From contig CAWAGQ010000002.1 of assembly GCA_963781585.1 (NCBI GenBank), positions 128,001 through 192,000 on the forward strand: 64,000 nucleotides of DNA, in the 5' to 3' direction. This DNA comes from an uncultured Gemmatimonadaceae bacterium. GTDB lineage: Bacteria; Gemmatimonadota; Gemmatimonadetes; Gemmatimonadales; Gemmatimonadaceae. The notes beneath the pieces are model-generated. The model was not told the DNA's origin, searched no databases, and saw only the letters and a list, made by a program, of their open reading frames with translations. A program made the translations under genes and the position numbers. Numbering within the stretch: the first letter of the stretch is position 1; each line of letters opens with the position of its first letter. Positions 1 to 64,000 of the stretch are shown piece after piece.

Positions 1-1615
1 ATTTCAGCTGGCCGGCGATTCCGAGCGGGTGGCCATTACCTGCGCCGCGCTCGGCGTGCGCGCCGATGAGCTCGAGCTGCCGGTCCCGCTGGATCGCCGG
101 GCCTACCGGCGTGCGCTGGCGTTGCTCGAGGAGCGCGGCATCGTGGCGGACGGGCGCCTCACGCGCTACGGCCGTCTGGTCGAGGCAACGCCGGTGGAGC
201 GCCCCTGGGCGGAGTTGCTCGTACATGCCGACGACGGCCTCCTGCCGTACGTCGCGGTCATGGCGTCGACCGAATCACTGCACCGCATGACCCGTGAGGA
301 CCGCGACCTGAGTGGCCTGGTCATTCCGGGGAGCGATCATCTCACGGCGTACAACGTGTACGCCGACGCGTATGCGCGGTCCGGCTACGTCGGTCAGGTG
401 TACGGCCTCCCGCGGCACCTCTTCGATGAAGGGACGATCGCGCAGTGGGCGGAGCGCCGCGGGGTGCTGGTTCGCGCGATCGAGGATTCGGCGCTCGCCG
501 TGGCCAGCGTATGTCGCGCGCTCGAGGTGGAGCTCCCAGGTACGCTGCCGCGCGCCACCGACGAGGTGCGGCGCGGTTTGTGCGAGCTGGTGGCGCGAGT
601 CATGCCATTTGCGCTGGTGATCGACGAGGAAACGGTCGACGGCCGGGAGGCCCGCGTGTCGAAGAGCAGCGTCTGCGGCTCGTGGGGAGCGATTGCCGGC
701 GACCTGCGCTACTTCGCCGACCGTTTCGGAGTGCCACGCGCGAGCATCGAAGGAACGCAGCTGCCGATGTCCCTCGTGCGGAAACACGCCGTTCGCGAGC
801 CGGCCGAGTTGGCGTTCGACCCGACGGGAAAGAGGGACCGGCTCGTGTTGCGGAGTCGGGTGCGCTATTTCGGCTTCGAGCTCGAGCGGTCGGAGCAGCC
901 GGTGGGGACATTTCCGGCCGACCAGGCGGCGCGGGCCCGCCGCCTTCTGGCGGAGGCGCTGGCCAGTGGGGAAGCACGACATCCGGCCGTACGGAGATAC
1001 CGGCACGTGATCGAGGAGACGCGCGAGCTGTATCGTCGTTCGGGTGGGTCGACGGCACGGCTGGGGTTCGCCGAACTCGCGGCGCTCTACGGGGTGGCGC
1101 TGTCCGGCGTCACGTCCATGGAGGAGTACCGGGCGGCGCCACTGCGACTTCCGCTGGACGACCTGGTGGCCGAGGAGGAGCGCGAGCGGTTGCGCGACCT
1201 TCCGGACGCGGTCGAGTTGCGCGGCAAGTGGATCGGCATCGAATACGATCTTGAGGAGTCCGGCGCGGCGGACCAGGCTGCAGCGCGGCAATCGGCACCC
1301 GGCGCCGGCGATGCCGTGAGCAATGGCGGCCGAATGACTGCCGTCGCGCGTCTGCGGCTGCCGGAGAAGCTCGCTCGCATGCTCACGGCCGACGATCTGC
1401 CGGCGCTGGACCGTCCGCTCCGGTTCGTGGTGACGCGGGGTGCGCGCGGCGCGGTGCGCGCCCCCACGCTGGAGGCGCTTCAGCAGGCACTGGATGCGCC
1501 GTGGTCGCCGGACCGGCCTGTCGTCGCCGGTCCGGCGGGGCGTCCCACACAGCCTCGGCGACAGCGCCCGGCGGCGCGGCCCGGGCCGCACCGCCGCGGG
1601 CGGCCACGTCGTTAG
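1..1615 (+). CDS. HrpA/HrpB-like DEAH-box helicase, C-terminal part (5' end outside window)
   Basis: Frame is open to the window edge (FQLAGDSERV...). HA2-like region 'ALALLEERGIVADGRLTRYGR...PVERPWA' and 'GSDHLTAYNVY'. Confidence 0.7.
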   Translation, partial: FQLAGDSERVAITCAALGVRADELELPVPLDRRAYRRALALLEERGIVADGRLTRYGRLVEATPVERPWAELLVHADDGLLPYVAVMASTESLHRMTREDRDLSGLVIPGSDHLTAYNVYADAYARSGYVGQVYGLPRHLFDEGTIAQWAERRGVLVRAIEDSALAVASVCRALEVELPGTLPRATDEVRRGLCELVARVMPFALVIDEETVDGREARVSKSSVCGSWGAIAGDLRYFADRFGVPRASIEGTQLPMSLVRKHAVREPAELAFDPTGKRDRLVLRSRVRYFGFELERSEQPVGTFPADQAARARRLLAEALASGEARHPAVRRYRHVIEETRELYRRSGGSTARLGFAELAALYGVALSGVTSMEEYRAAPLRLPLDDLVAEEERERLRDLPDAVELRGKWIGIEYDLEESGAADQAAARQSAPGAGDAVSNGGRMTAVARLRLPEKLARMLTADDLPALDRPLRFVVTRGARGAVRAPTLEALQQALDAPWSPDRPVVAGPAGRPTQPRRQRPAARPGPHRRGRPRR

Positions 1616-2127
1616 GCGCCAGGGACCTCGGCGGTGTACGTTTCCGAGCGCCAGGGCCGGAATCCGCGGGCGAGGTAGTTCGGAAGGGCAGCCGGGTGGT
1701 CGAGCGTGCAGGTATGGAGCCAGACGCGTCGCGCTCCCAGCGCCCAGGCTTCCTCCACCGCCCGGGAGAGCAGAAACCTGCCCAATCCGCGGCCGATATG
1801 GGGCTGCGTCAGGCCGAAGTAGGCGATCTCCGCCGAACCGTCCTCGTGGCGCACGAGCTCGAAGTAGCCGGCGGGATCGTGCGCCAGGCGAAGGATCCAG
1901 ATGGCGACCTCGGGCCGCGCCAGGTAGGTCGCGAGCTGCTCGTCTGACCAGTGGTCCCGGTCGTGCCAGTGAAAGGGGCGCCCCACCGACGCGTACAGGG
2001 CCCGGTAGAGCGTGACGTCGCAGAGCGCCTGTTCCAGGACCGCGGACGGCTCGGGTGGCACGGCCCGCCGCAGCTGCTCGGGGCTGTGCATCTCGAGCCA
2101 GGTACGGACCACGGTTACCGCGGGCAT
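1612..2127 (-). CDS. GNAT family N-acetyltransferase
   Basis: Acetyl-CoA motif 'YFGLTQPHIGRGLGRFLL' and 'WLHTCTLDHPAALPNYLARGF'. Confidence 0.9.
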   Translation of the reverse strand: MPAVTVVRTWLEMHSPEQLRRAVPPEPSAVLEQALCDVTLYRALYASVGRPFHWHDRDHWSDEQLATYLARPEVAIWILRLAHDPAGYFELVRHEDGSAEIAYFGLTQPHIGRGLGRFLLSRAVEEAWALGARRVWLHTCTLDHPAALPNYLARGFRPWRSETYTAEVPGA

Positions 2128-2223
2128 GCGACGAGCGGACCGGTCGACGGCTGGTGCCCGTCGTGCCCCGGCAGGTGGATCGTGACGGGCACCGGACCGG
2201 CATGTGCGCCGGTCCGCTGCGCG

Positions 2224-2940
2224 TTAGGCGTCGGGTTCTTCGCCCGGTGACAGCGGCGACGCATTCGCGGCGTGGCGGTCGTCGGCGCGTCCGCGGGCGC
2301 GGAAGCGAGCGGCCTTGGCGCGGTTCCCGCAGGTCGCCATGTCGCACCATCGCCGCCGTCCGTTCCGCGTGGAGTCGTAGAACACCCGCGGACACCGGGG
2401 GTCGGCGCACTGTCGCACCCGTACCAGCTCATTGTGCACCAGGGCCTCGGCGGCCGACTCGACCACCGGGATCATCAGGCCGGCGAACGCATCGCCGACG
2501 GGAACGAAGCTCTGCCGAAACGAACCGTCCGACCGCCACTCCACCCGGCGGGTGCCGGCGCTTCTGCCCAACACGCGGTTGATCTCCAGCAGCGCGTCGG
2601 CGCGGGTGCGCTCCGACGTGGCGCCCCGCTCGGCCAGCGTGCGCAGGGCGGCCCGCACGCGGCGTGCATCGACGAGGGCAGCGGCGGCGCCGGCGGGCTG
2701 CTGGACGGCGCGTCGCGCAATACCGACGGCGCGCTCCGCGTCCAGCACGCGTGTCGTCTCGAGCCACCGCACCAGCGTGTCGAAATCCCGAAGCACATCG
2801 ACTCGCACGCCCCGGCGCGCGTCGTCGGTGTTCACGAAGTCGAGCCAGAGGCGCTCGCCGACGAAGACGAACGGAACCTCCGACGACTCGACGGACAACA
2901 GGGCGTGGCTCACAGGATCGTGGTGCAGGAGAAGCGACAT
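2224..2940 (-). CDS. ABATE / CGNR zinc-finger domain protein
   Basis: 'LWLDFVNT' at the N-terminus and 'CADPRCPRVFYDSTRNGRRRWCDMATCGNRAKAARFR'. ATG at 2940 chosen as start. Confidence 0.9.
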   Translation of the reverse strand: MSLLLHHDPVSHALLSVESSEVPFVFVGERLWLDFVNTDDARRGVRVDVLRDFDTLVRWLETTRVLDAERAVGIARRAVQQPAGAAAALVDARRVRAALRTLAERGATSERTRADALLEINRVLGRSAGTRRVEWRSDGSFRQSFVPVGDAFAGLMIPVVESAAEALVHNELVRVRQCADPRCPRVFYDSTRNGRRRWCDMATCGNRAKAARFRARGRADDRHAANASPLSPGEEPDA

Positions 2941-3142
2941 TCGGGCCAAGCTTACGTGTCGATCCAGGCGCGTGCAAGCGAGTCTCGTCTCTCCCCACGC
3001 GGCGCTAGATTGCCCTCGGCGTCGCTTCGGTCCCCATTGCCCCAGGCTGCGCAATGCCGCATTCCCCGCATCGATTCATGACGGATGAGAACGGGATGGA
3101 CGGTTCAGTGGACGTCGGTCGGGCCGCCGGCCGGAGAGCCAC

Positions 3143-3616
3143 ATGACGCCCGCGCGCCCCTTCGTGGTGCATGAATATGTTCGGTGGAGCGATGTCGATC
3201 CGATGGGCATCATCCGATACGATGCCTACACGCGCTTCTTCGAGCTCGCCGAGTCCGAACTGTTCCGCGCGGTGGGCGTGCCGCACAGCGCGCTGCAGGA
3301 GCGCTTCCGCGTCTCCATTCCGCGACGGGTGATGCACATGGAGTTCGTCTCGCCACCGGTGCTCGACGAGCGTCTCGAAGTCCGCACCTATGTGAGCGGG
3401 GTCGGAAGGACCTCGCTGACGATGAACTTCGACATCCATGGCAACGGTGGCCAGGTGAGATGCACCGGCTATCTGGTGCTCGTCTGCGTGCAATCCGATG
3501 GGGGGCGCATCGTCGGACGGGCCTGGCCGCCGGAGCTTCTGGCGCTGCTGGCGCCGTTTCGCGTGACCACCGAGCAGGCCCGTGCCGGCGCCGCCTCATC
3601 ACCGAACGCGTCCTGA
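3143..3616 (+). CDS. Acyl-CoA thioesterase (4HBT/YbgC hotdog family)
   Basis: 'VRWSDVDPMGIIRYDAYTRFFE' and 'VGRTSLTMNF'. Confidence 0.85.
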   Translation: MTPARPFVVHEYVRWSDVDPMGIIRYDAYTRFFELAESELFRAVGVPHSALQERFRVSIPRRVMHMEFVSPPVLDERLEVRTYVSGVGRTSLTMNFDIHGNGGQVRCTGYLVLVCVQSDGGRIVGRAWPPELLALLAPFRVTTEQARAGAASSPNAS

Positions 3617-3689
3617 GCTGTCCCGGCGCGGCTGCGCGTCGACCGGCCGTTTCTCGGCCCGGGCGACGTGCGTCTATATTCCACACGCG

Positions 3690-4955
3690 ATGGCGTCCCG
3701 ACTTCCCGACACGTACTACCGGAAGGGCCTCGGTCTCAAGGCCGAGGTGCAGGGTGCTCTGTCGGCTGATTATGCGGGCTGGATCGTCGACGTGCTCCGG
3801 GAACGCGAGGGGGTGCTCACCGTAGGCGAGGTCACGGTGGTCCTGGCCCGCGAATTCGGTTTCTGCTACGGCGTGGAGCGGGCAGTCGAATACGCGTACC
3901 AGGCTCGTCGCAAGTTCCCCGACCGTCGCATCTTCCTGGCCGGAGAGATCATCCACAATCCGCACGTGAACGAGAAGCTGCGGCGGATGGGAATCGTGAT
4001 TCTGGGACCGCACGACCGCCGGGAGGACGAGCCGCGGTTCGACTACGCGGAGGTGGGGACGGATGACGTGGTGGTGCTCCCCGCCTTTGGCGTCACCATC
4101 CGGGACTTCGAGGCGCTGCGGGCACGCGGCTGCATCGTGGTCGACACCACGTGCGGCTCGGTGCTGAATGTCTGGAAGCGGGTCGAGAGTTACGCCCGCG
4201 ACGGCTTCACGGCGCTGATTCACGGGAAGTGGTACCACGAGGAGACGCGGGCGACGGCATCGCAGGTGCGGCGCTTTGCCGACGGGCACTACGTGATCGT
4301 GCGTGACATGAACGAGACGCGCCTGGTGTGCGAGTTCATCGAGGCTCTGGGTGCCGGGGAGCCGGATGCGGAGCGGGTCGCCGCCTTTCGCGCACGGTTT
4401 GCCCATGCGGTGTCGCCGGGATTCGAGCCGGTGCGGCATCTCCGGCGAATCGGGGTGGCCAACCAGACCACCATGCTGGCGCGCGAATCGCTCGCGATCG
4501 GTGAGGAGGTGGGTGGGGCGGTGGAACGCGCCTTTGGCGCGGCCTACCGGGAGCAGCACTTCCGCACCTTCGATACCATCTGCTCGGCGACTCAGGATCG
4601 GCAGGATGCCGTCCTGGCGCTGTTGGGCGAGCCGCTGCACGCGATGGTGGTGGTGGGCGGGTTCAATTCGAGCAACACGCTATCGCTGGCGGCGCTGTGC
4701 GCCGAGAAGGTGACCACGTATCATGTCGAGGACGCGGCGAACATCGATCCGGCGGCGAACGAGATCCGATATCGGCCGACCGGGCGTCACGACGACGAGG
4801 CGGTGGCGCGCGACTGGATACCGCGCGCCGGGCCGGTGCGGGTGGGCATCACCGCCGGAGCGAGCACGCCGAACAATCGTATTGGGGAGGCGGTGGCGAA
4901 CATTTTCGGTACCCGCGGAATCGCGCTCGACCGGCGAGCGCTGGATCCGGAGTAG
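3690..4955 (+). CDS. ispH: 4-hydroxy-3-methylbut-2-enyl diphosphate reductase
   Basis: 'FGFCYGVERA', 'IIHNPHV', 'DTTCGSV', 'NQTT', 'DTICSATQDRQ', 'GGFNSSNT', 'GITAGASTP'. Confidence 0.95.
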   Translation: MASRLPDTYYRKGLGLKAEVQGALSADYAGWIVDVLREREGVLTVGEVTVVLAREFGFCYGVERAVEYAYQARRKFPDRRIFLAGEIIHNPHVNEKLRRMGIVILGPHDRREDEPRFDYAEVGTDDVVVLPAFGVTIRDFEALRARGCIVVDTTCGSVLNVWKRVESYARDGFTALIHGKWYHEETRATASQVRRFADGHYVIVRDMNETRLVCEFIEALGAGEPDAERVAAFRARFAHAVSPGFEPVRHLRRIGVANQTTMLARESLAIGEEVGGAVERAFGAAYREQHFRTFDTICSATQDRQDAVLALLGEPLHAMVVVGGFNSSNTLSLAALCAEKVTTYHVEDAANIDPAANEIRYRPTGRHDDEAVARDWIPRAGPVRVGITAGASTPNNRIGEAVANIFGTRGIALDRRALDPE

Positions 4956-4974
4956 CCCGACGCTCACGCTTCCC

Positions 4975-6036
4975 GTGCGGTTTCCTTTTCGCGCCAGACC
5001 GGAGAGGCATTTTCCGGCGCCTTCGGACTTCGGGTACGTGGAAGTGCGCGGTGGCGACAGCCGGGTGGTGTGCATCCCGTCGCTGGCCGGGAAGATCGTG
5101 GAGCTGGAGCTGGCCGGCCGGCAGTGGCTGTGGCACAGCGACAGCATTCCGTTCGCGCCGCCGAAGGAGGGCGCGAGCTACGCCGAGACGGCGGACAGCG
5201 GCGGAATGGACGAGTGCTTTCCGACGGTCAGTGCCTGCCGGATTCCGGGCTGGGTGCGCGCCTGGGGCGGGGTGGAGCTGCCCGATCATGGCGAGCTGTG
5301 GTCGCAGGTGCCGGAGCTCGAGATCGAGACGGGTCCCGATGGACAGGCGATCGTGACCACCTGGGAAGGGCGGCGGATGCCCTACCGCCTAACGCGGGTG
5401 GCGCGGGTGGCCCCCGACGGGTCGGTGGTGATGACCTACCATGCCGTCAACGACGCCACCGATCGGGTGCCGTTCATCTGGGCGGGGCATCCGCTCATTC
5501 CGCTCACACCGCAGACGCAGCTGCTGCTGCCGGAGGGCGCGCCCATGCGGGTGTACGCGGCGCACCGGGTGGTGATGGGAGACGCGCGATCGCTCCACCA
5601 CTGGCCGTTCGTGCGTGCGGCGGGGCGGGTGCTCGATTTCCTCACGCCGTACAACGTGGCGAAGGAGTACGCCTGCAAGCTGTTCGTGGACATGCCCGCG
5701 GGACGGGGGTACGCGAGGGTGCGCGAGGGCAGTGTGGAGCTCGAGGTGACGTTCGACACCCGGGAAGTCGGTCAGTTCGGTCTCTGGATCAACCGGGGGG
5801 GCTGGAGTCCGAACAAGCGACAGCGTCCGAACACCAACCTGGCATTCCAGCCGTGCCTCGGCGCCCCCGACTCGCTGACCGACGCGCTGGGGGACTGGAA
5901 GCGTGCCCAGTGGCTCGATCCCGGACAGGTGCGCACCTGGTCGGTGACCTGGCGGGGTCGCGTGGTGCCGCCAGAGCCCGACGGCGACGGGCTCGGGCCG
6001 CCGGCGACGACCGGGGAGATGCGGGCGCCGGCCTAG
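4975..6036 (+). CDS. Galactose mutarotase / aldose-1-epimerase-like protein
   Basis: 'GGMDECFPTV', 'LPDHGELW', 'FIWAGHP'. Start (GTG 4975) uncertain. Confidence 0.7.
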   Translation: MRFPFRARPERHFPAPSDFGYVEVRGGDSRVVCIPSLAGKIVELELAGRQWLWHSDSIPFAPPKEGASYAETADSGGMDECFPTVSACRIPGWVRAWGGVELPDHGELWSQVPELEIETGPDGQAIVTTWEGRRMPYRLTRVARVAPDGSVVMTYHAVNDATDRVPFIWAGHPLIPLTPQTQLLLPEGAPMRVYAAHRVVMGDARSLHHWPFVRAAGRVLDFLTPYNVAKEYACKLFVDMPAGRGYARVREGSVELEVTFDTREVGQFGLWINRGGWSPNKRQRPNTNLAFQPCLGAPDSLTDALGDWKRAQWLDPGQVRTWSVTWRGRVVPPEPDGDGLGPPATTGEMRAPA

Positions 6037-6068
6037 AAAACACCGTCCGCGGCGTCGATCTTACAGTC

Positions 6069-7147
6069 ATGTCGTCGCTGGAACTGCCGCGATCGCGCGC
6101 GGCCGTGGCCACGCTCATCGGGACCGAGGGGAGCTCACCCAAACGCCCGGGGGCGAAGATGTGGGTGGACGCCGATGGGCGGATCCTCGGGTCGGTGACC
6201 ATCGGTGGCTGCGTCGATGCCCGGGTGATCGAGGAATCGGCGCGGGTACTGGCAGCGCGCGTCCCCTCGCTGGTTTCCATGTCGTTAGGCGACGAGGATG
6301 CCTGGGCGCTCGGCATGACCTGCGGCGGCACCGTGGAGGTGCTGGTGGAGCCGGTGGACCCCGCCGATCCCGCCGACCCGGTGACCCGCGCGCTCGATGA
6401 GGCTGGACGGGAGGCCGCCGCCGGCCGCCGTACAGTGGTGGTCGCCCCGCTCGATGGGGCCACCACCCGCCTGGTGATTCGGGAACACGCGCCACGAACC
6501 GGCACGCTGGGAACGCCCGCGCTGGACGACGCGGCCGAGACCGTGGCGCGCGAGCTGCTGGCTGGCGGCGTCCCGGCAGTGCGCAGCGTCACCGTCGAAG
6601 GGCAGGCGCATCGCCTGTACTTCGAGCCTCACGCTCCCCCCATCACGCTGATCGTGTTCGGCGCGACCCACGTGGCGATGCCCCTGGTGGCGATGGCCCG
6701 GGTGATGGGCCTCCGCACGGTAGTGGTGGATGGACGCGAACGGTTCGCGACCCGCGAGCGGTTCCCCGATGCCGACGAGATCATCGTCGGCATGCCATCC
6801 GAGATTGCCGACCGATTGCCGTTAGGCAGCCGGTCGCTGGTGGTGCTGCTGTCACACGACTACAAGTACGACCTGCCGGTGCTGCGAGCCGTGCTGGCGA
6901 GCGAGGCGGCCTACGTGGGGCTGCTGGGCAGCCGCCGTCGCGGGCGCGCGTTGCTCGACTTCCTGGCCGAGGACGGAGTGCCCCCGATCAACTGGCGCGC
7001 GTCCGGGTTCCCGTCGGGCTCGACATCGGCGCTGCCACGGCCGAGGAGATCGCGCTCAGCGTGCTGGCCGAAGCCTACGCCGTACACCGGCAGCGCCCGG
7101 GCGGCGCGATGCGCGATCGCGATCGGGGACGCGCGTCGACCGCGTGA
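6069..7147 (+). CDS. xdhC: XdhC/CoxI family Moco chaperone (frameshift at about 6985)
   Basis: 'GSSPKRPGAKM...GSVTIGGCVD', 'GMTCGG', 'AYVGLLGSRRR'. The conserved end 'RVRVPVGLDIGAATAEEIALS' follows in another frame after the CCCCC run at 6981-6985. Confidence 0.85.
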
Positions 7148-8185
7148 AGACCGCCCGCGTCAGGCGCGCCGCGTTCGATGACGCCGCGGTGGAGGGGTGG
7201 GTCCTGGCGCGCGACGTCGCCGACGCCTCAGGCCGCGTCGCTCTGGCCAAGGGCCGCATCCTCGCCCCGGACGACAGCGCCCGACTTCGCGAACTGCCGT
7301 GGGACGAACTGCACCTGCTCGCGCCCGGGCCCGACGACCTGCACGAGAGCGACGCGGGAGCGCGACTGGCGCGCGCCGCCGCGGGCCCCGGCGTCGCACC
7401 GGGTCAGCTGAGCGCCGGACACTGGCCGCTCGTGGCGCAGCACCGGGGCGTCCTCCAGGTGAACGTGGCCGGGCTGCAGGACGTGAACCGGCTCTGCGGC
7501 CTCGGCCTGTACACATTGTTCGACGGTCAGGTGGTGGATGCCGGTGAACACGTGGCGCGCGCCAAGATCGTTCCGTTCCTGATTGCGGAGGAAGTAGTTG
7601 TGCAGGCCGAGTCGCTGGCCAGGAGCGCCAATGGGCTGGTTGCGGTCAGGCCGTTCGGCGCTGTCACAGTGGGAGCCGTCGTGCAGGAGTCGCTGGGCGA
7701 GCGCGCGTCGGCCCGGTTTCGCGACGCGTTGACCGAAAAGGTCGAGTGGTTCGGGGCGCGCCTGCTCAAGCCGCGGTTCGTCGCCCCCGAGGCCTCCGCG
7801 GTCGCATCAGCGATCGGGGACGTCGTGGCCGCCGGCGCGTCCGTGGTGACCGTGGCCGGTTCCCGTCCGATGGATCCGCTCGACCCGGCGTTCGAGGCCC
7901 TGGATCGTGTCGGCGCGCGCCTGGAGCGGCACGGCGTGCCGGCACATCCGGGCAGTCTGCTCTGGATGGCGCGGCTCGGCGACATTCCGGTGATTGGCGT
8001 GCCTTCGTGCGGCCTGTTCTCGCGGGCCACCGTCGTGGATCTGGTGCTGCCGCGTCTGCTGGCTGGTTTGCCGGTCGACGCCGCCTGGCTGGGCGGACTC
8101 GGTCACGGCGGGATTTCTCACGCGCGACATGACGTTCCGGTTCCCGCCGTACCGCCCGGCGCGCGATCGGGGAGCGGTCGCCTAG
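7144..8185 (+). CDS. Molybdopterin-binding (MoeA/MogA-like) protein (frameshift at about 8110)
   Basis: 'LHESDAGARLA', 'HGVPAHPGSLLW', 'GVPSCGLFSRATVVDLVLPRLLAG', 'LGHGG', then the frame changes to 'FLTRDMTFRFPPY' with stop at 8185. Confidence 0.75.
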
Positions 8186-8188
8186 CAC

Positions 8189-9190
8189 ATGACGAATCCC
8201 TACAGTCCCACCCTCATCGCCCACTTCCGCAAGCCGCGGAATCGTGGATCACTGCCCGCGCCAACGATCTCGGAGGAGGGGACCAACCCGCTCTGCGGCG
8301 ATCGCGTGCGGATCGAACTGCTGGTGGAGGGCGGGATAGTCCGCGACGCCCGGTTCACGGCGAATGCGTGCGCGATCTGCGTCGCGTCGGCATCGGTCCT
8401 GACCGATCTGGTCCGGAATGCGCCGCTCGACGAGGTCGAGACGCTCACCGTGGACGACCTGCTCAAGACGCTCAAGGCGACCGTGCCATCGGCACGCCTG
8501 AACTGCGTTCGGCTGCCGCTGACGGTGCTGCACGCCGGGGTCCATCTGCATCGACAACGCTCCGGCGAGGGAGAGGCTGCGCCAACGAGCCGGAGCGCCG
8601 CGGCCGGGATCGTCCTGGCGGCGGGGCTTGCGCGCCGCTTCGGCGCCCAGAAACTCGTTGCCCCGTTCGCCGGATCGACCGTGATCCGTACTACGGTGGA
8701 GCGCTTGCGGGCGGCGCAGATCGACCCCGTGGTCGTGGTGGTGGGGCCCGAAGGCGACGCGATTCGGTCCGCGCTCACCGGGATCGAGGTGTTGTGGGCG
8801 GTGAATCCGGACCCGGGCCGCGGCATGTCGTCGTCGCTCGGCGCGGGGGTCGCTGCGCTGCCCCCGCATGTGGGGGCCGCGTTTGTCGCACTGGGCGATC
8901 AGCCGATGGTTGACCGGTTGGTGCTGGACCAGCTGATGGAGGGGTGGTGGAACGGCGAGCGTCCGATCGTGGCGCCGCGTTATCGGGGTCGCCGCGGCAA
9001 CCCGGTGTTGTTCGATCGATCGCTGTTCGCCGATCTGCAGGCGCTCGAGGGGGACCGCGGTGCACGCGACTACATCGACGCGAACCGGGAGCGGTTGCAG
9101 GTCGTGGATGTGGATGACGCGATGCCGCTCGACGTGGACACGCCGGCCGACTACGATACGCTGCTGCGCGAGCAGCGCCCACCGCGTTAG
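8189..9190 (+). CDS. Fusion of an IscU/SufU-like scaffold domain and a MocA/MobA-like nucleotidyltransferase
   Basis: N-terminus 'HFRKPRNRG...NPLCGD...ACAICVASAS...RLNC'. C-terminus 'IVLAAGLARRFGAQKL', 'GMSSSL', 'LGDQP', 'GNPVLF', 'GDRGAR', 'DVDTPADY'. Confidence 0.85.
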   Translation: MTNPYSPTLIAHFRKPRNRGSLPAPTISEEGTNPLCGDRVRIELLVEGGIVRDARFTANACAICVASASVLTDLVRNAPLDEVETLTVDDLLKTLKATVPSARLNCVRLPLTVLHAGVHLHRQRSGEGEAAPTSRSAAAGIVLAAGLARRFGAQKLVAPFAGSTVIRTTVERLRAAQIDPVVVVVGPEGDAIRSALTGIEVLWAVNPDPGRGMSSSLGAGVAALPPHVGAAFVALGDQPMVDRLVLDQLMEGWWNGERPIVAPRYRGRRGNPVLFDRSLFADLQALEGDRGARDYIDANRERLQVVDVDDAMPLDVDTPADYDTLLREQRPPR

Positions 9191-9227
9191 GCAGCGTCGG
9201 GCCTGCGGTCCGGCGCTGCCTAACGCG
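9183..9227. terminator. 18-bp inverted repeat (probable bidirectional terminator) built from two CGTTAGGC octamers
   Basis: CGCGTTAGGCAGCGTCGG-N9-CCGGCGCTGCCTAACGCG (17/18 complementary) between convergent genes. Confidence 0.7.
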
Positions 9228-12062
9228 TCAGTTGGCGGGGATCACCAGACTGCTGATCCTGCCGATTCCGCATCCGGACGGATTCTGGTCCGCGAACGGG
9301 CCGAACGTCCCCCCGGAGTTGATGAAGAACGACGGTCCGTGGATGTGGTCGCTGTCGCAATTGGGGAGATGGGTGTGAGCGATCGTGACGCCGGAGAATG
9401 CGGACAACGGGATTTGCGTTCCCGCCGGGAAGGGACCGTAATCGTTGGCCAGGGTCACGACCTTGACGCTCACCGTACCGTGGACATCGACCGTGAGGTC
9501 GACGCTTTCCGGCCCCTGGGTGGCAGTGACCCTGACCTGACCGGTGAACGACTTGGCTTGTGAGCAGTTGAACTTCACCGTGACGGTGCGACTCTCCCCC
9601 GGAGGAATGGTGACCGTTCCTCCCACGATATCGATCACCGTCGAGCCGACCACGACGCTGCTGATGCCCATGGGAGTGGTGCCGTTGTTGGTGACGGTGA
9701 ACGTGCCGAGGGTTTGCGGGCACGCCGTGTCGCCGACGACGTGGACTGCATCGATGGTCTGCGTGCTGAGTTGCGCGCAGTCCTTGCCGTCCACGCCGTC
9801 ATTGAAGCTGCTCGTGACGGTACCTGCGCCATGGAGGGTGGTCGACTGCCCCCCTTTTGTTCCTTTGACGCCGTGAGTCTGGCCATCGCGTCCGTTCCCG
9901 CCATTGGCGGTGGTGATGATCGTGTAGCCGCCGTCGGCAGCCTTGCCTCCCAGTCCCATGCCTCCCTGGCCGTCCTCACCGCTGGCCGGTCCGCCGTTGC
10001 CGCCGCGCCCCCCGTGTTGCAGATCGGGGCATTCCTTCCATCCCAGGCCGCCGTTCCCATTGGACCACGCGCCGAATCCTCCCGTGCCCCCCGGGGCGAT
10101 CAGCGGAGCGCCGGTTCCCAGTCCCTTGGCCAGCGCGTCACCGCCCATGCCGCCGAACGTCTTGATCGCACCACCGTAGCCCCCGTCCTTGAGGGGATCG
10201 GTGCCGTCGCCTCCATTGCCACCCGCGGACGTGGCTGCACCGCCCATCCCCCCGACGCCGCCGGTGACGTTTGCATTCCCGGCACCGATCACGTTGCCAA
10301 ACGCGGTGAGCGACACGGCCGGCACGCTTCCGCCCTTGCCGCCGTGCGACTCGGCATCGCCACCGTCCTGCGTGCGCGTCGTCCCGACGCCCGGTGTGCC
10401 GTTCGCGCCCGTCGCGGTCGCCACGCCGCCCTGGCCGCCACTCCCCAGTTCGATCGTGAACGGGTCCGTGACCTGAATTCCGCCGCTGCCCGAGATCTGG
10501 ACCAGGCCCGGCGACGCGCCGTCGCCACCTGTCGCTTTCGCGTTCGCGGCCTTGGCCGGATTCACGGTGCCCGACACGCCGGTCGCGGTGGCCGACCCCC
10601 CGATGCCCCCGTTACCCGACTTGATCCGGTTGCCGGTTCCTACGAACACCACCTTACCGGTCGACCGCACGCGGATCAGACCGCCCTTGCCTCCGTTCCC
10701 GCCTGACGCATCGGCGGATGTCTGGCTGTTGTGCGTGCCCGGGCCGCCGTTACCACCGTTCTGCCCTTCGACATCGGCGCCCCCTGCCAGTGCGAGATCC
10801 GCGCCGCGGCACTGCAGGGTGAAGGTCGCGCCATCGCTCCCGTTACCACCATGTTGCCCCGCCGAGCCGCTCGGAGCGTCAGGCGGCGCCGGGAAATTCG
10901 AGTGACCCACGCTGCCGCAGACCAGTGGCGTGCCCGCCGCACCCGTGTTTTGCGAGTGGGCCTCCAGACCGACACTGGAGCCCGCGATGAAGAAGTCGTT
11001 GTCGGTGAGCGTGGAGTCGTTCTCGATCTCGAGCGCACCCGCCCGTCGGATCGTAGCCCCCTCGATGGTGAAACCACCGCCCGCGTAGATCTTGAGGCGG
11101 GGCGGATTCTCAGGTTGCACGGCGCAGCTGTTGTCCAGCGTGCCGGTCACGCTCACGGCCTGCTCGCTGTTGATCGCGATCGCCACGCAGTTCCCCTGCA
11201 TCGTCCCGGAGATGTCGACCGCTTCGTCCGCATCGATTGTCACATCGCCGGAAACGGTGACCGTGCGCCCTGCAGCAATCGTCATGCTGGTCACCTGCAC
11301 CGTCCCAGTTGTGAACGTCGTATCCTTGGACGGATTCAGAACCACCACCTGCCCCTGGGCCGAAAAGGTCACGGGATTCCCGGTGATACCGGAGCCCGTC
11401 AGGCTGGCGGTCATGGTGTTCGCTCCCTGCGCAGGACCGAGCGTCCACGAGTCGAGCGTCGCAACGCCATCCGCACCCGTCTGAGCGCTGCCGGGAGTGA
11501 CGCTCCCGCCGCCGGCGGTGACGGCGAACGTCACCGTCACGCTGCCGATCGGATTGTCGAACTGGTCGGTGACCCGAACCGACGGCCGCACGGACACCGC
11601 GTGATGCGCAACCGCGGTCTGATTGTCGCCGGCAGTCTTTTCCAGTTTGGCCGGCGGTCCGGCAGCCGCCGTCGCGGTGAACGTCACCGGGCTTCCGGAG
11701 GCGCCGGAAACCGTCGCGGAAAGTGTGTTCGTGCCGGTGGCGTGCCCCAGGACCCACGAGCCCGCGGCCGCAACGCCGCTCGCATTGGTCGTCGAGGTCG
11801 CGCCGGTAACCGTCCCACCGCCTGACGCCACGGCGAACGTGACGGCAACGCCGGAGACGGGCTGAGACGATCGGGTGACCTTCACGGAGGGCGCGGTGCC
11901 TACTGCCTGCCCCACCGTTCCGTTCTGGCCGTCTCCCGATGCGATTGCGACTGCCAGGGGACCGGACGGTCCGGTCGATTTGTCCCCACCGCCGCATCCG
12001 AACGATAGAAGAATGCACGCAATGCCAAGCGCGCCGGCCGGCGCGAACGTGATCCGTCGCAT
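9228..12062 (-). CDS. Large lipoprotein/surface protein with Ig-like (Big) domains and a Gly-rich repeat region
   Basis: Lipobox-like 'LSFGC', two 'GDGQ/GDNQ...VTFAV..GGG.V' Big_1-like repeats, many GGNGG/GGxGG motifs. Confidence 0.7.
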   Translation of the reverse strand: MRRITFAPAGALGIACILLSFGCGGGDKSTGPSGPLAVAIASGDGQNGTVGQAVGTAPSVKVTRSSQPVSGVAVTFAVASGGGTVTGATSTTNASGVAAAGSWVLGHATGTNTLSATVSGASGSPVTFTATAAAGPPAKLEKTAGDNQTAVAHHAVSVRPSVRVTDQFDNPIGSVTVTFAVTAGGGSVTPGSAQTGADGVATLDSWTLGPAQGANTMTASLTGSGITGNPVTFSAQGQVVVLNPSKDTTFTTGTVQVTSMTIAAGRTVTVSGDVTIDADEAVDISGTMQGNCVAIAINSEQAVSVTGTLDNSCAVQPENPPRLKIYAGGGFTIEGATIRRAGALEIENDSTLTDNDFFIAGSSVGLEAHSQNTGAAGTPLVCGSVGHSNFPAPPDAPSGSAGQHGGNGSDGATFTLQCRGADLALAGGADVEGQNGGNGGPGTHNSQTSADASGGNGGKGGLIRVRSTGKVVFVGTGNRIKSGNGGIGGSATATGVSGTVNPAKAANAKATGGDGASPGLVQISGSGGIQVTDPFTIELGSGGQGGVATATGANGTPGVGTTRTQDGGDAESHGGKGGSVPAVSLTAFGNVIGAGNANVTGGVGGMGGAATSAGGNGGDGTDPLKDGGYGGAIKTFGGMGGDALAKGLGTGAPLIAPGGTGGFGAWSNGNGGLGWKECPDLQHGGRGGNGGPASGEDGQGGMGLGGKAADGGYTIITTANGGNGRDGQTHGVKGTKGGQSTTLHGAGTVTSSFNDGVDGKDCAQLSTQTIDAVHVVGDTACPQTLGTFTVTNNGTTPMGISSVVVGSTVIDIVGGTVTIPPGESRTVTVKFNCSQAKSFTGQVRVTATQGPESVDLTVDVHGTVSVKVVTLANDYGPFPAGTQIPLSAFSGVTIAHTHLPNCDSDHIHGPSFFINSGGTFGPFADQNPSGCGIGRISSLVIPAN

Positions 12063-12282
12063 GGGAACTCCTGGGGGGAGAGTCCGGCCACATTAGCCCG
12101 CTCTAACGCTCGGTGTCAAGAAGTGCACGAGGTCGGTTGGTATCGCCAATCGCGGTCTCGGCGGAGCAGGGACGGCCGCCGCGCGAGCGACACTCCAGTC
12201 GGTGTCGGCAATCCGGACCGGGGTGTGGACTGGTGCACTCGCCCTGGTCGGCCACGATCGAACGACTGGCGACGATGATAGG

Positions 12283-15987
<3,705 letters not shown>

Positions 15988-15995
15988 TGGCGGGA

Positions 15996-16080
15996 TAGGC
16001 CATGGTCATAGGCCATAGGCAGCCATAGGCCATAGGTCATAGGTCATACAGGCCAAAGGCCAGAGGCCATAGGCCATAGG
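15996..16080. repeat. Heptamer tandem array (GG[C/T]CATA-type) between imuB and dnaE2
   Basis: Repeated ggccata/ggtcata/ggccaaa/ggccaga units. Confidence 0.9.
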
Positions 16081-16093
16081 GATGTCGCTGCGG

Positions 16094-18202
16094 TCAGTCG
16101 TACCAACCCTGCACATACCAGCCACCTTCCGCGGCTGCGCCATCGCGAAAGAGCACGAGATCGCCTTCTCCCTCTGCTTCCTCGCACCGCCAGTAGTCGC
16201 GCGCATATCCGTCCTTCCACCAATCGCCCGACAGGCGCTCGGGTCCGACGGTGCGCTCGATGCGCACCCGTCGCCCTCGCCACCAGAGCACGCGCGGCGC
16301 ACCGTCTTCGCACTCGACCTCCACGGACTCGGGAGGCTCGAGTTGGCGGAGTGCCCGGGTGAGGGGTGGCAGAGAGCCGGCGCCGGGCGACGGGTTTGCG
16401 CTTCGACCCACGCCGTCGCTCTCCACGATCCGCGGGTGTCGCGACACGCCGGGTTCCCCGTCGCTTCTCGTACCGCGGCGTGGTTCCCGGTGCGGCTGGT
16501 CTCTGCCTGGCATCGGGGGTTCATCGTCCGGCGTTTCCAGTCCCACCCATGCGCCTGCGCGTTCCGGCCGGTGCTCGTCACGCACCACGGGGAAGACCAC
16601 CGCGTCGGGGCCGAGTTCCGCACGCAGGCGCGCGAAGGCGGCATCGGCGGCCGCCGGGTCGCGCCATGAGGGGTCGAGCAGGTCGCCCTGTTCGCCGGTG
16701 AGTGGCGCGGTGGCGGTGATGGCCACGGTCACACCGCACACCGGCGCCGAGAGCGTCCAGCGGTCGAGGAGGGCGCGGCATCGTTCGAGCAGCGGCACCG
16801 ACCGTGCGAGCGGGCGGGCGAGGCGCATTTCGCGCGTGATCGTGTGGGCCGGTGCGTCGGGGAGAGCGCTGCGCGGGTCGTCGAGCGTGAGGGTGATCGC
16901 CACCGTCGCGGCGGCCCGTCCATCGGCAACGAGCTCACGCACCAGCCGGTCGAGGGCGGCCCGGACCAGGAAGAGCACGGGTTGCATCGCGGACACGCTC
17001 GGGGCGAGGTCGGCCGAGGCGGATCGTGGCGCATCGGCGCGGGCCAGCAGCGGACGGCGGTGGTCCTCGCCGCGCGCCAGGCGCCAGGCGGCGAGACCGG
17101 CGTTTCCCCAGCGTCGCTCGACGTCTTCTGCGGAGAAGGCGGCGAACGCACCGGCGGTACGGATGCCTAACGCCTTGAGCGTCTCTCGCAGTTCCTCGTC
17201 CATGGGGACGAGTCCGAGCGGGACATTGGCCAGGTAGGCGGCGCACCGGCCGGGGGGGACGATGACGATCGGGTCGGGCGTCCGGGATCGGGAATCCGGA
17301 GGGAGGCCGGAAGCGCGCGCCGGAGGCCGGAGGGGAGGCGGGGGCGTTTCCGGTGCGCGGGGGGTGGTTCCGGCTTCCGGTCTCCGTCCCGCCAGTTCCC
17401 AGGTGCCGGCGCGCGCCGCGACACACGAGTCGGCGATGGCCACGCGGGCGCGCGGGTGCCAGCGGCGCGCGCGATGCAGCAGGGCGCTGCCAGCGCGCGT
17501 TCGCCGCCTAACGCTTCGAGTCCGGCGGCGCCGACCCACCAGAGTCCCGGCGCACCGGCGACCGGAGTGACCTGGGGGCTGGCGGCGAGGAAGGCGGCGG
17601 TGGCGCGCCGGACTTCGTCGGCGATGGTGGTGGCGTCCCACGGGAGCACGGCGAGCGCGGCGCATCGCGCCCGTGCTTCGGTGGTGGTCATGCCGGCGCG
17701 GACCCGGTGGTGCGCGGCGGCGGCGGTGACTGCACAGAGCCGTGGCCCTCGGCGAGGGCGATGGGGAGATCATCCCAGTGTGGCGATGGAACGATGGGAG
17801 ACGCGTTGGAATGGTGACGCGCCGCGGTGGTGGAAGCGGTATGCTGAATAGCGGGGGGGGGCCCAGTGGCCGTCCGTTACCGCCCGGTTTCCCCAGCGAG
17901 GAGGAATCCGTCGCGGCCGACGACCGGCTCGGCACACCGGCGCTTGCGGGGGAGCGAGAAGCCGGTGTCCCGGGATCGCAGTCCGACATCGGACTGGCCG
18001 ACGGGTTCGCTCCGTCCTGCCGTTTCCGGCTGCTGGACGGCGCCGCCTTCCGGTCGTCTGTCTCCAGCTCGAGCGCCAACTGGCCGCCTGGCGCCAGGAA
18101 CGTCGGGAGCGGCGCGTTCCCCCCGGCGATTGCGTGGTGCCACACCGCGCCGATCGGGAACCTCGGAATACGCACACAGGCGATGCGTCCTGTCGATCGC
18201 AC
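16094..18202 (-). CDS. imuB: ImuB, inactive Y-family polymerase-like protein (2-3 frameshifts between about 17480 and 17800)
   Basis: N-terminus 'RIACVRIPRFPIGAVW', 'HWDDLPIAL', 'VRAGMTTTEARARC', 'LKALGIRT', 'DEHRPERA', C-terminus 'GPERLSGDWW...RDYW...WYVQGWYD'. Directly upstream of dnaE2. Confidence 0.85.
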   Translation of the reverse strand: MRSTGRIACVRIPRFPIGAVWHHAIAGGNAPLPTFLAPGGQLALELETDDRKAAPSSSRKRQDGANPSASPMSDCDPGTPASRSPASAGVPSRSSAATDSSSLGKPGGNGRPLGPPPLFSIPLPPPRRVTIPTRLPSFHRHTGMISPSPSPRATALCSHRRRRAPPGPRRHDHHRSTGAMRRARRAPVGRHHHRRRSPARHRRLPRRQPPGHSGRRCAGTLVGRRRRTRSVRRRTRAGSALLHRARRWHPRARVAIADSCVAARAGTWELAGRRPEAGTTPRAPETPPPPLRPPARASGLPPDSRSRTPDPIVIVPPGRCAAYLANVPLGLVPMDEELRETLKALGIRTAGAFAAFSAEDVERRWGNAGLAAWRLARGEDHRRPLLARADAPRSASADLAPSVSAMQPVLFLVRAALDRLVRELVADGRAAATVAITLTLDDPRSALPDAPAHTITREMRLARPLARSVPLLERCRALLDRWTLSAPVCGVTVAITATAPLTGEQGDLLDPSWRDPAAADAAFARLRAELGPDAVVFPVVRDEHRPERAGAWVGLETPDDEPPMPGRDQPHREPRRGTRSDGEPGVSRHPRIVESDGVGRSANPSPGAGSLPPLTRALRQLEPPESVEVECEDGAPRVLWWRGRRVRIERTVGPERLSGDWWKDGYARDYWRCEEAEGEGDLVLFRDGAAAEGGWYVQGWYD

Positions 18203-18915
18203 AACTGACCTCCACCGGGTGATGCCGTCCGCCCTTTTCCACCGCGACGCACAGCATGCTCGCCGAGCGCCGGGACACCGAGACCGACCGGAGGGGAGGA
18301 GCGTGGCCACGAAGTCCGCCCTCCGACTTCCGATCGGTCGTCGCCTGCTCATTCGTAATCGCACCGCGCTTCCCACTCCTCCTCCGGCGCGGGTAGCCGG
18401 GTCCACTCGCTCGTCACCCACCACCACCAGCGCGGCGTCGTGATCGCGTGCCAGCCGCGTGAGGCGAACAGCAACCGGCCGTGAGAGCGGGGGCCCACCG
18501 TCGAGCACCACCAGGCCGAACGCCCCGCTTCGCAACAGGACGTCCGCGCACCAGGCACTCCGGCTGGCATCCGGCGGCCGGATGACCCACAGATGTTTCT
18601 CCGCCTCTCCCCGCTCCCGCTTTCCGGTTCTCCGCGCCTCGTTAAGGCGGTCCAGTCGCGCGGCGCCAGTGTCCGCGTCGCGTCGACGTAGGCCACCCAG
18701 CGCCGGGCCGCGATGGCGCCGGCCACGATCTGCCTGACGAGGGTCGTCTTCCCGCTTCCCCGTGCGCCGATGATCTCGGTGAGCCGGCCGTACGGGACGC
18801 CGCCGTCCGACAGCGCCCGATCGAGCGCCGCGATGCCGGTGGGTATCGCCGCCCCGCCGGCGCGCGGCGGGGCGAGAAAGACAGCGAGTTGCTGGCGAAG
18901 CGCGGCGAGAGACAT
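17877..18915 (-). CDS. imuA: ImuA / RecA-like mutagenesis protein (frameshifts at about 18640 and 18280; 3' end overlaps imuB and is uncertain)
   Basis: 'IPTGIAALDRAL..GGVPYGRLTEIIGARGSGKTT', 'VAYVD', 'WCADVLLRSGAFGLVVLD', 'VEKGG...VEVSCAI'. Confidence 0.8.
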
Positions 18916-18926
18916 GGGTTGTTGGG

Positions 18927-19028
18927 AGGCCAGAGGTCATAGGTCATAGGCCATAGGTCATAGGCCAAAGGCCAAAGGTCATAGGCCAAAGGCCAAAGGC
19001 CAAAGGCCAAAGGCCAAAGGCCATGGCC
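18927..19028. repeat. Heptamer tandem array (about 14 units GG[C/T]CA[T/A/G]A) between the radical SAM gene and imuA
   Basis: ggccaga ggtcata ggtcata ggccata ggtcata ggccaaa ggccaaa ggtcata then a run of ggccaaa units. Confidence 0.92.
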
Positions 19029-19042
19029 TCCGACGCGAACGC

Positions 19043-20263
19043 CTAACGCGTGACATCGGCCGGCCCGAAATGGAGCTCGCCCTGCATCCCTGCCTCGGTC
19101 GCCGCAGAGGCGCGCGGCGCTCCAACGCGCCCGCCGCCTCCAGGTGCCCGCCCGCCGGGCACGATCGCCGTGGCCCGGAATGCCAGCGGCTCCTCCGCAC
19201 CCTCCTTCTCCACCCCGTAGCGGATGCCAGCCTCCCGGCACTGCCGGCGCAGAAAGCGCCGCAGCCCATCCCGATACCGGTCGCTCATCTGATGGCTCTC
19301 CGCGTACGCGGCCCGATACCGGGCGGCCAGATCGGGAAACTCCGCTTCGATGAACGGGAGATAGCGATGCCGCGCCGTGGCCTGCAGCCGGAGCGCGCAG
19401 GCGCTGACGTGGGAGGCGCCCGCACCGGCCACGCGCCTGACGAGCTCGCGCAACATCCCGGGCCGGTCGGTCAGTCCGGGCAGCACCGGCATGATGTTCA
19501 CCCCCGTATCGATGCCGGCGGCCGACAGGCGCGCCACGGCCCGGAGCCGCGCCTCCGGCGTCGGCGCCCGCGGTTCGATGCGGCGGGCCAGCTCGCGATC
19601 GAGCGTGATGAGCGACACGTGCACGGTGAGCGCCGACCGCGCCACGAGCGCCGTCAGGATGTCGATGTCGCGCGTAATGAGCGGACTCTTGGTGACGATC
19701 CCCACCGAGAGTCCGCGCTCCGCCGCCAGGACCTCGAGGATCGCGCGAGTGACGCGAAAGGTCCGTTCCGCCGGTTGATAAGGATCGGTCGCCGTGCCGA
19801 TCGCGATTCGCTCTCCGGTGGTCAATCGGGTGAGACGATCGGCGAACGCGCGCCGGCTCCGCGAATGGCGCGCAGCATCCCGGGCGCGCAACTGCATGCG
19901 CAACACCTCGGCTGCGTTCCGCTTGACGAAGATCCGCCGCTCGAATGCCAGCCACGGCGGCAATTCGGTGAGTTCTTCGGCAACCGTTGCGGCTGGCGCA
20001 GTCGCCACCGTGCGCTCGGCGGCATACCGGTGCGCATAGCGCGCATAACAGTAGGCGCACCCGAACGCGCAGCCCACGTAGGGGTTGATCGACCAGAATT
20101 CCATTCCGGTCGATTCCGGCGGGTTGAGCACCCCCTTCGCCACTGTGTCGTAGTAGCGAATGTCCTTGCGGGTGCCGATCAGGCCCGGGATCGGACGATG
20201 CCGGCCGGCATCGTCAGCCTGGCTCACGGGAAAGAGGGAAGGGCTCACCAGGTTGTGGCTCAT
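19043..20263 (-). CDS. Radical SAM protein, SplB/Rv2578c-like
   Basis: 'SINPYVGCAFGCAYCYAR' CxxxCxxC, 'GTATDPYQPAE', 'IVTKSPLITRDID', 'IEPRAPTPEARL'. Confidence 0.92.
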   Translation of the reverse strand: MSHNLVSPSLFPVSQADDAGRHRPIPGLIGTRKDIRYYDTVAKGVLNPPESTGMEFWSINPYVGCAFGCAYCYARYAHRYAAERTVATAPAATVAEELTELPPWLAFERRIFVKRNAAEVLRMQLRARDAARHSRSRRAFADRLTRLTTGERIAIGTATDPYQPAERTFRVTRAILEVLAAERGLSVGIVTKSPLITRDIDILTALVARSALTVHVSLITLDRELARRIEPRAPTPEARLRAVARLSAAGIDTGVNIMPVLPGLTDRPGMLRELVRRVAGAGASHVSACALRLQATARHRYLPFIEAEFPDLAARYRAAYAESHQMSDRYRDGLRRFLRRQCREAGIRYGVEKEGAEEPLAFRATAIVPGGRAPGGGGRVGAPRASAATEAGMQGELHFGPADVTR

Positions 20264-20360
20264 AGATCAACTCACAGTTCACAGCTCATAGCTCAAGGTC
20301 GAAGACCGGAGGTCGGAGACACGCATCCGCGCTCAGCCCACCGGAGATTCCGACTCACAT

Positions 20361-20386
20361 ATACCGAACAAATACCGAAGATGCAA
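20361..20386 (-). promoter_or_regulatory. Candidate SOS operator/promoter of the mutagenesis cassette
   Basis: Direct repeat ATACCGAA at 20361 and 20372 (GAAC-N7-GAAG) next to a TTGCAT -35-like hexamer on the minus strand. Confidence 0.5.
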
Positions 20387-20496
20387 GACGGTGCTTTTCC
20401 CCGTACTCTGTCTGGTAGTGCAGGAAGTGGTTGGGCCCAAAAGGCTTCCGCGAGGCGAACCCAGCGCCAAGCTCCCCTCCTCCCAGCTATGCCCCC

Positions 20497-21873
20497 ATGA
20501 GCAACGAGCATGAGCCACGCGATGCCCGCACGCTGGCGCGCGCCATTCGACAACGCCGCGTGTCGCCGGTCGAAGTCGTCGACGCGCTGCTGCAACGCAT
20601 CGCGGAGCTCAATCCGATCCTCAACGCGTATCTCTCGGTGTTCGAGGAGCCCGCACGGGAGGCGGCGAAACGCGCTGAGCGGCGGACCGCCCGGAAAGGG
20701 GAGCTGGGTCCCCTCCACGGTGTTCCGGTTTCGCTCAAGGATCTGATTCTCACGACCGAAGCGCCGACCACCGCCGGGTCGCTGATCTTCGGCGACGGCC
20801 TGGTGGCCGAGCGCGACGCGCCGGTGGTGCGACGTCTGCGTCGCGCCGGGGCCATCATCATCGGCAAGACGAATCTCCACGAGGTCGCGTTAGGCGTCAC
20901 CAGCGACAACGAACATTTCGGCCCGGTGCGGAATCCCTGGGATCTCACGCGAGTGGCAGGCGGCTCGTCAGGCGGGTCGGCGGCAGCCGTGGCGGCCGGG
21001 CTCGGCCCGCTGTCGGTCGGCAGCGACACCCGCGGTTCGATCCGCATTCCGGCCGCCTGCTGCGGCGTGACCGGGCTCAAGCCGACGCGCGGCCGGGTAT
21101 CGACCGACGACGTGGTTCCACTCAGTCTCACACTCGACCATGTGGGCCCGATGGCGCGAAGCGCCGACGACTGCGCCCTGCTGCTGGACGCGATGCTGGG
21201 CCGGCGCGCCGGTGGCACGACGGCACGCGGAAGCGTGCGGGGAGCGCGGATCGGCATCTCCGAATACCACCTGCGCGATCTGGATACCGCCGTGCAGACG
21301 CTGGTGGAGGGCGCGCTCACCCGTCTGCAACGTCTCGGCTGCCGGCTGCACGCGGTCGACGTCTCCGGCCTGGATCCCGTGCAGGACGCATCAGTCGTGA
21401 TCACGGCATCCGAGGCGCTGGCGTACCACGATCCGATGCTGCGCGCGCGTCCGGAGGGCTACGGCCCACTGGTGCGAAAGCGGCTCGAGGGCGGCTCGCG
21501 CTGGAGCGCGGTGGACTACCTCCGCGCGATGACGGTGCGCGAAGCGGCCTGTTCCGTGTTCGCGCGCATCTTCACGGGAGTCGATTTTCTGGTGGGCGCC
21601 ACGATTCCGGCCCCGCCACCCCACATCGGTGAGCACGTCGCCTGGATCAACGGGCGCGAGGCTCACCTGGTGGACAGCTTCACACGACTCAACTCGCCGC
21701 AGAACATGGCGGGCGTGCCGGCTCTGGCGCTCCCCTGCGGCTTCTCGGCGGACGGACTTCCGGTGAGCTTCCAGCTCGTGGCGGCGCCCGGGCGGGACGA
21801 GCGCCTGCTCCGGCTCGGGGCGGCGTACCAGCGCGAGACCGACTGGCACACGCGCCTGCCGCCGTCGGCCTGA
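20497..21873 (+). CDS. Amidase (GatA/amidase signature family)
   Basis: 'GPLHGVPVSLKD', 'IGKTNLHE', 'GGSSGGSAAAVA', 'GSDTRGSIRIPAA'. Confidence 0.93.
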   Translation: MSNEHEPRDARTLARAIRQRRVSPVEVVDALLQRIAELNPILNAYLSVFEEPAREAAKRAERRTARKGELGPLHGVPVSLKDLILTTEAPTTAGSLIFGDGLVAERDAPVVRRLRRAGAIIIGKTNLHEVALGVTSDNEHFGPVRNPWDLTRVAGGSSGGSAAAVAAGLGPLSVGSDTRGSIRIPAACCGVTGLKPTRGRVSTDDVVPLSLTLDHVGPMARSADDCALLLDAMLGRRAGGTTARGSVRGARIGISEYHLRDLDTAVQTLVEGALTRLQRLGCRLHAVDVSGLDPVQDASVVITASEALAYHDPMLRARPEGYGPLVRKRLEGGSRWSAVDYLRAMTVREAACSVFARIFTGVDFLVGATIPAPPPHIGEHVAWINGREAHLVDSFTRLNSPQNMAGVPALALPCGFSADGLPVSFQLVAAPGRDERLLRLGAAYQRETDWHTRLPPSA

Positions 21874-21989
21874 CAGCGCAGCGGACCGGTCTCTCCCGGC
21901 GTATCTTTGGACGACCGCGATGCCGGGAAGGGCCGCGGCTCGCCTGCCTAACGCTGTGTCGTCTCCGCCACGCCTTGCCGGAATCCGCG

Positions 21990-22280
21990 ATGGCTCATCC
22001 GCTGTCGGACATCGAAATCCAGCGCGAGCTGGGGGCGCTCTCCGGCTGGTCCCGCCGCGGCCCCGCCATCACCCGCACGTTCGAGTTCGCCGGCTTCCGG
22101 GACGCCATCGCGTTCGTGAACCGGATCGCCGATGCCGCCGAGCGGATGGATCATCATCCGGATATCGACATCCGCTACACCCGGGTCACGTGCCAGCTCA
22201 GCACGCATTCGGCGGGAGGCATCACCCGCCGCGATTTCCTGCTGGCCGCGGCGATCGACCAGGCGGTCGAGCCGTCCTGA
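21990..22280 (+). CDS. Pterin-4-alpha-carbinolamine dehydratase
   Basis: 'AERMDHHPDIDIRY...LSTHSAGGIT'. Confidence 0.92.
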   Translation: MAHPLSDIEIQRELGALSGWSRRGPAITRTFEFAGFRDAIAFVNRIADAAERMDHHPDIDIRYTRVTCQLSTHSAGGITRRDFLLAAAIDQAVEPS

Positions 22281-22389
22281 CCCGGGGCCGGGTGGCCACT
22301 TTACAACGGCCGGAGCTATCCCTAGGAAGGAAACGACCCGCTGGCCTAATTCGCGATCGCGTCGGCGGCGCGCTCCGGACGGAGACGCG

Positions 22390-23074
22390 TCAGGAGTTCC
22401 GGCGGCCTCCTCCCAGCAGACTCAGGATCGCGACGAACATGTTCAGCAGGTCCAGATAGATCGCGACCGCGGCCAGAACGTAGTCGTCGGGCCCGAATCG
22501 ATTCCGCAGCCGCCAGGTGTCGAAGATCAGCAGCCCGCCGAACACCAGCACCGCCGCCGCCGAGAGCCAGAGCGACGCCGTCGCGCTCCGCACGAAGATG
22601 TTGATGAACGACGTGATGACCAGCACCCAGAGCCCGATCGTGAAGAACCCGCCCCAGGCGCTGAAATCGCGGCGGCTGGTCCAGGCGTAGACGGTGAGCA
22701 CGCCGAACGTGCTGGCGGTGATGAGCGCGGCCTGCCCCACGACCCCGGGCTGCGACTGCCCGTACACGTAGATCAACGGCGAGATCATCATCCCCGCGAT
22801 GAACGTGAACAGGAATACCAGGCCGATGTTGGCCGGGAACGCGTCACGGAAACGCTGCGCGGCGAACAACGGCGCGAACATGCAGATGAAGGTGATGATC
22901 GGGTGGGCCGCAACCGCCTGCAGGACGGCCGGCTGACTCGAGCGCGAACGCGGTGCCGGCCATGGTGACGAGCACGCTCGCCAGGACGAGCAGGTAGGTG
23001 CGCCGCACCAGCGTCGCGCGCTGCTCGCCGGTGCGAACCACGGTGGCATCAATGGGCCGATACGAGACACCCAT
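22390..23074 (-). CDS. Bax inhibitor-1/YccA family membrane protein (frameshift at about 22940)
   Basis: 'LVRRTYLLV', hydrophobic helices, 'RRDFS', 'LIFDTWRL', 'AVAIYLDLLNMF'. Confidence 0.88.
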
Positions 23075-23208
23075 GTCTTCTCCTCGGATGGTGGACCTCT
23101 CGGCCGGAATATAAGGCACCGGCGGGCCCACCCGAATACACCGAAGCGGGTCGCGGGAGCCGCGGGCGCGACACGCCCACGACTCCGGCGAATGCGTCGA
23201 GGGAACTG

Positions 23209-24032
23209 CTAGCGCTTCCGGATGTCGACGCTTCCGTTCACCGTGTGAAGCTGCAGCGTGCGTCCCCCTTTGCCGATGGTCGCGCGGATGTGCCGCGGAT
23301 TGATCCGGCCATTGAGGGTCAGCGGGAAATCGGATCCGATCGACCCGTTCACCGTGGTGAGGTCGACGTCGGCGTCCACGCCGTCAGGCACGTACAGGGT
23401 GATCGACCCGTTCACGGTGCTGAAACGCTGGTCCCGGTCTCCGAGCGTGCCCATGCGCACCTCGACGTCGCCATTCACCGTCCCCGCGGTGACCGGGCCG
23501 CCTGACGACGTGGCCGTTACACGGCCGTTCACGGTGTGCGCGTCGACGTCCGAGGTCGCGCCGTCGATATCCAGCGCGCCATTGACCGAGCTCACGACGA
23601 GCTTCACCCCTTCCGGCAGGTGGACGGTGAACTCGACCGACACCTCGTCGTCACGGTGCGCCTGTTGTTTCCGTGCACGTCGTACCCGTCCTCGTCGCAG
23701 CTCGTATTGTCGTACCAGATCGCGCAGACGATGACGTCGCCGGCGGAACCCACCTGGCGCTCTTCGATCCGCACGTCAGGCGAATTGCTGTGGCGCCGCG
23801 TGTCGGATGACTGGCGCGAGTTGCCGCCGACCCACTTCACTCCTGTCACTTCGGCGCGGTCTCCCGATGCGCGGTCCACCTGGATCGGGCCATTGAGGTT
23901 GCGCACGTAGAGCCGCTGTCCCGCCGGGATGACGCCGGTCCAGTGGAACGTGGAGTCGGTGGCGCGTTCCTGAGCGCCGAGGATCGGTGCCGCCGCGATG
24001 AGCGCGGCGAGGATGACGGAAGAGGATTTCAC
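23209..24032 (-). CDS. DUF4097 (adhesin-like beta-repeat) exported protein (frameshift at about 23660)
   Basis: Signal peptide and repeated 'TVNG' motifs. GTG start preceded by a GGAG RBS. Confidence 0.8.
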
Positions 24033-24045
24033 GGTAGTCTCCTGG

Positions 24046-25113
24046 TCAGCGCTGGCTGTCGCGGTGGAGCACGATGTCGCCGCTGAAGGTCTCGGCGACG
24101 ACGCGGGCATCACCGCCCGAGCCGAGGGTGAACTCGAGGCGCTGTCCGCGTTGCCGGTTTCCGGATGGCTGGAGGGTGATGGGGAAGCCGCCCGAGTCGA
24201 GGTCGCCGTTGAACGTGGCGACGCTGAACCGGGCGTTCACATTCGCCGGGATGTAGAGCGAGATGTCGCCGGAGTGCGAGTGAAAATCGTACTGGCCGCC
24301 GGACTCGATCGTCCCGTGGTATTCGACCTCGCCGCTGACGGTGGAGGCCGACGCGCTCCTGGTGCGTACGTTCCGGAACACCAGGTCGCCGCTGGTGGAG
24401 CCGAGCTGGATCGATCGTCCGTCCACGTCCTCGAGCCGGATCGTGCCGTTCACGGATCCGCCCTCGATGTCGCCGCTGAGGCGCGAGGCGTGGATGTCTC
24501 CGGACAGACTGTGGAGCCCCACGCGATCGATCGCATCGGTGACCTCGACCTCGCCGTTGATGGTGTTGGCGTCCACCGGGCCGTGGATGTCGGTCGCCGT
24601 GAGATCACCGGAGGTACTGCGAAGGACGACCCGCACGCCCTGCGGCACCGACAGCTCGTAGCGGGTGTCGCCGGTGCGGCCGCGAACGCTTTCGGTTTCG
24701 ATGGTGACGCGCGACGACGTGAGGCGCCAGCGAAGGCGTCCGCGCTCGGTCCGGGCGTTCACGCGCACCTGGTCGCGATTCCATCCGGTGACGACGATGT
24801 CGCCGGACACGCTGGTCAGGTCGATCACGCCGGTCCGGGAGAAGGCGAACGTGGTGTCGATCCGCTGGCCCCCGTCCTGGAGGTCGTGGTCGTGGAGGCG
24901 GTACGGCAGGTCGTGGTCGCCCACGCGATACGGCAGGTCGCGGAGCGCCAGGGCCACCGAGCGCATGGCCTGTTCCACGCTGCGCTCCACCGCGCGGCTG
25001 ATCCGCTCCGCCAGGCGGTCCAGGTTGCGCTCGGCGCCGGACTGGGCGGGCAGTGCGGGCGCGGTGGCGAGCGCGATCGCGGTGAGGGCGAGCAGAGCTC
25101 TGGTTCTGTTCAT
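24046..25113 (-). CDS. DUF4097 family beta-strand repeat exported protein
   Basis: Signal peptide and repeated 'SxSGDI/L' motifs. Confidence 0.85.
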   Translation of the reverse strand: MNRTRALLALTAIALATAPALPAQSGAERNLDRLAERISRAVERSVEQAMRSVALALRDLPYRVGDHDLPYRLHDHDLQDGGQRIDTTFAFSRTGVIDLTSVSGDIVVTGWNRDQVRVNARTERGRLRWRLTSSRVTIETESVRGRTGDTRYELSVPQGVRVVLRSTSGDLTATDIHGPVDANTINGEVEVTDAIDRVGLHSLSGDIHASRLSGDIEGGSVNGTIRLEDVDGRSIQLGSTSGDLVFRNVRTRSASASTVSGEVEYHGTIESGGQYDFHSHSGDISLYIPANVNARFSVATFNGDLDSGGFPITLQPSGNRQRGQRLEFTLGSGGDARVVAETFSGDIVLHRDSQR

Positions 25114-25126
25114 TGTCGGGAATTCG

Positions 25127-25924
25127 TCAGGCGCGCGGCGGCAGCAGGGCCACCGTGCGCAGGAGCCCGAGTTTCTTCTCGAGCACCTTGTTGAGTTGAT
25201 CGGTCAGGAACGCGCTGGCCGGATCACCGGCCAGCGCAGCGCGGGCGTCGTTGATCGCCCGGTCGATCGTCGCCAGGCTGTTCTCGACCACCGCGACCGT
25301 GCCCGGATCGAGATCCTGGCGTCGCACGTCGAGGATGCCGCGGAGCTGGCCGATGGCCTGATCATAAGTGACCGTGGCCGGGACCGGCGTGCGAGTGGCC
25401 GCGGGGATCATCGTGCCGCGCGCGCCCGCGCCGGACGGGGCGATGTCGGGCGAGAGGGGCGCGACGCCGGATCCGGCGGCCGCCAGCGGGCTGCCCACTG
25501 TGGTGTCACCGCCGGGGGCTCCGCGGCCAGCCGATGCGACGGGCGACTCCGGCGTGAGTCCTGAAGTTCGCGTCGCCATCAGATACGTCAGCGTCGCGGT
25601 GGCGGCGATGAGGGCCGCGGCGGCTACGCCCAGCCCAACCGAACGTGACACGCGGAACCGCGGACGCGTGCGCGGTTCGAGCACCATCACCGGCGCCGCG
25701 ATTCGTCCCGCGATGCCCTCCCACAAGTCGCGGGATGGCTCCAGCGCGGAAAGCGCGCCGGCGTCGCGCCGGATGCCCTGGAGATCGCGCACCAGCCCAG
25801 CGCACCGCAGGCACGCGCCGAGATGCGCGTCCACGGATGCACGTGCCGGCGCGTCCAGTTCGTCTTCGAGATAGCGCGCGAGCACGCTGTCGAGCTGCGC
25901 GCAGGTCATCGCGTTGTTGGTCAT
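25127..25924 (-). CDS. Zinc-finger (zf-HC2) anti-sigma factor
   Basis: 'HLGACLRC' HxxxCxxC, one TM helix, ATGA overlap with the ECF gene. Confidence 0.88.
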   Translation of the reverse strand: MTNNAMTCAQLDSVLARYLEDELDAPARASVDAHLGACLRCAGLVRDLQGIRRDAGALSALEPSRDLWEGIAGRIAAPVMVLEPRTRPRFRVSRSVGLGVAAAALIAATATLTYLMATRTSGLTPESPVASAGRGAPGGDTTVGSPLAAAGSGVAPLSPDIAPSGAGARGTMIPAATRTPVPATVTYDQAIGQLRGILDVRRQDLDPGTVAVVENSLATIDRAINDARAALAGDPASAFLTDQLNKVLEKKLGLLRTVALLPPRA

Positions 25925-26490
25925 CGATCGAGTGCCTCCCTCAAGAGAAGCCGGGCACGATGCAGCTGCGCCTTGCTTCCGCCCGCGGTGATGCCGAGCA
26001 TCTCCGCGATTTCTTCATGCTTGTAGCCTTCCACGTCGTGCAGAACGAAGATGCGGCGCGCCCCCGGGGGCAGCAGCGCGATCGCCGCCTCGAGATCCAC
26101 TGCATCGCCCGGTGAGACCGGGGGCGACGCGATGGGAAATTCATTCTCGTCGTCCGAATCACCGGTGCCGAACCGGAGCCGCTGCCGTCCCTCCGCCTTC
26201 CTCGCGTTGAGCACCACGTTCACCGCCAGTCGGTGCAGCCAGGTCCCGAACGCGCTGTCGCCGCGAAACTGCTCCAGCTTCTGCCACGCCCGCACGAAGA
26301 CATCCTGCGTCAGCTCTTCGGCGAGCGCCCGGTCACCACTCATTCTGACGCAGAGCGAAAAGACCCGAGTCACGTTGCCGCGATACAGCCGCTCGAACGC
26401 CCGCCGGTCGCCGGCCGCAGCCAGCGCGACGTCGGACGCGTTGCGGTCGTCCTGGAGAAGATCGTTGTCGATTCTGATCGGCACCGTCAT
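25921..26490 (-). CDS. ECF sigma factor
   Basis: 'GDRRAFERLY', 'AEELTQDVFVRAW', 'FGTWLHRLAVN', 'LPPGARRIFVLHDVEGYKHEEIAEMLG'. Confidence 0.95.
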   Translation of the reverse strand: MTVPIRIDNDLLQDDRNASDVALAAAGDRRAFERLYRGNVTRVFSLCVRMSGDRALAEELTQDVFVRAWQKLEQFRGDSAFGTWLHRLAVNVVLNARKAEGRQRLRFGTGDSDDENEFPIASPPVSPGDAVDLEAAIALLPPGARRIFVLHDVEGYKHEEIAEMLGITAGGSKAQLHRARLLLREALDR

Positions 26491-26565
26491 GCGTTGGTCG
26501 GCCTTCAACGCTCGTGGAGTCAGATGGTTGGGCCGGCCAAAAGGTTTGAAGAGTGCGGTTCGGTT

Positions 26566-27237
26566 CTACGGCGCGCGCCAACGGAGCCGGCGCACCAGAC
26601 GCGGGAGTTCCGTCGCCGCGTCGAGCGCGTAGCGGGCTCCCGCGTCCTCGAGCACCTTACGGGGGAACGCGCCCCAGAGTGCCGCCACCGGCGTGACGCC
26701 GGCGGCGCGCCCCGCCGCCATGTCGTAGGGTGAATCGCCGACAAAGATGGCGTCACCGGCGGATGCGCCGAGTCGCTCCAGAGCCAGGAGGACCGGTTCG
26801 GGCTCGGGCTTGTGCCGCTCGGTGGCGTCGCAGCCGATGACCAGCGGGATGTCATCCTGCAACCCGACATGTGCGAGCGAGCGCCGCGCCAGCGGTGTCA
26901 TCTTGCTCGTCACCACCGCCATCGCGCACTGCTCGTTGGCGAGCACCCGAACCGTCTCCACGATTCCCGGATACGCGCTCGTCAGGCGGTCGTGGTGCGC
27001 GAGCTGGAACTCCCGGTAAGTGACGATGAGTTCCTCCATCTCCTCCGGGGTGGAGGCGTAGGGGCCGAACTGGTCTACCAGTGGACGCCCGATTCCGGCG
27101 GCGAATTCCGCGGTACTCGGCGCGGGGCCCGGTCGTGAGGCGAACGCGTGGCGTGCGGCGCTCAGAATGAGCTCGATGGAATCGACCAGGGTACCGTCAA
27201 GGTCGAAGAGGACGGCGAAGGGGCTGCGCTCGGGCAT
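26566..27237 (-). CDS. HAD family hydrolase (PpaX/Gph-like)
   Basis: 'LFDLDGTLVDS', 'VTSK', 'HKPEPEP', 'FVGDSPYD'. Confidence 0.92.
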   Translation of the reverse strand: MPERSPFAVLFDLDGTLVDSIELILSAARHAFASRPGPAPSTAEFAAGIGRPLVDQFGPYASTPEEMEELIVTYREFQLAHHDRLTSAYPGIVETVRVLANEQCAMAVVTSKMTPLARRSLAHVGLQDDIPLVIGCDATERHKPEPEPVLLALERLGASAGDAIFVGDSPYDMAAGRAAGVTPVAALWGAFPRKVLEDAGARYALDAATELPRLVRRLRWRAP

Positions 27238-27255
27238 GAGGGGGGCGAAGGGCAT

Positions 27256-27285
27256 GGGCCATAGGCCGTAGGCCACAGGCCATAA
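27256..27285. repeat. Short heptamer array (GGCCNNA x4)
   Basis: ggccata ggccgta ggccaca ggccata. Confidence 0.75.
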
Positions 27286-27387
27286 CGTACAACCCGTGTC
27301 CTGCCTCGGGTGGCGCGGAACCGGCCAGCCTGCCAGATCCTCCTTGCCCGGCTCGACTGCCGCCATGTCCTGGCCCGCCGACTCCCG

Positions 27388-29781
27388 TCACGTTCGAACG
27401 AGGCAGACCAACGCAATCCCCGACCCGACCCTGTTCCCGCCCGATGTCGGCGTGCGTTCGCGCACGATGGGGTCGATCAGCGTAATGAACTCCTGGAGCG
27501 CCGCCTCTGCGCTGTCCGTGCCGGGCACGGTCGCGGCGCCGTTGGCCCACTCGCCGAGCATGCGCTCCGCCCCCGCGCCTCGGACGGCAACCACCAGATC
27601 CCGGCATCGCGCCGCCAATTCGGTCAAGCGCGCCCGCCGGTGCCGCGGCGCCTGCGCGCGCAACTCCGCGATGCGGCGCAGCGCGCGCAGGTGCTCGCGT
27701 GAGGGCGATTCCCTGACCGGCGCCGCGAGCGCGGCACCGCGCTCCTGATCCAGCCATCCGGCCAGCGCCGAGCGCGCGGCGCGTATTGCTGCCCCGGCGG
27801 CCCGAGGCACACCGCTGCGCCTCGCGGCATGCTGCACCTGGACGCGCGCAACGCCGACGCGGCGCGCGATCTCCAGCACCTCGCGTGGATGCTCGCTCAC
27901 GCCATCGGGCGATATGGCGAGGAGCCGAACGCGCGACCCGACACGCGCCAGCGCGAGGGCCTGCCAGGGCCGGTCGATCCAGTCGGCGGCGATCGCGGCA
28001 GCCTGTGCCTGCCAGTGGCCCGAAAGGGGCACGATCACGTGACACGGATTCGCTGGCCGAGTGGTGCCGATGGATGCGCCAGGCACGACGGCGGCTCCGT
28101 GGCAGGAAATCTCGAGCGCGCGCCCCGGCGCACGACGCCACGTGGCCAGCACCGAACGAAGCGCCTCGCTCCAGCCCGTCAGATCGCTCTGCGGTGGACG
28201 GCTCGTCCGACCGAGGCGTTGGCCGAAAAGCGGTTCCTGTGACGCCACCTCGCTGGCGCCGAGCAGAGATCCGATGACTCTCGCCTTTCGCTGCAGGGCG
28301 CGGATCACGGAGACGAGGGCGCGCGCCTGCACAGGCGGTCCGATCGCATACACGTGCACGAGCTCGTGCGCCGCGCCAAGCCGTCTGACGCGTCCCAGTC
28401 GCTGCTCGAGTCGCGCCATGGTCCACGGCATGTCGAGGTGCACCAGCACCGCGGCGCCGTGGAGGTTCAGCCCCTCGCTGAGCACGTCGGTGGAGATGAG
28501 GAGCGTGAGCGGTAATCTCCCGTTCGCACGCTCCGTGGCACCGCCGAATTGCCGGACGATCTCGGCGCGCGGAACGGCTCCCGATGCGATGCGTGCTCCG
28601 CGCGCCGTGACCAGTGCCACGGCACCAACACGCTCCATGGACCGGTACATCGCCCGTGCCGTCTCGGCGAATTGCGAAAAGGCGACAATACGCTCGCCCG
28701 GATGTCGCGCCCGCAGGCGGCGAAGGTGGGCGACGCGCGCCGCGTCGCCATCGACCGATGCATTCAGTACGCGGAGCGTCTCGCGGATCCCGTGCACGTG
28801 GGCGTCGATCGCGGCACGCACCGCGGCGGCATCGGCCACGGCTTGCTCGCGCGCCACCAGTTCCGGGAAGGCCAGCTGCATGGCATCATCGAACAGCGTC
28901 CAGGCGGTGAGTTCGCGACGGGTGGGGAATCGGCCCGCGTCGAGCGCCTGGCTCAGGGCCGCGGCTCGGTGGAGGCGCCGGCGCAGCGAAGCGCGAAGCG
29001 CCGCATCGGATGAGGTCCACGTGCGGATGAGGCCGAGGCGGATCAGCGCGGCGGCGGCACCGCTGTCGGCCGGCGGCACCGGCGGCGCGAGCTGCTGGAG
29101 CGCGCGCAACACCACGGGGGCAGCCGGGATGGGCAACCACCGCGGTCGCGACACCCGCGGCAGCGTCGCGCCACTGGTGAGCGCGCCGTGTCCGCGGCGG
29201 ACGATCAGCCGGGACAGCTGTGCCTCGCCTAACGTATGAGCGCGTGCGCCAAGGAAGAGCGCCAGCTGCCCGCGCAACTCGGCCGCACGGTTGTGGATCG
29301 GCGTCGCCGACAGGAGCAGCACACGGGCCCGCACGGCGAATCTCGCCAGCGCGTCATAGCGTTGTGTACGCGAATTCCGCACGTGATGGGCTTCGTCGAC
29401 GATGATGATCGCGTCGCGTGGTGCCGGCTCCGGGCGCTTCCGGCTCAGCGACTCGAAGGACAGGAAACGCCCCGCCAGCCCGCTGACGCCCAGGGCGTCG
29501 GCCCAGAGGCCGCGGAGCGATGCCGGGCCCACGACGAAGAACGCGTCGAACTCCCGGGCGACGGCGAGGGCGGTGTACGTCTTGCCCATCCCGACCTCGT
29601 CGGCCAGCATCGCGCCGCCGAAGTCGGCGATGATCTCGCGCAGCCTGGCGACGGCGTCGGTCTGGTGCGGGGCCAGCGTGATCGCGCCGAGCGAGGGCCG
29701 CGCGCGGGCATCGCCGAGCCAGGCGCGCGCCATGTGATCGAGCAGGGCGTCGGGATCGCACGACTTCAGCGCGTCATCCAT
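27388..29781 (-). CDS. SNF2/SF2 helicase
   Basis: 'LAPHQ', Walker A 'MLADEVGMGKT', 'IVDEAHH', 'LSATPIHN', 'STDVLSEGLNL', 'DMPWTMARLEQRLGRVRR'. Start uncertain; it overlaps the MTase stop. Confidence 0.88.
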   Translation of the reverse strand: MDDALKSCDPDALLDHMARAWLGDARARPSLGAITLAPHQTDAVARLREIIADFGGAMLADEVGMGKTYTALAVAREFDAFFVVGPASLRGLWADALGVSGLAGRFLSFESLSRKRPEPAPRDAIIIVDEAHHVRNSRTQRYDALARFAVRARVLLLSATPIHNRAAELRGQLALFLGARAHTLGEAQLSRLIVRRGHGALTSGATLPRVSRPRWLPIPAAPVVLRALQQLAPPVPPADSGAAAALIRLGLIRTWTSSDAALRASLRRRLHRAAALSQALDAGRFPTRRELTAWTLFDDAMQLAFPELVAREQAVADAAAVRAAIDAHVHGIRETLRVLNASVDGDAARVAHLRRLRARHPGERIVAFSQFAETARAMYRSMERVGAVALVTARGARIASGAVPRAEIVRQFGGATERANGRLPLTLLISTDVLSEGLNLHGAAVLVHLDMPWTMARLEQRLGRVRRLGAAHELVHVYAIGPPVQARALVSVIRALQRKARVIGSLLGASEVASQEPLFGQRLGRTSRPPQSDLTGWSEALRSVLATWRRAPGRALEISCHGAAVVPGASIGTTRPANPCHVIVPLSGHWQAQAAAIAADWIDRPWQALALARVGSRVRLLAISPDGVSEHPREVLEIARRVGVARVQVQHAARRSGVPRAAGAAIRAARSALAGWLDQERGAALAAPVRESPSREHLRALRRIAELRAQAPRHRRARLTELAARCRDLVVAVRGAGAERMLGEWANGAATVPGTDSAEAALQEFITLIDPIVRERTPTSGGNRVGSGIALVCLVRT

Positions 29782-32700
29782 CCAAGGAGAGGTGCGACGG
29801 TCCCGAGTCGGAGTCGATACGTATCGAGCACCGCCTCCAGCAGCGCATTGCGGGAGGGCGGATCGCCGGAAACGCCACGCGCGCCCAGCGGCGCCAGCAG
29901 CGTGCGCGCGCGCTGCCAGTCGTCGGGAACCGGCAATCGCGCCACGGTCCAGGCGAAGAAGCGGTGATAGCCTCCGCGCGCGGGCTCGGCGATCGCGTTC
30001 AGCCAGGCCGCCGCCAGGGCCGAGTTCAACAGCGCCGCCAGCGCAAGCGCATCCTCCAGATCGCGGCAGGCGACCACGTAGCACGAGTTGATCGGCACCG
30101 TGCGATCCCCGGCAGCGAGGATGAGCGCCTGTGGGGCGCGGCCCACGTCCGCCCAGACGACTCGCGGGCGGTCGAACACGGCGCCGGCCGTTCTGAACAG
30201 CGACCACCAGGCCTTCCCATCACGCACGTCCGCGCGTTGCAGCAGCTGCCGGCGGTAGGGCAGCAGCCAGGCGCGCACCCCAGGTGGCAGGGAGCGCAGC
30301 ACGCGACCGTCCTCGCTGCACGGAAACAGGATGCTCCGGTCAGGCGTCGCGGCCGGGCGCCACGGTCGAACGTCTTCGCCGCGCAGCACTGGTCGAACCA
30401 GCTCGGCCTCCACTTCCCCGGTCCGCGTGCCGCTTCGCACCTCGGCGCGCCGACCCACGGCACCGACGCGATGAACCAGGAATGCCTCGTTGCACCCGCA
30501 CTTTACGCCAAGGGTCGGGTGGCCAATGCCGCTCTCCGTCAGCGGGACGCCGTGGTGCACCACCCGATCGAACGCCTGGCGCGCGTCAGGCGGGAGCACG
30601 AGCCAGGGTGCGCCGCGCGTGTCGTCCAGTGGGATGGAGCGCGTGGCGGCCTTCCACGAGACAGCCAGCGCACCGCGATGGACGGCCAGACGCACCTCGC
30701 GCGGGTGAGCCACCGGCCTCGGCTCCGCAACCCGCCGCGCCACGACGAGCGCCGGATACACGGCGGCATCGAAGACCGCCGGAGCCTCGCTCCAGTCCTC
30801 CAACACTTGAAGATCGTGACACTCGTGCAGCAGGCGACGCACGCCTCCTCCCGCCAGGGAGCGCCACAGTTTCGACGGGACCAGGAGCGAGATGGCGCCG
30901 TTCGGTCTGGTGAGGGAGACGCTGCGCTCCACGAACAGCGAGGCGAGATCGACCTGCGCCGCGAATCCGCGTCCGGCCCGCGCGTCGCGGGCGCCGGACT
31001 CCCAGGCCGCCTCCCGATAGACGAGGAACTCGCGCCGGAGTCGATCACGCGCATCGGGCGAAATGCGATGGAGTCGCACCCACGGCGGATTCCCGATGAC
31101 GATGTCGAACCCGCCTCGCGCCGCGACGTCGGGGAAGTGCGCGGCGAACGCGAAGGGAATCGCGCCTCCGGCGTCCACCGCGGCGAGTTGCCGGCGGATT
31201 TCGCGGACGCGCGCCCGCAGGATGGCCAGCGCGCGCCGCTCGCCGGCGAGCACCCCCCGTCGCGCACCGAAGAGGTCGCGCCCACGCGCTGCGGCGAGCA
31301 GCGATCGGCGCTCCTGGGCGATGCCCCCGAGGCGTCCTTCGAGCCAGGCACGCGTCTCGGCGCGTTCGACCCGATCAAGGGCGCGGGCCAGGGTCCGCTT
31401 GCTGCCCGCCGTGGCTCTCGCGTAGCGGGCGCGCAGGCGGGCAAGGGCGGCGCCACTGCGCGACACCCCCGATCCGACGGGTCGCGATCGCTTCGAGACC
31501 ATGGTGAAATCGCCGCCGGCCAGCGCGTCGCCGCACCGGATGTTGTGGTCGAGGTTGGGAAGGGGCGTCACGCGCAGCGGATCGGTCTCCTCGTAGTCGA
31601 TCACGACCGCCAGCCAGAGACGCAGCTCGCAGAGCCAGACCGCGATGGGATTCACGTCGACACCGAAGACGCTCTCCGTCAGAACAACCCGTCGCACGTG
31701 GTGGCGCTCACGCGCGTCGCCCGCGGCGCACCGCAGCGTCGTCAGGATCTCCAGGGCATGTACCAGCAGGGCGCCCGAGCCACACGCCGGATCGAGGATG
31801 CGAATCGTGGGCAGCACCGCGCGCAGCCTCGCGGCCACGTCGGCATCGGGTGGCTGCCCGCGCAAGGCCCGCGACAGCGCGTCGGCGCCAATGCCGCGCG
31901 CGTCGAGGCTGGCCTCCAGCGCCGCTTCGGTGATGCGTTCCACGAGCGGCTGGGGCGTGAAATACGCGCCGCTGCTCCGGCGTTCGCGTGACGCCATGAG
32001 CGATTCGAACGCCCGCCCGAGCATCTCGGGATCGATGGCCGCCTCGCTCCATTCTCCGCTCTGTTCGCGTGCCGTGAAGCGATAGCGCTGCAGGAGCTCG
32101 TCGTAGAATCGCGACCAGTCCTCGTCGCGAATGAGAACGGTGCGCGCCCGCGCTTCACCGGCCGAGCGCTGGAACAGCCCGCCATTGAGAAACGGGATGC
32201 GGCCAAAGGCACGCGCCGACGCCGCGCGCTTCGCGGGCCTGGTATTCAGGGTTCCGAAGAACAGGGGCCACAACACGCGCCGGTGGAAGCCCCCGCCGGT
32301 GCGCATGCAATCGTCGAACACGCGCGCCAGGAATCCCCGGTCGCCGGCCAACCAGCCCTTGCTCTCGAGAAACGCGAGAAACAGCAGGCGGGACACATTG
32401 AGGAGCGCGATCTCGCGGCGGTCCTCGTCGCGGGCCCGGCCCGAAGCCCCGCGCGCCATGTCGCCCACCAGATTCTCCAGCGTGGCATAGAACCGGCCCG
32501 ACAGCATTTCCCGACCCAGCAGCTCGTGCCATCGGGCATGGATACAGAGGTCGCTGCCGCCGACGGCGGCGGCCAGCGCGGCGATGGTCTCCACATCGCT
32601 GCCGAGGATCCGATCCCGGTCCACCAGCAAGGCCGCCACCTTCGGCGGCAGCCGATCGGTCGTCCAGGTGGCCACCGCCAGCTCGGCACTGGTGGAATCC

Positions 32701-32996
32701 GACAGGAACACCAGCCAGAGCAGATGCGGGGCGCGTGCGGCCAGGCGGGCAGCCAGTCTCCCCAGTTGCTGACGCAGCGTGCCGCGATCCCGCGATCGGA
32801 GCAACAGGGCACGGGTGGCGCCCGGGCCGGCGGCGAGATGGGCGTCATACAGGGCGACCGGGAAGCCGAACGCCTCGCGTAACGCGTCGTCGAGCGGCGC
32901 GTGATCGCCGAAGCCGAGGGGGCTCGCGAGGGCGGCGAGTGCGGCGATGGAGTCGGCGCCGGCGAGAAGCGGTTGCCACGAGCGGCGAGGGAGCAC
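29766..32996 (-). CDS. N6-adenine DNA methyltransferase (Eco57I/type IIG-like MTase with C-terminal TRD)
   Basis: 'IPFLNGGLF', 'IDPEMLGRAFE', 'SGAYFTP', motif I 'ILDPACGSGA', 'FGVDVN', motif IV 'DIVIGNPPW', TaqI-C-like end 'LLNS'. Confidence 0.9.
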   Translation of the reverse strand: MLPRRSWQPLLAGADSIAALAALASPLGFGDHAPLDDALREAFGFPVALYDAHLAAGPGATRALLLRSRDRGTLRQQLGRLAARLAARAPHLLWLVFLSDSTSAELAVATWTTDRLPPKVAALLVDRDRILGSDVETIAALAAAVGGSDLCIHARWHELLGREMLSGRFYATLENLVGDMARGASGRARDEDRREIALLNVSRLLFLAFLESKGWLAGDRGFLARVFDDCMRTGGGFHRRVLWPLFFGTLNTRPAKRAASARAFGRIPFLNGGLFQRSAGEARARTVLIRDEDWSRFYDELLQRYRFTAREQSGEWSEAAIDPEMLGRAFESLMASRERRSSGAYFTPQPLVERITEAALEASLDARGIGADALSRALRGQPPDADVAARLRAVLPTIRILDPACGSGALLVHALEILTTLRCAAGDARERHHVRRVVLTESVFGVDVNPIAVWLCELRLWLAVVIDYEETDPLRVTPLPNLDHNIRCGDALAGGDFTMVSKRSRPVGSGVSRSGAALARLRARYARATAGSKRTLARALDRVERAETRAWLEGRLGGIAQERRSLLAAARGRDLFGARRGVLAGERRALAILRARVREIRRQLAAVDAGGAIPFAFAAHFPDVAARGGFDIVIGNPPWVRLHRISPDARDRLRREFLVYREAAWESGARDARAGRGFAAQVDLASLFVERSVSLTRPNGAISLLVPSKLWRSLAGGGVRRLLHECHDLQVLEDWSEAPAVFDAAVYPALVVARRVAEPRPVAHPREVRLAVHRGALAVSWKAATRSIPLDDTRGAPWLVLPPDARQAFDRVVHHGVPLTESGIGHPTLGVKCGCNEAFLVHRVGAVGRRAEVRSGTRTGEVEAELVRPVLRGEDVRPWRPAATPDRSILFPCSEDGRVLRSLPPGVRAWLLPYRRQLLQRADVRDGKAWWSLFRTAGAVFDRPRVVWADVGRAPQALILAAGDRTVPINSCYVVACRDLEDALALAALLNSALAAAWLNAIAEPARGGYHRFFAWTVARLPVPDDWQRARTLLAPLGARGVSGDPPSRNALLEAVLDTYRLRLGTVAPLLGWMTR

Positions 32997-33251
32997 GCGC
33001 CACGCTACCGGGCGTGGTTTGGCGCTCCGTCATCATCCTGTTGCACGCCGCGGCAGAATCACGGCGCGCTGCGGAACCGGCTGGCCTGGCGCAACCAGGA
33101 GGAGGTGCTGGCCTCCGCTCTCTCGCCGCTGGCGGCTCCCCTCCACGCTCGCCAAACCCCGTGGCACACGTTATCGTCGAAGCGGTCTCACCCCGGACAG
33201 ACGCTCGTGACCAACCCCTCGACCGGTTCGGAATCCAGGACGACCGCGTCG

Positions 33252-34319
33252 ATGCCGGTGGCCCTGTCGAAGCTGCAGCAGAACATCGTCTTCGGCGTCG
33301 TGATCTACTACGCGGCCCTGTTGGCTCTGGCGTTTGCGCTCTGGCGCTTTCTGCCGGGGCCGTTGCACGAACGCCTGGCGGCGGCAGTAAGGCCGCTTAC
33401 CGGCCAGATCGGCGACAGCGGGGGCCTGCTCACGTCGGGACCACCAGGCGCGAAGGTGCCGCCCCAGGCCGCGTTGCTCATGACGATCATCGCGGGCCTC
33501 TCGGGCCTCCTGCTCGCCCTGCCGATGTCGTGGGTGTACATGTTCACCCGGCAGAAGAAGGGATACTCGCAGTCGGTGGTCCACAGTCTGGTGATGCTGC
33601 CGGTGGTGGTGGCCATCATAGCGGCCCTGGTGCGGAGCAGTGTGGCGCTGGCGTTCAGCCTGGCCGGCGTGGTGGCGGCGGTGCGGTTCCGCACCAACCT
33701 CGAAGACAGCAAGGATGCGGTGTTCGTCTTCGCGGTCATGGCGTTGGGCCTGGCCTGCGGCGTGGAGCTGGAAGTGGCCGCCGTCCTGTCGATCCTCTGG
33801 GTGGCGATGACACTGGGCCTGTGGTACACTGACTACGCGCGCACGCCGCCGTCGCTGGAAGGTGCACGCGCCGAACAGCACATGCAACGCGCGCTGGCCA
33901 TTGCCAACCGCACCAGCCAGTTCGTGGCCCGGCTCGACCGCGAGATCCTGGAGGGGATGGCGCCGGCCCAGCTGGAAGCGCTCCAGTCGCGGGTGGAGAA
34001 GCGCAAATCGGAGCTCGAGGACAAGAAGAAGAAGAAGAAGGACGGGGCCGACGCCGGTGACGAGGAGGGGCCACGGTTCGACGGACGCCTCACCATCACC
34101 GTCAGCGATCCCGATGCCGCGCAGCCGGCCATCGAAGCGCTGTTCGAAACGCATCTCAAGCGCTGGAAGGTGATCCGGCTCGAGCGCGAAGACGGTGTGG
34201 CCAGAATCGTGTACGCCGTGCGACCCAAGAAGGGCGGAACGCTCGAAACCGTCGCGGCGACCGTGGAGCGCGAGGGCGCTCCCTACGTGTCAGGTACGGA
34301 GGTGGAACGATGGATCTGA
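33252..34319 (+). CDS. DUF4956 family membrane protein
   Basis: 'YSQSVVHSLVML', 'LAFSLAGVVAAVRFR', 'DAVFVF...GLACG'. Start uncertain. Confidence 0.8.
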   Translation: MPVALSKLQQNIVFGVVIYYAALLALAFALWRFLPGPLHERLAAAVRPLTGQIGDSGGLLTSGPPGAKVPPQAALLMTIIAGLSGLLLALPMSWVYMFTRQKKGYSQSVVHSLVMLPVVVAIIAALVRSSVALAFSLAGVVAAVRFRTNLEDSKDAVFVFAVMALGLACGVELEVAAVLSILWVAMTLGLWYTDYARTPPSLEGARAEQHMQRALAIANRTSQFVARLDREILEGMAPAQLEALQSRVEKRKSELEDKKKKKKDGADAGDEEGPRFDGRLTITVSDPDAAQPAIEALFETHLKRWKVIRLEREDGVARIVYAVRPKKGGTLETVAATVEREGAPYVSGTEVERWI

Positions 34320-35506
34320 CGACGACTCCCGCTGCGCGCGCCGCCCGGTGCGCCGCAATCGCGCGCGCTGTCCGGCGCGCCACAATTCTCGCCGCGCTGC
34401 TGTGCGCCGGCATACCGTCCGCCGTCGCGGCCCAGAAGCCCGGCGCCAAGGATGCTAACGCGAAGCAGGCGAAGGCCAAGGAACCAAAGGAACCGCCCGA
34501 CAGCGCCAGGATCGCCAAGTGGAAAGTCGCGGCTGAGGCCCTTCCGCTGTTCAAGAGCGCTGAGCCGGTCGCCTTCACCCTGGTGGCGGACTTCAAGACC
34601 GTCCTCAAGGACCGGGATACGCTCAGTACCAGGGAGTATCCCGCCACGGTGATCCTCGGCGACAGCGGTGAGAGTCAACGCAAGATCCCGGTGACGCTGC
34701 GCAGCCGCGGCCACTTCCGCCTGTCCAACCGGGCCTGCTCCTTCGTTCCCCTGCGCATCAATTTCCCCAAGGGCGAGTTGAAGGGCACGGTGTTCGAGGG
34801 GCAGGACAAGGTCAAACTGGGAACGCACTGCCAGGATCGGTCCGACTACGAGCAGTACGTGCTGCGAGAGCAGGCCGCGTATCGGGTGCAGAACATCCTG
34901 ACCGAGCGGAGCTTTCGCACGCGGCTGGCGCGCGTGACCTACGTCGACTCCGTGGCCGGGAAGTCGCTCGGCACCCACAACGGGATTCTGTTCGAGAACG
35001 AAGACGACGTCGCGAGCCGGGTGGGAGGACAGGTCGTGGAGCTGCGCGGCGCGTTGTTCGACGACGTCGACCACGCCCAGATGAACGCGGTGTCGATCTT
35101 CGAGTATTTCGTCGGCAATACCGACTGGTCGTTGTACGGGCTCCACAACATCAGACTGGTGCGGACCCCGAAGGGGGTGATCTATCCGCTCGCCTACGAC
35201 CTCGACTTCTCGGGCCTGGTGGGCACCCGGTACGCCACGCCCGACTACCGCCTGCCGATTCACTCGGTGAAGGACCGGATGTACCGGGGGCCGTGCCGCA
35301 CGGTGGAGGACCTCGAGCCGCAGCTGGCCGTGTACCGCGAAAAGCAGGCGCAGGTGCTGGCCGTGTATGACAGCGTCCCGGACCTTGATCCGCGCTACGC
35401 GAAGGACGCGCAGAGCTATCTGACCGAGTTCTTCAAGATGATCGAGAAGCCGCGGGACGTGAAATTCAAGCTGGTCGACGCCTGCGAGGGGAAGCCGACC
35501 GCCTGA
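34310..35506 (+). CDS. Exported CotH/HipA-kinase-like protein
   Basis: Signal peptide, 'LRSRGHFR', 'KLGTHC', 'YVLRE', 'GNTDWS...HNIRL...PLAYDLDFSG'. Confidence 0.55.
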   Translation: MDLTTTPAARAARCAAIARAVRRATILAALLCAGIPSAVAAQKPGAKDANAKQAKAKEPKEPPDSARIAKWKVAAEALPLFKSAEPVAFTLVADFKTVLKDRDTLSTREYPATVILGDSGESQRKIPVTLRSRGHFRLSNRACSFVPLRINFPKGELKGTVFEGQDKVKLGTHCQDRSDYEQYVLREQAAYRVQNILTERSFRTRLARVTYVDSVAGKSLGTHNGILFENEDDVASRVGGQVVELRGALFDDVDHAQMNAVSIFEYFVGNTDWSLYGLHNIRLVRTPKGVIYPLAYDLDFSGLVGTRYATPDYRLPIHSVKDRMYRGPCRTVEDLEPQLAVYREKQAQVLAVYDSVPDLDPRYAKDAQSYLTEFFKMIEKPRDVKFKLVDACEGKPTA

Positions 35507-35630
35507 AACGCAGCGCGGCCAATGGACGCGGGCAGGGCGTGTCCGCGCGACGACGTCCTGCCCGCGAGGGTGGGATGAGCTTCTCGCCCTCTGCTATCTC
35601 CGGCATGCGGCATTCGCTCACCCCCGCCAA

Positions 35631-36881
35631 TCACGGCGGCGAGGCCGCAAGCACCGGAGCGCGTGACCGGCCGCTGAGGGCGACCGCCGCCGCCATGTCT
35701 CCCGTGACGTTGACGGCGGTGCGGAACATGTCCGGAATGGTGTCGACGCCGAGGAGGATGCCGAGTCCGTCGAGCGGGAGCCCGGCACTCATCAGCACCG
35801 GGGCCATGATCACGATCGAGCCACCGGGAATACCGGGTACGCTGAAGCTGGTGAGCACCCCGGTGACGACGACGCTCGCGATCTGGGCGGGCGAGAGGTC
35901 CACTCCGTAGAGCCGCGCGATAAAGATCACGCCGGCAGTCTGGCCCAGCCCGGCCCCCACGCGATACATCGACGCCGCCAGGGGGAGAAAGAAGCTCGAC
36001 ATCTCATCGGGCAGGCGCAGTCGGGTTCGGGCGCTCTCGATCATCGCCGGAAGCGACGCCAGCGACGACCGCGAGCTGAAGGCCACCGCCTGGGCAGGGA
36101 AGATGGCGCGCGCGAACGCGCCCACCGGGATCCCACCGAACGACGAAGCCAGCGGGTATAGCACCACCAGCGCGAACACGGTGGTGACCACCGCCACCAC
36201 GACGATGTATCCGGCGAGGGCGCCCGCAGCCGACAACCCCAGCCTCGCGCCGAGGGGAAGCGCCAGCGCCAGGACCCCGATCGGCGCCAGCGCGAGAATC
36301 CAGCGGACCAGCAGGAGGGCCACGTCGCGGATGGCCTCGAAGACCCGCACCACTGCCTGACGAGGCTCGCCCTCCTGCGTGGCCAGGGCGAGCCCGAAGG
36401 CCAGCGAAAACACGATCAGTGGCAGCATTGCGGCGTCGGCGGCCGCCTTCACCGGGTTGGTGGGCACCAGACTCACCAGCCACTGCACGAACGTGGGAAT
36501 ATGGTTCACCGCCTCCGGCGCCCCCGCACCGGCGCGCAACGCCGCAGTCGCTGCCGGATCGATGTGGAACGCGTTCAGCAGCGACGGGGCGACCAGCGCG
36601 GTGGCAATGGCCGCCACGAAGCAGGTGGCGAGAAAGAACAGCAGCGCGCGCGAGCCGAGGCGGCCCAGCGTGCGGGGGCTCGGCACGGACGCCACGCCGG
36701 CGACCAGGCTGCCCACCACCAGGGGAATCACGGTCATCCGGATGGCGTTGATCCACAGCGTTCCGAGCGGCGCGATGTATCCCACTGCGGCCTGGAGCCC
36801 TGGCGAACCGGAGACCGAGACGGCCACGCCGGCGGCAAGGCCGACGCTGAGGGCGATGAGCACTCTGGTCGTCAGCGACAT
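35631..36881 (-). CDS. Dicarboxylate/amino acid:cation symporter (DAACS)
   Basis: 'LAPIGV', 'AFSSRSSLASLP', 'GIPGG', 'GVDTIPDMFRTAVNVTGD'. Confidence 0.93.
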   Translation of the reverse strand: MSLTTRVLIALSVGLAAGVAVSVSGSPGLQAAVGYIAPLGTLWINAIRMTVIPLVVGSLVAGVASVPSPRTLGRLGSRALLFFLATCFVAAIATALVAPSLLNAFHIDPAATAALRAGAGAPEAVNHIPTFVQWLVSLVPTNPVKAAADAAMLPLIVFSLAFGLALATQEGEPRQAVVRVFEAIRDVALLLVRWILALAPIGVLALALPLGARLGLSAAGALAGYIVVVAVVTTVFALVVLYPLASSFGGIPVGAFARAIFPAQAVAFSSRSSLASLPAMIESARTRLRLPDEMSSFFLPLAASMYRVGAGLGQTAGVIFIARLYGVDLSPAQIASVVVTGVLTSFSVPGIPGGSIVIMAPVLMSAGLPLDGLGILLGVDTIPDMFRTAVNVTGDMAAAVALSGRSRAPVLAASPP

Positions 36882-37147
36882 GCGGCCCAAGGTACCAGTG
36901 CCGTGCGACGGCCGCGAGTCAACATCCGGTCTCGATAGCGGTCCGACCGCGGGCGAACGTCGCAGCGCTCATGAGGAATACCAGATCATCGATCCCCGCG
37001 CCCGGGTGCGCGCCACGAGCGCGCCGTTGCCGCCGGAGGGTGCAATCTCGATCTTAGCTTCGGGCGCGTGGGGTCTGCCGTCCGTGGCTCGCTTCCCTCG
37101 CACCGGCGCATTCGTGCGGCCACGCCTCCTTATTGTCGAGTACCATC

Positions 37148-37510
37148 ATGGCCAACAAGAGCTATCACGATCTGGTTCGCGAATCGAAGACCCGCATCCG
37201 CGAGCTCACGCCGCAACAAACGCAGGAACTGCTGCAGCGCGAGGCGGACACGGTGCTGATCGACTGTCGCGAGCCCAACGAGTTCGCGCTGGGTCACATC
37301 CCGGGCGCGGTGTTCATTCCGCGCGGAGTCCTGGAGCAGACCATCGAGCGGGCTGTGCCCCGCGACCGCCGGATCGTGCTCTACTGTGCCAGCGGAAACC
37401 GCTCGGCACTCGCCGCCGAGGTGCTTCAGGAGATGGGTTACCAGGATGTGGCATCAATGTCGGAAGGAATCCGCGGCTGGGTGGAGCAGGGAGGGGAGGT
37501 GGCGGACTGA
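37148..37510 (+). CDS. Rhodanese-like sulfurtransferase
   Basis: 'IDCREPNEF..GHIPGA', 'LYCASGNRS'. Confidence 0.92.
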   Translation: MANKSYHDLVRESKTRIRELTPQQTQELLQREADTVLIDCREPNEFALGHIPGAVFIPRGVLEQTIERAVPRDRRIVLYCASGNRSALAAEVLQEMGYQDVASMSEGIRGWVEQGGEVAD

Positions 37511-37556
37511 AGTCAAGGGTCGCTGATAGCTGATAGCTGCCTGCTCCCGTTATCTC

Positions 37557-38159
37557 GTGCCTCAGTCCCTACTCCACGCCCATCCGCTCCTCGAGCGGCT
37601 CGCCGCAAGCCTTACGGCAAGGCCTGGAGAGCCGGCGCCTGACGATGGCGCGCCGCGTCGGGCGGCCGTCGCGGTCGTCTTCCGGGTGCCCGCATCCGGC
37701 GCCCTCGACCTGTTGCTGATCCGGCGCGCGGTGTTCGATGGGGACCCGTGGAGCGGTCAGGTGGCGCTTCCGGGCGGCCGGTGGCACGTATCGGACAAGT
37801 CGCTCCGGGACACTGCCGTGCGGGAAACACTCGAGGAGACTGCCGTCGACATCGCCCGCCAGGGGATCATCCTCGGTGCGCTGGACGAACTGCGCCCGCG
37901 AACGCCCGTCCTTCCGCCGATCATCGTCACGCCGTTCGCCAGCGTCGTGCAGCCCGATGTGGAGATCGTGCCGAGCGAGGAAGTGGCCGAAGCGTTCTGG
38001 GTGCCCTGGTCGCTGCTCGCGGATCCGGCGACTACCCGGGAAAGCACGGTCCGCGTGCGGGGCGCCGAGATACTGGTGGAGAGCTACCTGGTCGGGCCGC
38101 ACGTGGTGTGGGGCATGACCGAGCGCATCCTGCGCCAGCTGGCCGAACGAGTGCGATAG
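37557..38159 (+). CDS. Nudix CoA pyrophosphatase
   Basis: 'WSGQVALPGG...TAVRETLEET', 'VWGMTERIL'. Confidence 0.9.
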   Translation: MPQSLLHAHPLLERLAASLTARPGEPAPDDGAPRRAAVAVVFRVPASGALDLLLIRRAVFDGDPWSGQVALPGGRWHVSDKSLRDTAVRETLEETAVDIARQGIILGALDELRPRTPVLPPIIVTPFASVVQPDVEIVPSEEVAEAFWVPWSLLADPATTRESTVRVRGAEILVESYLVGPHVVWGMTERILRQLAERVR

Positions 38160-38174
38160 CGATCCGGAACGCGG

Positions 38175-38265
38175 CACCTTCGACGACATCACGAATCGAT
38201 TGGCGTCCGGATCCTTGAAGATCGCCGCGGATCCCCAGTCGGTCTTCTGCGGAGGACCGAAGGCA
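38175..38265 (-). pseudogene. C-terminal remnant of a VOC/glyoxalase family gene
   Basis: Minus-strand 'FGPPQKTDWGSAAIFKDPDANRFVMSS' resembles the VOC end motif 'WG..A.F.DPDGN'. No N-terminal half present. Confidence 0.5.
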
Positions 38266-38301
38266 CGTGCCGCTTGCGGTTCACGGGTGCGTTGCCTAAA
38301 G

Positions 38302-38315
38302 TTAGGTGAACCTAA
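38302..38315. promoter_or_regulatory. DtxR/MntR operator upstream of mntH
   Basis: TTAGGTGAACCTAA, near-palindromic and close to TTAGGTTAGCCTAA-type DtxR/MntR boxes. The cognate regulator lies in the same operon. Confidence 0.85.
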
Positions 38316-38365
38316 ATCCAAAGTTCTACGACACGAATTTCAACGAGCGCGACGGCATTGACGCG

Positions 38366-39793
38366 ATGACCGGACAACCTTCCCGCGGAATCGATCGCGC
38401 TCCGGTCTCGCCCGCCGACTCCGCCGACTCCGCCGACTCCGCTGCCCCCGCCCCCGCCCCCGCGGCCCCGTCCCGCGGCTGGCGCCGCGCCCGCCTGACC
38501 CCGAGTCTGGCCGAGGTCTACCGCACCATCCCGGTCAGTGGACTGGTCTGGTGGCGGAAGATCCTGGCCTTTGCCGGCCCGGGCTATCTGGTCGCGGTCG
38601 GCTACATGGACCCCGGAAACTGGGCGACCGACCTGGCCGGAGGCTCACGCTTCGGCTACACACTCCTCAGCGTCATCCTCCTCTCCAACCTGATTGCCGT
38701 TCTGCTGCAGGGACTGGCCTCGAAGCTCGGCATCGTCACGGGCCGCGATCTGGCGCAGGCGTGTCGTGACCACTATTCCCGGCCGGTCAACCTCGCGCAG
38801 TGGGTTCTCTGCGAAATCGCCATTGCCGCGTGCGACCTCGCCGAAGTCATCGGCTCCGCCATTGCCCTCAACCTGCTGTTCGGTCTGCCCGTCACGTGGG
38901 GCATCATCGTCACCGCACTGGACGTGATGCTGGTGCTCCTGCTCCAGCACCGGGGCTTCCGGCTGCTCGAGGCGGTGGTGGTCGCGCTCATCGCGACGAT
39001 CGGAATCTGCTTTGGATTCGAGCTCTTCATCTCGCGGCCCGACGTCGGAGCCATGGCGCGCGGTTTTCTCCCATCCGTGCAAACCGTGACGGATCCGGCG
39101 CAACTCTACATTGCGATCGGCATCCTCGGCGCGACGGTCATGCCGCACAATCTGTATCTGCATTCCTCGATCGTGCAGACGCGGCGCTACGAGGAGCACG
39201 CCGCCGGAAAGCGCGAAGCCGTGCGGTACGCGTTCATCGATTCCACTATCGCGCTCACCCTCGCGCTGTTCATCAATGGGGCGATCCTGGTGGTTGCGGC
39301 GGCCACGTTTTTCCGGACCGGGCACCACGAAGTGGCGGAGATCCAGGACGCGTACAAACTTCTGACGCCGCTCCTGGGTGTGGGCGGGGCCAGCACGGTC
39401 TTCGCCCTCGCGCTGCTGGCGAGCGGACAGAATTCCACGTTGACGGGCACGCTCGCCGGACAGATCGTCATGGAGGGGTTCCTGAATATCCGGCTGCGCC
39501 CGTGGCTGCGGCGGCTCATTACCCGCGCCATCGCCATCGTCCCGGCCGCCATCGTCTCCGCCGTCGCCGGTGCGCATGGGACGGCGAAGCTGCTGGTGCT
39601 CAGCCAGGTCATCCTGTCGCTACAGCTCTCGTTCGCCGTCGTCCCCCTGGTGCAATTCACCAGCGAGAAGGCCAAGATGGGGGAGTTCGTGAATCCCGGA
39701 TGGGTCAAAGCGCTGGCCTGGACGGCGACCGTCTTCATTGGGGTCCTGAACGCCTGGCTGCTCGTGCAGGCGGTGCGAGGGTGGCTGACCTGA
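38366..39793 (+). CDS. mntH: Nramp family divalent metal (Mn2+) transporter
   Basis: '[11 protein letters not shown]', '[15 protein letters not shown]', '[19 protein letters not shown]'. Confidence 0.96.
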
Positions 39794-40239
39794 TGTATCA
39801 GCGGATCCTGGTGGCACTCGAGAATTCGCCGACCGACGCGTCCATCGTCGAGCACGTGCGGAATCTGGCGCAGTTCTGCCGCGCGTCGGTGGTGCTGATG
39901 CACGTGGCCGATGGCTGGGCCGCGCGCAACATCAAGCAGCTCAACCTGCGCGAATCGGAAGAAATGCGGCGCGACCGCGAGTACCTGGAGCGCATGGCGA
40001 ACGACCTGACGCGGGGCGGGATCCCGGCGGAGGCCGTGCTGGCCACCGGGGACCCCGGGACCGAGATCAGCGCGGCCGCCGAGCGCGAGCACTGCGACCT
40101 GATTGCCATGGCCACCCACGGCCACAAGCTGATCGGCGACGTCGTCTATGGCAGCGTCGCCAACGCGGTCCGTCACCGGTCGATGGTACCGGTGCTGCTG
40201 GTGCGGGCGCCCTCCATCGGGAAGAAGACGCCGTCATGA
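39793..40239 (+). CDS. Universal stress protein (UspA family)
   Basis: 'MYQRILVAL', 'DLIAMATHGH...GSVANAVRH...PVLLV'. TGATG coupling to mntH. Confidence 0.92.
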   Translation: MYQRILVALENSPTDASIVEHVRNLAQFCRASVVLMHVADGWAARNIKQLNLRESEEMRRDREYLERMANDLTRGGIPAEAVLATGDPGTEISAAAEREHCDLIAMATHGHKLIGDVVYGSVANAVRHRSMVPVLLVRAPSIGKKTPS

Positions 40240-40916
40240 CCACAGTCCGGAGACGCGCGCTCACCGCTCCGGTGGAGGACTACCTCAAGGCCATCTACGA
40301 CGTGGAGCTGGCGGGGGACGCGGCGGCAACGAACGACATCGCCCAGCGTCTCGACATCGCGCCGGCCTCGGTGAGTGGCATGGTGCGACGCCTGGCGGAG
40401 CAGGGGCTGCTGGCATACGAACCGTATCGCGGGGTGCGTCTCACGCCGGCCGGCCGGCGGGCCGCTCTGCGCACGATCCGCCGCCATCGGGTGATCGAGG
40501 CCTATCTGGTGCGCGCACTGGGCTTCCCGTGGGACAGCGTGCACGAGGAGGCCGAGCGGCTGGAGCATGCGGCCAGCGACACGCTGATCGATCGGATGGC
40601 GCGCGCCATCGGGGAGCCGCTCACCGATCCGCATGGTGCGCCGATCCCGACACGTGAGGGGCGGGTGGACGAGACGCGGTACGGCACTCTGGCCGACGTG
40701 GCCGTGGGGGGGCGGGCGCGGCTCATCCGGGTTGGCGACGAGGACGCGGCATTGCTGCGGCACCTATCCTCGTTAGGCCTGCGTCCCGAGGCCACGGTGT
40801 CGGTCCGGAGCCGGGCCCCATACGACGGGCCGATCACGCTCGACGTGGGCGGCCGGCGGCGCCAGGTAGGGTCGGCGCTGGCCGCGCGGCTTCAGGTGGA
40901 GCTGCTGTCGGACTGA
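40236..40916 (+). CDS. mntR: DtxR/MntR family metal-dependent regulator with FeoA-like C-terminus
   Basis: 'EDYLKAIY', 'RRHRVIEAYL', 'HEEAERLEH', 'DPHGAPIP'. Confidence 0.92.
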   Translation: MTTVRRRALTAPVEDYLKAIYDVELAGDAAATNDIAQRLDIAPASVSGMVRRLAEQGLLAYEPYRGVRLTPAGRRAALRTIRRHRVIEAYLVRALGFPWDSVHEEAERLEHAASDTLIDRMARAIGEPLTDPHGAPIPTREGRVDETRYGTLADVAVGGRARLIRVGDEDAALLRHLSSLGLRPEATVSVRSRAPYDGPITLDVGGRRRQVGSALAARLQVELLSD

Positions 40917-40982
40917 GCGGCGGGCCGCCCCGCCAGCGGGGCATGAGCCGATAGCCGAATGCTGATGGCTGTTCGCTGTTCC

Positions 40983-41177
40983 CTAACGACCCTTCGAGGC
41001 CAGTCGTCCTTCCTCTCCGCCTGGCTTCTTCGGCAATCGACCGGCGCGGTTGAGCGCATCACGCAGCACGAATTCGATCTGCCCGTTGAGGCTGCGCAGG
41101 TCGTCGTTGGCCCAGCGCTGCATCGCCTGGAGCACCTCTCCGTCCATTCGGAGCAGGAAGGGGCGCCGGTCAGCCAT
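40983..41177 (-). CDS. Arc-like ribbon-helix-helix protein
   Basis: 'RRPFLLRMD...WANDDLRSLNGQIEFVLR'. Confidence 0.85.
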   Translation of the reverse strand: MADRRPFLLRMDGEVLQAMQRWANDDLRSLNGQIEFVLRDALNRAGRLPKKPGGEEGRLASKGR

Positions 41178-41326
41178 GGCATCGTCCCGCGCTGCCGGGC
41201 ATGGCCGCCGCGCTCCAACTCATCCCCGCGCTCCCGGCGTCACGCCCGCGGTGAACCGCGCGAGATCGTCACGCGTGGCGGGGAAGGCCGGTGCCCCCGA
41301 GAAGCGCGTTCTCAGATTGCCACGCG

Positions 41327-42196
41327 TCACTGGTAAATCGTCCCCGCATTGACGATCGGCTGGGCGTCGCGGTCGGAGCAGAGGACCACCAGCAGGTTGC
41401 TGATCATCGCCGCCTTGCGCTCCTCGTCGAGCTGCACGAGCGAGCGATCAGAGATCATCGACAGGGCGTTCTCGACCATGCCCACCGCCCCTTCGACGAT
41501 CTTCTGCCGGGCCGCGATGATCGCGCTCGCCTGCTGGCGCCGCAGCATCGCCGAGGCGATCTCGGGTGCGTACGCGAGGTGGCTGATGCGCGCCTCGATC
41601 ACGTCCACACCGGCCTTGTCGAGACGGTCCTGGATCGCCTTCTGGAGCGACGACGCGATCTCGTCGGGGTGCGTACTGAGCGCCTTCTCCCCGTCCACGT
41701 GCGCATCGTATGGGTACGACTGCGCGAGCGCCCGCACCGCCGACTCGCTCTGCGTCTGGACGAAGTTCTGGTAGTCGTCCACCTCGAACATCGCCTCCGC
41801 CGAGTCGATGACCTTCCACACCACGATGGCCCCGATCTCGATCGGGTTGGAGTGGATGTCGTTCACCTTGAGCTTCCCGGTCTCGAAGTTCCGCACCCGG
41901 AGCGAGATCCGCTTCTTGGAGTAGAACGGGTTGGCCCACCGGAGGCCGGCGTCGCGCACCGTGCCGATATACCGGCCGAAGAGCGTCAGGACCTTGGCGT
42001 CGTTAGGCTGGACGGTAAAGAGCCCGCCGGCGCCCAGGCCGACCAGGCCGAACACGACAGCCCAGGTGACGGCGAGCCCCGGACGTTGTGCCCCGGCGGC
42101 GGCGATCAGCCGCCAGATCGCCACACCGCCTGCCAGCAGAAAGAGCACGAGGGCGGCAAGCCCGTTGGTCGCCTTGAATCGGATTTCGCGGAACAT
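41327..42196 (-). CDS. SPFH/band 7 domain membrane protein
   Basis: '[18 protein letters not shown]', '[17 protein letters not shown]', '[19 protein letters not shown]'. Confidence 0.93.
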
Positions 42197-42223
42197 GCGT
42201 TCTGCTCCTGAGGGGTGAGATAT

Positions 42224-42251
42224 GCTATCGTGATGATATCATTCCGATATC
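42224..42251. promoter_or_regulatory. Candidate RHH operator: three G[A/C]TATC boxes with an 11-bp period
   Basis: GCTATC 42224, GATATC 42235, GATATC 42246 (includes palindrome ATGATATCAT), just upstream of the SPFH-RHH unit. Confidence 0.6.
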
Positions 42252-42332
42252 TGACTGTCAAGATCGCTGGAACCGTGACCTCATCCGCTCATCGCTTGAC
42301 AGCCCGCGACGAGTCGTACCGATTCCGCTTCC

Positions 42333-43142
42333 ATGGAAGGTCGTGTCCGAATCGGTTGTCAGGGGTGGAACTACGACGCGTGGGTGGGACCGTTCTATCC
42401 GAGCGGAACCAGGCCCGCCGACTACCTCTCGGTGTACGCGCGGGCATTCGACACGGTCGAGGTCGACTCGACCTTCTACGCCATCCCGCCGGTGAAGACC
42501 TTTCGGAGCTGGGCAGAGCGAGTGCCCGCGGGATTCAGCTTCGCGCTCAAGCTCCCGCAGGAGATCACCCACGAGAACCGGCTCCGACGCGCCGATGATC
42601 TCACCAACCTGTTCTTCGAGCGGGCGCGTGAGCTCGGAGACAAGCTCGGCCCCATCCTCGTGCAGCTGGGCCCGGACTTCGGCCCCGCCGAGCTTCCGGG
42701 GCTGGCGCAGTTTCTCCCCAAGCTGCCGCGCGATCTCGCCATCGCCGTGGAGTTCCGGCAGCGGGCGTGGATGCACGAGGGCATTCTGGCACTGCTGGCC
42801 GAGCATAACGTGGCGCTCGCCCTGAGCGACGGGCGGTGGGTACCGCGCAAGACGATGCTCACCCTGGCCGAGCATCCGACCTCGAACTTCGCCTACATCA
42901 GATGGATGGGCCCCAACCGCGACCTGGTTGACTACTCGCGGATTCAGGTGGACCGGCGGCGCGAGCTGGAGGCGTGGGCCGCAGTCCTGCCGGGTCTTGC
43001 CGCGCGCGTGGAGGTTGCGTACGGCTTCGTGAACAACCATTTCGCCGGCCACGCCCCGGCGTCGGCTCGCGAGCTCCAGCGCCGGCTCGGTCAGCCGGTG
43101 GTAGAGCCAAGCCAGCTCGGTGAGCAGATGAGTCTCTTCTAG
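42333..43142 (+). CDS. DUF72 domain protein
   Basis: 'IGCQGWNY..WVGPFYP', 'VEVDSTFY', 'KLGPILVQL', 'NNHFAGHAP'. Confidence 0.92.
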   Translation: MEGRVRIGCQGWNYDAWVGPFYPSGTRPADYLSVYARAFDTVEVDSTFYAIPPVKTFRSWAERVPAGFSFALKLPQEITHENRLRRADDLTNLFFERARELGDKLGPILVQLGPDFGPAELPGLAQFLPKLPRDLAIAVEFRQRAWMHEGILALLAEHNVALALSDGRWVPRKTMLTLAEHPTSNFAYIRWMGPNRDLVDYSRIQVDRRRELEAWAAVLPGLAARVEVAYGFVNNHFAGHAPASARELQRRLGQPVVEPSQLGEQMSLF

Positions 43143-43210
43143 GACGTGGACAATGGTGCGGATTCCCGGGTGGTGACGCGGTCCGTTATCCTCCGACGTC
43201 CTTCCTCGGA

Positions 43211-43975
43211 ATGTATCGCTCAATCATGCCCCGCCGTCTCGTCGGCTTCGCAGTCTTTGCGCTCGCCATTTCGTTAGGGTGCGCCCGCCTCGGCTTCTGG
43301 CAGATCTCGCGATTGCACGAACGCCAGGCGCGGAACGCGATGATCCTGAGCCGACTCGATGCGCCACCGGTGGCCGCACGCACGCTGGCGGGCGACACGG
43401 GCATCCGCTTCCGCCGCGCCACCGCATCCGGCCGCTACGACTACGGCCACGAGCTCCTCTACGCCACGCGCCCCCGTGACGGATCTCCCGGCGTGAACTT
43501 CCTCACGCCGTTGCTCCTCGGCGCGGGAGACACTGCCCTCCTGGTCAACCGGGGGTGGGTCTACTCGCCCGACGGAATGACGGTGGACGCCGCGCGTTGG
43601 CGGGAGGAAGAAGGGGATTCATCGCGTGTCGAAGGGTTCGTCGAGGAATTCACCCCGGCGGACGAACCGGTTTCGACCCACACGGCCCCCACCGCTGTCC
43701 GGCGGCTGGACTTCGACTCGATTCGGGCGCGGCTGCCGTACCCGATCCTTCCGGTCATCCTTGTCCAGCAGATCCCGCCCGACGCTGCCGCGGTACAGCG
43801 CGTCCCGGTACGCATCGACCCGCCGCCGCTGAGCGAGGGGCCGCACCGGTCATACGCGATACAGTGGTTCGGGTTTGCCCTCATCGGAATCGTGGGCACG
43901 GTCATGGTGATTGAACGCGACCGCCGGCGCGCACGTGAGACGCAGGAGCGGGCCGAACACGGGCAAACAGGGTAG
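43211..43975 (+). CDS. SURF1 family protein
   Basis: 'LGFWQISR', 'LLVNRGWV', 'HRSYAIQWFGFA'. Confidence 0.9.
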   Translation: MYRSIMPRRLVGFAVFALAISLGCARLGFWQISRLHERQARNAMILSRLDAPPVAARTLAGDTGIRFRRATASGRYDYGHELLYATRPRDGSPGVNFLTPLLLGAGDTALLVNRGWVYSPDGMTVDAARWREEEGDSSRVEGFVEEFTPADEPVSTHTAPTAVRRLDFDSIRARLPYPILPVILVQQIPPDAAAVQRVPVRIDPPPLSEGPHRSYAIQWFGFALIGIVGTVMVIERDRRRARETQERAEHGQTG

Positions 43976-44081
43976 AATTCGGCAGCCGCAAAGCGCATCG
44001 CGCTGACCCCGCCAGGCCAGGTTCGTCAATCACTGGGAGATGGCCGCACGCGCCGGACGCGCCTTCATACACGAGACTTTC

Positions 44082-46016
44082 ATGACCGACACTCCGCACG
44101 GACACGCCACCGAAAAGGAAGCTCGCGATGTCGCCGAAGCGGCGCGCGAGACCGAGTGGCAGCATCCGAGTTTCGTCCGTGAGCTCTTCCTTGGGCGCTT
44201 CCGGCTCGACCTGGTTCATCCGCATCCCGAGCGCCACGATCCCGACGAAGAGGCGCGGGCTGCGGAGTTCATGGTCCGGCTGCGCGAGTTCCTGGAGCGC
44301 GTCGATTCCGAAGAGATCGACCGCACGGGCGAGATTCCGGAATCGCTGGTACAGGAGCTGCGCGACATGGGCGCGTTCGGGATCAAGATCCCGCGCGAGT
44401 ACGGCGGTCTCGGTCTCTCGCAGATGACGTACATCCGCGCCATGGAGCTGGTCACGTCGAAGGACGGCAGCCTCACGGCCCTGCTGTCGGCGAGTCAGTC
44501 GATCGGCGTTCCGCAACCGCTCAAGCTGTTCGGGTCGGAGGAGCAGAAGCGGAAGTTCTTCCCGCGGCTGGCACAGGGGGCGATCAGCGCGTTCGCGCTC
44601 ACCGAAGTGAACGCGGGTTCCGATCCCGCCAACATGGCGACCACAGCGACGCCGGTGGACGGCGGACGGTTCTTCGTCCTCAACGGCGAGAAGCTCTGGT
44701 GCACCAACGGCACGCGCGCCGAGCTGTTTGTGGTCATGGCGCGCACGCCGGACCGGGAGACGCCCGACGGGAAGAAGCGCAAGCAGATCACCGCGTTCAT
44801 CGTCGACGCGGCGATGCCGGGAGTGGAAGTCGCTCACCGATGCCGATTCATGGGACTCAAGGCGATCGAGAACGGGCTGATCCGGTTCCGCGACGTGAAA
44901 GTGCCGGCCGAGAACATTCTGTGGGGCGAGGGAAAGGGGTTGAAGCTGGCACTGATCACGCTGAACACGGGGCGGCTGACGCTGCCGGCGGGGTCGGCGG
45001 GGGTGGCGAAGGCGATGCTACGGATCTGCCGCGACTGGGCCAACGAGCGGGTGCAGTGGGGCCAGCCGATCGGGAAGCACGATGCGATCGCGCAGAAGAT
45101 CGGGCACATGGCAGCGGATGCATTCGCGATGGAGGCGGTGGCCGAGTTGTCGACGGCGCTGTACGAGCAGGGCGGGTACGACATCCGGCTCGAGGCGGCG
45201 GTGGCCAAGATGTGGAACACGGAGATGGGATGGCGGATCGTCGATGACACGGTGCAGGTGCGCGGCGGGCGCGGATACGAGACGGCCGATTCCCTCCGCG
45301 GGCGCGGCGAAAAGCCGATTCCGGTGGAGCGGGCGATGCGGGACTACCGCATCAACCTGATCTTCGAGGGCTCGTCCGAGATCATGCGGCTGTTCATTGC
45401 CCGCGAGGCGGTGGACAAGCACTTCGCGATGGCGTTCCCGATCGTGAGCCCGGATTCCACCATGTCGCAGCGCCTGTCGGCGTTAGGCAGATCGCTGCCG
45501 TTCTATGCGGCGTGGTATCCGGCGCGGTGGCTGTCGGTGCTGCGGCCGCGGACCTACGGCGAGTTCGGCCGGCTGGCAAGGCACCTGCGGTTCGCCGATC
45601 GCGCCACCAACCATCTCGGGCGGGCGCTCTTCCATGCGATGATCCGGTTCGGTCCGAAGCTGGAGCGACGCCAGATGGTCCTGTTCCGGGCAGTGGACAT
45701 CGGCGCCGAGTTGTACGCGATTGCCGCGTCATGTGTCCGGGCGCAGATGCTCGCGAAGCGCGGGCAGCGCGAGGCAGTGCGGCTGGCCGACGTCTTCTGC
45801 CGCGAGGCGCGGGAGCGCATCCGCAAGCGCTTCGGCGAACTGTACGGCAGGAACGACGTGACGGTGTACCGCCTGGCGCAGGAGGTCCTGCGTGGCGAGC
45901 ATGCCTGGCTGGAGCAGGGGATCGTGGGGATGACGCCGGACGCGCCGGCGCCCGCGGCCTCGCGTGAACCGGCCGTGTCGCGCGCGGAGCGGGAGCCGGC
46001 GGGCGTGGGGGACTAG
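44082..46016 (+). CDS. Acyl-CoA dehydrogenase
   Basis: 'IPREYGGLGL', 'AFALTEVNAGSDP', 'LNGEKLWCTNG', 'VRGGRGY', 'IFEGSSEI'. Confidence 0.95.
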   Translation: MTDTPHGHATEKEARDVAEAARETEWQHPSFVRELFLGRFRLDLVHPHPERHDPDEEARAAEFMVRLREFLERVDSEEIDRTGEIPESLVQELRDMGAFGIKIPREYGGLGLSQMTYIRAMELVTSKDGSLTALLSASQSIGVPQPLKLFGSEEQKRKFFPRLAQGAISAFALTEVNAGSDPANMATTATPVDGGRFFVLNGEKLWCTNGTRAELFVVMARTPDRETPDGKKRKQITAFIVDAAMPGVEVAHRCRFMGLKAIENGLIRFRDVKVPAENILWGEGKGLKLALITLNTGRLTLPAGSAGVAKAMLRICRDWANERVQWGQPIGKHDAIAQKIGHMAADAFAMEAVAELSTALYEQGGYDIRLEAAVAKMWNTEMGWRIVDDTVQVRGGRGYETADSLRGRGEKPIPVERAMRDYRINLIFEGSSEIMRLFIAREAVDKHFAMAFPIVSPDSTMSQRLSALGRSLPFYAAWYPARWLSVLRPRTYGEFGRLARHLRFADRATNHLGRALFHAMIRFGPKLERRQMVLFRAVDIGAELYAIAASCVRAQMLAKRGQREAVRLADVFCREARERIRKRFGELYGRNDVTVYRLAQEVLRGEHAWLEQGIVGMTPDAPAPAASREPAVSRAEREPAGVGD

Positions 46017-46134
46017 CCGATCGTTCGGCACGTCGAATCTGCGCGTCCCGATCCACGGCCGGGTCGGGGCCCAGCGTTCGTGCGGCAACTTGTCAGGCTG
46101 CGCCGCTCGGCCCGTCCTCCGGTAGTTCCTCCGA

Positions 46135-47517
46135 TCAGCCGAGGTGGAGCAGGCGGCGCGCGATGCTGAAGTAGGTGACGATTCCGAGGACGTCGACCAG
46201 CGAGGCGACGAACGGCGACGAAGCCACCGCCGGATCGAACCCGATGCGCCGGAGCAGGAGGGGGAGCATCGCGCCGAGGACGGTGCCGGCCAGGATGACC
46301 GTGAGCAGCGTGAGCGCCACCACGATCGCCATGTCCAGGCCGCTGTGCCACATCAACGCGCGCAACAGGCCAACACCGCCGAGGAATCCGCCGAGCAACA
46401 GGCCCTGACCCAGTTCCCGCCGCAGCACGCGGAGCACATCTCGCAACTCGATGTCGCCCACGGCGAGGCCGCGCGTGATCAGCGTGGCCGACTGTGAACC
46501 GGAGTTGCCGCCGGAGCTGATGATGAGGGGCACGAAGAACATGAGGGCGGTGCTGGCCTCGAGCAGCCGCTGGTATTCGCGGAGCGCCGTGCCGGTGAAC
46601 ATCTCTTCGACGAACAGGAGGATCAGCCAGCCGCCCCTCTTGCGCAGCACGCTCCAGAAGCTGGCGGCGAAGTAGGGCTCCTCGAGCGGCTGGACGGCAC
46701 CGAGCCGCTGCACGTCCTCGGTCTGCTCCTCCACCATGGCATCGATGACGTCGTCGACGGTGATGATGCCGACGATGCGGCCGAAGCCGTCCACGACCGG
46801 GACGGCGACCAGGTCGTACTCGGAGGTGAGGCGGGCGACCTCGGCGCGGTCGGCGGAGGTGGGGACCGACAGGATTTCGGTGCGCATCACGTCGGCCACC
46901 GTCGCGCCTTCGGGCGCGGCCACCAGTTCGCGGAGCGACAGCACCCCGACCAGCAGGCCGTCCGTGTCCACGACGTAGATGGCGTGCATGGCTTCGTGAC
47001 GTCCGCCACGCGCGGCCGCCCGGACGGTGGCCAGCGCTTCTTCGATGGTGAGACTGCGCGCGACCGAGACGAACTCGGTCGTCATCAGCCCGCCGGCGGT
47101 GTCGGGCTCGTACTTGAGGAGGCGTTCGGTCTCCTGTCGCGCTTCGGCCGAGAGATCGGAGAGGATCTCGTCGGCAGTCTCCTCCTCCAGCTCCTCGAGC
47201 ACGTCGACGCGATCGTCGGGATTCATCTCGGCGACGAGCTCGGCGGCCTGTTCGGTGCTCATCCGCTCGAAGAGCTCGGTGCGGAGCTCTTCGTCGAGGT
47301 ACTCGACGACTTCGGCCGCGCGCGCAGCGGGGAGGGCGCGGAGGAATTCGAGCGTGCGTTCCGGCGGCATCGCCTCCGCCACGTCGGCGAGATCGGCCGG
47401 GTGCATTTCTTCGGTCTCGACGGCGACGTCCTGCGGAGACTCGGCGAGCAGGGCGAGGATATCCGGGGCGAGCAGGGCCGCGACGGGACGGTCGGAGCTG
47501 TGCTGTGGTGGCGTCAT
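46135..47517 (-). CDS. mgtE: Magnesium transporter MgtE
   Basis: 'HPADLAD', 'YEPDTAGGLMTTE', CBS pair, 'SSGGNSGSQ', 'DPAVASSPFV'. Confidence 0.95.
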   Translation of the reverse strand: MTPPQHSSDRPVAALLAPDILALLAESPQDVAVETEEMHPADLADVAEAMPPERTLEFLRALPAARAAEVVEYLDEELRTELFERMSTEQAAELVAEMNPDDRVDVLEELEEETADEILSDLSAEARQETERLLKYEPDTAGGLMTTEFVSVARSLTIEEALATVRAAARGGRHEAMHAIYVVDTDGLLVGVLSLRELVAAPEGATVADVMRTEILSVPTSADRAEVARLTSEYDLVAVPVVDGFGRIVGIITVDDVIDAMVEEQTEDVQRLGAVQPLEEPYFAASFWSVLRKRGGWLILLFVEEMFTGTALREYQRLLEASTALMFFVPLIISSGGNSGSQSATLITRGLAVGDIELRDVLRVLRRELGQGLLLGGFLGGVGLLRALMWHSGLDMAIVVALTLLTVILAGTVLGAMLPLLLRRIGFDPAVASSPFVASLVDVLGIVTYFSIARRLLHLG

Positions 47518-47731
47518 ACGTCGTGTCCGGACAGTGGCTTGCGAGGCCGGTGAGGAAGCGCGCGGGCAAGTTAGGTGCGTCGCCTCGGCCGTACAAGAAC
47601 GGCTCATCCCGGGTTCCCAACCTTTTGTCGCGGATCGGTGTCGCATCCACGTCACACGCCGGGCGTGGTGGTGTGCCGGGCGATCTACAATCCCGTCCGA
47701 CCGCGTTGCTCTGGAATTCAGCCGAAGCCCG

Positions 47732-50286
47732 ATGCGCTTTCTTCCGATCGTTCTCGCGATCAGTCTCGCTGGCGTCGGCCCGGTGGCCGCGCAGCAACTC
47801 GTCAGGCATCCAGCCACCGCTCCGGGCGCTCCGGCGGTTGCGATCGCGCGCGCGGTGAAGGCGCCGGACCCGATCGTCGTCGACGGCACGGACAGTGATC
47901 CCGTCTGGGGGGACGCGCCGGTGGTGGACGGCTTCCGCGTGTTCGATCCGGTGGAGGACGCCAATCCCACGATGCGGACCACCGCCCGGTTCGCCTACGA
48001 TGCGCACAATCTGTACGTCCTGGTGCGGGCGTTCGATCCGCACCCGGACAGCATCATGGCCCTTCTCTCGCGGCGGGATGAGCGCACCCAGTCCGACTAC
48101 ATCCGGGTGATCGTGGACTCATACCACGACAAGCGCACCGGCTACGAGTTCATGGTCAACCCGGCGGGCGTGAAGCGCGACCTCTACCTGTACAACGACA
48201 CCCAGGAAGACGTGTCGTGGGACGCCGTCTGGGACGTGAAGACGACGATCGATTCGTTAGGCTGGGTGGCCGAGTTCCGGATCCCGCTGAGCCAGCTGCG
48301 CTATCCCCGTGAGGACACCCACACCTTCGGTGTGGCGGTGCACCGTGAGGTAGGGCGGCTCAACGAGCGATCCAGCTGGCCCCTCTGGCGCCGGTCGCTG
48401 TTCGGCATCGCCTCGCAGCTGGGCGAGGTGGAGGGGCTGACGGGCATCGCCGCCCCGCGCCGACTCGAGGTGCTGCCCTATTCCGTGCAGACCAACGAGA
48501 GCGTGGTGCGGAACCAGTCGTTCGGACGAACGCAGCGCGGCACGGTGGGCGCCGACGTGAAGTACGGCCTGTCGTCGAACCTGACGCTCGACGCCGCCAT
48601 CAACCCCGATTTCGGCCAGATCGAAGCCGACCCGTCGGTACTCAACCTCTCGGCGTTCGAGCAGGTCTACGAGGAGAAGCGCCCGTTCTTTCTCGAGGGC
48701 ACGGGCATCTTCCGGTTCGACCAGGACTGTAATGACGGGAACTGCACCGGACTGTTCTACTCGCGCCGCATCGGTCGCGCGCCGCAGCTCCCGGGCCTGA
48801 GCGCCGATCCGAACGCGGTGCCCACGGCGACGACCATTGCCGGAGCCACCAAACTCACGGGCCGATTCGCCAACGGCCTGTCGGTCGGTATCCTCGATGC
48901 CGTTACCCTGCGGGAGTCGGTGGGCGACACGCTGACCGTCGAGCCCCGGACAAACTATCTGGTGGCGCGGTTCAATCAGGATCTGCGCCAGGGGAAGAGC
49001 GGCATCGGCGCGATTCTCACGGCGGTGAACCGGGATCTCGACCCGCAGAGCCGGCCGTACCTGCGCCGCGAGGCGTACACCGGCGGCATCGACCTGCGCC
49101 ATCGCTTCGCGCGGGGCGGGAACTACCAGTTCAGCGGCAACGTGGTCGGAAGCCTGGTGCGCGGATCGGCGGGCGCGATCGCCGTCACCCAGCGCAGCTC
49201 GGTGCACTTCTACCAGCGTCCCGACGACGATCTGCGCTACGACACCACCCGCACCAGTCTCTCCGGGTACGGCGTCAGTGCCGGGCTGAACAAGGTGGGC
49301 GGCGGCATCACGCGCTTCTACACCGGCGGCTGGTATCGCTCGGCGGGGCTCGAGGTGAACGACGCGGGTTTCATGACGTCGGTCAACAACATGGGATGGT
49401 CGAACTGGTTTGCCTTCGTGTTTCAGAAGCCGAAATCGATCTACCGCAGTCTGCAGATCAATTTCAATCAATGGAACAACTTTCTTCCGGACGGCAGGAC
49501 CACCGGCATCGGCGGCAACGTGAACGCCAACGCGACGCTCAAGAACATGTGGTTCGTGTACGGCGGCATCGGCGGGTCGCGGGCGGCGTACTGTGCCTCG
49601 TGCCTGCGCGGCGGTCCGCTGCTGCGCACCACGCCGCAGCTCAACAGCTGGTTCGGCTTCTCGGGCGACTCGCGGCATGCACTGGTGCCGGGCATCGATG
49701 GCGGATACAACCGCGGCGACAACGGCCGGTCCTTCTCGTTTTCCTTCGCGCCGTACGTGAACGCCAGGATCGCCAGCCGGTTCTCGACCACCATCGGCGT
49801 GTCGTACAACAGGAACGTGAGCGACCGGCAATGGCTGGGGAACTTCGGGGACATCGGGAGCGATACCACGCACTACACGGTGGCGCATCTGTCGCAGAAG
49901 ACGCTCTCGATGACCACTCGGCTGAATTTCACCGTCAGCCCCGTGCTGTCGTTCCAGTTCTACGGACAGCCGTTCGTGTCGTCGGGCACCTACTCGGACT
50001 GGCGCGAGGTCACGAATCCGCGGGCGACGCGCTATGGCGACGCGTTCGTACCGTTCACGCAGGAGGGCGATCCCGGTGCCTTCAACTTCAAGCAGTTCCG
50101 CTCGAATACGGTGATCCGCTGGGAGTATCGGCCCGGTTCAACGCTCTTTCTGGTCTGGCAGCAGGGGCGCGAGCAGAGCGACCTCGACCTCGGCGAATTC
50201 AGCGCCCTGCACGATTACCGGCACCTCTTCGGGGCCCATCCGCGGAACACGTTCCTGATCAAGGCGAGTTACTGGTTGTCCTTGTA

Positions 50287-50287
<1 letters not shown>
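47732..50287 (+). CDS. CBM9-like / DUF5916 outer-membrane protein
   Basis: Signal peptide, 'WDAVWD', 'WVAEFRIPLSQLRY', 'INPDFGQIEADP', 'EKRPFFLEG', 'FYSRRIG', C-terminal 'KASYWL'. Confidence 0.85.
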
Positions 50288-50398
<111 letters not shown>

Positions 50399-50542
50399 GC
50401 GGCCCTTCGACTTCCGTTGACGATGTCGCGGCGGCCGACGAGCTTCCCCGAGGAGTGATCCCGGGGGCGCCGCAGGAGGCTGGCGCTCAGCTCGCGACCA
50501 CCCGCGGGCAGCGATCCGTCAACGCCTAGTCCCTTACCGCAC

Positions 50543-51435
50543 ATGCGCGTCGCCTTTCTCGGCCTGGGAGCCATTGGTGCGCCGATGGCCCGGCACCTCG
50601 CCACACCGTACGAGCTAAGTGTCTGGAACCGCACGGCCAGCCGGGCCGACGCGTTTGCCAACGGCACCCGCGCACGCGTGGCTCGCTCGCCGCGCGATGC
50701 CGCAACCGGCGCGGCCGTTGTCGTCACCTGCCTCCCGACCTCGCGCGAAGTCGAGGCGCTGCTGGATGGCGACGACGGCCTCTTCGAGGCGATGGACCGC
50801 GGATCGACGCTCGTGGACTGCACCTCAGGGGATCCCGCGACGTCGCGCCGCATCGCGCGCGGCTGGCCGAGCGCGGGGCCGGTTTCGTGGACGCGCCCGT
50901 GAGCGGCGGTGTGTCAGGGGCCGAGAAGGGGAAACTGACGGTGATGTGCGGCGGCGATGCCGACGTATTCGCGCGCGCGCGGCCGATCCTCGAGACGTTC
51001 GGCGAGAAGATCGTGCTGTGCGGGCCGGTGGGCGCCGGGCATGCGGTGAAAGCAGTCAACCAGGCGATGCTCGGCGCGCACATCTGGGCGCTGTCGGAGG
51101 GCCTGGTGGCCCTGCAGAAGGCCGGCGTTCCCACGCAGACGGCGCTCGACGTGATCAATGCCTCGAGCGGCCGCTCCAACACGTCCATGAACCTGTTCCC
51201 CGATCGCGTGATGACGCGCGCATTTCCCCGCACGTTCCGGCTGGCGTTGCTGGACAAGGATGTGCGCATCGCCGCCGAGTTCGCGCGCGAGCACGAGGTC
51301 GCGTCGCCAATGCTGCAGCTCGTCGCCGAACTGCTCCGCGTGGCCCGACATGAGCTGGGCGAGGAGGCAGATCACGTCGAGGCCGTGAAGGTGGTGGAGA
51401 GGTGGGCGGGAGTGGAGATAGAAGCAGGCTCATGA
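50543..51435 (+). CDS. 3-hydroxyisobutyrate/6PGDH-family NAD(P)-dependent oxidoreductase (frameshift at about 50858)
   Basis: 'AFLGLGAIGAPMA', 'WNRT', then 'DAPVSGG', 'GAGHAVKAVNQ', 'LLDKD'. Confidence 0.9.
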
Positions 51436-51480
51436 CCGACCGCTGAAAGCTGATGACTGATAACTGATCGCCGATTTCTT

Positions 51481-52740
51481 ATGACTCACGCTACCGAACC
51501 CGTCACCGTTGCTTCAACCGCGCAGATCCGCGCGCGCTTCCCGGCGCTGGAGCGGATCCATGCCGGGCATCCCGTTGCCTACTTCGACGGACCGGGCGGG
51601 ACGCAGGTGCCCGTTGATGTCGTGGACGCGATGGCGGACTACCTCTACCGCCATAACGCGAACACGCACTGGCACTATCCGTCCAGCGAAGAGACCGACG
51701 CCGCCATCGAGTCAGCGCGCGGTGCGGTGGCCGATTTCCTTGGCGCCCGCCCCGACGAGATATCGTTCGGCAACAACATGACTACGATCACCTTTCACCT
51801 CGCGCGCGCACTGGCACGCGGATGGAAGGCGGGTGACGAGGTCGTGGTGACGGAACTGGATCATCACGCGAACGTGGCGCCCTGGCGCGCCCTGGAACGC
51901 GAACGCGGCGTGGTCGTGCGCAGCATCCCGTTCGACACCGAGTCGGGCGAACTGGATCTGGACGCGCTGTCTGGCATTGTCTCGCCGAAGACACGCCTGC
52001 TCGCGATCGGTGCCGCGTCGAACGCGCTCGGCACCATCAGCGACGTGAAGCGCGCCGGACAGATGGCGCACGATGCGGGCGCGCTGGTGTTCGTGGACGC
52101 GGTGCACTTGGCCGCGCACGCCGCCATCGACGTGGCTGATATGGATTGCGATTTCCTCGCCTGCTCGGCCTACAAGTTCTACGGTCCGCACGCGGGAGTT
52201 CTGTTCGGCAAGGCGGATCTGTTGCGGGCGCTCGACGTGCCGAGGCTGGAGCCGGCGCCCGACACCATTCCCGAGCGCCTCGAGACCGGCACTCAGAATC
52301 ATGAAGGGATCGTCGGCACGGGCGCCGCGATCGAGTTTCTCGCGGCCATGTCGCCTGGGGCCACGCGACGCGAACGGCTGCGTTCCACCATGGGCACTCT
52401 GCACGCTCGCGGAACCGAACTGGCGGTCGCCATGTGGGACGGTCTGTGCCGAATCAGGGGTGTGCGGTGCTACGGCCCGCCTCCGACTCGCCCGCGCACG
52501 CCGACCCTCGCGTTCGTCGTGGCCGGCATGTCGTCGGAGTTGGTGGCGGAGCGGCTGGCGCAAGCCGGTATCTTCGTCTCCCACGGTGACTTCTACGCCA
52601 CGACGGTCATCGAGCGGCTGGGGCACTCCGCCGACGGGGTGGTTCGGGCGGGAGCGGCCTGCTACACGACGCCCGATGAAGTCAGCCGGCTTGTCGAGGC
52701 CGTGGCGGAAGTCGCAACGGCGGCCCGTCGTGGCACGTAG
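51481..52740 (+). CDS. Cysteine desulfurase-like class V aminotransferase
   Basis: 'YFDGPGGTQVP', 'LDHHANVAPW', 'FVDAVH', 'CSAYKFYGPH', 'ETGTQN'. Confidence 0.92.
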   Translation: MTHATEPVTVASTAQIRARFPALERIHAGHPVAYFDGPGGTQVPVDVVDAMADYLYRHNANTHWHYPSSEETDAAIESARGAVADFLGARPDEISFGNNMTTITFHLARALARGWKAGDEVVVTELDHHANVAPWRALERERGVVVRSIPFDTESGELDLDALSGIVSPKTRLLAIGAASNALGTISDVKRAGQMAHDAGALVFVDAVHLAAHAAIDVADMDCDFLACSAYKFYGPHAGVLFGKADLLRALDVPRLEPAPDTIPERLETGTQNHEGIVGTGAAIEFLAAMSPGATRRERLRSTMGTLHARGTELAVAMWDGLCRIRGVRCYGPPPTRPRTPTLAFVVAGMSSELVAERLAQAGIFVSHGDFYATTVIERLGHSADGVVRAGAACYTTPDEVSRLVEAVAEVATAARRGT

Positions 52741-52785
52741 GGGGGCACACGGTCGAGACACGCGCGGCCCGTATATTTGCGGGCG

Positions 52786-53963
52786 ATGATCACGGTCCGG
52801 CGTGTGTTGGTTCCGCTCGCGATGGCTGGGCTGGCGTCGTGCCGCCCGGGCACGGGCGCACGCGCGCCCGCGGCGAATCTGCTCGTGGTCGCCGGCGACT
52901 CGACGTTCTGGATCGCCAATGAAACGGGTGCGTTCGACGTCCGCCGATCGCCGATCCTGCTGGCACACTACGGCGGTCGCTTCTACGAATCTACGTCACC
53001 GACGACGACCGGTCATTCTACGACGCGGTCATCGTCGGGCAGCGCATCTATCGACGCGATCTGATCAGCGGCGATTCGGTCGCGGTGTTCGAGGATCCGA
53101 CCCTCGCCGAACTCGCGGCGTCATACGCATCGGCCCATCCGGGCCAGCGGCCGCTGGCGCCGGACGAAGACGGCGCGGACGATCCGATGATGAGCTCCAC
53201 GACCGAAACGGACATCGTGGACGTACTCGGCCCATTCGTGACCTTCGAGCAGCGCGCGGACATGGACCTGCCGGACGGCCGCGAGTTGCTCCACACGTCG
53301 CGCTCGGTGGTCGATCTGCGCTCGTCGCGGGTCATCGCCCTGGGCGACCTGGTCACGGACAGCGTTCGTCGCCGTCTTCTGCGCGATGAGCAGCGCGCAA
53401 TCACCGCGACGTTCGATTCCGTGCGGAGGTCGAGCGATCTGCGAGCACGCGTGGCGGCCAGGATGCTGCGCGGCTTCATCGAGGATGACTCCAGCTTCTC
53501 GCTCGTTGTGGTCGACACCGGACCGGCGGTGGCGTTCCTGGTTCCCGGGCAGGGCGAGCGCGCCGGCGGCTACGCGCTCCCGTTGCCACCGATGCGCATC
53601 CCGGCCGGAGCGTGGTGGAACGAGGTGCGCGGCACGCTGCCGCTGCACCGGGGGCCCACCGAGGATGCGTGGGCCGGGCCCGGGTACGACGTGGTGGCGC
53701 GGTACGACTCCGCCGCAGACGCTGCGTTGCTCGTCCTGCGCGATGTCCGGGGGAGGGAGTTCTTCGCCACTCCTCTCCCGGCTCCGGTGACGCGGGTGTA
53801 CCGACTGGACAGTCTGGCGCGCGATACGGTGGCGATCAACGCCCTCCGGCGTGCGTTCGACGAAGCCTCGGCCGGCGCCAGCGACACCAGCAAGGCCATC
53901 ACGACGGTCCCACCCATGGGGATGCCACCCGTCTCCAACTGGACGCGGCGGCGCCCGCCCTGA
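52786..53963 (+). CDS. Hypothetical lipoprotein (frameshift at about 52988)
   Basis: Lipobox 'GLASC'. Adding one A at about 52988 joins ORF 52777-53064 to ORF 53085-53963 ('FYEIYVTDDDRSFYDA'). Confidence 0.65.
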
Positions 53964-54026
53964 CGCGCCAGCGCTCCTCGAATCGCCGTGCGCCCCTCGC
54001 CGGTCTCCCCATCAGCCCCAGGCAAC

Positions 54027-54545
54027 GTGCCAGATCAGTCTTCTCGTCCCACGCGAACGGTCAAGCAGTCGCAGCACGAGACCTCCGAGATCATGATGCC
54101 CCAGCACGCCAACAATCTCGGGCACGTCTTCGGCGGCGTTGTGCTGGCCATGATGGATCGCGCCGCCGCGGTGGCCGCGATCCGACATTGTCGCACCACG
54201 TGCGTGACGGCGTCGATCGATCGGGTGGATTTCCGTGAGCCGATCCACGTGGGTGATCTGGTGGTGATGCGTGCCAGCGTGAACTACGTGGGACGGACGT
54301 CCATGGAGGTGGGGGTGCGGGTGGAGGCCGAGGACCTGTTCTCGGGCCGCCGGCGCCACACCAATTCGTGCTATCTGACCTTCGTGGCAGTCGACGCCAG
54401 CGGCCGGCCGGTGGAGGCCCCGGGGCTGGTTGCGGAATCGGAGGATGAGATCCGCCGCTATCACGCCGCTTCGGCGCGGCGACGGCGCCGGCTCGAGGAA
54501 CGGGAAGCGGAAGAGCGAACGCTGAGGGGTGGCGCCGGTGGGTAG
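54027..54545 (+). CDS. Acyl-CoA thioesterase (YciA-type)
   Basis: '[10 protein letters not shown]...MDRAA', '[10 protein letters not shown]', '[10 protein letters not shown]'. Start uncertain. Confidence 0.9.
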
Positions 54546-54591
54546 GATTCCGGGCTTGACCGAGGCGGGCGCTGCACGACAGCCTTCTCCA

Positions 54592-54999
54592 ATGACGCAG
54601 CGATTCACCGTGGACCAGGCCAATCGCATGCTGCCACTGGTGAGGCGCATCGTCCGCGACCTGGTGGATGGCTTCGCGACCTGGCAGGCCAGGGTGCGCG
54701 AGTTCGAGGTGGCCACGGCGCAGAGCCGCGCCGACCGGCCGTCCGCGCGGGCCGAGGAGCTCCAACGCGACACCCAGCGGCTGGCGCAGGAGATTCAGGG
54801 ATTCGTGTCGGAGCTGCGCGGACTTGGCGTCGAACCCAAGGGATTCGACATCGGGCTGGTCGACTTTCCCAGCGAGGTGGGCGGACGCACCGTGTATCTG
54901 TGCTGGAAGCTGGGTGAAGAGTCGGTGCAATACTGGCACGAAGTGGACGCCGGTTATTCCGGCCGGCAGCCGCTGGAGTCGATCCTGCAGAACTCCTGA
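54592..54999 (+). CDS. DUF2203 domain protein
   Basis: '[13 protein letters not shown]', 'GLVDFP', 'YLCWKLGE...YWH...GYSGRQPL'. Confidence 0.9.
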
Positions 55000-55022
55000 T
55001 CGTTCATCGCCATCAACTCGTT

Positions 55023-55301
55023 ATGCGCGCCTTTCAGGGACCGGACGGCACAATGTGGGGGGTGGACGTCAAGGTGCCGAGTTTCAGCAGCGCGATGGTG
55101 GTGTTCCGGCCGCCCGATGGAGAAACCGCCCGCGGGGACCGGTATGCGTGGTACAACGCGCACACGCCGGAGGCGCACGATCCGCGGGCGCGGCTCAAGC
55201 CGAAGGCGGTGCTCGAGTCGCTCACCGACATGCAGATCGCCCTGCTTTTCCGGCGGTCGATGCCGATCAACGAGGACCGGCCGAGCTACGTGGTGACGTA
55301 G
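55023..55301 (+). CDS. Small hypothetical protein
   Basis: Fills the gap in the same direction, with plausible composition and codon use. Confidence 0.6.
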   Translation: MRAFQGPDGTMWGVDVKVPSFSSAMVVFRPPDGETARGDRYAWYNAHTPEAHDPRARLKPKAVLESLTDMQIALLFRRSMPINEDRPSYVVT

Positions 55302-55304
55302 GTC

Positions 55305-56264
55305 TCAGCGTGGCGCGACGGCGCCGGTCGGCGCCGGCGCGGGTTCGTCCTGGAACGCCACGTCGATCTCCAGGCCATCGCGCGCCACGAGGGTGTTGGG
55401 AAAGACCTCGCGCGCCTCCCGTTCCAGGTCGCTCACGTCGCGGGTGTAGCGTGCCGACACGTGGGTGAGCACCAGGCGCTTCACGCCGGCGCGCGCGGCC
55501 ACCTCGGCTGCTTCGCGGGCCGTGGAGTGTCCGGTCTCGACGGCGCGCTCATGTTCCTCGTCGCCAAAGGTCGCTTCGTGGACGAGGAGATCGGCGTCCC
55601 GCGCCATCTCGATCGTGGAGGCCGTGGGCCGCGTGTCGCCGGTGAGTACGACCCGGCGCCCGTAACGGCGTGGGCCCACCAGGACGCCCGGGTCGATCAC
55701 GCGGCCGTCGTCGAGGGTGATCGACTCGCCCCGGTGGATCCGTCCCCAGAGCGGCCCCTCGGGGATACCGAGTTCCCGGGCGAGGTCGGGATTGAAACGC
55801 CCCCGGCGCTCGGCCTCCACCAGGGAGTAGCCCAGGGAGGGAGGCCCGCGGTGGTCCAACTCATGGGCAATGATCACATACTCCTTTCGGGGAATTTCGT
55901 CAGCAGGGTTCAGTTCCCTAACATCGAGTGGGAACGCGAGCCGATCTGCACCGAACAACTCCGCCCGTCGGAGAATGCGTGCGGCGCCTCGCGGACCCCA
56001 GGCCCGCAGGGGTTGGGTGCGTCCCTGGAGCGACATGGTTCGCAGCAAGCCCACGATTCCGAGAAAGTGGTCCGTGTGGAAGTGGGTGAAGAAGACGTCG
56101 TCGAGGTTGAAGGTGATCCCGAAGCGCATCATCTGTCGCTGGGTGCCCTCGCCGCAGTCGAAGAGAAATGTCTCACCTTCGCGCACGAGGGCGACCGAGG
56201 CGACGTTGCGTTCCACGGTGGGGCGTGAAGCGGACGTGCCGAGGAAGCGGAGGGTGAGCGACAT
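55305..56264 (-). CDS. rnz: Ribonuclease Z
   Basis: 'FLGTSASRPT', 'FDCGEGTQRQ', 'THFHTDH', GP exosite 'LGIPEGPLWG', 'LVHEATF', 'GHST', 'LTHVSARY'. Confidence 0.96.
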   Translation of the reverse strand: MSLTLRFLGTSASRPTVERNVASVALVREGETFLFDCGEGTQRQMMRFGITFNLDDVFFTHFHTDHFLGIVGLLRTMSLQGRTQPLRAWGPRGAARILRRAELFGADRLAFPLDVRELNPADEIPRKEYVIIAHELDHRGPPSLGYSLVEAERRGRFNPDLARELGIPEGPLWGRIHRGESITLDDGRVIDPGVLVGPRRYGRRVVLTGDTRPTASTIEMARDADLLVHEATFGDEEHERAVETGHSTAREAAEVAARAGVKRLVLTHVSARYTRDVSDLEREAREVFPNTLVARDGLEIDVAFQDEPAPAPTGAVAPR

Positions 56265-56482
56265 GGGGCGGAATATAGCGGCACCGGATGGGAGGCCGGG
56301 TCGTTACCGAACGTGATCGCTTTCGAGCGTCAGGTGTGATCCATCTCGCAGACGTTATGACCGGTGCGGGTGAAGTTGCGGGGCAAGCACTCATCAGGCT
56401 GTTCGATCCACGTGCGCAATTCGGCGCACGGCACGAAGCGGGCGGCGACGTGTTCACCGTATCCATGGCTGTGGGAGGGCTT

Positions 56483-56869
56483 ATGAACGGAAAGAGCAGG
56501 CGAGGATTCGCGTCGATGGATCCATCGCGTCAGCGTGCCATCGCCAGCAGAGGGGGCAAGGCAGCGCATGAGAAGGGAACCGCGCATGAGTGGTCGTCGG
56601 ACGAGGCGCGGAACGCGGGGCGGAAGGGAGGTGAGGTGGTGAGCCGGGACCGCGTACACATGGCCGCTATCGGCCGTGAAGGCGGCGAGGCGCGGGGCCG
56701 TTCCCGTGCCCGGCAGCTCATCGCTGCCAGCAGCAATCTCGATCGGATCGGCCGGTATGCCGATCGCGAGACGCCGGTTGCAACGAGTCGCGAAATGGGC
56801 CCGGCCTCGTCGGAACGGGAGCGCCAGGTTCCTCGGAGTGAGCCTATCCGCTATGACCTGGAGCGGTAG
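56483..56869 (+). CDS. KGG-repeat stress-induced protein
   Basis: 'RGFASMDPSRQRAIASRGGKAAH', 'EARNAGRKGG', 'MAAIGREGG'. GGAGG RBS. Confidence 0.88.
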   Translation: MNGKSRRGFASMDPSRQRAIASRGGKAAHEKGTAHEWSSDEARNAGRKGGEVVSRDRVHMAAIGREGGEARGRSRARQLIAASSNLDRIGRYADRETPVATSREMGPASSERERQVPRSEPIRYDLER

Positions 56870-57104
56870 GTAGCCGGAGAAGTCGGTTCACCGGGCGGTG
56901 TCTCGAGCGCGCCATCCCCTGCAGTCGGGGAGCGTTCGGGACATCGCCACAGTACGCCCCGTGCTGTTCATGGCCGCCTGTGTCGATGGCGATGCGTCAG
57001 GCGCCAGCCGATCGTGACAGGTCCGTATCCAACGTGTTGGCCCGTCGTGATGTTGCGGCGCGAACCTCAAGTCGTCCTGCAATTCGAAGTGGACGCAGTC
57101 CGGG

Positions 57105-57132
57105 TTGACTTCTGGGCCCTGGCGAATAGGTT
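57105..57132 (+). promoter_or_regulatory. Putative sigma70 promoter for tRNA-Ala
   Basis: TTGACT-N16-TAGGTT about 90 bp upstream of the tRNA. Confidence 0.45.
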
Positions 57133-57222
57133 ACGGGCCAGTGCCGGCCCCGCCCCGAGCGGGGCCGAGTCGTTCACCCGGAGTGCGACCGGAGGAACAA
57201 AGTGGCGCGCTCCCGGTACGTG

Positions 57223-57295
57223 GGGGCTGTAGCTCAGCTGGGAGAGCGCTGCAATCGCACTGCAGAGGTCAGGGGTTCGACTCCCCTCAGCTCCA
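57223..57295 (+). tRNA. tRNA-Ala(CGC), CCA not encoded
   Basis: GGGGCTG/CAGCTCC acceptor stem with G3:U70, anticodon arm CTGCA-ATCGCAC-TGCAG, T-loop GGTTCGA. Confidence 0.96.
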
Positions 57296-57304
57296 TACTT
57301 AGAG

Positions 57305-57343
57305 CAGGTCAAAGGCCAGAAGTCAAAGGCCAGAGGTCATAGG
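57305..57343. repeat. Heptamer array directly after tRNA-Ala
   Basis: ggtcaaa ggccaga agtcaaa ggccaga ggtcata. Confidence 0.8.
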
Positions 57344-57443
57344 GCATTCAGGACTGCCTCAGGGTGTTAGCCCGCCGCCGACCGGTAGGACGTAGAGTTC
57401 CAATGGCGGCGTGCGTGGCGAACCCTGGGGAACTGCAGGAGAG

Positions 57444-57480
57444 GCGCTGCTGATCGGGTGATCGGCGGCGTTTTTTGTTT
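57444..57480 (+). terminator. Rho-independent terminator
   Basis: GCGCTGCTGATC-GGGT-GATCGGCGGCGT followed by TTTTTGTTT. Confidence 0.75.
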
Positions 57481-57485
57481 GTGCC

Positions 57486-58772
57486 CTATTGCCGCCCCAC
57501 ATCCGCCCGTAGCGCCGCGAAGAGCCGCGCCAGGTAGCTGTTCTCCTCCGCTTCCACGCGCCCGCTGAAGTCACTGAACGCCGACGCGCCCAGGCGACCG
57601 ATCCAGCGCATGATTGCGCTCTCGTTCACGACCAGGTGGAGCGCGCGGAAGCTGAGGGTCTGCGGCGGGATGTCGTCGCGGACGCCCAGCCGGAGCTCGA
57701 TGCCGCGGCCCTGGAACGGGCGGCGGAGCGGCGAGTGAATGAGCTTGTCCACGGCCAGCGGGAAGTGCCACGCCGGTTCGCGTCGGAACCGGAACATCCA
57801 CGCGCGCAGGTGCTCGCCGCGCTCGATGGTGAAGTCGGCCACGAGGTCGGTGTAGCCGATGCGGTAGAAGCTGTGCTTGAGCGAGATGTCGCTCTCGAGG
57901 AGGAGTGAATCGGGCAGCGGGCGGGCGGGATCATCGAGGGCGACGAGGGTCCCGGCGCGGGCGCGGAGCCGGACGACGGCGTGGCCGTTGCGGCCAGTCA
58001 GGTCGAAGTAGCGCGCCCCTGCGTGATCGGTGACGGTGAACCGGTAGACGGTCGGGACGGCGTATTTGTCGAGGTACGCGGCGAAGGCCGGGAGGGAGGT
58101 GCGGATACTGTCGGGACGGATCGCGATGCCTAACGTGAGCGCGGTGGAGCCGTCGGTGGCCACGACGGTGCGCAGCGAGTCGATGGCGAAGAGGCGTGAC
58201 AGGTAGCGCGCGGTACTGGGGAATGCGGCCACGGCGCCAGCCCGCGCCTGGTCACTGGACATGCCCGCGGCGCCGGTGAAGGTGGCGGCGATGGCCGCCG
58301 CGATGGCGCCGGCGGTCGCGTGGCCGATGGCATGATCGATCGTGGTGTTCCACTCGTAATCGTTGTGCCCCAGCGATCGAAGCTGGAGGAAGTGCCGCTG
58401 CTCACCGAGCTCCGATGGGTAGGGGGCGTTGGTGCCATTGGAGAACCGGTACCGGCCATTGTCGCGCGTGCCACGCAGGTACATCGCGCGCGAGCTGTCG
58501 GCGGTGGAGACGATCGGCCAGATGGCGGTGTCGGAGTAGAGGTGCGAGGGGATGAGCGCCTCGCGCGCCATCTCGATTCGGGCGCTATCGAAATGCGGTT
58601 CGCGCTCGGCGTCGGTGAAGCGGTACTGAAATGCGGCGAATGTGTCGCCCGCGTTCGTGCGCGCGGACTCGGGGGTCGAGCCGAACGCGTCGATGGTGGC
58701 GCGGCAGGCGGATGAGGCCGCGACTGCGGCGAGGAAGGCGAGGTGGAGAGAAAGGGCGGGCCTGCGGCGCAA
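57486..58772 (-). CDS. Hypothetical lipoprotein
   Basis: Long ORF with coding-like composition. TTG start gives a lipobox-like signal 'AASSAC'. Confidence 0.65.
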   Translation of the reverse strand: MRRRPALSLHLAFLAAVAASSACRATIDAFGSTPESARTNAGDTFAAFQYRFTDAEREPHFDSARIEMAREALIPSHLYSDTAIWPIVSTADSSRAMYLRGTRDNGRYRFSNGTNAPYPSELGEQRHFLQLRSLGHNDYEWNTTIDHAIGHATAGAIAAAIAATFTGAAGMSSDQARAGAVAAFPSTARYLSRLFAIDSLRTVVATDGSTALTLGIAIRPDSIRTSLPAFAAYLDKYAVPTVYRFTVTDHAGARYFDLTGRNGHAVVRLRARAGTLVALDDPARPLPDSLLLESDISLKHSFYRIGYTDLVADFTIERGEHLRAWMFRFRREPAWHFPLAVDKLIHSPLRRPFQGRGIELRLGVRDDIPPQTLSFRALHLVVNESAIMRWIGRLGASAFSDFSGRVEAEENSYLARLFAALRADVGRQ

Positions 58773-58891
58773 AGTGCCGGGGAATAGAGGGTTAGGCCGG
58801 GTCTCGAGGGGTTGCCGGGGTAGTCCGGAGGCGGGTATCTTAGCAACCCGGCCGATGCGGATGATAGTTTGTCGGGCGGCAGGGAAGTCAT

Positions 58892-58964
58892 TGCCCCTTG
58901 GTGTAACTGGCAACACGCCTGACTCTGGATCAGGAGAGTCCTGGTTCGATCCCAGGAGGGGCAA
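58892..58964 (+). tRNA. tRNA-Gln(CTG), CCA not encoded
   Basis: TGCCCCT/AGGGGCA acceptor stem, anticodon arm CCTGA-CTCTGGA-TCAGG, GGTTCGAT T-loop. Confidence 0.96.
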
Positions 58965-58968
58965 TATC

Positions 58969-58998
58969 GAGCGGCGGGTCCAAGAGACCCGCCGCTTC
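58969..58998. terminator. GC-rich hairpin after tRNA-Gln
   Basis: GCGGCGGGTC-CAAGA-GACCCGCCGC. Confidence 0.6.
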
Positions 58999-59064
58999 CG
59001 CTCCTGCCCCTTGGGCTCGGAGGCTCGCTGGCGCTGCGCCACGACCCAGGAGGGGCAATAGATC

Positions 59065-59520
59065 TCATTCACCCAATGTCGGAAGCTCCTTGCGGCCGGC
59101 GGCCTCTCTCGCGCGCTGGCGGGCATCCGCGGCGTCAAAAGTACGCCAGAGATTGTACACCCAGAACATGGCGCCAAGCGCGAACAGGGATCCGCCCGCC
59201 ACCGTGACCCATCGCCCGGAGGTTGCACTGGTTGGCGACATCAGAAACCCGACCGCGAGACCGGCCAATCCGACATTGGCGCAGAACAGGTGTGCGATCG
59301 CGAGGGGCGCACTGTGCAGCGGATGCCCGAACAGCCTGGGGAGCAGCTGATAGCCGACGCCGAACACCAGCATGGTGAGAAACCCCACCACGTTCATGTG
59401 CGCGTGGGCGGCCCGGTAGATGATCCATTGCGGATGCACGGCCATCGCCACCCCCAGCACGATCCCGGCCGCGAACCACAGCAGCGAAGATCGGATAAAC
59501 GCCTTGATGAACCATTCCAT
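59065..59520 (-). CDS. Small membrane protein resembling part of a heme-copper oxidase (cbb3 subunit I-like) domain
   Basis: 'YRAAHAHMNVVGFLTMLVFGVGYQLLPR', four TM segments. Confidence 0.7.
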   Translation of the reverse strand: MEWFIKAFIRSSLLWFAAGIVLGVAMAVHPQWIIYRAAHAHMNVVGFLTMLVFGVGYQLLPRLFGHPLHSAPLAIAHLFCANVGLAGLAVGFLMSPTSATSGRWVTVAGGSLFALGAMFWVYNLWRTFDAADARQRAREAAGRKELPTLGE

Positions 59521-59782
59521 CCATGTGGACCCGGCTCAGGGTACGGGGGCGAGTCAGCGTACGGTCCTGAATCGCACTGCCTAACGGCCAGCAGCGAGCG
59601 ACGGCGCGTCACCCCGGCGCGTCCGGCAGGCGCGTGGCCGCGACCCGGCTCGCATCAGGGAGTGACAGCACGGTCGCCGACGCGATGCCTGTAGAGTACT
59701 GGCCGGCCCGGTTCCGAGGGAGCGCCAGGAAAGATGATACCGCCTTCATCCCGGGCACGCGAAACGGCGCGCCCGACTTCCA

Positions 59783-60472
59783 CTAGACCACCGCGCCAAA
59801 CAGGCGCCCGATCAACGCGGTGCATCCCATCGCCAGTGCGCCCCACAGCGCGACGCGTAGCGCGCCTTTGACCGGCGGCGCGCCACCCATTCTCGCGGCG
59901 GCGGCGCCGAGCACGACGAGAAGGGCCAGTGAGCTGCCTGTGATGCCGCGGCTCAGCCATTCCCGCGGCAGAATGGCGGCCAGCAGCGCGGGCGGCGCGG
60001 CGCCAACCGCGAATGCCGCTGCAGACGCCAAGGCCGCCTGGACCGGCCGCGCGCGCGTTCGCTCGTGCATGCCGAGTTCGTCGCGCAGGTGAGCGCCCAG
60101 CGCATCGTGCGCCATGAGTTCGTCCGCCACCTGCCGGGCCAGTTCCGGCCTCAGGCCACGGTCCACGTAGATCCCCGCGAGCTCCGCGCGCTCCTTGGCT
60201 GGCGAAGCCTCCAGCTCGCGTTGCTCGCGCGCACGATCGGCTCGCTCGGTGTCAGATTGTGAACTCACGGAGACATACTCGCCCGCAGCCATCGAAAGGG
60301 CCCCAGCCACCAAGCCGGCCATTGCCGTGATCAGTATGGCGGAACGCCCGCTCACTGCCGCGGCCACGCCCACGACGAGGCTGCTTGTGGAGATCAGCCC
60401 GTCGTTGGCTCCGAGCACCGCCGCTCGGAGCCAGCCGATGTTGTCCGTGCGGTGGGACTCCGCTTGAGGCAT
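59783..60472 (-). CDS. VIT1/CCC1 family Fe/Mn transporter
   Basis: 'WLRAAVLGANDGL', 'SMAAGEYVSVSSQ', 'AHLRDELG'. Confidence 0.95.
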   Translation of the reverse strand: MPQAESHRTDNIGWLRAAVLGANDGLISTSSLVVGVAAAVSGRSAILITAMAGLVAGALSMAAGEYVSVSSQSDTERADRAREQRELEASPAKERAELAGIYVDRGLRPELARQVADELMAHDALGAHLRDELGMHERTRARPVQAALASAAAFAVGAAPPALLAAILPREWLSRGITGSSLALLVVLGAAAARMGGAPPVKGALRVALWGALAMGCTALIGRLFGAVV

Positions 60473-60593
60473 TCAGTGCACCCAGGTTCGTTTCCGGCAG
60501 GCGGATATACTGTCATTCGGCGTCGCGCTCAAGGGGCGAGGTCCACGCTGCAGCAGCACCCTTGACTCGGACGCCTCGCGGCTATTGCCAGCC

Positions 60594-61376
60594 TCAGCGA
60601 ATCAGTACGCGCGCGCCCACCGGGACGTGCTCAAAGAGCCAGACGAGATCGTCCTCGCCCAGGCGAATGCAGCCGTGCGTGCTTGCCCGCCCGATGCTCA
60701 TTTCGTTCGACGTGCCGTGAATCATGTACCCCTCGCCGAGATCGAGCGCGAAGCGTCCGAGGTCTCCGGCGATCTGGCGATTCACCGTCCCCATCGGCGG
60801 GATGAACAGCGTGCCATCGAAGACGATGTGTTCATCCACGGGGAGCTCCGCGAAGTCCTGGCCCGGGAAAACGATCCCGACCGCGTTGCGTCGTATCACG
60901 AGCCGAGCGCCGCCGCGCAGGGTCGTTCCGCGTGCGCCGAGCCGGGCGAGCCGCAGTCCATGGTTCCGTGCCGTCTCGGCGTAGTGCCAGTCAGGAGGCG
61001 TCCACACGGGGTCAGTAACCTTCCGCAACACCCGCCGCTCGCCACGCGGCGTGCGGAACTCCCACCGGTGTCCGGCATAGACGAATGCAAATCCACTGGC
61101 CACTCCGACCGGCGCTCGGAAAACGGTATCCTCCCCCTGGAGCACCGACAACGTCCGGTCGGCCAGTGAAACGATCAGCCGCATCGACGCCGCGCTGCTG
61201 GTGTCGCGGAGGCGCAATCTCCCACCGAGGCGAGGATTCAGGGTGTGCGAATCGACGGGAACGGCCGTGGCCGGCAGGCGCTCCGGCTGCTGCGCCCGCA
61301 CGCCGGCGGGACGCGCCAACAGGCCGGAGACCAGTACGCCGGCCACGACCAGGATGCCAGGACGAATCATCGGCAT
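60594..61376 (-). CDS. L,D-transpeptidase family protein
   Basis: 'DPVWTPP', 'YMIHGT...SIGRASTHGCIRL'. Confidence 0.92.
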   Translation of the reverse strand: MPMIRPGILVVAGVLVSGLLARPAGVRAQQPERLPATAVPVDSHTLNPRLGGRLRLRDTSSAASMRLIVSLADRTLSVLQGEDTVFRAPVGVASGFAFVYAGHRWEFRTPRGERRVLRKVTDPVWTPPDWHYAETARNHGLRLARLGARGTTLRGGARLVIRRNAVGIVFPGQDFAELPVDEHIVFDGTLFIPPMGTVNRQIAGDLGRFALDLGEGYMIHGTSNEMSIGRASTHGCIRLGEDDLVWLFEHVPVGARVLIR

Positions 61377-61797
61377 TCGCCGCCCGGAACATCAGCGTCT
61401 TCGCCGCGCGCCCCTGACTTCCTCGTGATCGGGCCCCCAACGCGACGAAGACGATCTGATGCCTAACGTGAATGAGCAACTGCTACCGCAGCGTGATGCC
61501 CGCGATCAATGGAACCCAACGAAGATCGCGGCTGCCGTTCGACGCGTCCACCAGGCTCTTCTCGGCGAACACGTTCGTGACCGCCGAAACGCGCTCCCCT
61601 TCCGATTCTCATCCGGGCCTGATCAGTGAGCTGGACGAGGTCTTCGGCTGGCGGGCCGCCACGCGGGCGGCGCATGCGCCGCGACACCGCATTCGACTAG
61701 CTTGCACATCGTGGTCGAGCGACGCCGCCGGCCGCACGATCCGGGTGCCAGGCACCGGACCGTGACGGTGGCGACCAGCATTCAACCGGAGCCTGCA

Positions 61798-62736
61798 ATG
61801 ACCGGTACCGTCCGCATCCTCGTGCTCCTCGGCATTGTCGTCGGATTCGCTGGTCCACTTCCACTGCGCGCGCAGACACCGTACCCCACGCGGTGCGGGG
61901 CGGGAATTCCGCGCAGCGAGCAGTCGGGCTACGTCCCGCTTCCTCGAGGCGACGTCTTCTGTCCGCTCGTCGCCGATCCCAAGGCATCGACCTCGTTCGC
62001 GAGCTATCTGCACGAACACTCCGATGCGACCACGCCCGACACCTCGATCAACATCGCGTCGGTGGGCATCGGCGATTCGTTCGGACTCGGCCGCTGGAAC
62101 GGCGCCCATCCCGGCGACGGCGTGCAGATTGCGCTGTCGGGCAGCGTCTTCGCGCAGTTCGACCTCAAGAGCGCATCGTACGACCTGCTCAACGCCGATT
62201 ACGTGATCGGGATTCCGGTGACGATCCGGCGCGGCTGGTTTTCGACGCGCATTCGCGTCTATCACCAGAGCTCGCATCTTGGCGACGAATACCTCCTGCG
62301 CGAACCGGCAGATCGACAGGATCGGGTGAATCTCTCCTTCGAGTCGCTGGAATGGATCCTGTCGGCTGATGCCGCGGCGCTGCGGCTGTACGGTGGAGGC
62401 GAGTACCTGTTCCGCCGGTTCCCCAAGGATCTGGAATCCTACGTGGCCCACGGCGGCGCGGAACTGCGGCCGCAATTCCGCATCATCCCGCTCGGCTCGT
62501 TAGGCGGATTCCGCCTGGTGGCGGCCACCGACCTCAAGGCGTCGCAGGAACACGACTGGAAACCGAGCGTGAGCGCGCGGGCGGGGCTGGAGTACGATCG
62601 CGCCGGCCGCGTCGATGCGCCGGGGCGGCGGTGGGGCCTGTTCTTCGAGTACTACAGAGGCCCGTCGCCGTACGGGCAGTTCTACCGCACCGACGTCCGG
62701 CACATGGGGTTGGGGATCCACTTCGGACCGACGTGA
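61798..62736 (+). CDS. DUF1207 family exported protein
   Basis: Signal peptide, 'DLLNADY', 'YHQSSHLGDEY', 'YYRGPSPYGQFY'. Confidence 0.85.
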   Translation: MTGTVRILVLLGIVVGFAGPLPLRAQTPYPTRCGAGIPRSEQSGYVPLPRGDVFCPLVADPKASTSFASYLHEHSDATTPDTSINIASVGIGDSFGLGRWNGAHPGDGVQIALSGSVFAQFDLKSASYDLLNADYVIGIPVTIRRGWFSTRIRVYHQSSHLGDEYLLREPADRQDRVNLSFESLEWILSADAAALRLYGGGEYLFRRFPKDLESYVAHGGAELRPQFRIIPLGSLGGFRLVAATDLKASQEHDWKPSVSARAGLEYDRAGRVDAPGRRWGLFFEYYRGPSPYGQFYRTDVRHMGLGIHFGPT

Positions 62737-62847
62737 GCAGGGTTTCGCAACGGTAGTGGGTCTGACCCACTACCCTTTCGCAACGGCCCCCTTGACAGAC
62801 CGGCGGCTCTGCTGAGAAGCTCGCGCCGTCAGCTCAGCGCCTCGAAC

Positions 62848-63441
62848 ATGGACTCGTCCCCCGCGCATTTTCCGAATGCGGCCGCATTCCGCGCCTGGCT
62901 TCGCACGCATCACCGGACGGCCACGCATCTCGTCGTACGGATCGCCCGGAACCACGCCGCACATCAGGGCGTGACGTACGCGCAGGCGCTCGAGGAGGCG
63001 CTCTGCTTTGGATGGATCGACGGGGTACGGCGCAGCCTGGACCGTGACAGCTTTTCCATTCGCTTCAGTCCGCGGAAACCGCGCAGCATCTGGAGCCGGG
63101 TGAACGTGCGACACGCGAAGCGGCTCGTCGCGGCCGGGCGCATGACCGGAGCCGGACTCAAGGCCTTCGAGGCACGCGACGAAGCACGAACCGGCGTGTA
63201 CTCCTTCGAACGGCAGCCAGCCACGCTGGCCCCGATGTATCAGGCGCTGTTCCGCAAGAAGAAGAAGGCCTGGAAGTACTTCCAGGAGGAGGCCCCATGG
63301 TATCGTCGCACCAGCATCCACTGGGTGATGAGCGCCAGGCGCGAAGAGACGCGCGAGAAGCGCCTCGCGACGCTGATGGCGTGCTCCGCGAAAGGCGAGC
63401 GGATCCCACCGCTCCAGCGGACGCCGAAGGGCGGGAGCTGA
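62848..63441 (+). CDS. YdeI/OmpD-associated family protein
   Basis: 'FRAWL..HH', 'EEALCFGWIDG', 'FSPRKPRSIWS..N', 'SARREETREKRL'. Confidence 0.92.
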   Translation: MDSSPAHFPNAAAFRAWLRTHHRTATHLVVRIARNHAAHQGVTYAQALEEALCFGWIDGVRRSLDRDSFSIRFSPRKPRSIWSRVNVRHAKRLVAAGRMTGAGLKAFEARDEARTGVYSFERQPATLAPMYQALFRKKKKAWKYFQEEAPWYRRTSIHWVMSARREETREKRLATLMACSAKGERIPPLQRTPKGGS

Positions 63442-63487
63442 CGACGCACCAACGGCGTGTCGGTTCAGACGAACGTCGCGGCGGGGT

Positions 63488-64000
63488 TCACGGTACGCGT
63501 GTCATCGCGATGTCCCGCCCTCCCTGGTGGAGGACTGCCCCGGAGACGGCGCCGGCGCCGTTTCGCCTGAAGGTGAGCTGGGCGTCGACGACGGTCCAAC
63601 GATACGCGGAATCTGACGTCGCGAAGATCCGAAATCGCTGCTGTCCGGTCATCTGCGCGTAGAGCTTCCCGCCGGCACGAGTGACGCTCAGCCGCACCCC
63701 CGGGGCGACTTCATAAGTACCTGCATACTGCTGCAGCACGGTCGTGTCCTGCGGCAACTCCACTGGAGGAGCCGGTGGGGGCTGAAGGTCATTGCGCTCG
63801 TCGATCAGGTGGAGCCCGAGGTCGTCGATCGATGTGGCTGAGTTGGAGAGGATGACGACGCCCACGTGTCGCGCCGGATCGAACCCGATGAACGAGTGAA
63901 AGCCCGCCGTCTCGCCGTTGTGCCAGACAATGTCGGTCTCGTGCGCGTGGAGAATGTGCCAGGCGAGTCCAATGGTCGTATTGGGCAGCGTTGTCGCGAG
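63488..64000 (-). CDS. Serine hydrolase (class C beta-lactamase-like) with DUF3471 C-terminus, 5' end outside window
   Basis: 'IGLAWHIL...VWHNGETAGFHSFIGFDP...GVVILSN', then 'LQQYAGTYEV...LYAQMTGQ'. Confidence 0.88.
   Translation of the reverse strand, partial: LATTLPNTTIGLAWHILHAHETDIVWHNGETAGFHSFIGFDPARHVGVVILSNSATSIDDLGLHLIDERNDLQPPPAPPVELPQDTTVLQQYAGTYEVAPGVRLSVTRAGGKLYAQMTGQQRFRIFATSDSAYRWTVVDAQLTFRRNGAGAVSGAVLHQGGRDIAMTRVP

Follow-up and report, generated by a model that had tools for sequence, protein, structure and literature searches.

The 64-kb stretch of DNA analysed here (the window), from an uncultured Gemmatimonadaceae bacterium, carries among others dnaE2, an imuB-like reading frame and genes of XdhC, radical-SAM, amidase, SNF2 helicase and SPFH type. 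Dispersed through it are 24 exact copies of the octamer CGTTAGGC, whose coordinates and strands agree in every case with those given by the sequence-only reading, as does the 12:12 split between the strands. The copies are as follows.

1610..1617, plus strand: TAG is the stop codon of the ORF at 2-1615 (+)
2222..2229, plus strand: complementary TAA terminates the CGNR/ABATE regulator gene 2224-2940 (-)
5387..5394, minus strand: antisense to the gene 4975-6036 (+), reading R-L-T (CTA ACG)
6283..6290, plus strand: sense TTA-GGC (L-G) frame, XdhC-family gene
6820..6827, plus strand: sense L-G frame, XdhC-family gene
9185..9192, plus strand: supplies the TAG stop to the NifU_N/MobA-like gene 8189-9190; forms the left arm of a hairpin
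9218..9225, minus strand: intergenic; right arm of the hairpin
12609..12616, plus strand: antisense to dnaE2 (-), reading A-P-N, with P-N as CCT AAC
13639..13646, minus strand: sense L-G frame in dnaE2
15225..15232, minus strand: L-G frame within 14043-16040 (-), the reading frame of the dnaE2 N terminus
17165..17172, minus strand: L-G frame of the imuB-like ORF; also TAG in the adjacent frame
17506..17513, minus strand: L-G in ORF 17167-17691 (-), locally the best coding frame
19041..19048, minus strand: supplies the TAG stop to the radical-SAM gene 19043-20263 (-)
20888..20895, plus strand: sense L-G frame, amidase gene
21946..21953, minus strand: intergenic
29227..29234, minus strand: sense L-G frame, SNF2 helicase; the sole copy from 22 to 40.7 kb
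40771..40778, plus strand: sense L-G frame, DtxR-family regulator gene
42001..42008, plus strand: antisense to the SPFH gene (-), reading Q-P-N, P-N frame
45481..45488, plus strand: sense L-G frame, acyl-CoA dehydrogenase gene
48255..48262, plus strand: sense L-G frame, DUF5916 gene
58128..58135, minus strand: sense L-G frame, gene 57486-58772 (-)
59579..59586, minus strand: intergenic
61461..61468, minus strand: intergenic
62498..62505, plus strand: sense L-G frame, DUF1207 gene

The division of the copies among contexts also stood as first described. Thirteen encode Leu-Gly through TTA-GGC, 11 according to our gene calls and two (15225 and 17506) according to the locally best coding frame; the calls, made with a home-made caller, were used for the coding/intergenic split. 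Three copies lie in other frames (5387, 12609 and 42001), four supply stop codons (1610, 2222, 9185 and 19041) and four are intergenic (9218, 21946, 59579 and 61461), and the word is thus not confined to TTA-GGC pairs. The hairpin at 9183-9227, between convergent genes, is a perfect 21-bp one (-26.1 kcal/mol, z -7.8). The flanks of the 24 copies show no conservation, and a purine stands directly 3' of 21 of them, as had been noticed. The near-matches reported at 40981, 43272 and 58790 each differ from CGTTAGGC by one mismatch.

The 24 copies compare with about 1.1 expected. Across 100 dinucleotide shuffles of the window the mean was 1.08 copies and the highest count 4, and an order-3 Markov model predicts 1.16. 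Shuffling of synonymous codons left an expected 0.39 coding copies, with at most 3 in 300 shuffles, where the window has 14. The excess amounts to about 20-fold relative to composition and about 36-fold relative to the codon-preserving null, so that the enrichment holds under both kinds of null model. The word is a sharp 8-mer, since 24 of the 25 GTTAGGC and 24 of the 26 CGTTAGG in the window belong to it. TTAG and CTAA together occur only 41 times, 24 of them inside CGTTAGGC, which bears out their supposed rarity elsewhere, and 11 of the 16 TTA codons in our gene calls sit in CG-TTA-GGC. The view that CGTTAGGC is maintained at the DNA level, not the protein level, is supported.

The enrichment was predicted to extend beyond the window, and it does, both in related MAGs and on a plasmid of a cultured strain described below. 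In several related MAGs no dispersed 8-mer ranks above CGTTAGGC, and in some soil Gemmatimonadaceae genomes it recurs roughly every 1-3 kb. Among 80 related loci, which as loci of close relatives are non-independent samples, 13 hold 4-24 copies each (0.25-1.3 per kb), 11 hold 1-3 and 56 hold none, in keeping with the lineage specificity first suggested; CGTTAGGC is thus a genome-wide DNA word in a subset of the family. On the IspH tree its users fall into at least three separate groups, with no clear dialects. De-clustering of the 8-mers at the 80 loci leaves no other dispersed word of comparable score; the other top 8-mers at other Gemmatimonadaceae loci proved to be short tandem arrays whose 7-8 nt units stand in inverted pairs. 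Conservation at orthologous sites, a point that the sequence-only reading had proposed to check, is pronounced: 17 of 22 CGTTAGGC sites are kept, compared with 26% of all 8-mers (83% identity; p about 8e-7), and in a second clade 5 of 7 are kept against a background of 21%. Alleles without the word are substitution variants of the same length. CGTTAGGC therefore arises in place via point changes and is then retained.

The cultured strain is Gemmatirosa kalamazoonensis, for which the data set comprised the plasmids, with the chromosome and a 21-kb element outside it. Its 1.1-Mb plasmid 1 holds 778 copies (404 plus, 374 minus) against 39 expected. Their spacing is more even than random (CV 0.88 vs 0.996 +/- 0.035), with a deficiency of gaps of 100-400 nt. 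Motif deserts do not mark islands here, the largest gap (10.9 kb) being within random expectation, and self-BLAST of the Gemmatirosa plasmid found no multi-copy IS elements. Density is higher in intergenic DNA (0.85-1.16 per kb) than in coding DNA (0.65), with a peak at and just past stop codons: by our gene calls, 535 copies (69%) form codons within genes, about 90 (12%) serve as stops and 153 (20%) are intergenic, and about 100 of the 935 called genes end in CGTTAGGC. Within 1-9 nt past stops, GCCTAACG, the cassette-like orientation, outnumbers the opposite one by 32:8. These copies show no frame preference of the kind that in-frame back-up stops would have. The word occupies 309 of 1269 compatible [SPTA]LG and 181 of 327 compatible PN[VADEG] sites, and accounts for 309 of the 396 TTA codons and 55 of the 104 TAA stops. 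Coding sequence thus takes up CGTTAGGC via rare codons (TTA-GGC, CCT-AAC) and stop codons. In a logo of the 778 copies the flanks carry no information. Position-1 variants are led by TGTTAGGC, with 77 occurrences compared with 21 for A and 16 for G.

A feature missed by the sequence-only reading connects the word with integrons. The integron core site is given as GTTRRRY, with the inverse core RYYYAAC, in the available part of PMC3053210, and CGTTAGGC contains GTTAGGC / GCCTAAC, which fit both. By our own estimate, the chance that such a word coincides with some GTTRRRY is about 0.4%. The replicon of the dispersed Gemmatirosa copies also carries a bona fide intI (TIGR02249 score 423 bits, cut-off 265) beside 72 attC sites, imperfect R''-L''...L'-R' palindromes that fold into hairpins. 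Detection of attC was pattern-based, gap-free comparison being unsuitable owing to bulged bases. The position-wise consensus of the 72 sites is GCCTAACG for R'' (22/72) and CGTTAGGC for R' (21/72), so that CGTTAGGC, the R box plus one stem base, is the consensus attC core box of a family member's integron. The array holds 45 of the 778 copies; the other 733 (about 94%) lie outside it. The strain-specific cassette bodies (25 kb) contain 2 copies where 17.2 are expected (P about 5e-6). Neither the window nor the 80 related loci showed an integrase or an attC array, and an attC sequence search in other plasmids gave matches only in two Gemmatirosa plasmids.

What keeps the word abundant can be read in several ways. 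We consider it distinctly unlikely that CGTTAGGC is the site of an abundant chromosome-structuring or DNA-tracking protein, for which polarity would not be needed. Its sites are strand-balanced, fairly even and conserved on two megaplasmids and in the window, but close relatives without any copy (L025, L068 and L045, with 0 in 11-21 kb) would be odd for core architecture, and the integron identity and the empty cassette bodies would go unexplained. For HIP1 (GCGATCGC), an origin by methylation and short-patch mismatch repair has been suggested. A cytosine methyltransferase acting on CGTTAGGC, with such repair turning near-matches into matches, would suit the sharpness of the 8-mer and the prevalence of TGTTAGGC, which would fit C-to-T decay at a methylated CpG, and SMRT sequencing is poor at detecting m5C. 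We nevertheless find this improbable: the word is not palindromic, neither so large an enrichment nor the emptiness of the cassette bodies would be expected, and CGTTAGGC is missing from the SMRT methylome of G. kalamazoonensis KBS708, which comprises only RGATCY, ATGCAC and CCAGN7TCA, all m6A (PMC3974934). The same methylome contradicts, for this species, the earlier suggestion of an m6A-methylated motif. HIP1 resembles CGTTAGGC as a hyperabundant, conserved, quasi-regular octamer tied to transformation (PMC5861425 and PMC13756078, in excerpt), but it is a palindrome, and DmtA and DmtC methylate it. That the word marks Chi-like recombination hotspots, or results from codon or peptide preference, was already disfavoured and is hardly credible. 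CGTTAGGC is, like Chi and KOPS, an over-represented non-palindromic octamer, and L-G is a common dipeptide. Chi and KOPS, however, are polarised with replication, and the leading strand of plasmid 1 holds 411 of the 778 copies (52.8%, p=0.12; 57% on one arm and 51% on the other, with origin and terminus placed from GC skew only), in agreement with the first reading; the enrichment is also far above that of Chi. As for codon or peptide preference, the synonymous shuffle abolishes the enrichment, and the word occurs in four codon frames as well as in stop codons and between genes. DtxR/IdeR iron boxes also contain GTTAGGC, but such boxes are long and palindromic, have G rather than C ahead of the core and number few per genome. 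REP and MITE repeats are likewise unlike CGTTAGGC, which lacks conserved flanks and lies mostly inside genes.

The integron itself offers another account, in which the copies are solo core sites read by the integrase or a paralogue and act as secondary docking sites (attG-like), integrase decoys or raw material for attC sites and cassettes. We judge this unlikely, although the fit to GTTRRRY / RYYYAAC, the match to both attC end boxes near intI on the same replicon, the frequency of the word at stop codons and, chiefly in the cassette-like orientation, directly past them, which recalls cassettes, and the avoidance of internal copies in cassette bodies all speak for it, and integration into genomes at attG sites is reported in the part of PMC12614218 that was available. 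Against it, the 778 copies show no L box in their flanks, and the partner CGTTRRRY is rare at 60-150 nt from the 730 copies considered outside the array (29 downstream vs 14 upstream). Most copies are conserved codons inside genes, and integration there would be harmful. Tolerance profiles differ as well: in dispersed copies a T is tolerated at position 1 but positions 5-8 are strict, and in attC boxes it is positions 5-8 that vary, positions 1-4 being invariant. The dispersed copies are not in an array beside intI, and the window and the 80 loci show no attC array at all. We know of no integrase reaction that makes core sites by substitution. The boldest form of the idea, that the integrase or a relative reads the solo core sites in their thousands and the whole genome is a substrate for integron recombination, appears to us a long shot; gene ends with GCCTAACG would then be proto-attC, sources of new cassettes, and the dispersed copies docking sites. 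If true, it would bear on the origin of gene cassettes, an outstanding question of the integron field according to the available text of PMC8618304.

We tentatively prefer to see in CGTTAGGC an uptake-signal-like word that may be kept by drive, with a specificity tied to the integron core site; this reading appears to fit the population-genetic pattern best. As with DUS and USS, the word is short and non-palindromic, occurs about once per kb in strand balance and is hyperabundant far beyond compositional and codon-aware expectation. It leaves an imprint on the proteome, is denser between genes, is conserved at orthologous sites, is restricted to part of the family, and is rare in accessory DNA, namely cassette bodies. 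The build-up would resemble the process behind the uptake signals of Neisseriaceae and Pasteurellaceae: sequence-specific DNA binding during import or processing would favour fragments bearing CGTTAGGC, and homologous replacement would spread new copies via shared genes, not via strain-specific DNA. The reader of the word and the integron may have a common specificity, and cassette ends would therefore also be labelled with it. HIP1, the hyperabundant cyanobacterial octamer, has recently been proposed as an uptake signal (PMC13756078, in excerpt). Several observations count against uptake. Unlike DUS and USS, CGTTAGGC has only 8 bp, unconserved flanks and no dialects, the same 8-mer serving at least three separate groups of the IspH tree. 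The neisserial-type inverted pairs in terminators, which the sequence-only reading had led one to expect, are nearly absent: there is one hairpin in the window, and the 778 copies form three close GCCTAACG...CGTTAGGC pairs and no CGTTAGGC...GCCTAACG pair. A plain uptake model leaves the identity with the integron core box unexplained, and selection against integrase sites within cassettes is another possible reading of their empty bodies. Our literature search returned nothing relevant on competence, uptake bias or receptors and transformation in this phylum.

Within the literature searched, CGTTAGGC is undescribed as a genome signal, and a search with the raw sequence found it in no such use among the matches listed. 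Few lineages have, to our knowledge, an established hyperabundant word of the uptake type, and this would be the first one to coincide with an integron core site. For practical purposes, CGTTAGGC can serve as an inexpensive marker in binning and in recognising foreign DNA in these genomes, and it skews codon and stop usage: on plasmid 1 the majority of TTA codons and about half of the TAA stops fall within it. If of the uptake type, it would extend such words to a soil phylum in which genetic work has hardly begun, and it is present in a cultivable strain. A specificity common to uptake and integron, if true, would join two systems of gene acquisition that have so far been studied apart.

The sequence-only reading had placed 24 copies of the octamer CGTTAGGC (opposite-strand reading GCCTAACG; hereafter the word) in the window, and all 24 coordinates are exact, with 12 copies on each strand. 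Dinucleotide shuffles averaged 1.08 copies and never exceeded 4, and an order-3 Markov model predicts 1.16, so that the claimed over-representation is real. The word is a sharp 8-mer, containing 24 of the 25 GTTAGGC and 24 of the 26 CGTTAGG in the window, and 24 of the 41 TTAG/CTAA in all lie within it, in keeping with the scarcity noticed for that tetramer elsewhere. A purine does follow at position +9 in 21/24 copies, beyond which the flanks of the window copies carry no information, and the three near-matches singled out are copies with one mismatch. Window genes were called with a home-made caller based on codon log-odds and trained on Pfam-supported genes. The earlier division of the 24 copies was reproduced as 13 TTA-GGC codon pairs (L-G copies), three in other frames, four stop codons and four intergenic copies, the L-G status of the copies at 15225 and 17506 holding only with the locally best coding frame. 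By our own gene calls, 11 of 16 window TTA codons fall within CG-TTA-GGC. When synonymous codons were shuffled inside genes (300 shuffles), the codon-aware null that had been proposed, 0.39 coding non-stop copies were expected, with a maximum of 3, vs the 14 observed; the same null in seven related loci gave 0.16-0.66 expected copies vs 6-19 observed.

Features of the window
3690-4955: IspH, used for comparison with relatives
8189-9190 (+): one ORF with a NifU_N domain and a MobA-like nucleotidyltransferase domain
9183-9227: perfect 21-bp hairpin with the word in each arm and convergent genes on either side (-26.1 kcal/mol, z -7.8), not followed by a run of T
12283-16040 (-): dnaE2, error-prone polymerase gene, in two frames (12283-15108 and 14043-16040)
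13069-13157, 14274-14329, 15995-16080, 18927-19028, 50288-50361 and 57308-57343: 7-nt tandem arrays (AGGCCAA / AGGCCAG / AGGTCAT)
16094-17691 (-): imuB, seemingly divided over two frames
22-40.7 kb: stretch with a single word copy
27388-32996 (-): defence-type pair, consisting of an SNF2 helicase that resembles DpdE/DrmD and an Eco57I/MmeI-type IIG restriction-methyltransferase

The best matches to the window IspH ranged from 96% down to ~68% identity, the named ones being Gemmatimonadaceae bacterium. The relative set comprised 80 Gemmatimonadaceae/Gemmatimonadota MAG loci among the matches listed (IspH identity 62-71%, closest relatives left out), with 2-21 kb of sequence per MAG. Among these listed matches, CGTTAGGC was found in 4-24 copies (0.24-1.31 per kb) at 13 loci and in 1-3 copies at 11, and 56 had 0. 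After the removal of tandem clusters it was the sole high-scoring dispersed 8-mer in any of the 80 listed loci. In a rapidly built IspH tree, whose deep nodes are weakly supported, the copy-rich genomes split into at least three groups (the window, L016, L079, L037, L042 and L017; L049, L040, L029 and L057; L007 and L009), and the sister loci L025, L068 and L045 have 0 copies. One locus, L008, carries 5 dispersed CGTTATGC alongside 6 CGTTAGGC, and the former may be a variant word.

Other top 8-mers of the MAG loci were considered as rival words and rejected, as they are short tandem arrays. Such arrays in the related MAGs resemble those of the window, have lineage-specific units (AGGACGC in L062, GTGAGTCA in L045, CCTCGGT in L004, CAGGTAG in L050 and CAGCTAC in L077) and frequently form inverted pairs. 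In the window, the heptamer array at 14274-14329 is located at the dnaE2 frame change; the frame splits of dnaE2 and imuB could reflect slipped-strand switching, decay or assembly error.

The enrichment extends beyond the window not only to the copy-rich MAG loci but also to a cultured carrier, Gemmatirosa kalamazoonensis KBS708, for which the full record of plasmid 1 (NZ_CP007129.1, 1,106,233 bp) was analysed. Plasmid 1 holds 778 copies (404+/374-, 0.70 per kb) vs an order-3 expectation of 39, itself raised by the word's own presence. About 33 of the 778 are counted double owing to a 52.6-kb tandem duplication, which is likewise given in the KBS708 genome paper (PMC3974934). Two 50-kb samples of plasmid 2 contained 0.40 and 0.60 copies per kb. 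A logo of the flanks of the 778 copies gave no signal apart from codon periodicity and the avoidance of T at +9. The copies are spaced more evenly than under random placement (gap CV 0.88 vs 0.996 +/- 0.035), with 82 gaps of 100-400 nt vs 138 expected. The enriched one-base variants on plasmid 1 are TGTTAGGC (77), CGTTGGGC (151) and CGTCAGGC (132), and short in-frame tandem word runs with a spacing of 12 nt occur near 1,005,369-1,005,429.

Individual sites are conserved. Between the syntenic L029 and L049 (83% nucleotide identity), L049 keeps 17/22 of the L029 sites that can be aligned vs 26% of all 8-mers (p ~8e-7), and 17/20 are intact in the reverse direction. In a second clade 5/7 word sites are intact vs a 21% background. 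Control CG-Leu(other codon)-GGC sites were kept in 6/11 to 6/16 cases. Different clades have no word sites in common. The word-less alleles, e.g. CGTTGGGC, CGTCAGGC, CGCTGGGC and CACTCGGC, are substitutions without length change, and therefore gain and loss of copies happen in place.

The frames taken by the word were analysed over 935 genes of plasmid 1 (own calls).

Word copies on plasmid 1 by class
Sense L-G: 309
Antisense P-N (CCT-AAC): 181
Intergenic: 153
TAA stops: 47-55
TAG stops: 43-45
V-R (other frame): 24
L-T (other frame): 21

The presence of P-N, V-R, L-T, stop and intergenic copies agrees with the earlier view that the word is not only a TTA-GGC codon pair. The word holds 309/396 TTA codons and 55/104 TAA stops of plasmid 1. 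It occupies 24% of the compatible [SPTA]LG and 55% of the PN[VADEG] peptide sites, and only 3-4% of the V-R and L-T sites; codon rarity by itself does not account for the asymmetry between L-G and L-T. Its density is 0.85-1.16 per kb in intergenic vs 0.65 in genic DNA, with a sharp peak over the stop codon and the following 40 nt. At 1-9 nt past the stops, GCCTAACG vs CGTTAGGC is 32:8, and no frame preference was found among these plasmid 1 copies. The frame pattern recurs over 187 copies of the window and MAGs (close relatives counted separately) and in nine independent genomes.

Tracing the stop-proximal copies revealed a plasmid 1 array (~818,000-857,800, pieces L097-L098) of 72 attC repeats, the recombination sites of integron cassettes, each ~97 nt long, spaced by 340-894 bp and lying behind small co-oriented ORFs. 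An integron integrase gene, intI (856,827-857,786, minus strand; TIGR02249 423 bits, cut-off 265), adjoins the array and is co-oriented with the cassettes and the 72 attC sites. The predicted fold of the repeats is the one expected of attC: a stem at the ends, internal bulges and a variable loop. The array with intI is a large sedentary integron. Among its cassettes are ones for a Doc toxin and a YaiI/YqxD protein; plasmid 2 has a single attC-like site near 384,963. Integrons are already known from Gemmatimonadota, according to an excerpt of PMC8618304. Neither the window nor any of the 80 listed MAG loci yielded an attC array.

According to an excerpt of PMC3053210, the defining boxes of attC are RYYYAAC (inverse core) and GTTRRRY (core). 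Read position by position, the end boxes of the 72 sites have GCCTAACG and CGTTAGGC as their consensus, and no form is commoner than the exact word (22/72 and 21/72); thus the hyperabundant word is the consensus core box extended by one base of the stem. By our own estimate, the chance of some GTTRRRY inside an arbitrary 8-mer is ~0.4%. The dispersed copies were considered as attC sites and rejected: the array region holds only 45/778, partner boxes 60-150 nt off are scarce (29 vs 14 in the control, 730 copies), and the L box is absent from the flanks of the 778 copies. The tolerance profiles are also unlike: in dispersed copies positions 5-8 are strict and position 1 may be T (77 TGTTAGGC), and attC boxes vary at 5-8 but never at positions 1-4. 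The cassette bodies are nearly word-free, with 2 copies in 25 kb vs 17.2 expected, both resembling missed end boxes, and with 0/14 [SPTA]LG sites occupied.

As described for uptake signal sequences, the word is abundant, balanced between strands, unpolarised, evenly spaced and conserved, is absorbed into genes where it leaves its mark on the proteome, is in excess at gene ends, has a patchy distribution over lineages and is missing from strain-specific DNA. A similar argument is currently made for HIP1 (PMC13756078). The literature searches made, some of them at the level of listings, gave no published account of an uptake sequence in a Gemmatimonad or of the word. On this pattern and the HIP1 parallel, we favour maintenance of the word by drive, in which DNA import would be biased towards word-bearing sequence and homologous replacement would follow.

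The strongest rival reading is that the integron integrase would itself use the dispersed copies as solo sites. Architectural binding of the word ranks after it, followed by cytosine methylation with short-patch repair. The idea of a methylation-driven motif fails in its m6A form for KBS708, since the word is absent from the published m6A motifs RGATCY, ATGCAC and CCAGN7TCA, each >99% modified (PMC3974934, in which cytosine modification is not covered). A Chi-like role is ranked last. With replichores taken from cumulative GC skew (origin ~1.025 Mb, terminus ~0.34 Mb), 411/778 plasmid 1 copies are on the leading strand (p=0.12; 57% and 51% in the two arms), which upholds the earlier argument against Chi and KOPS.

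A DNA reader with a preference for the integron core would be expected to prefer cassettes too. The near-absence of the word from cassette bodies suggests that the integron array escapes the process at work in shared genes. On that reading, the identity of the word was more probably set by the integron box than the other way round.
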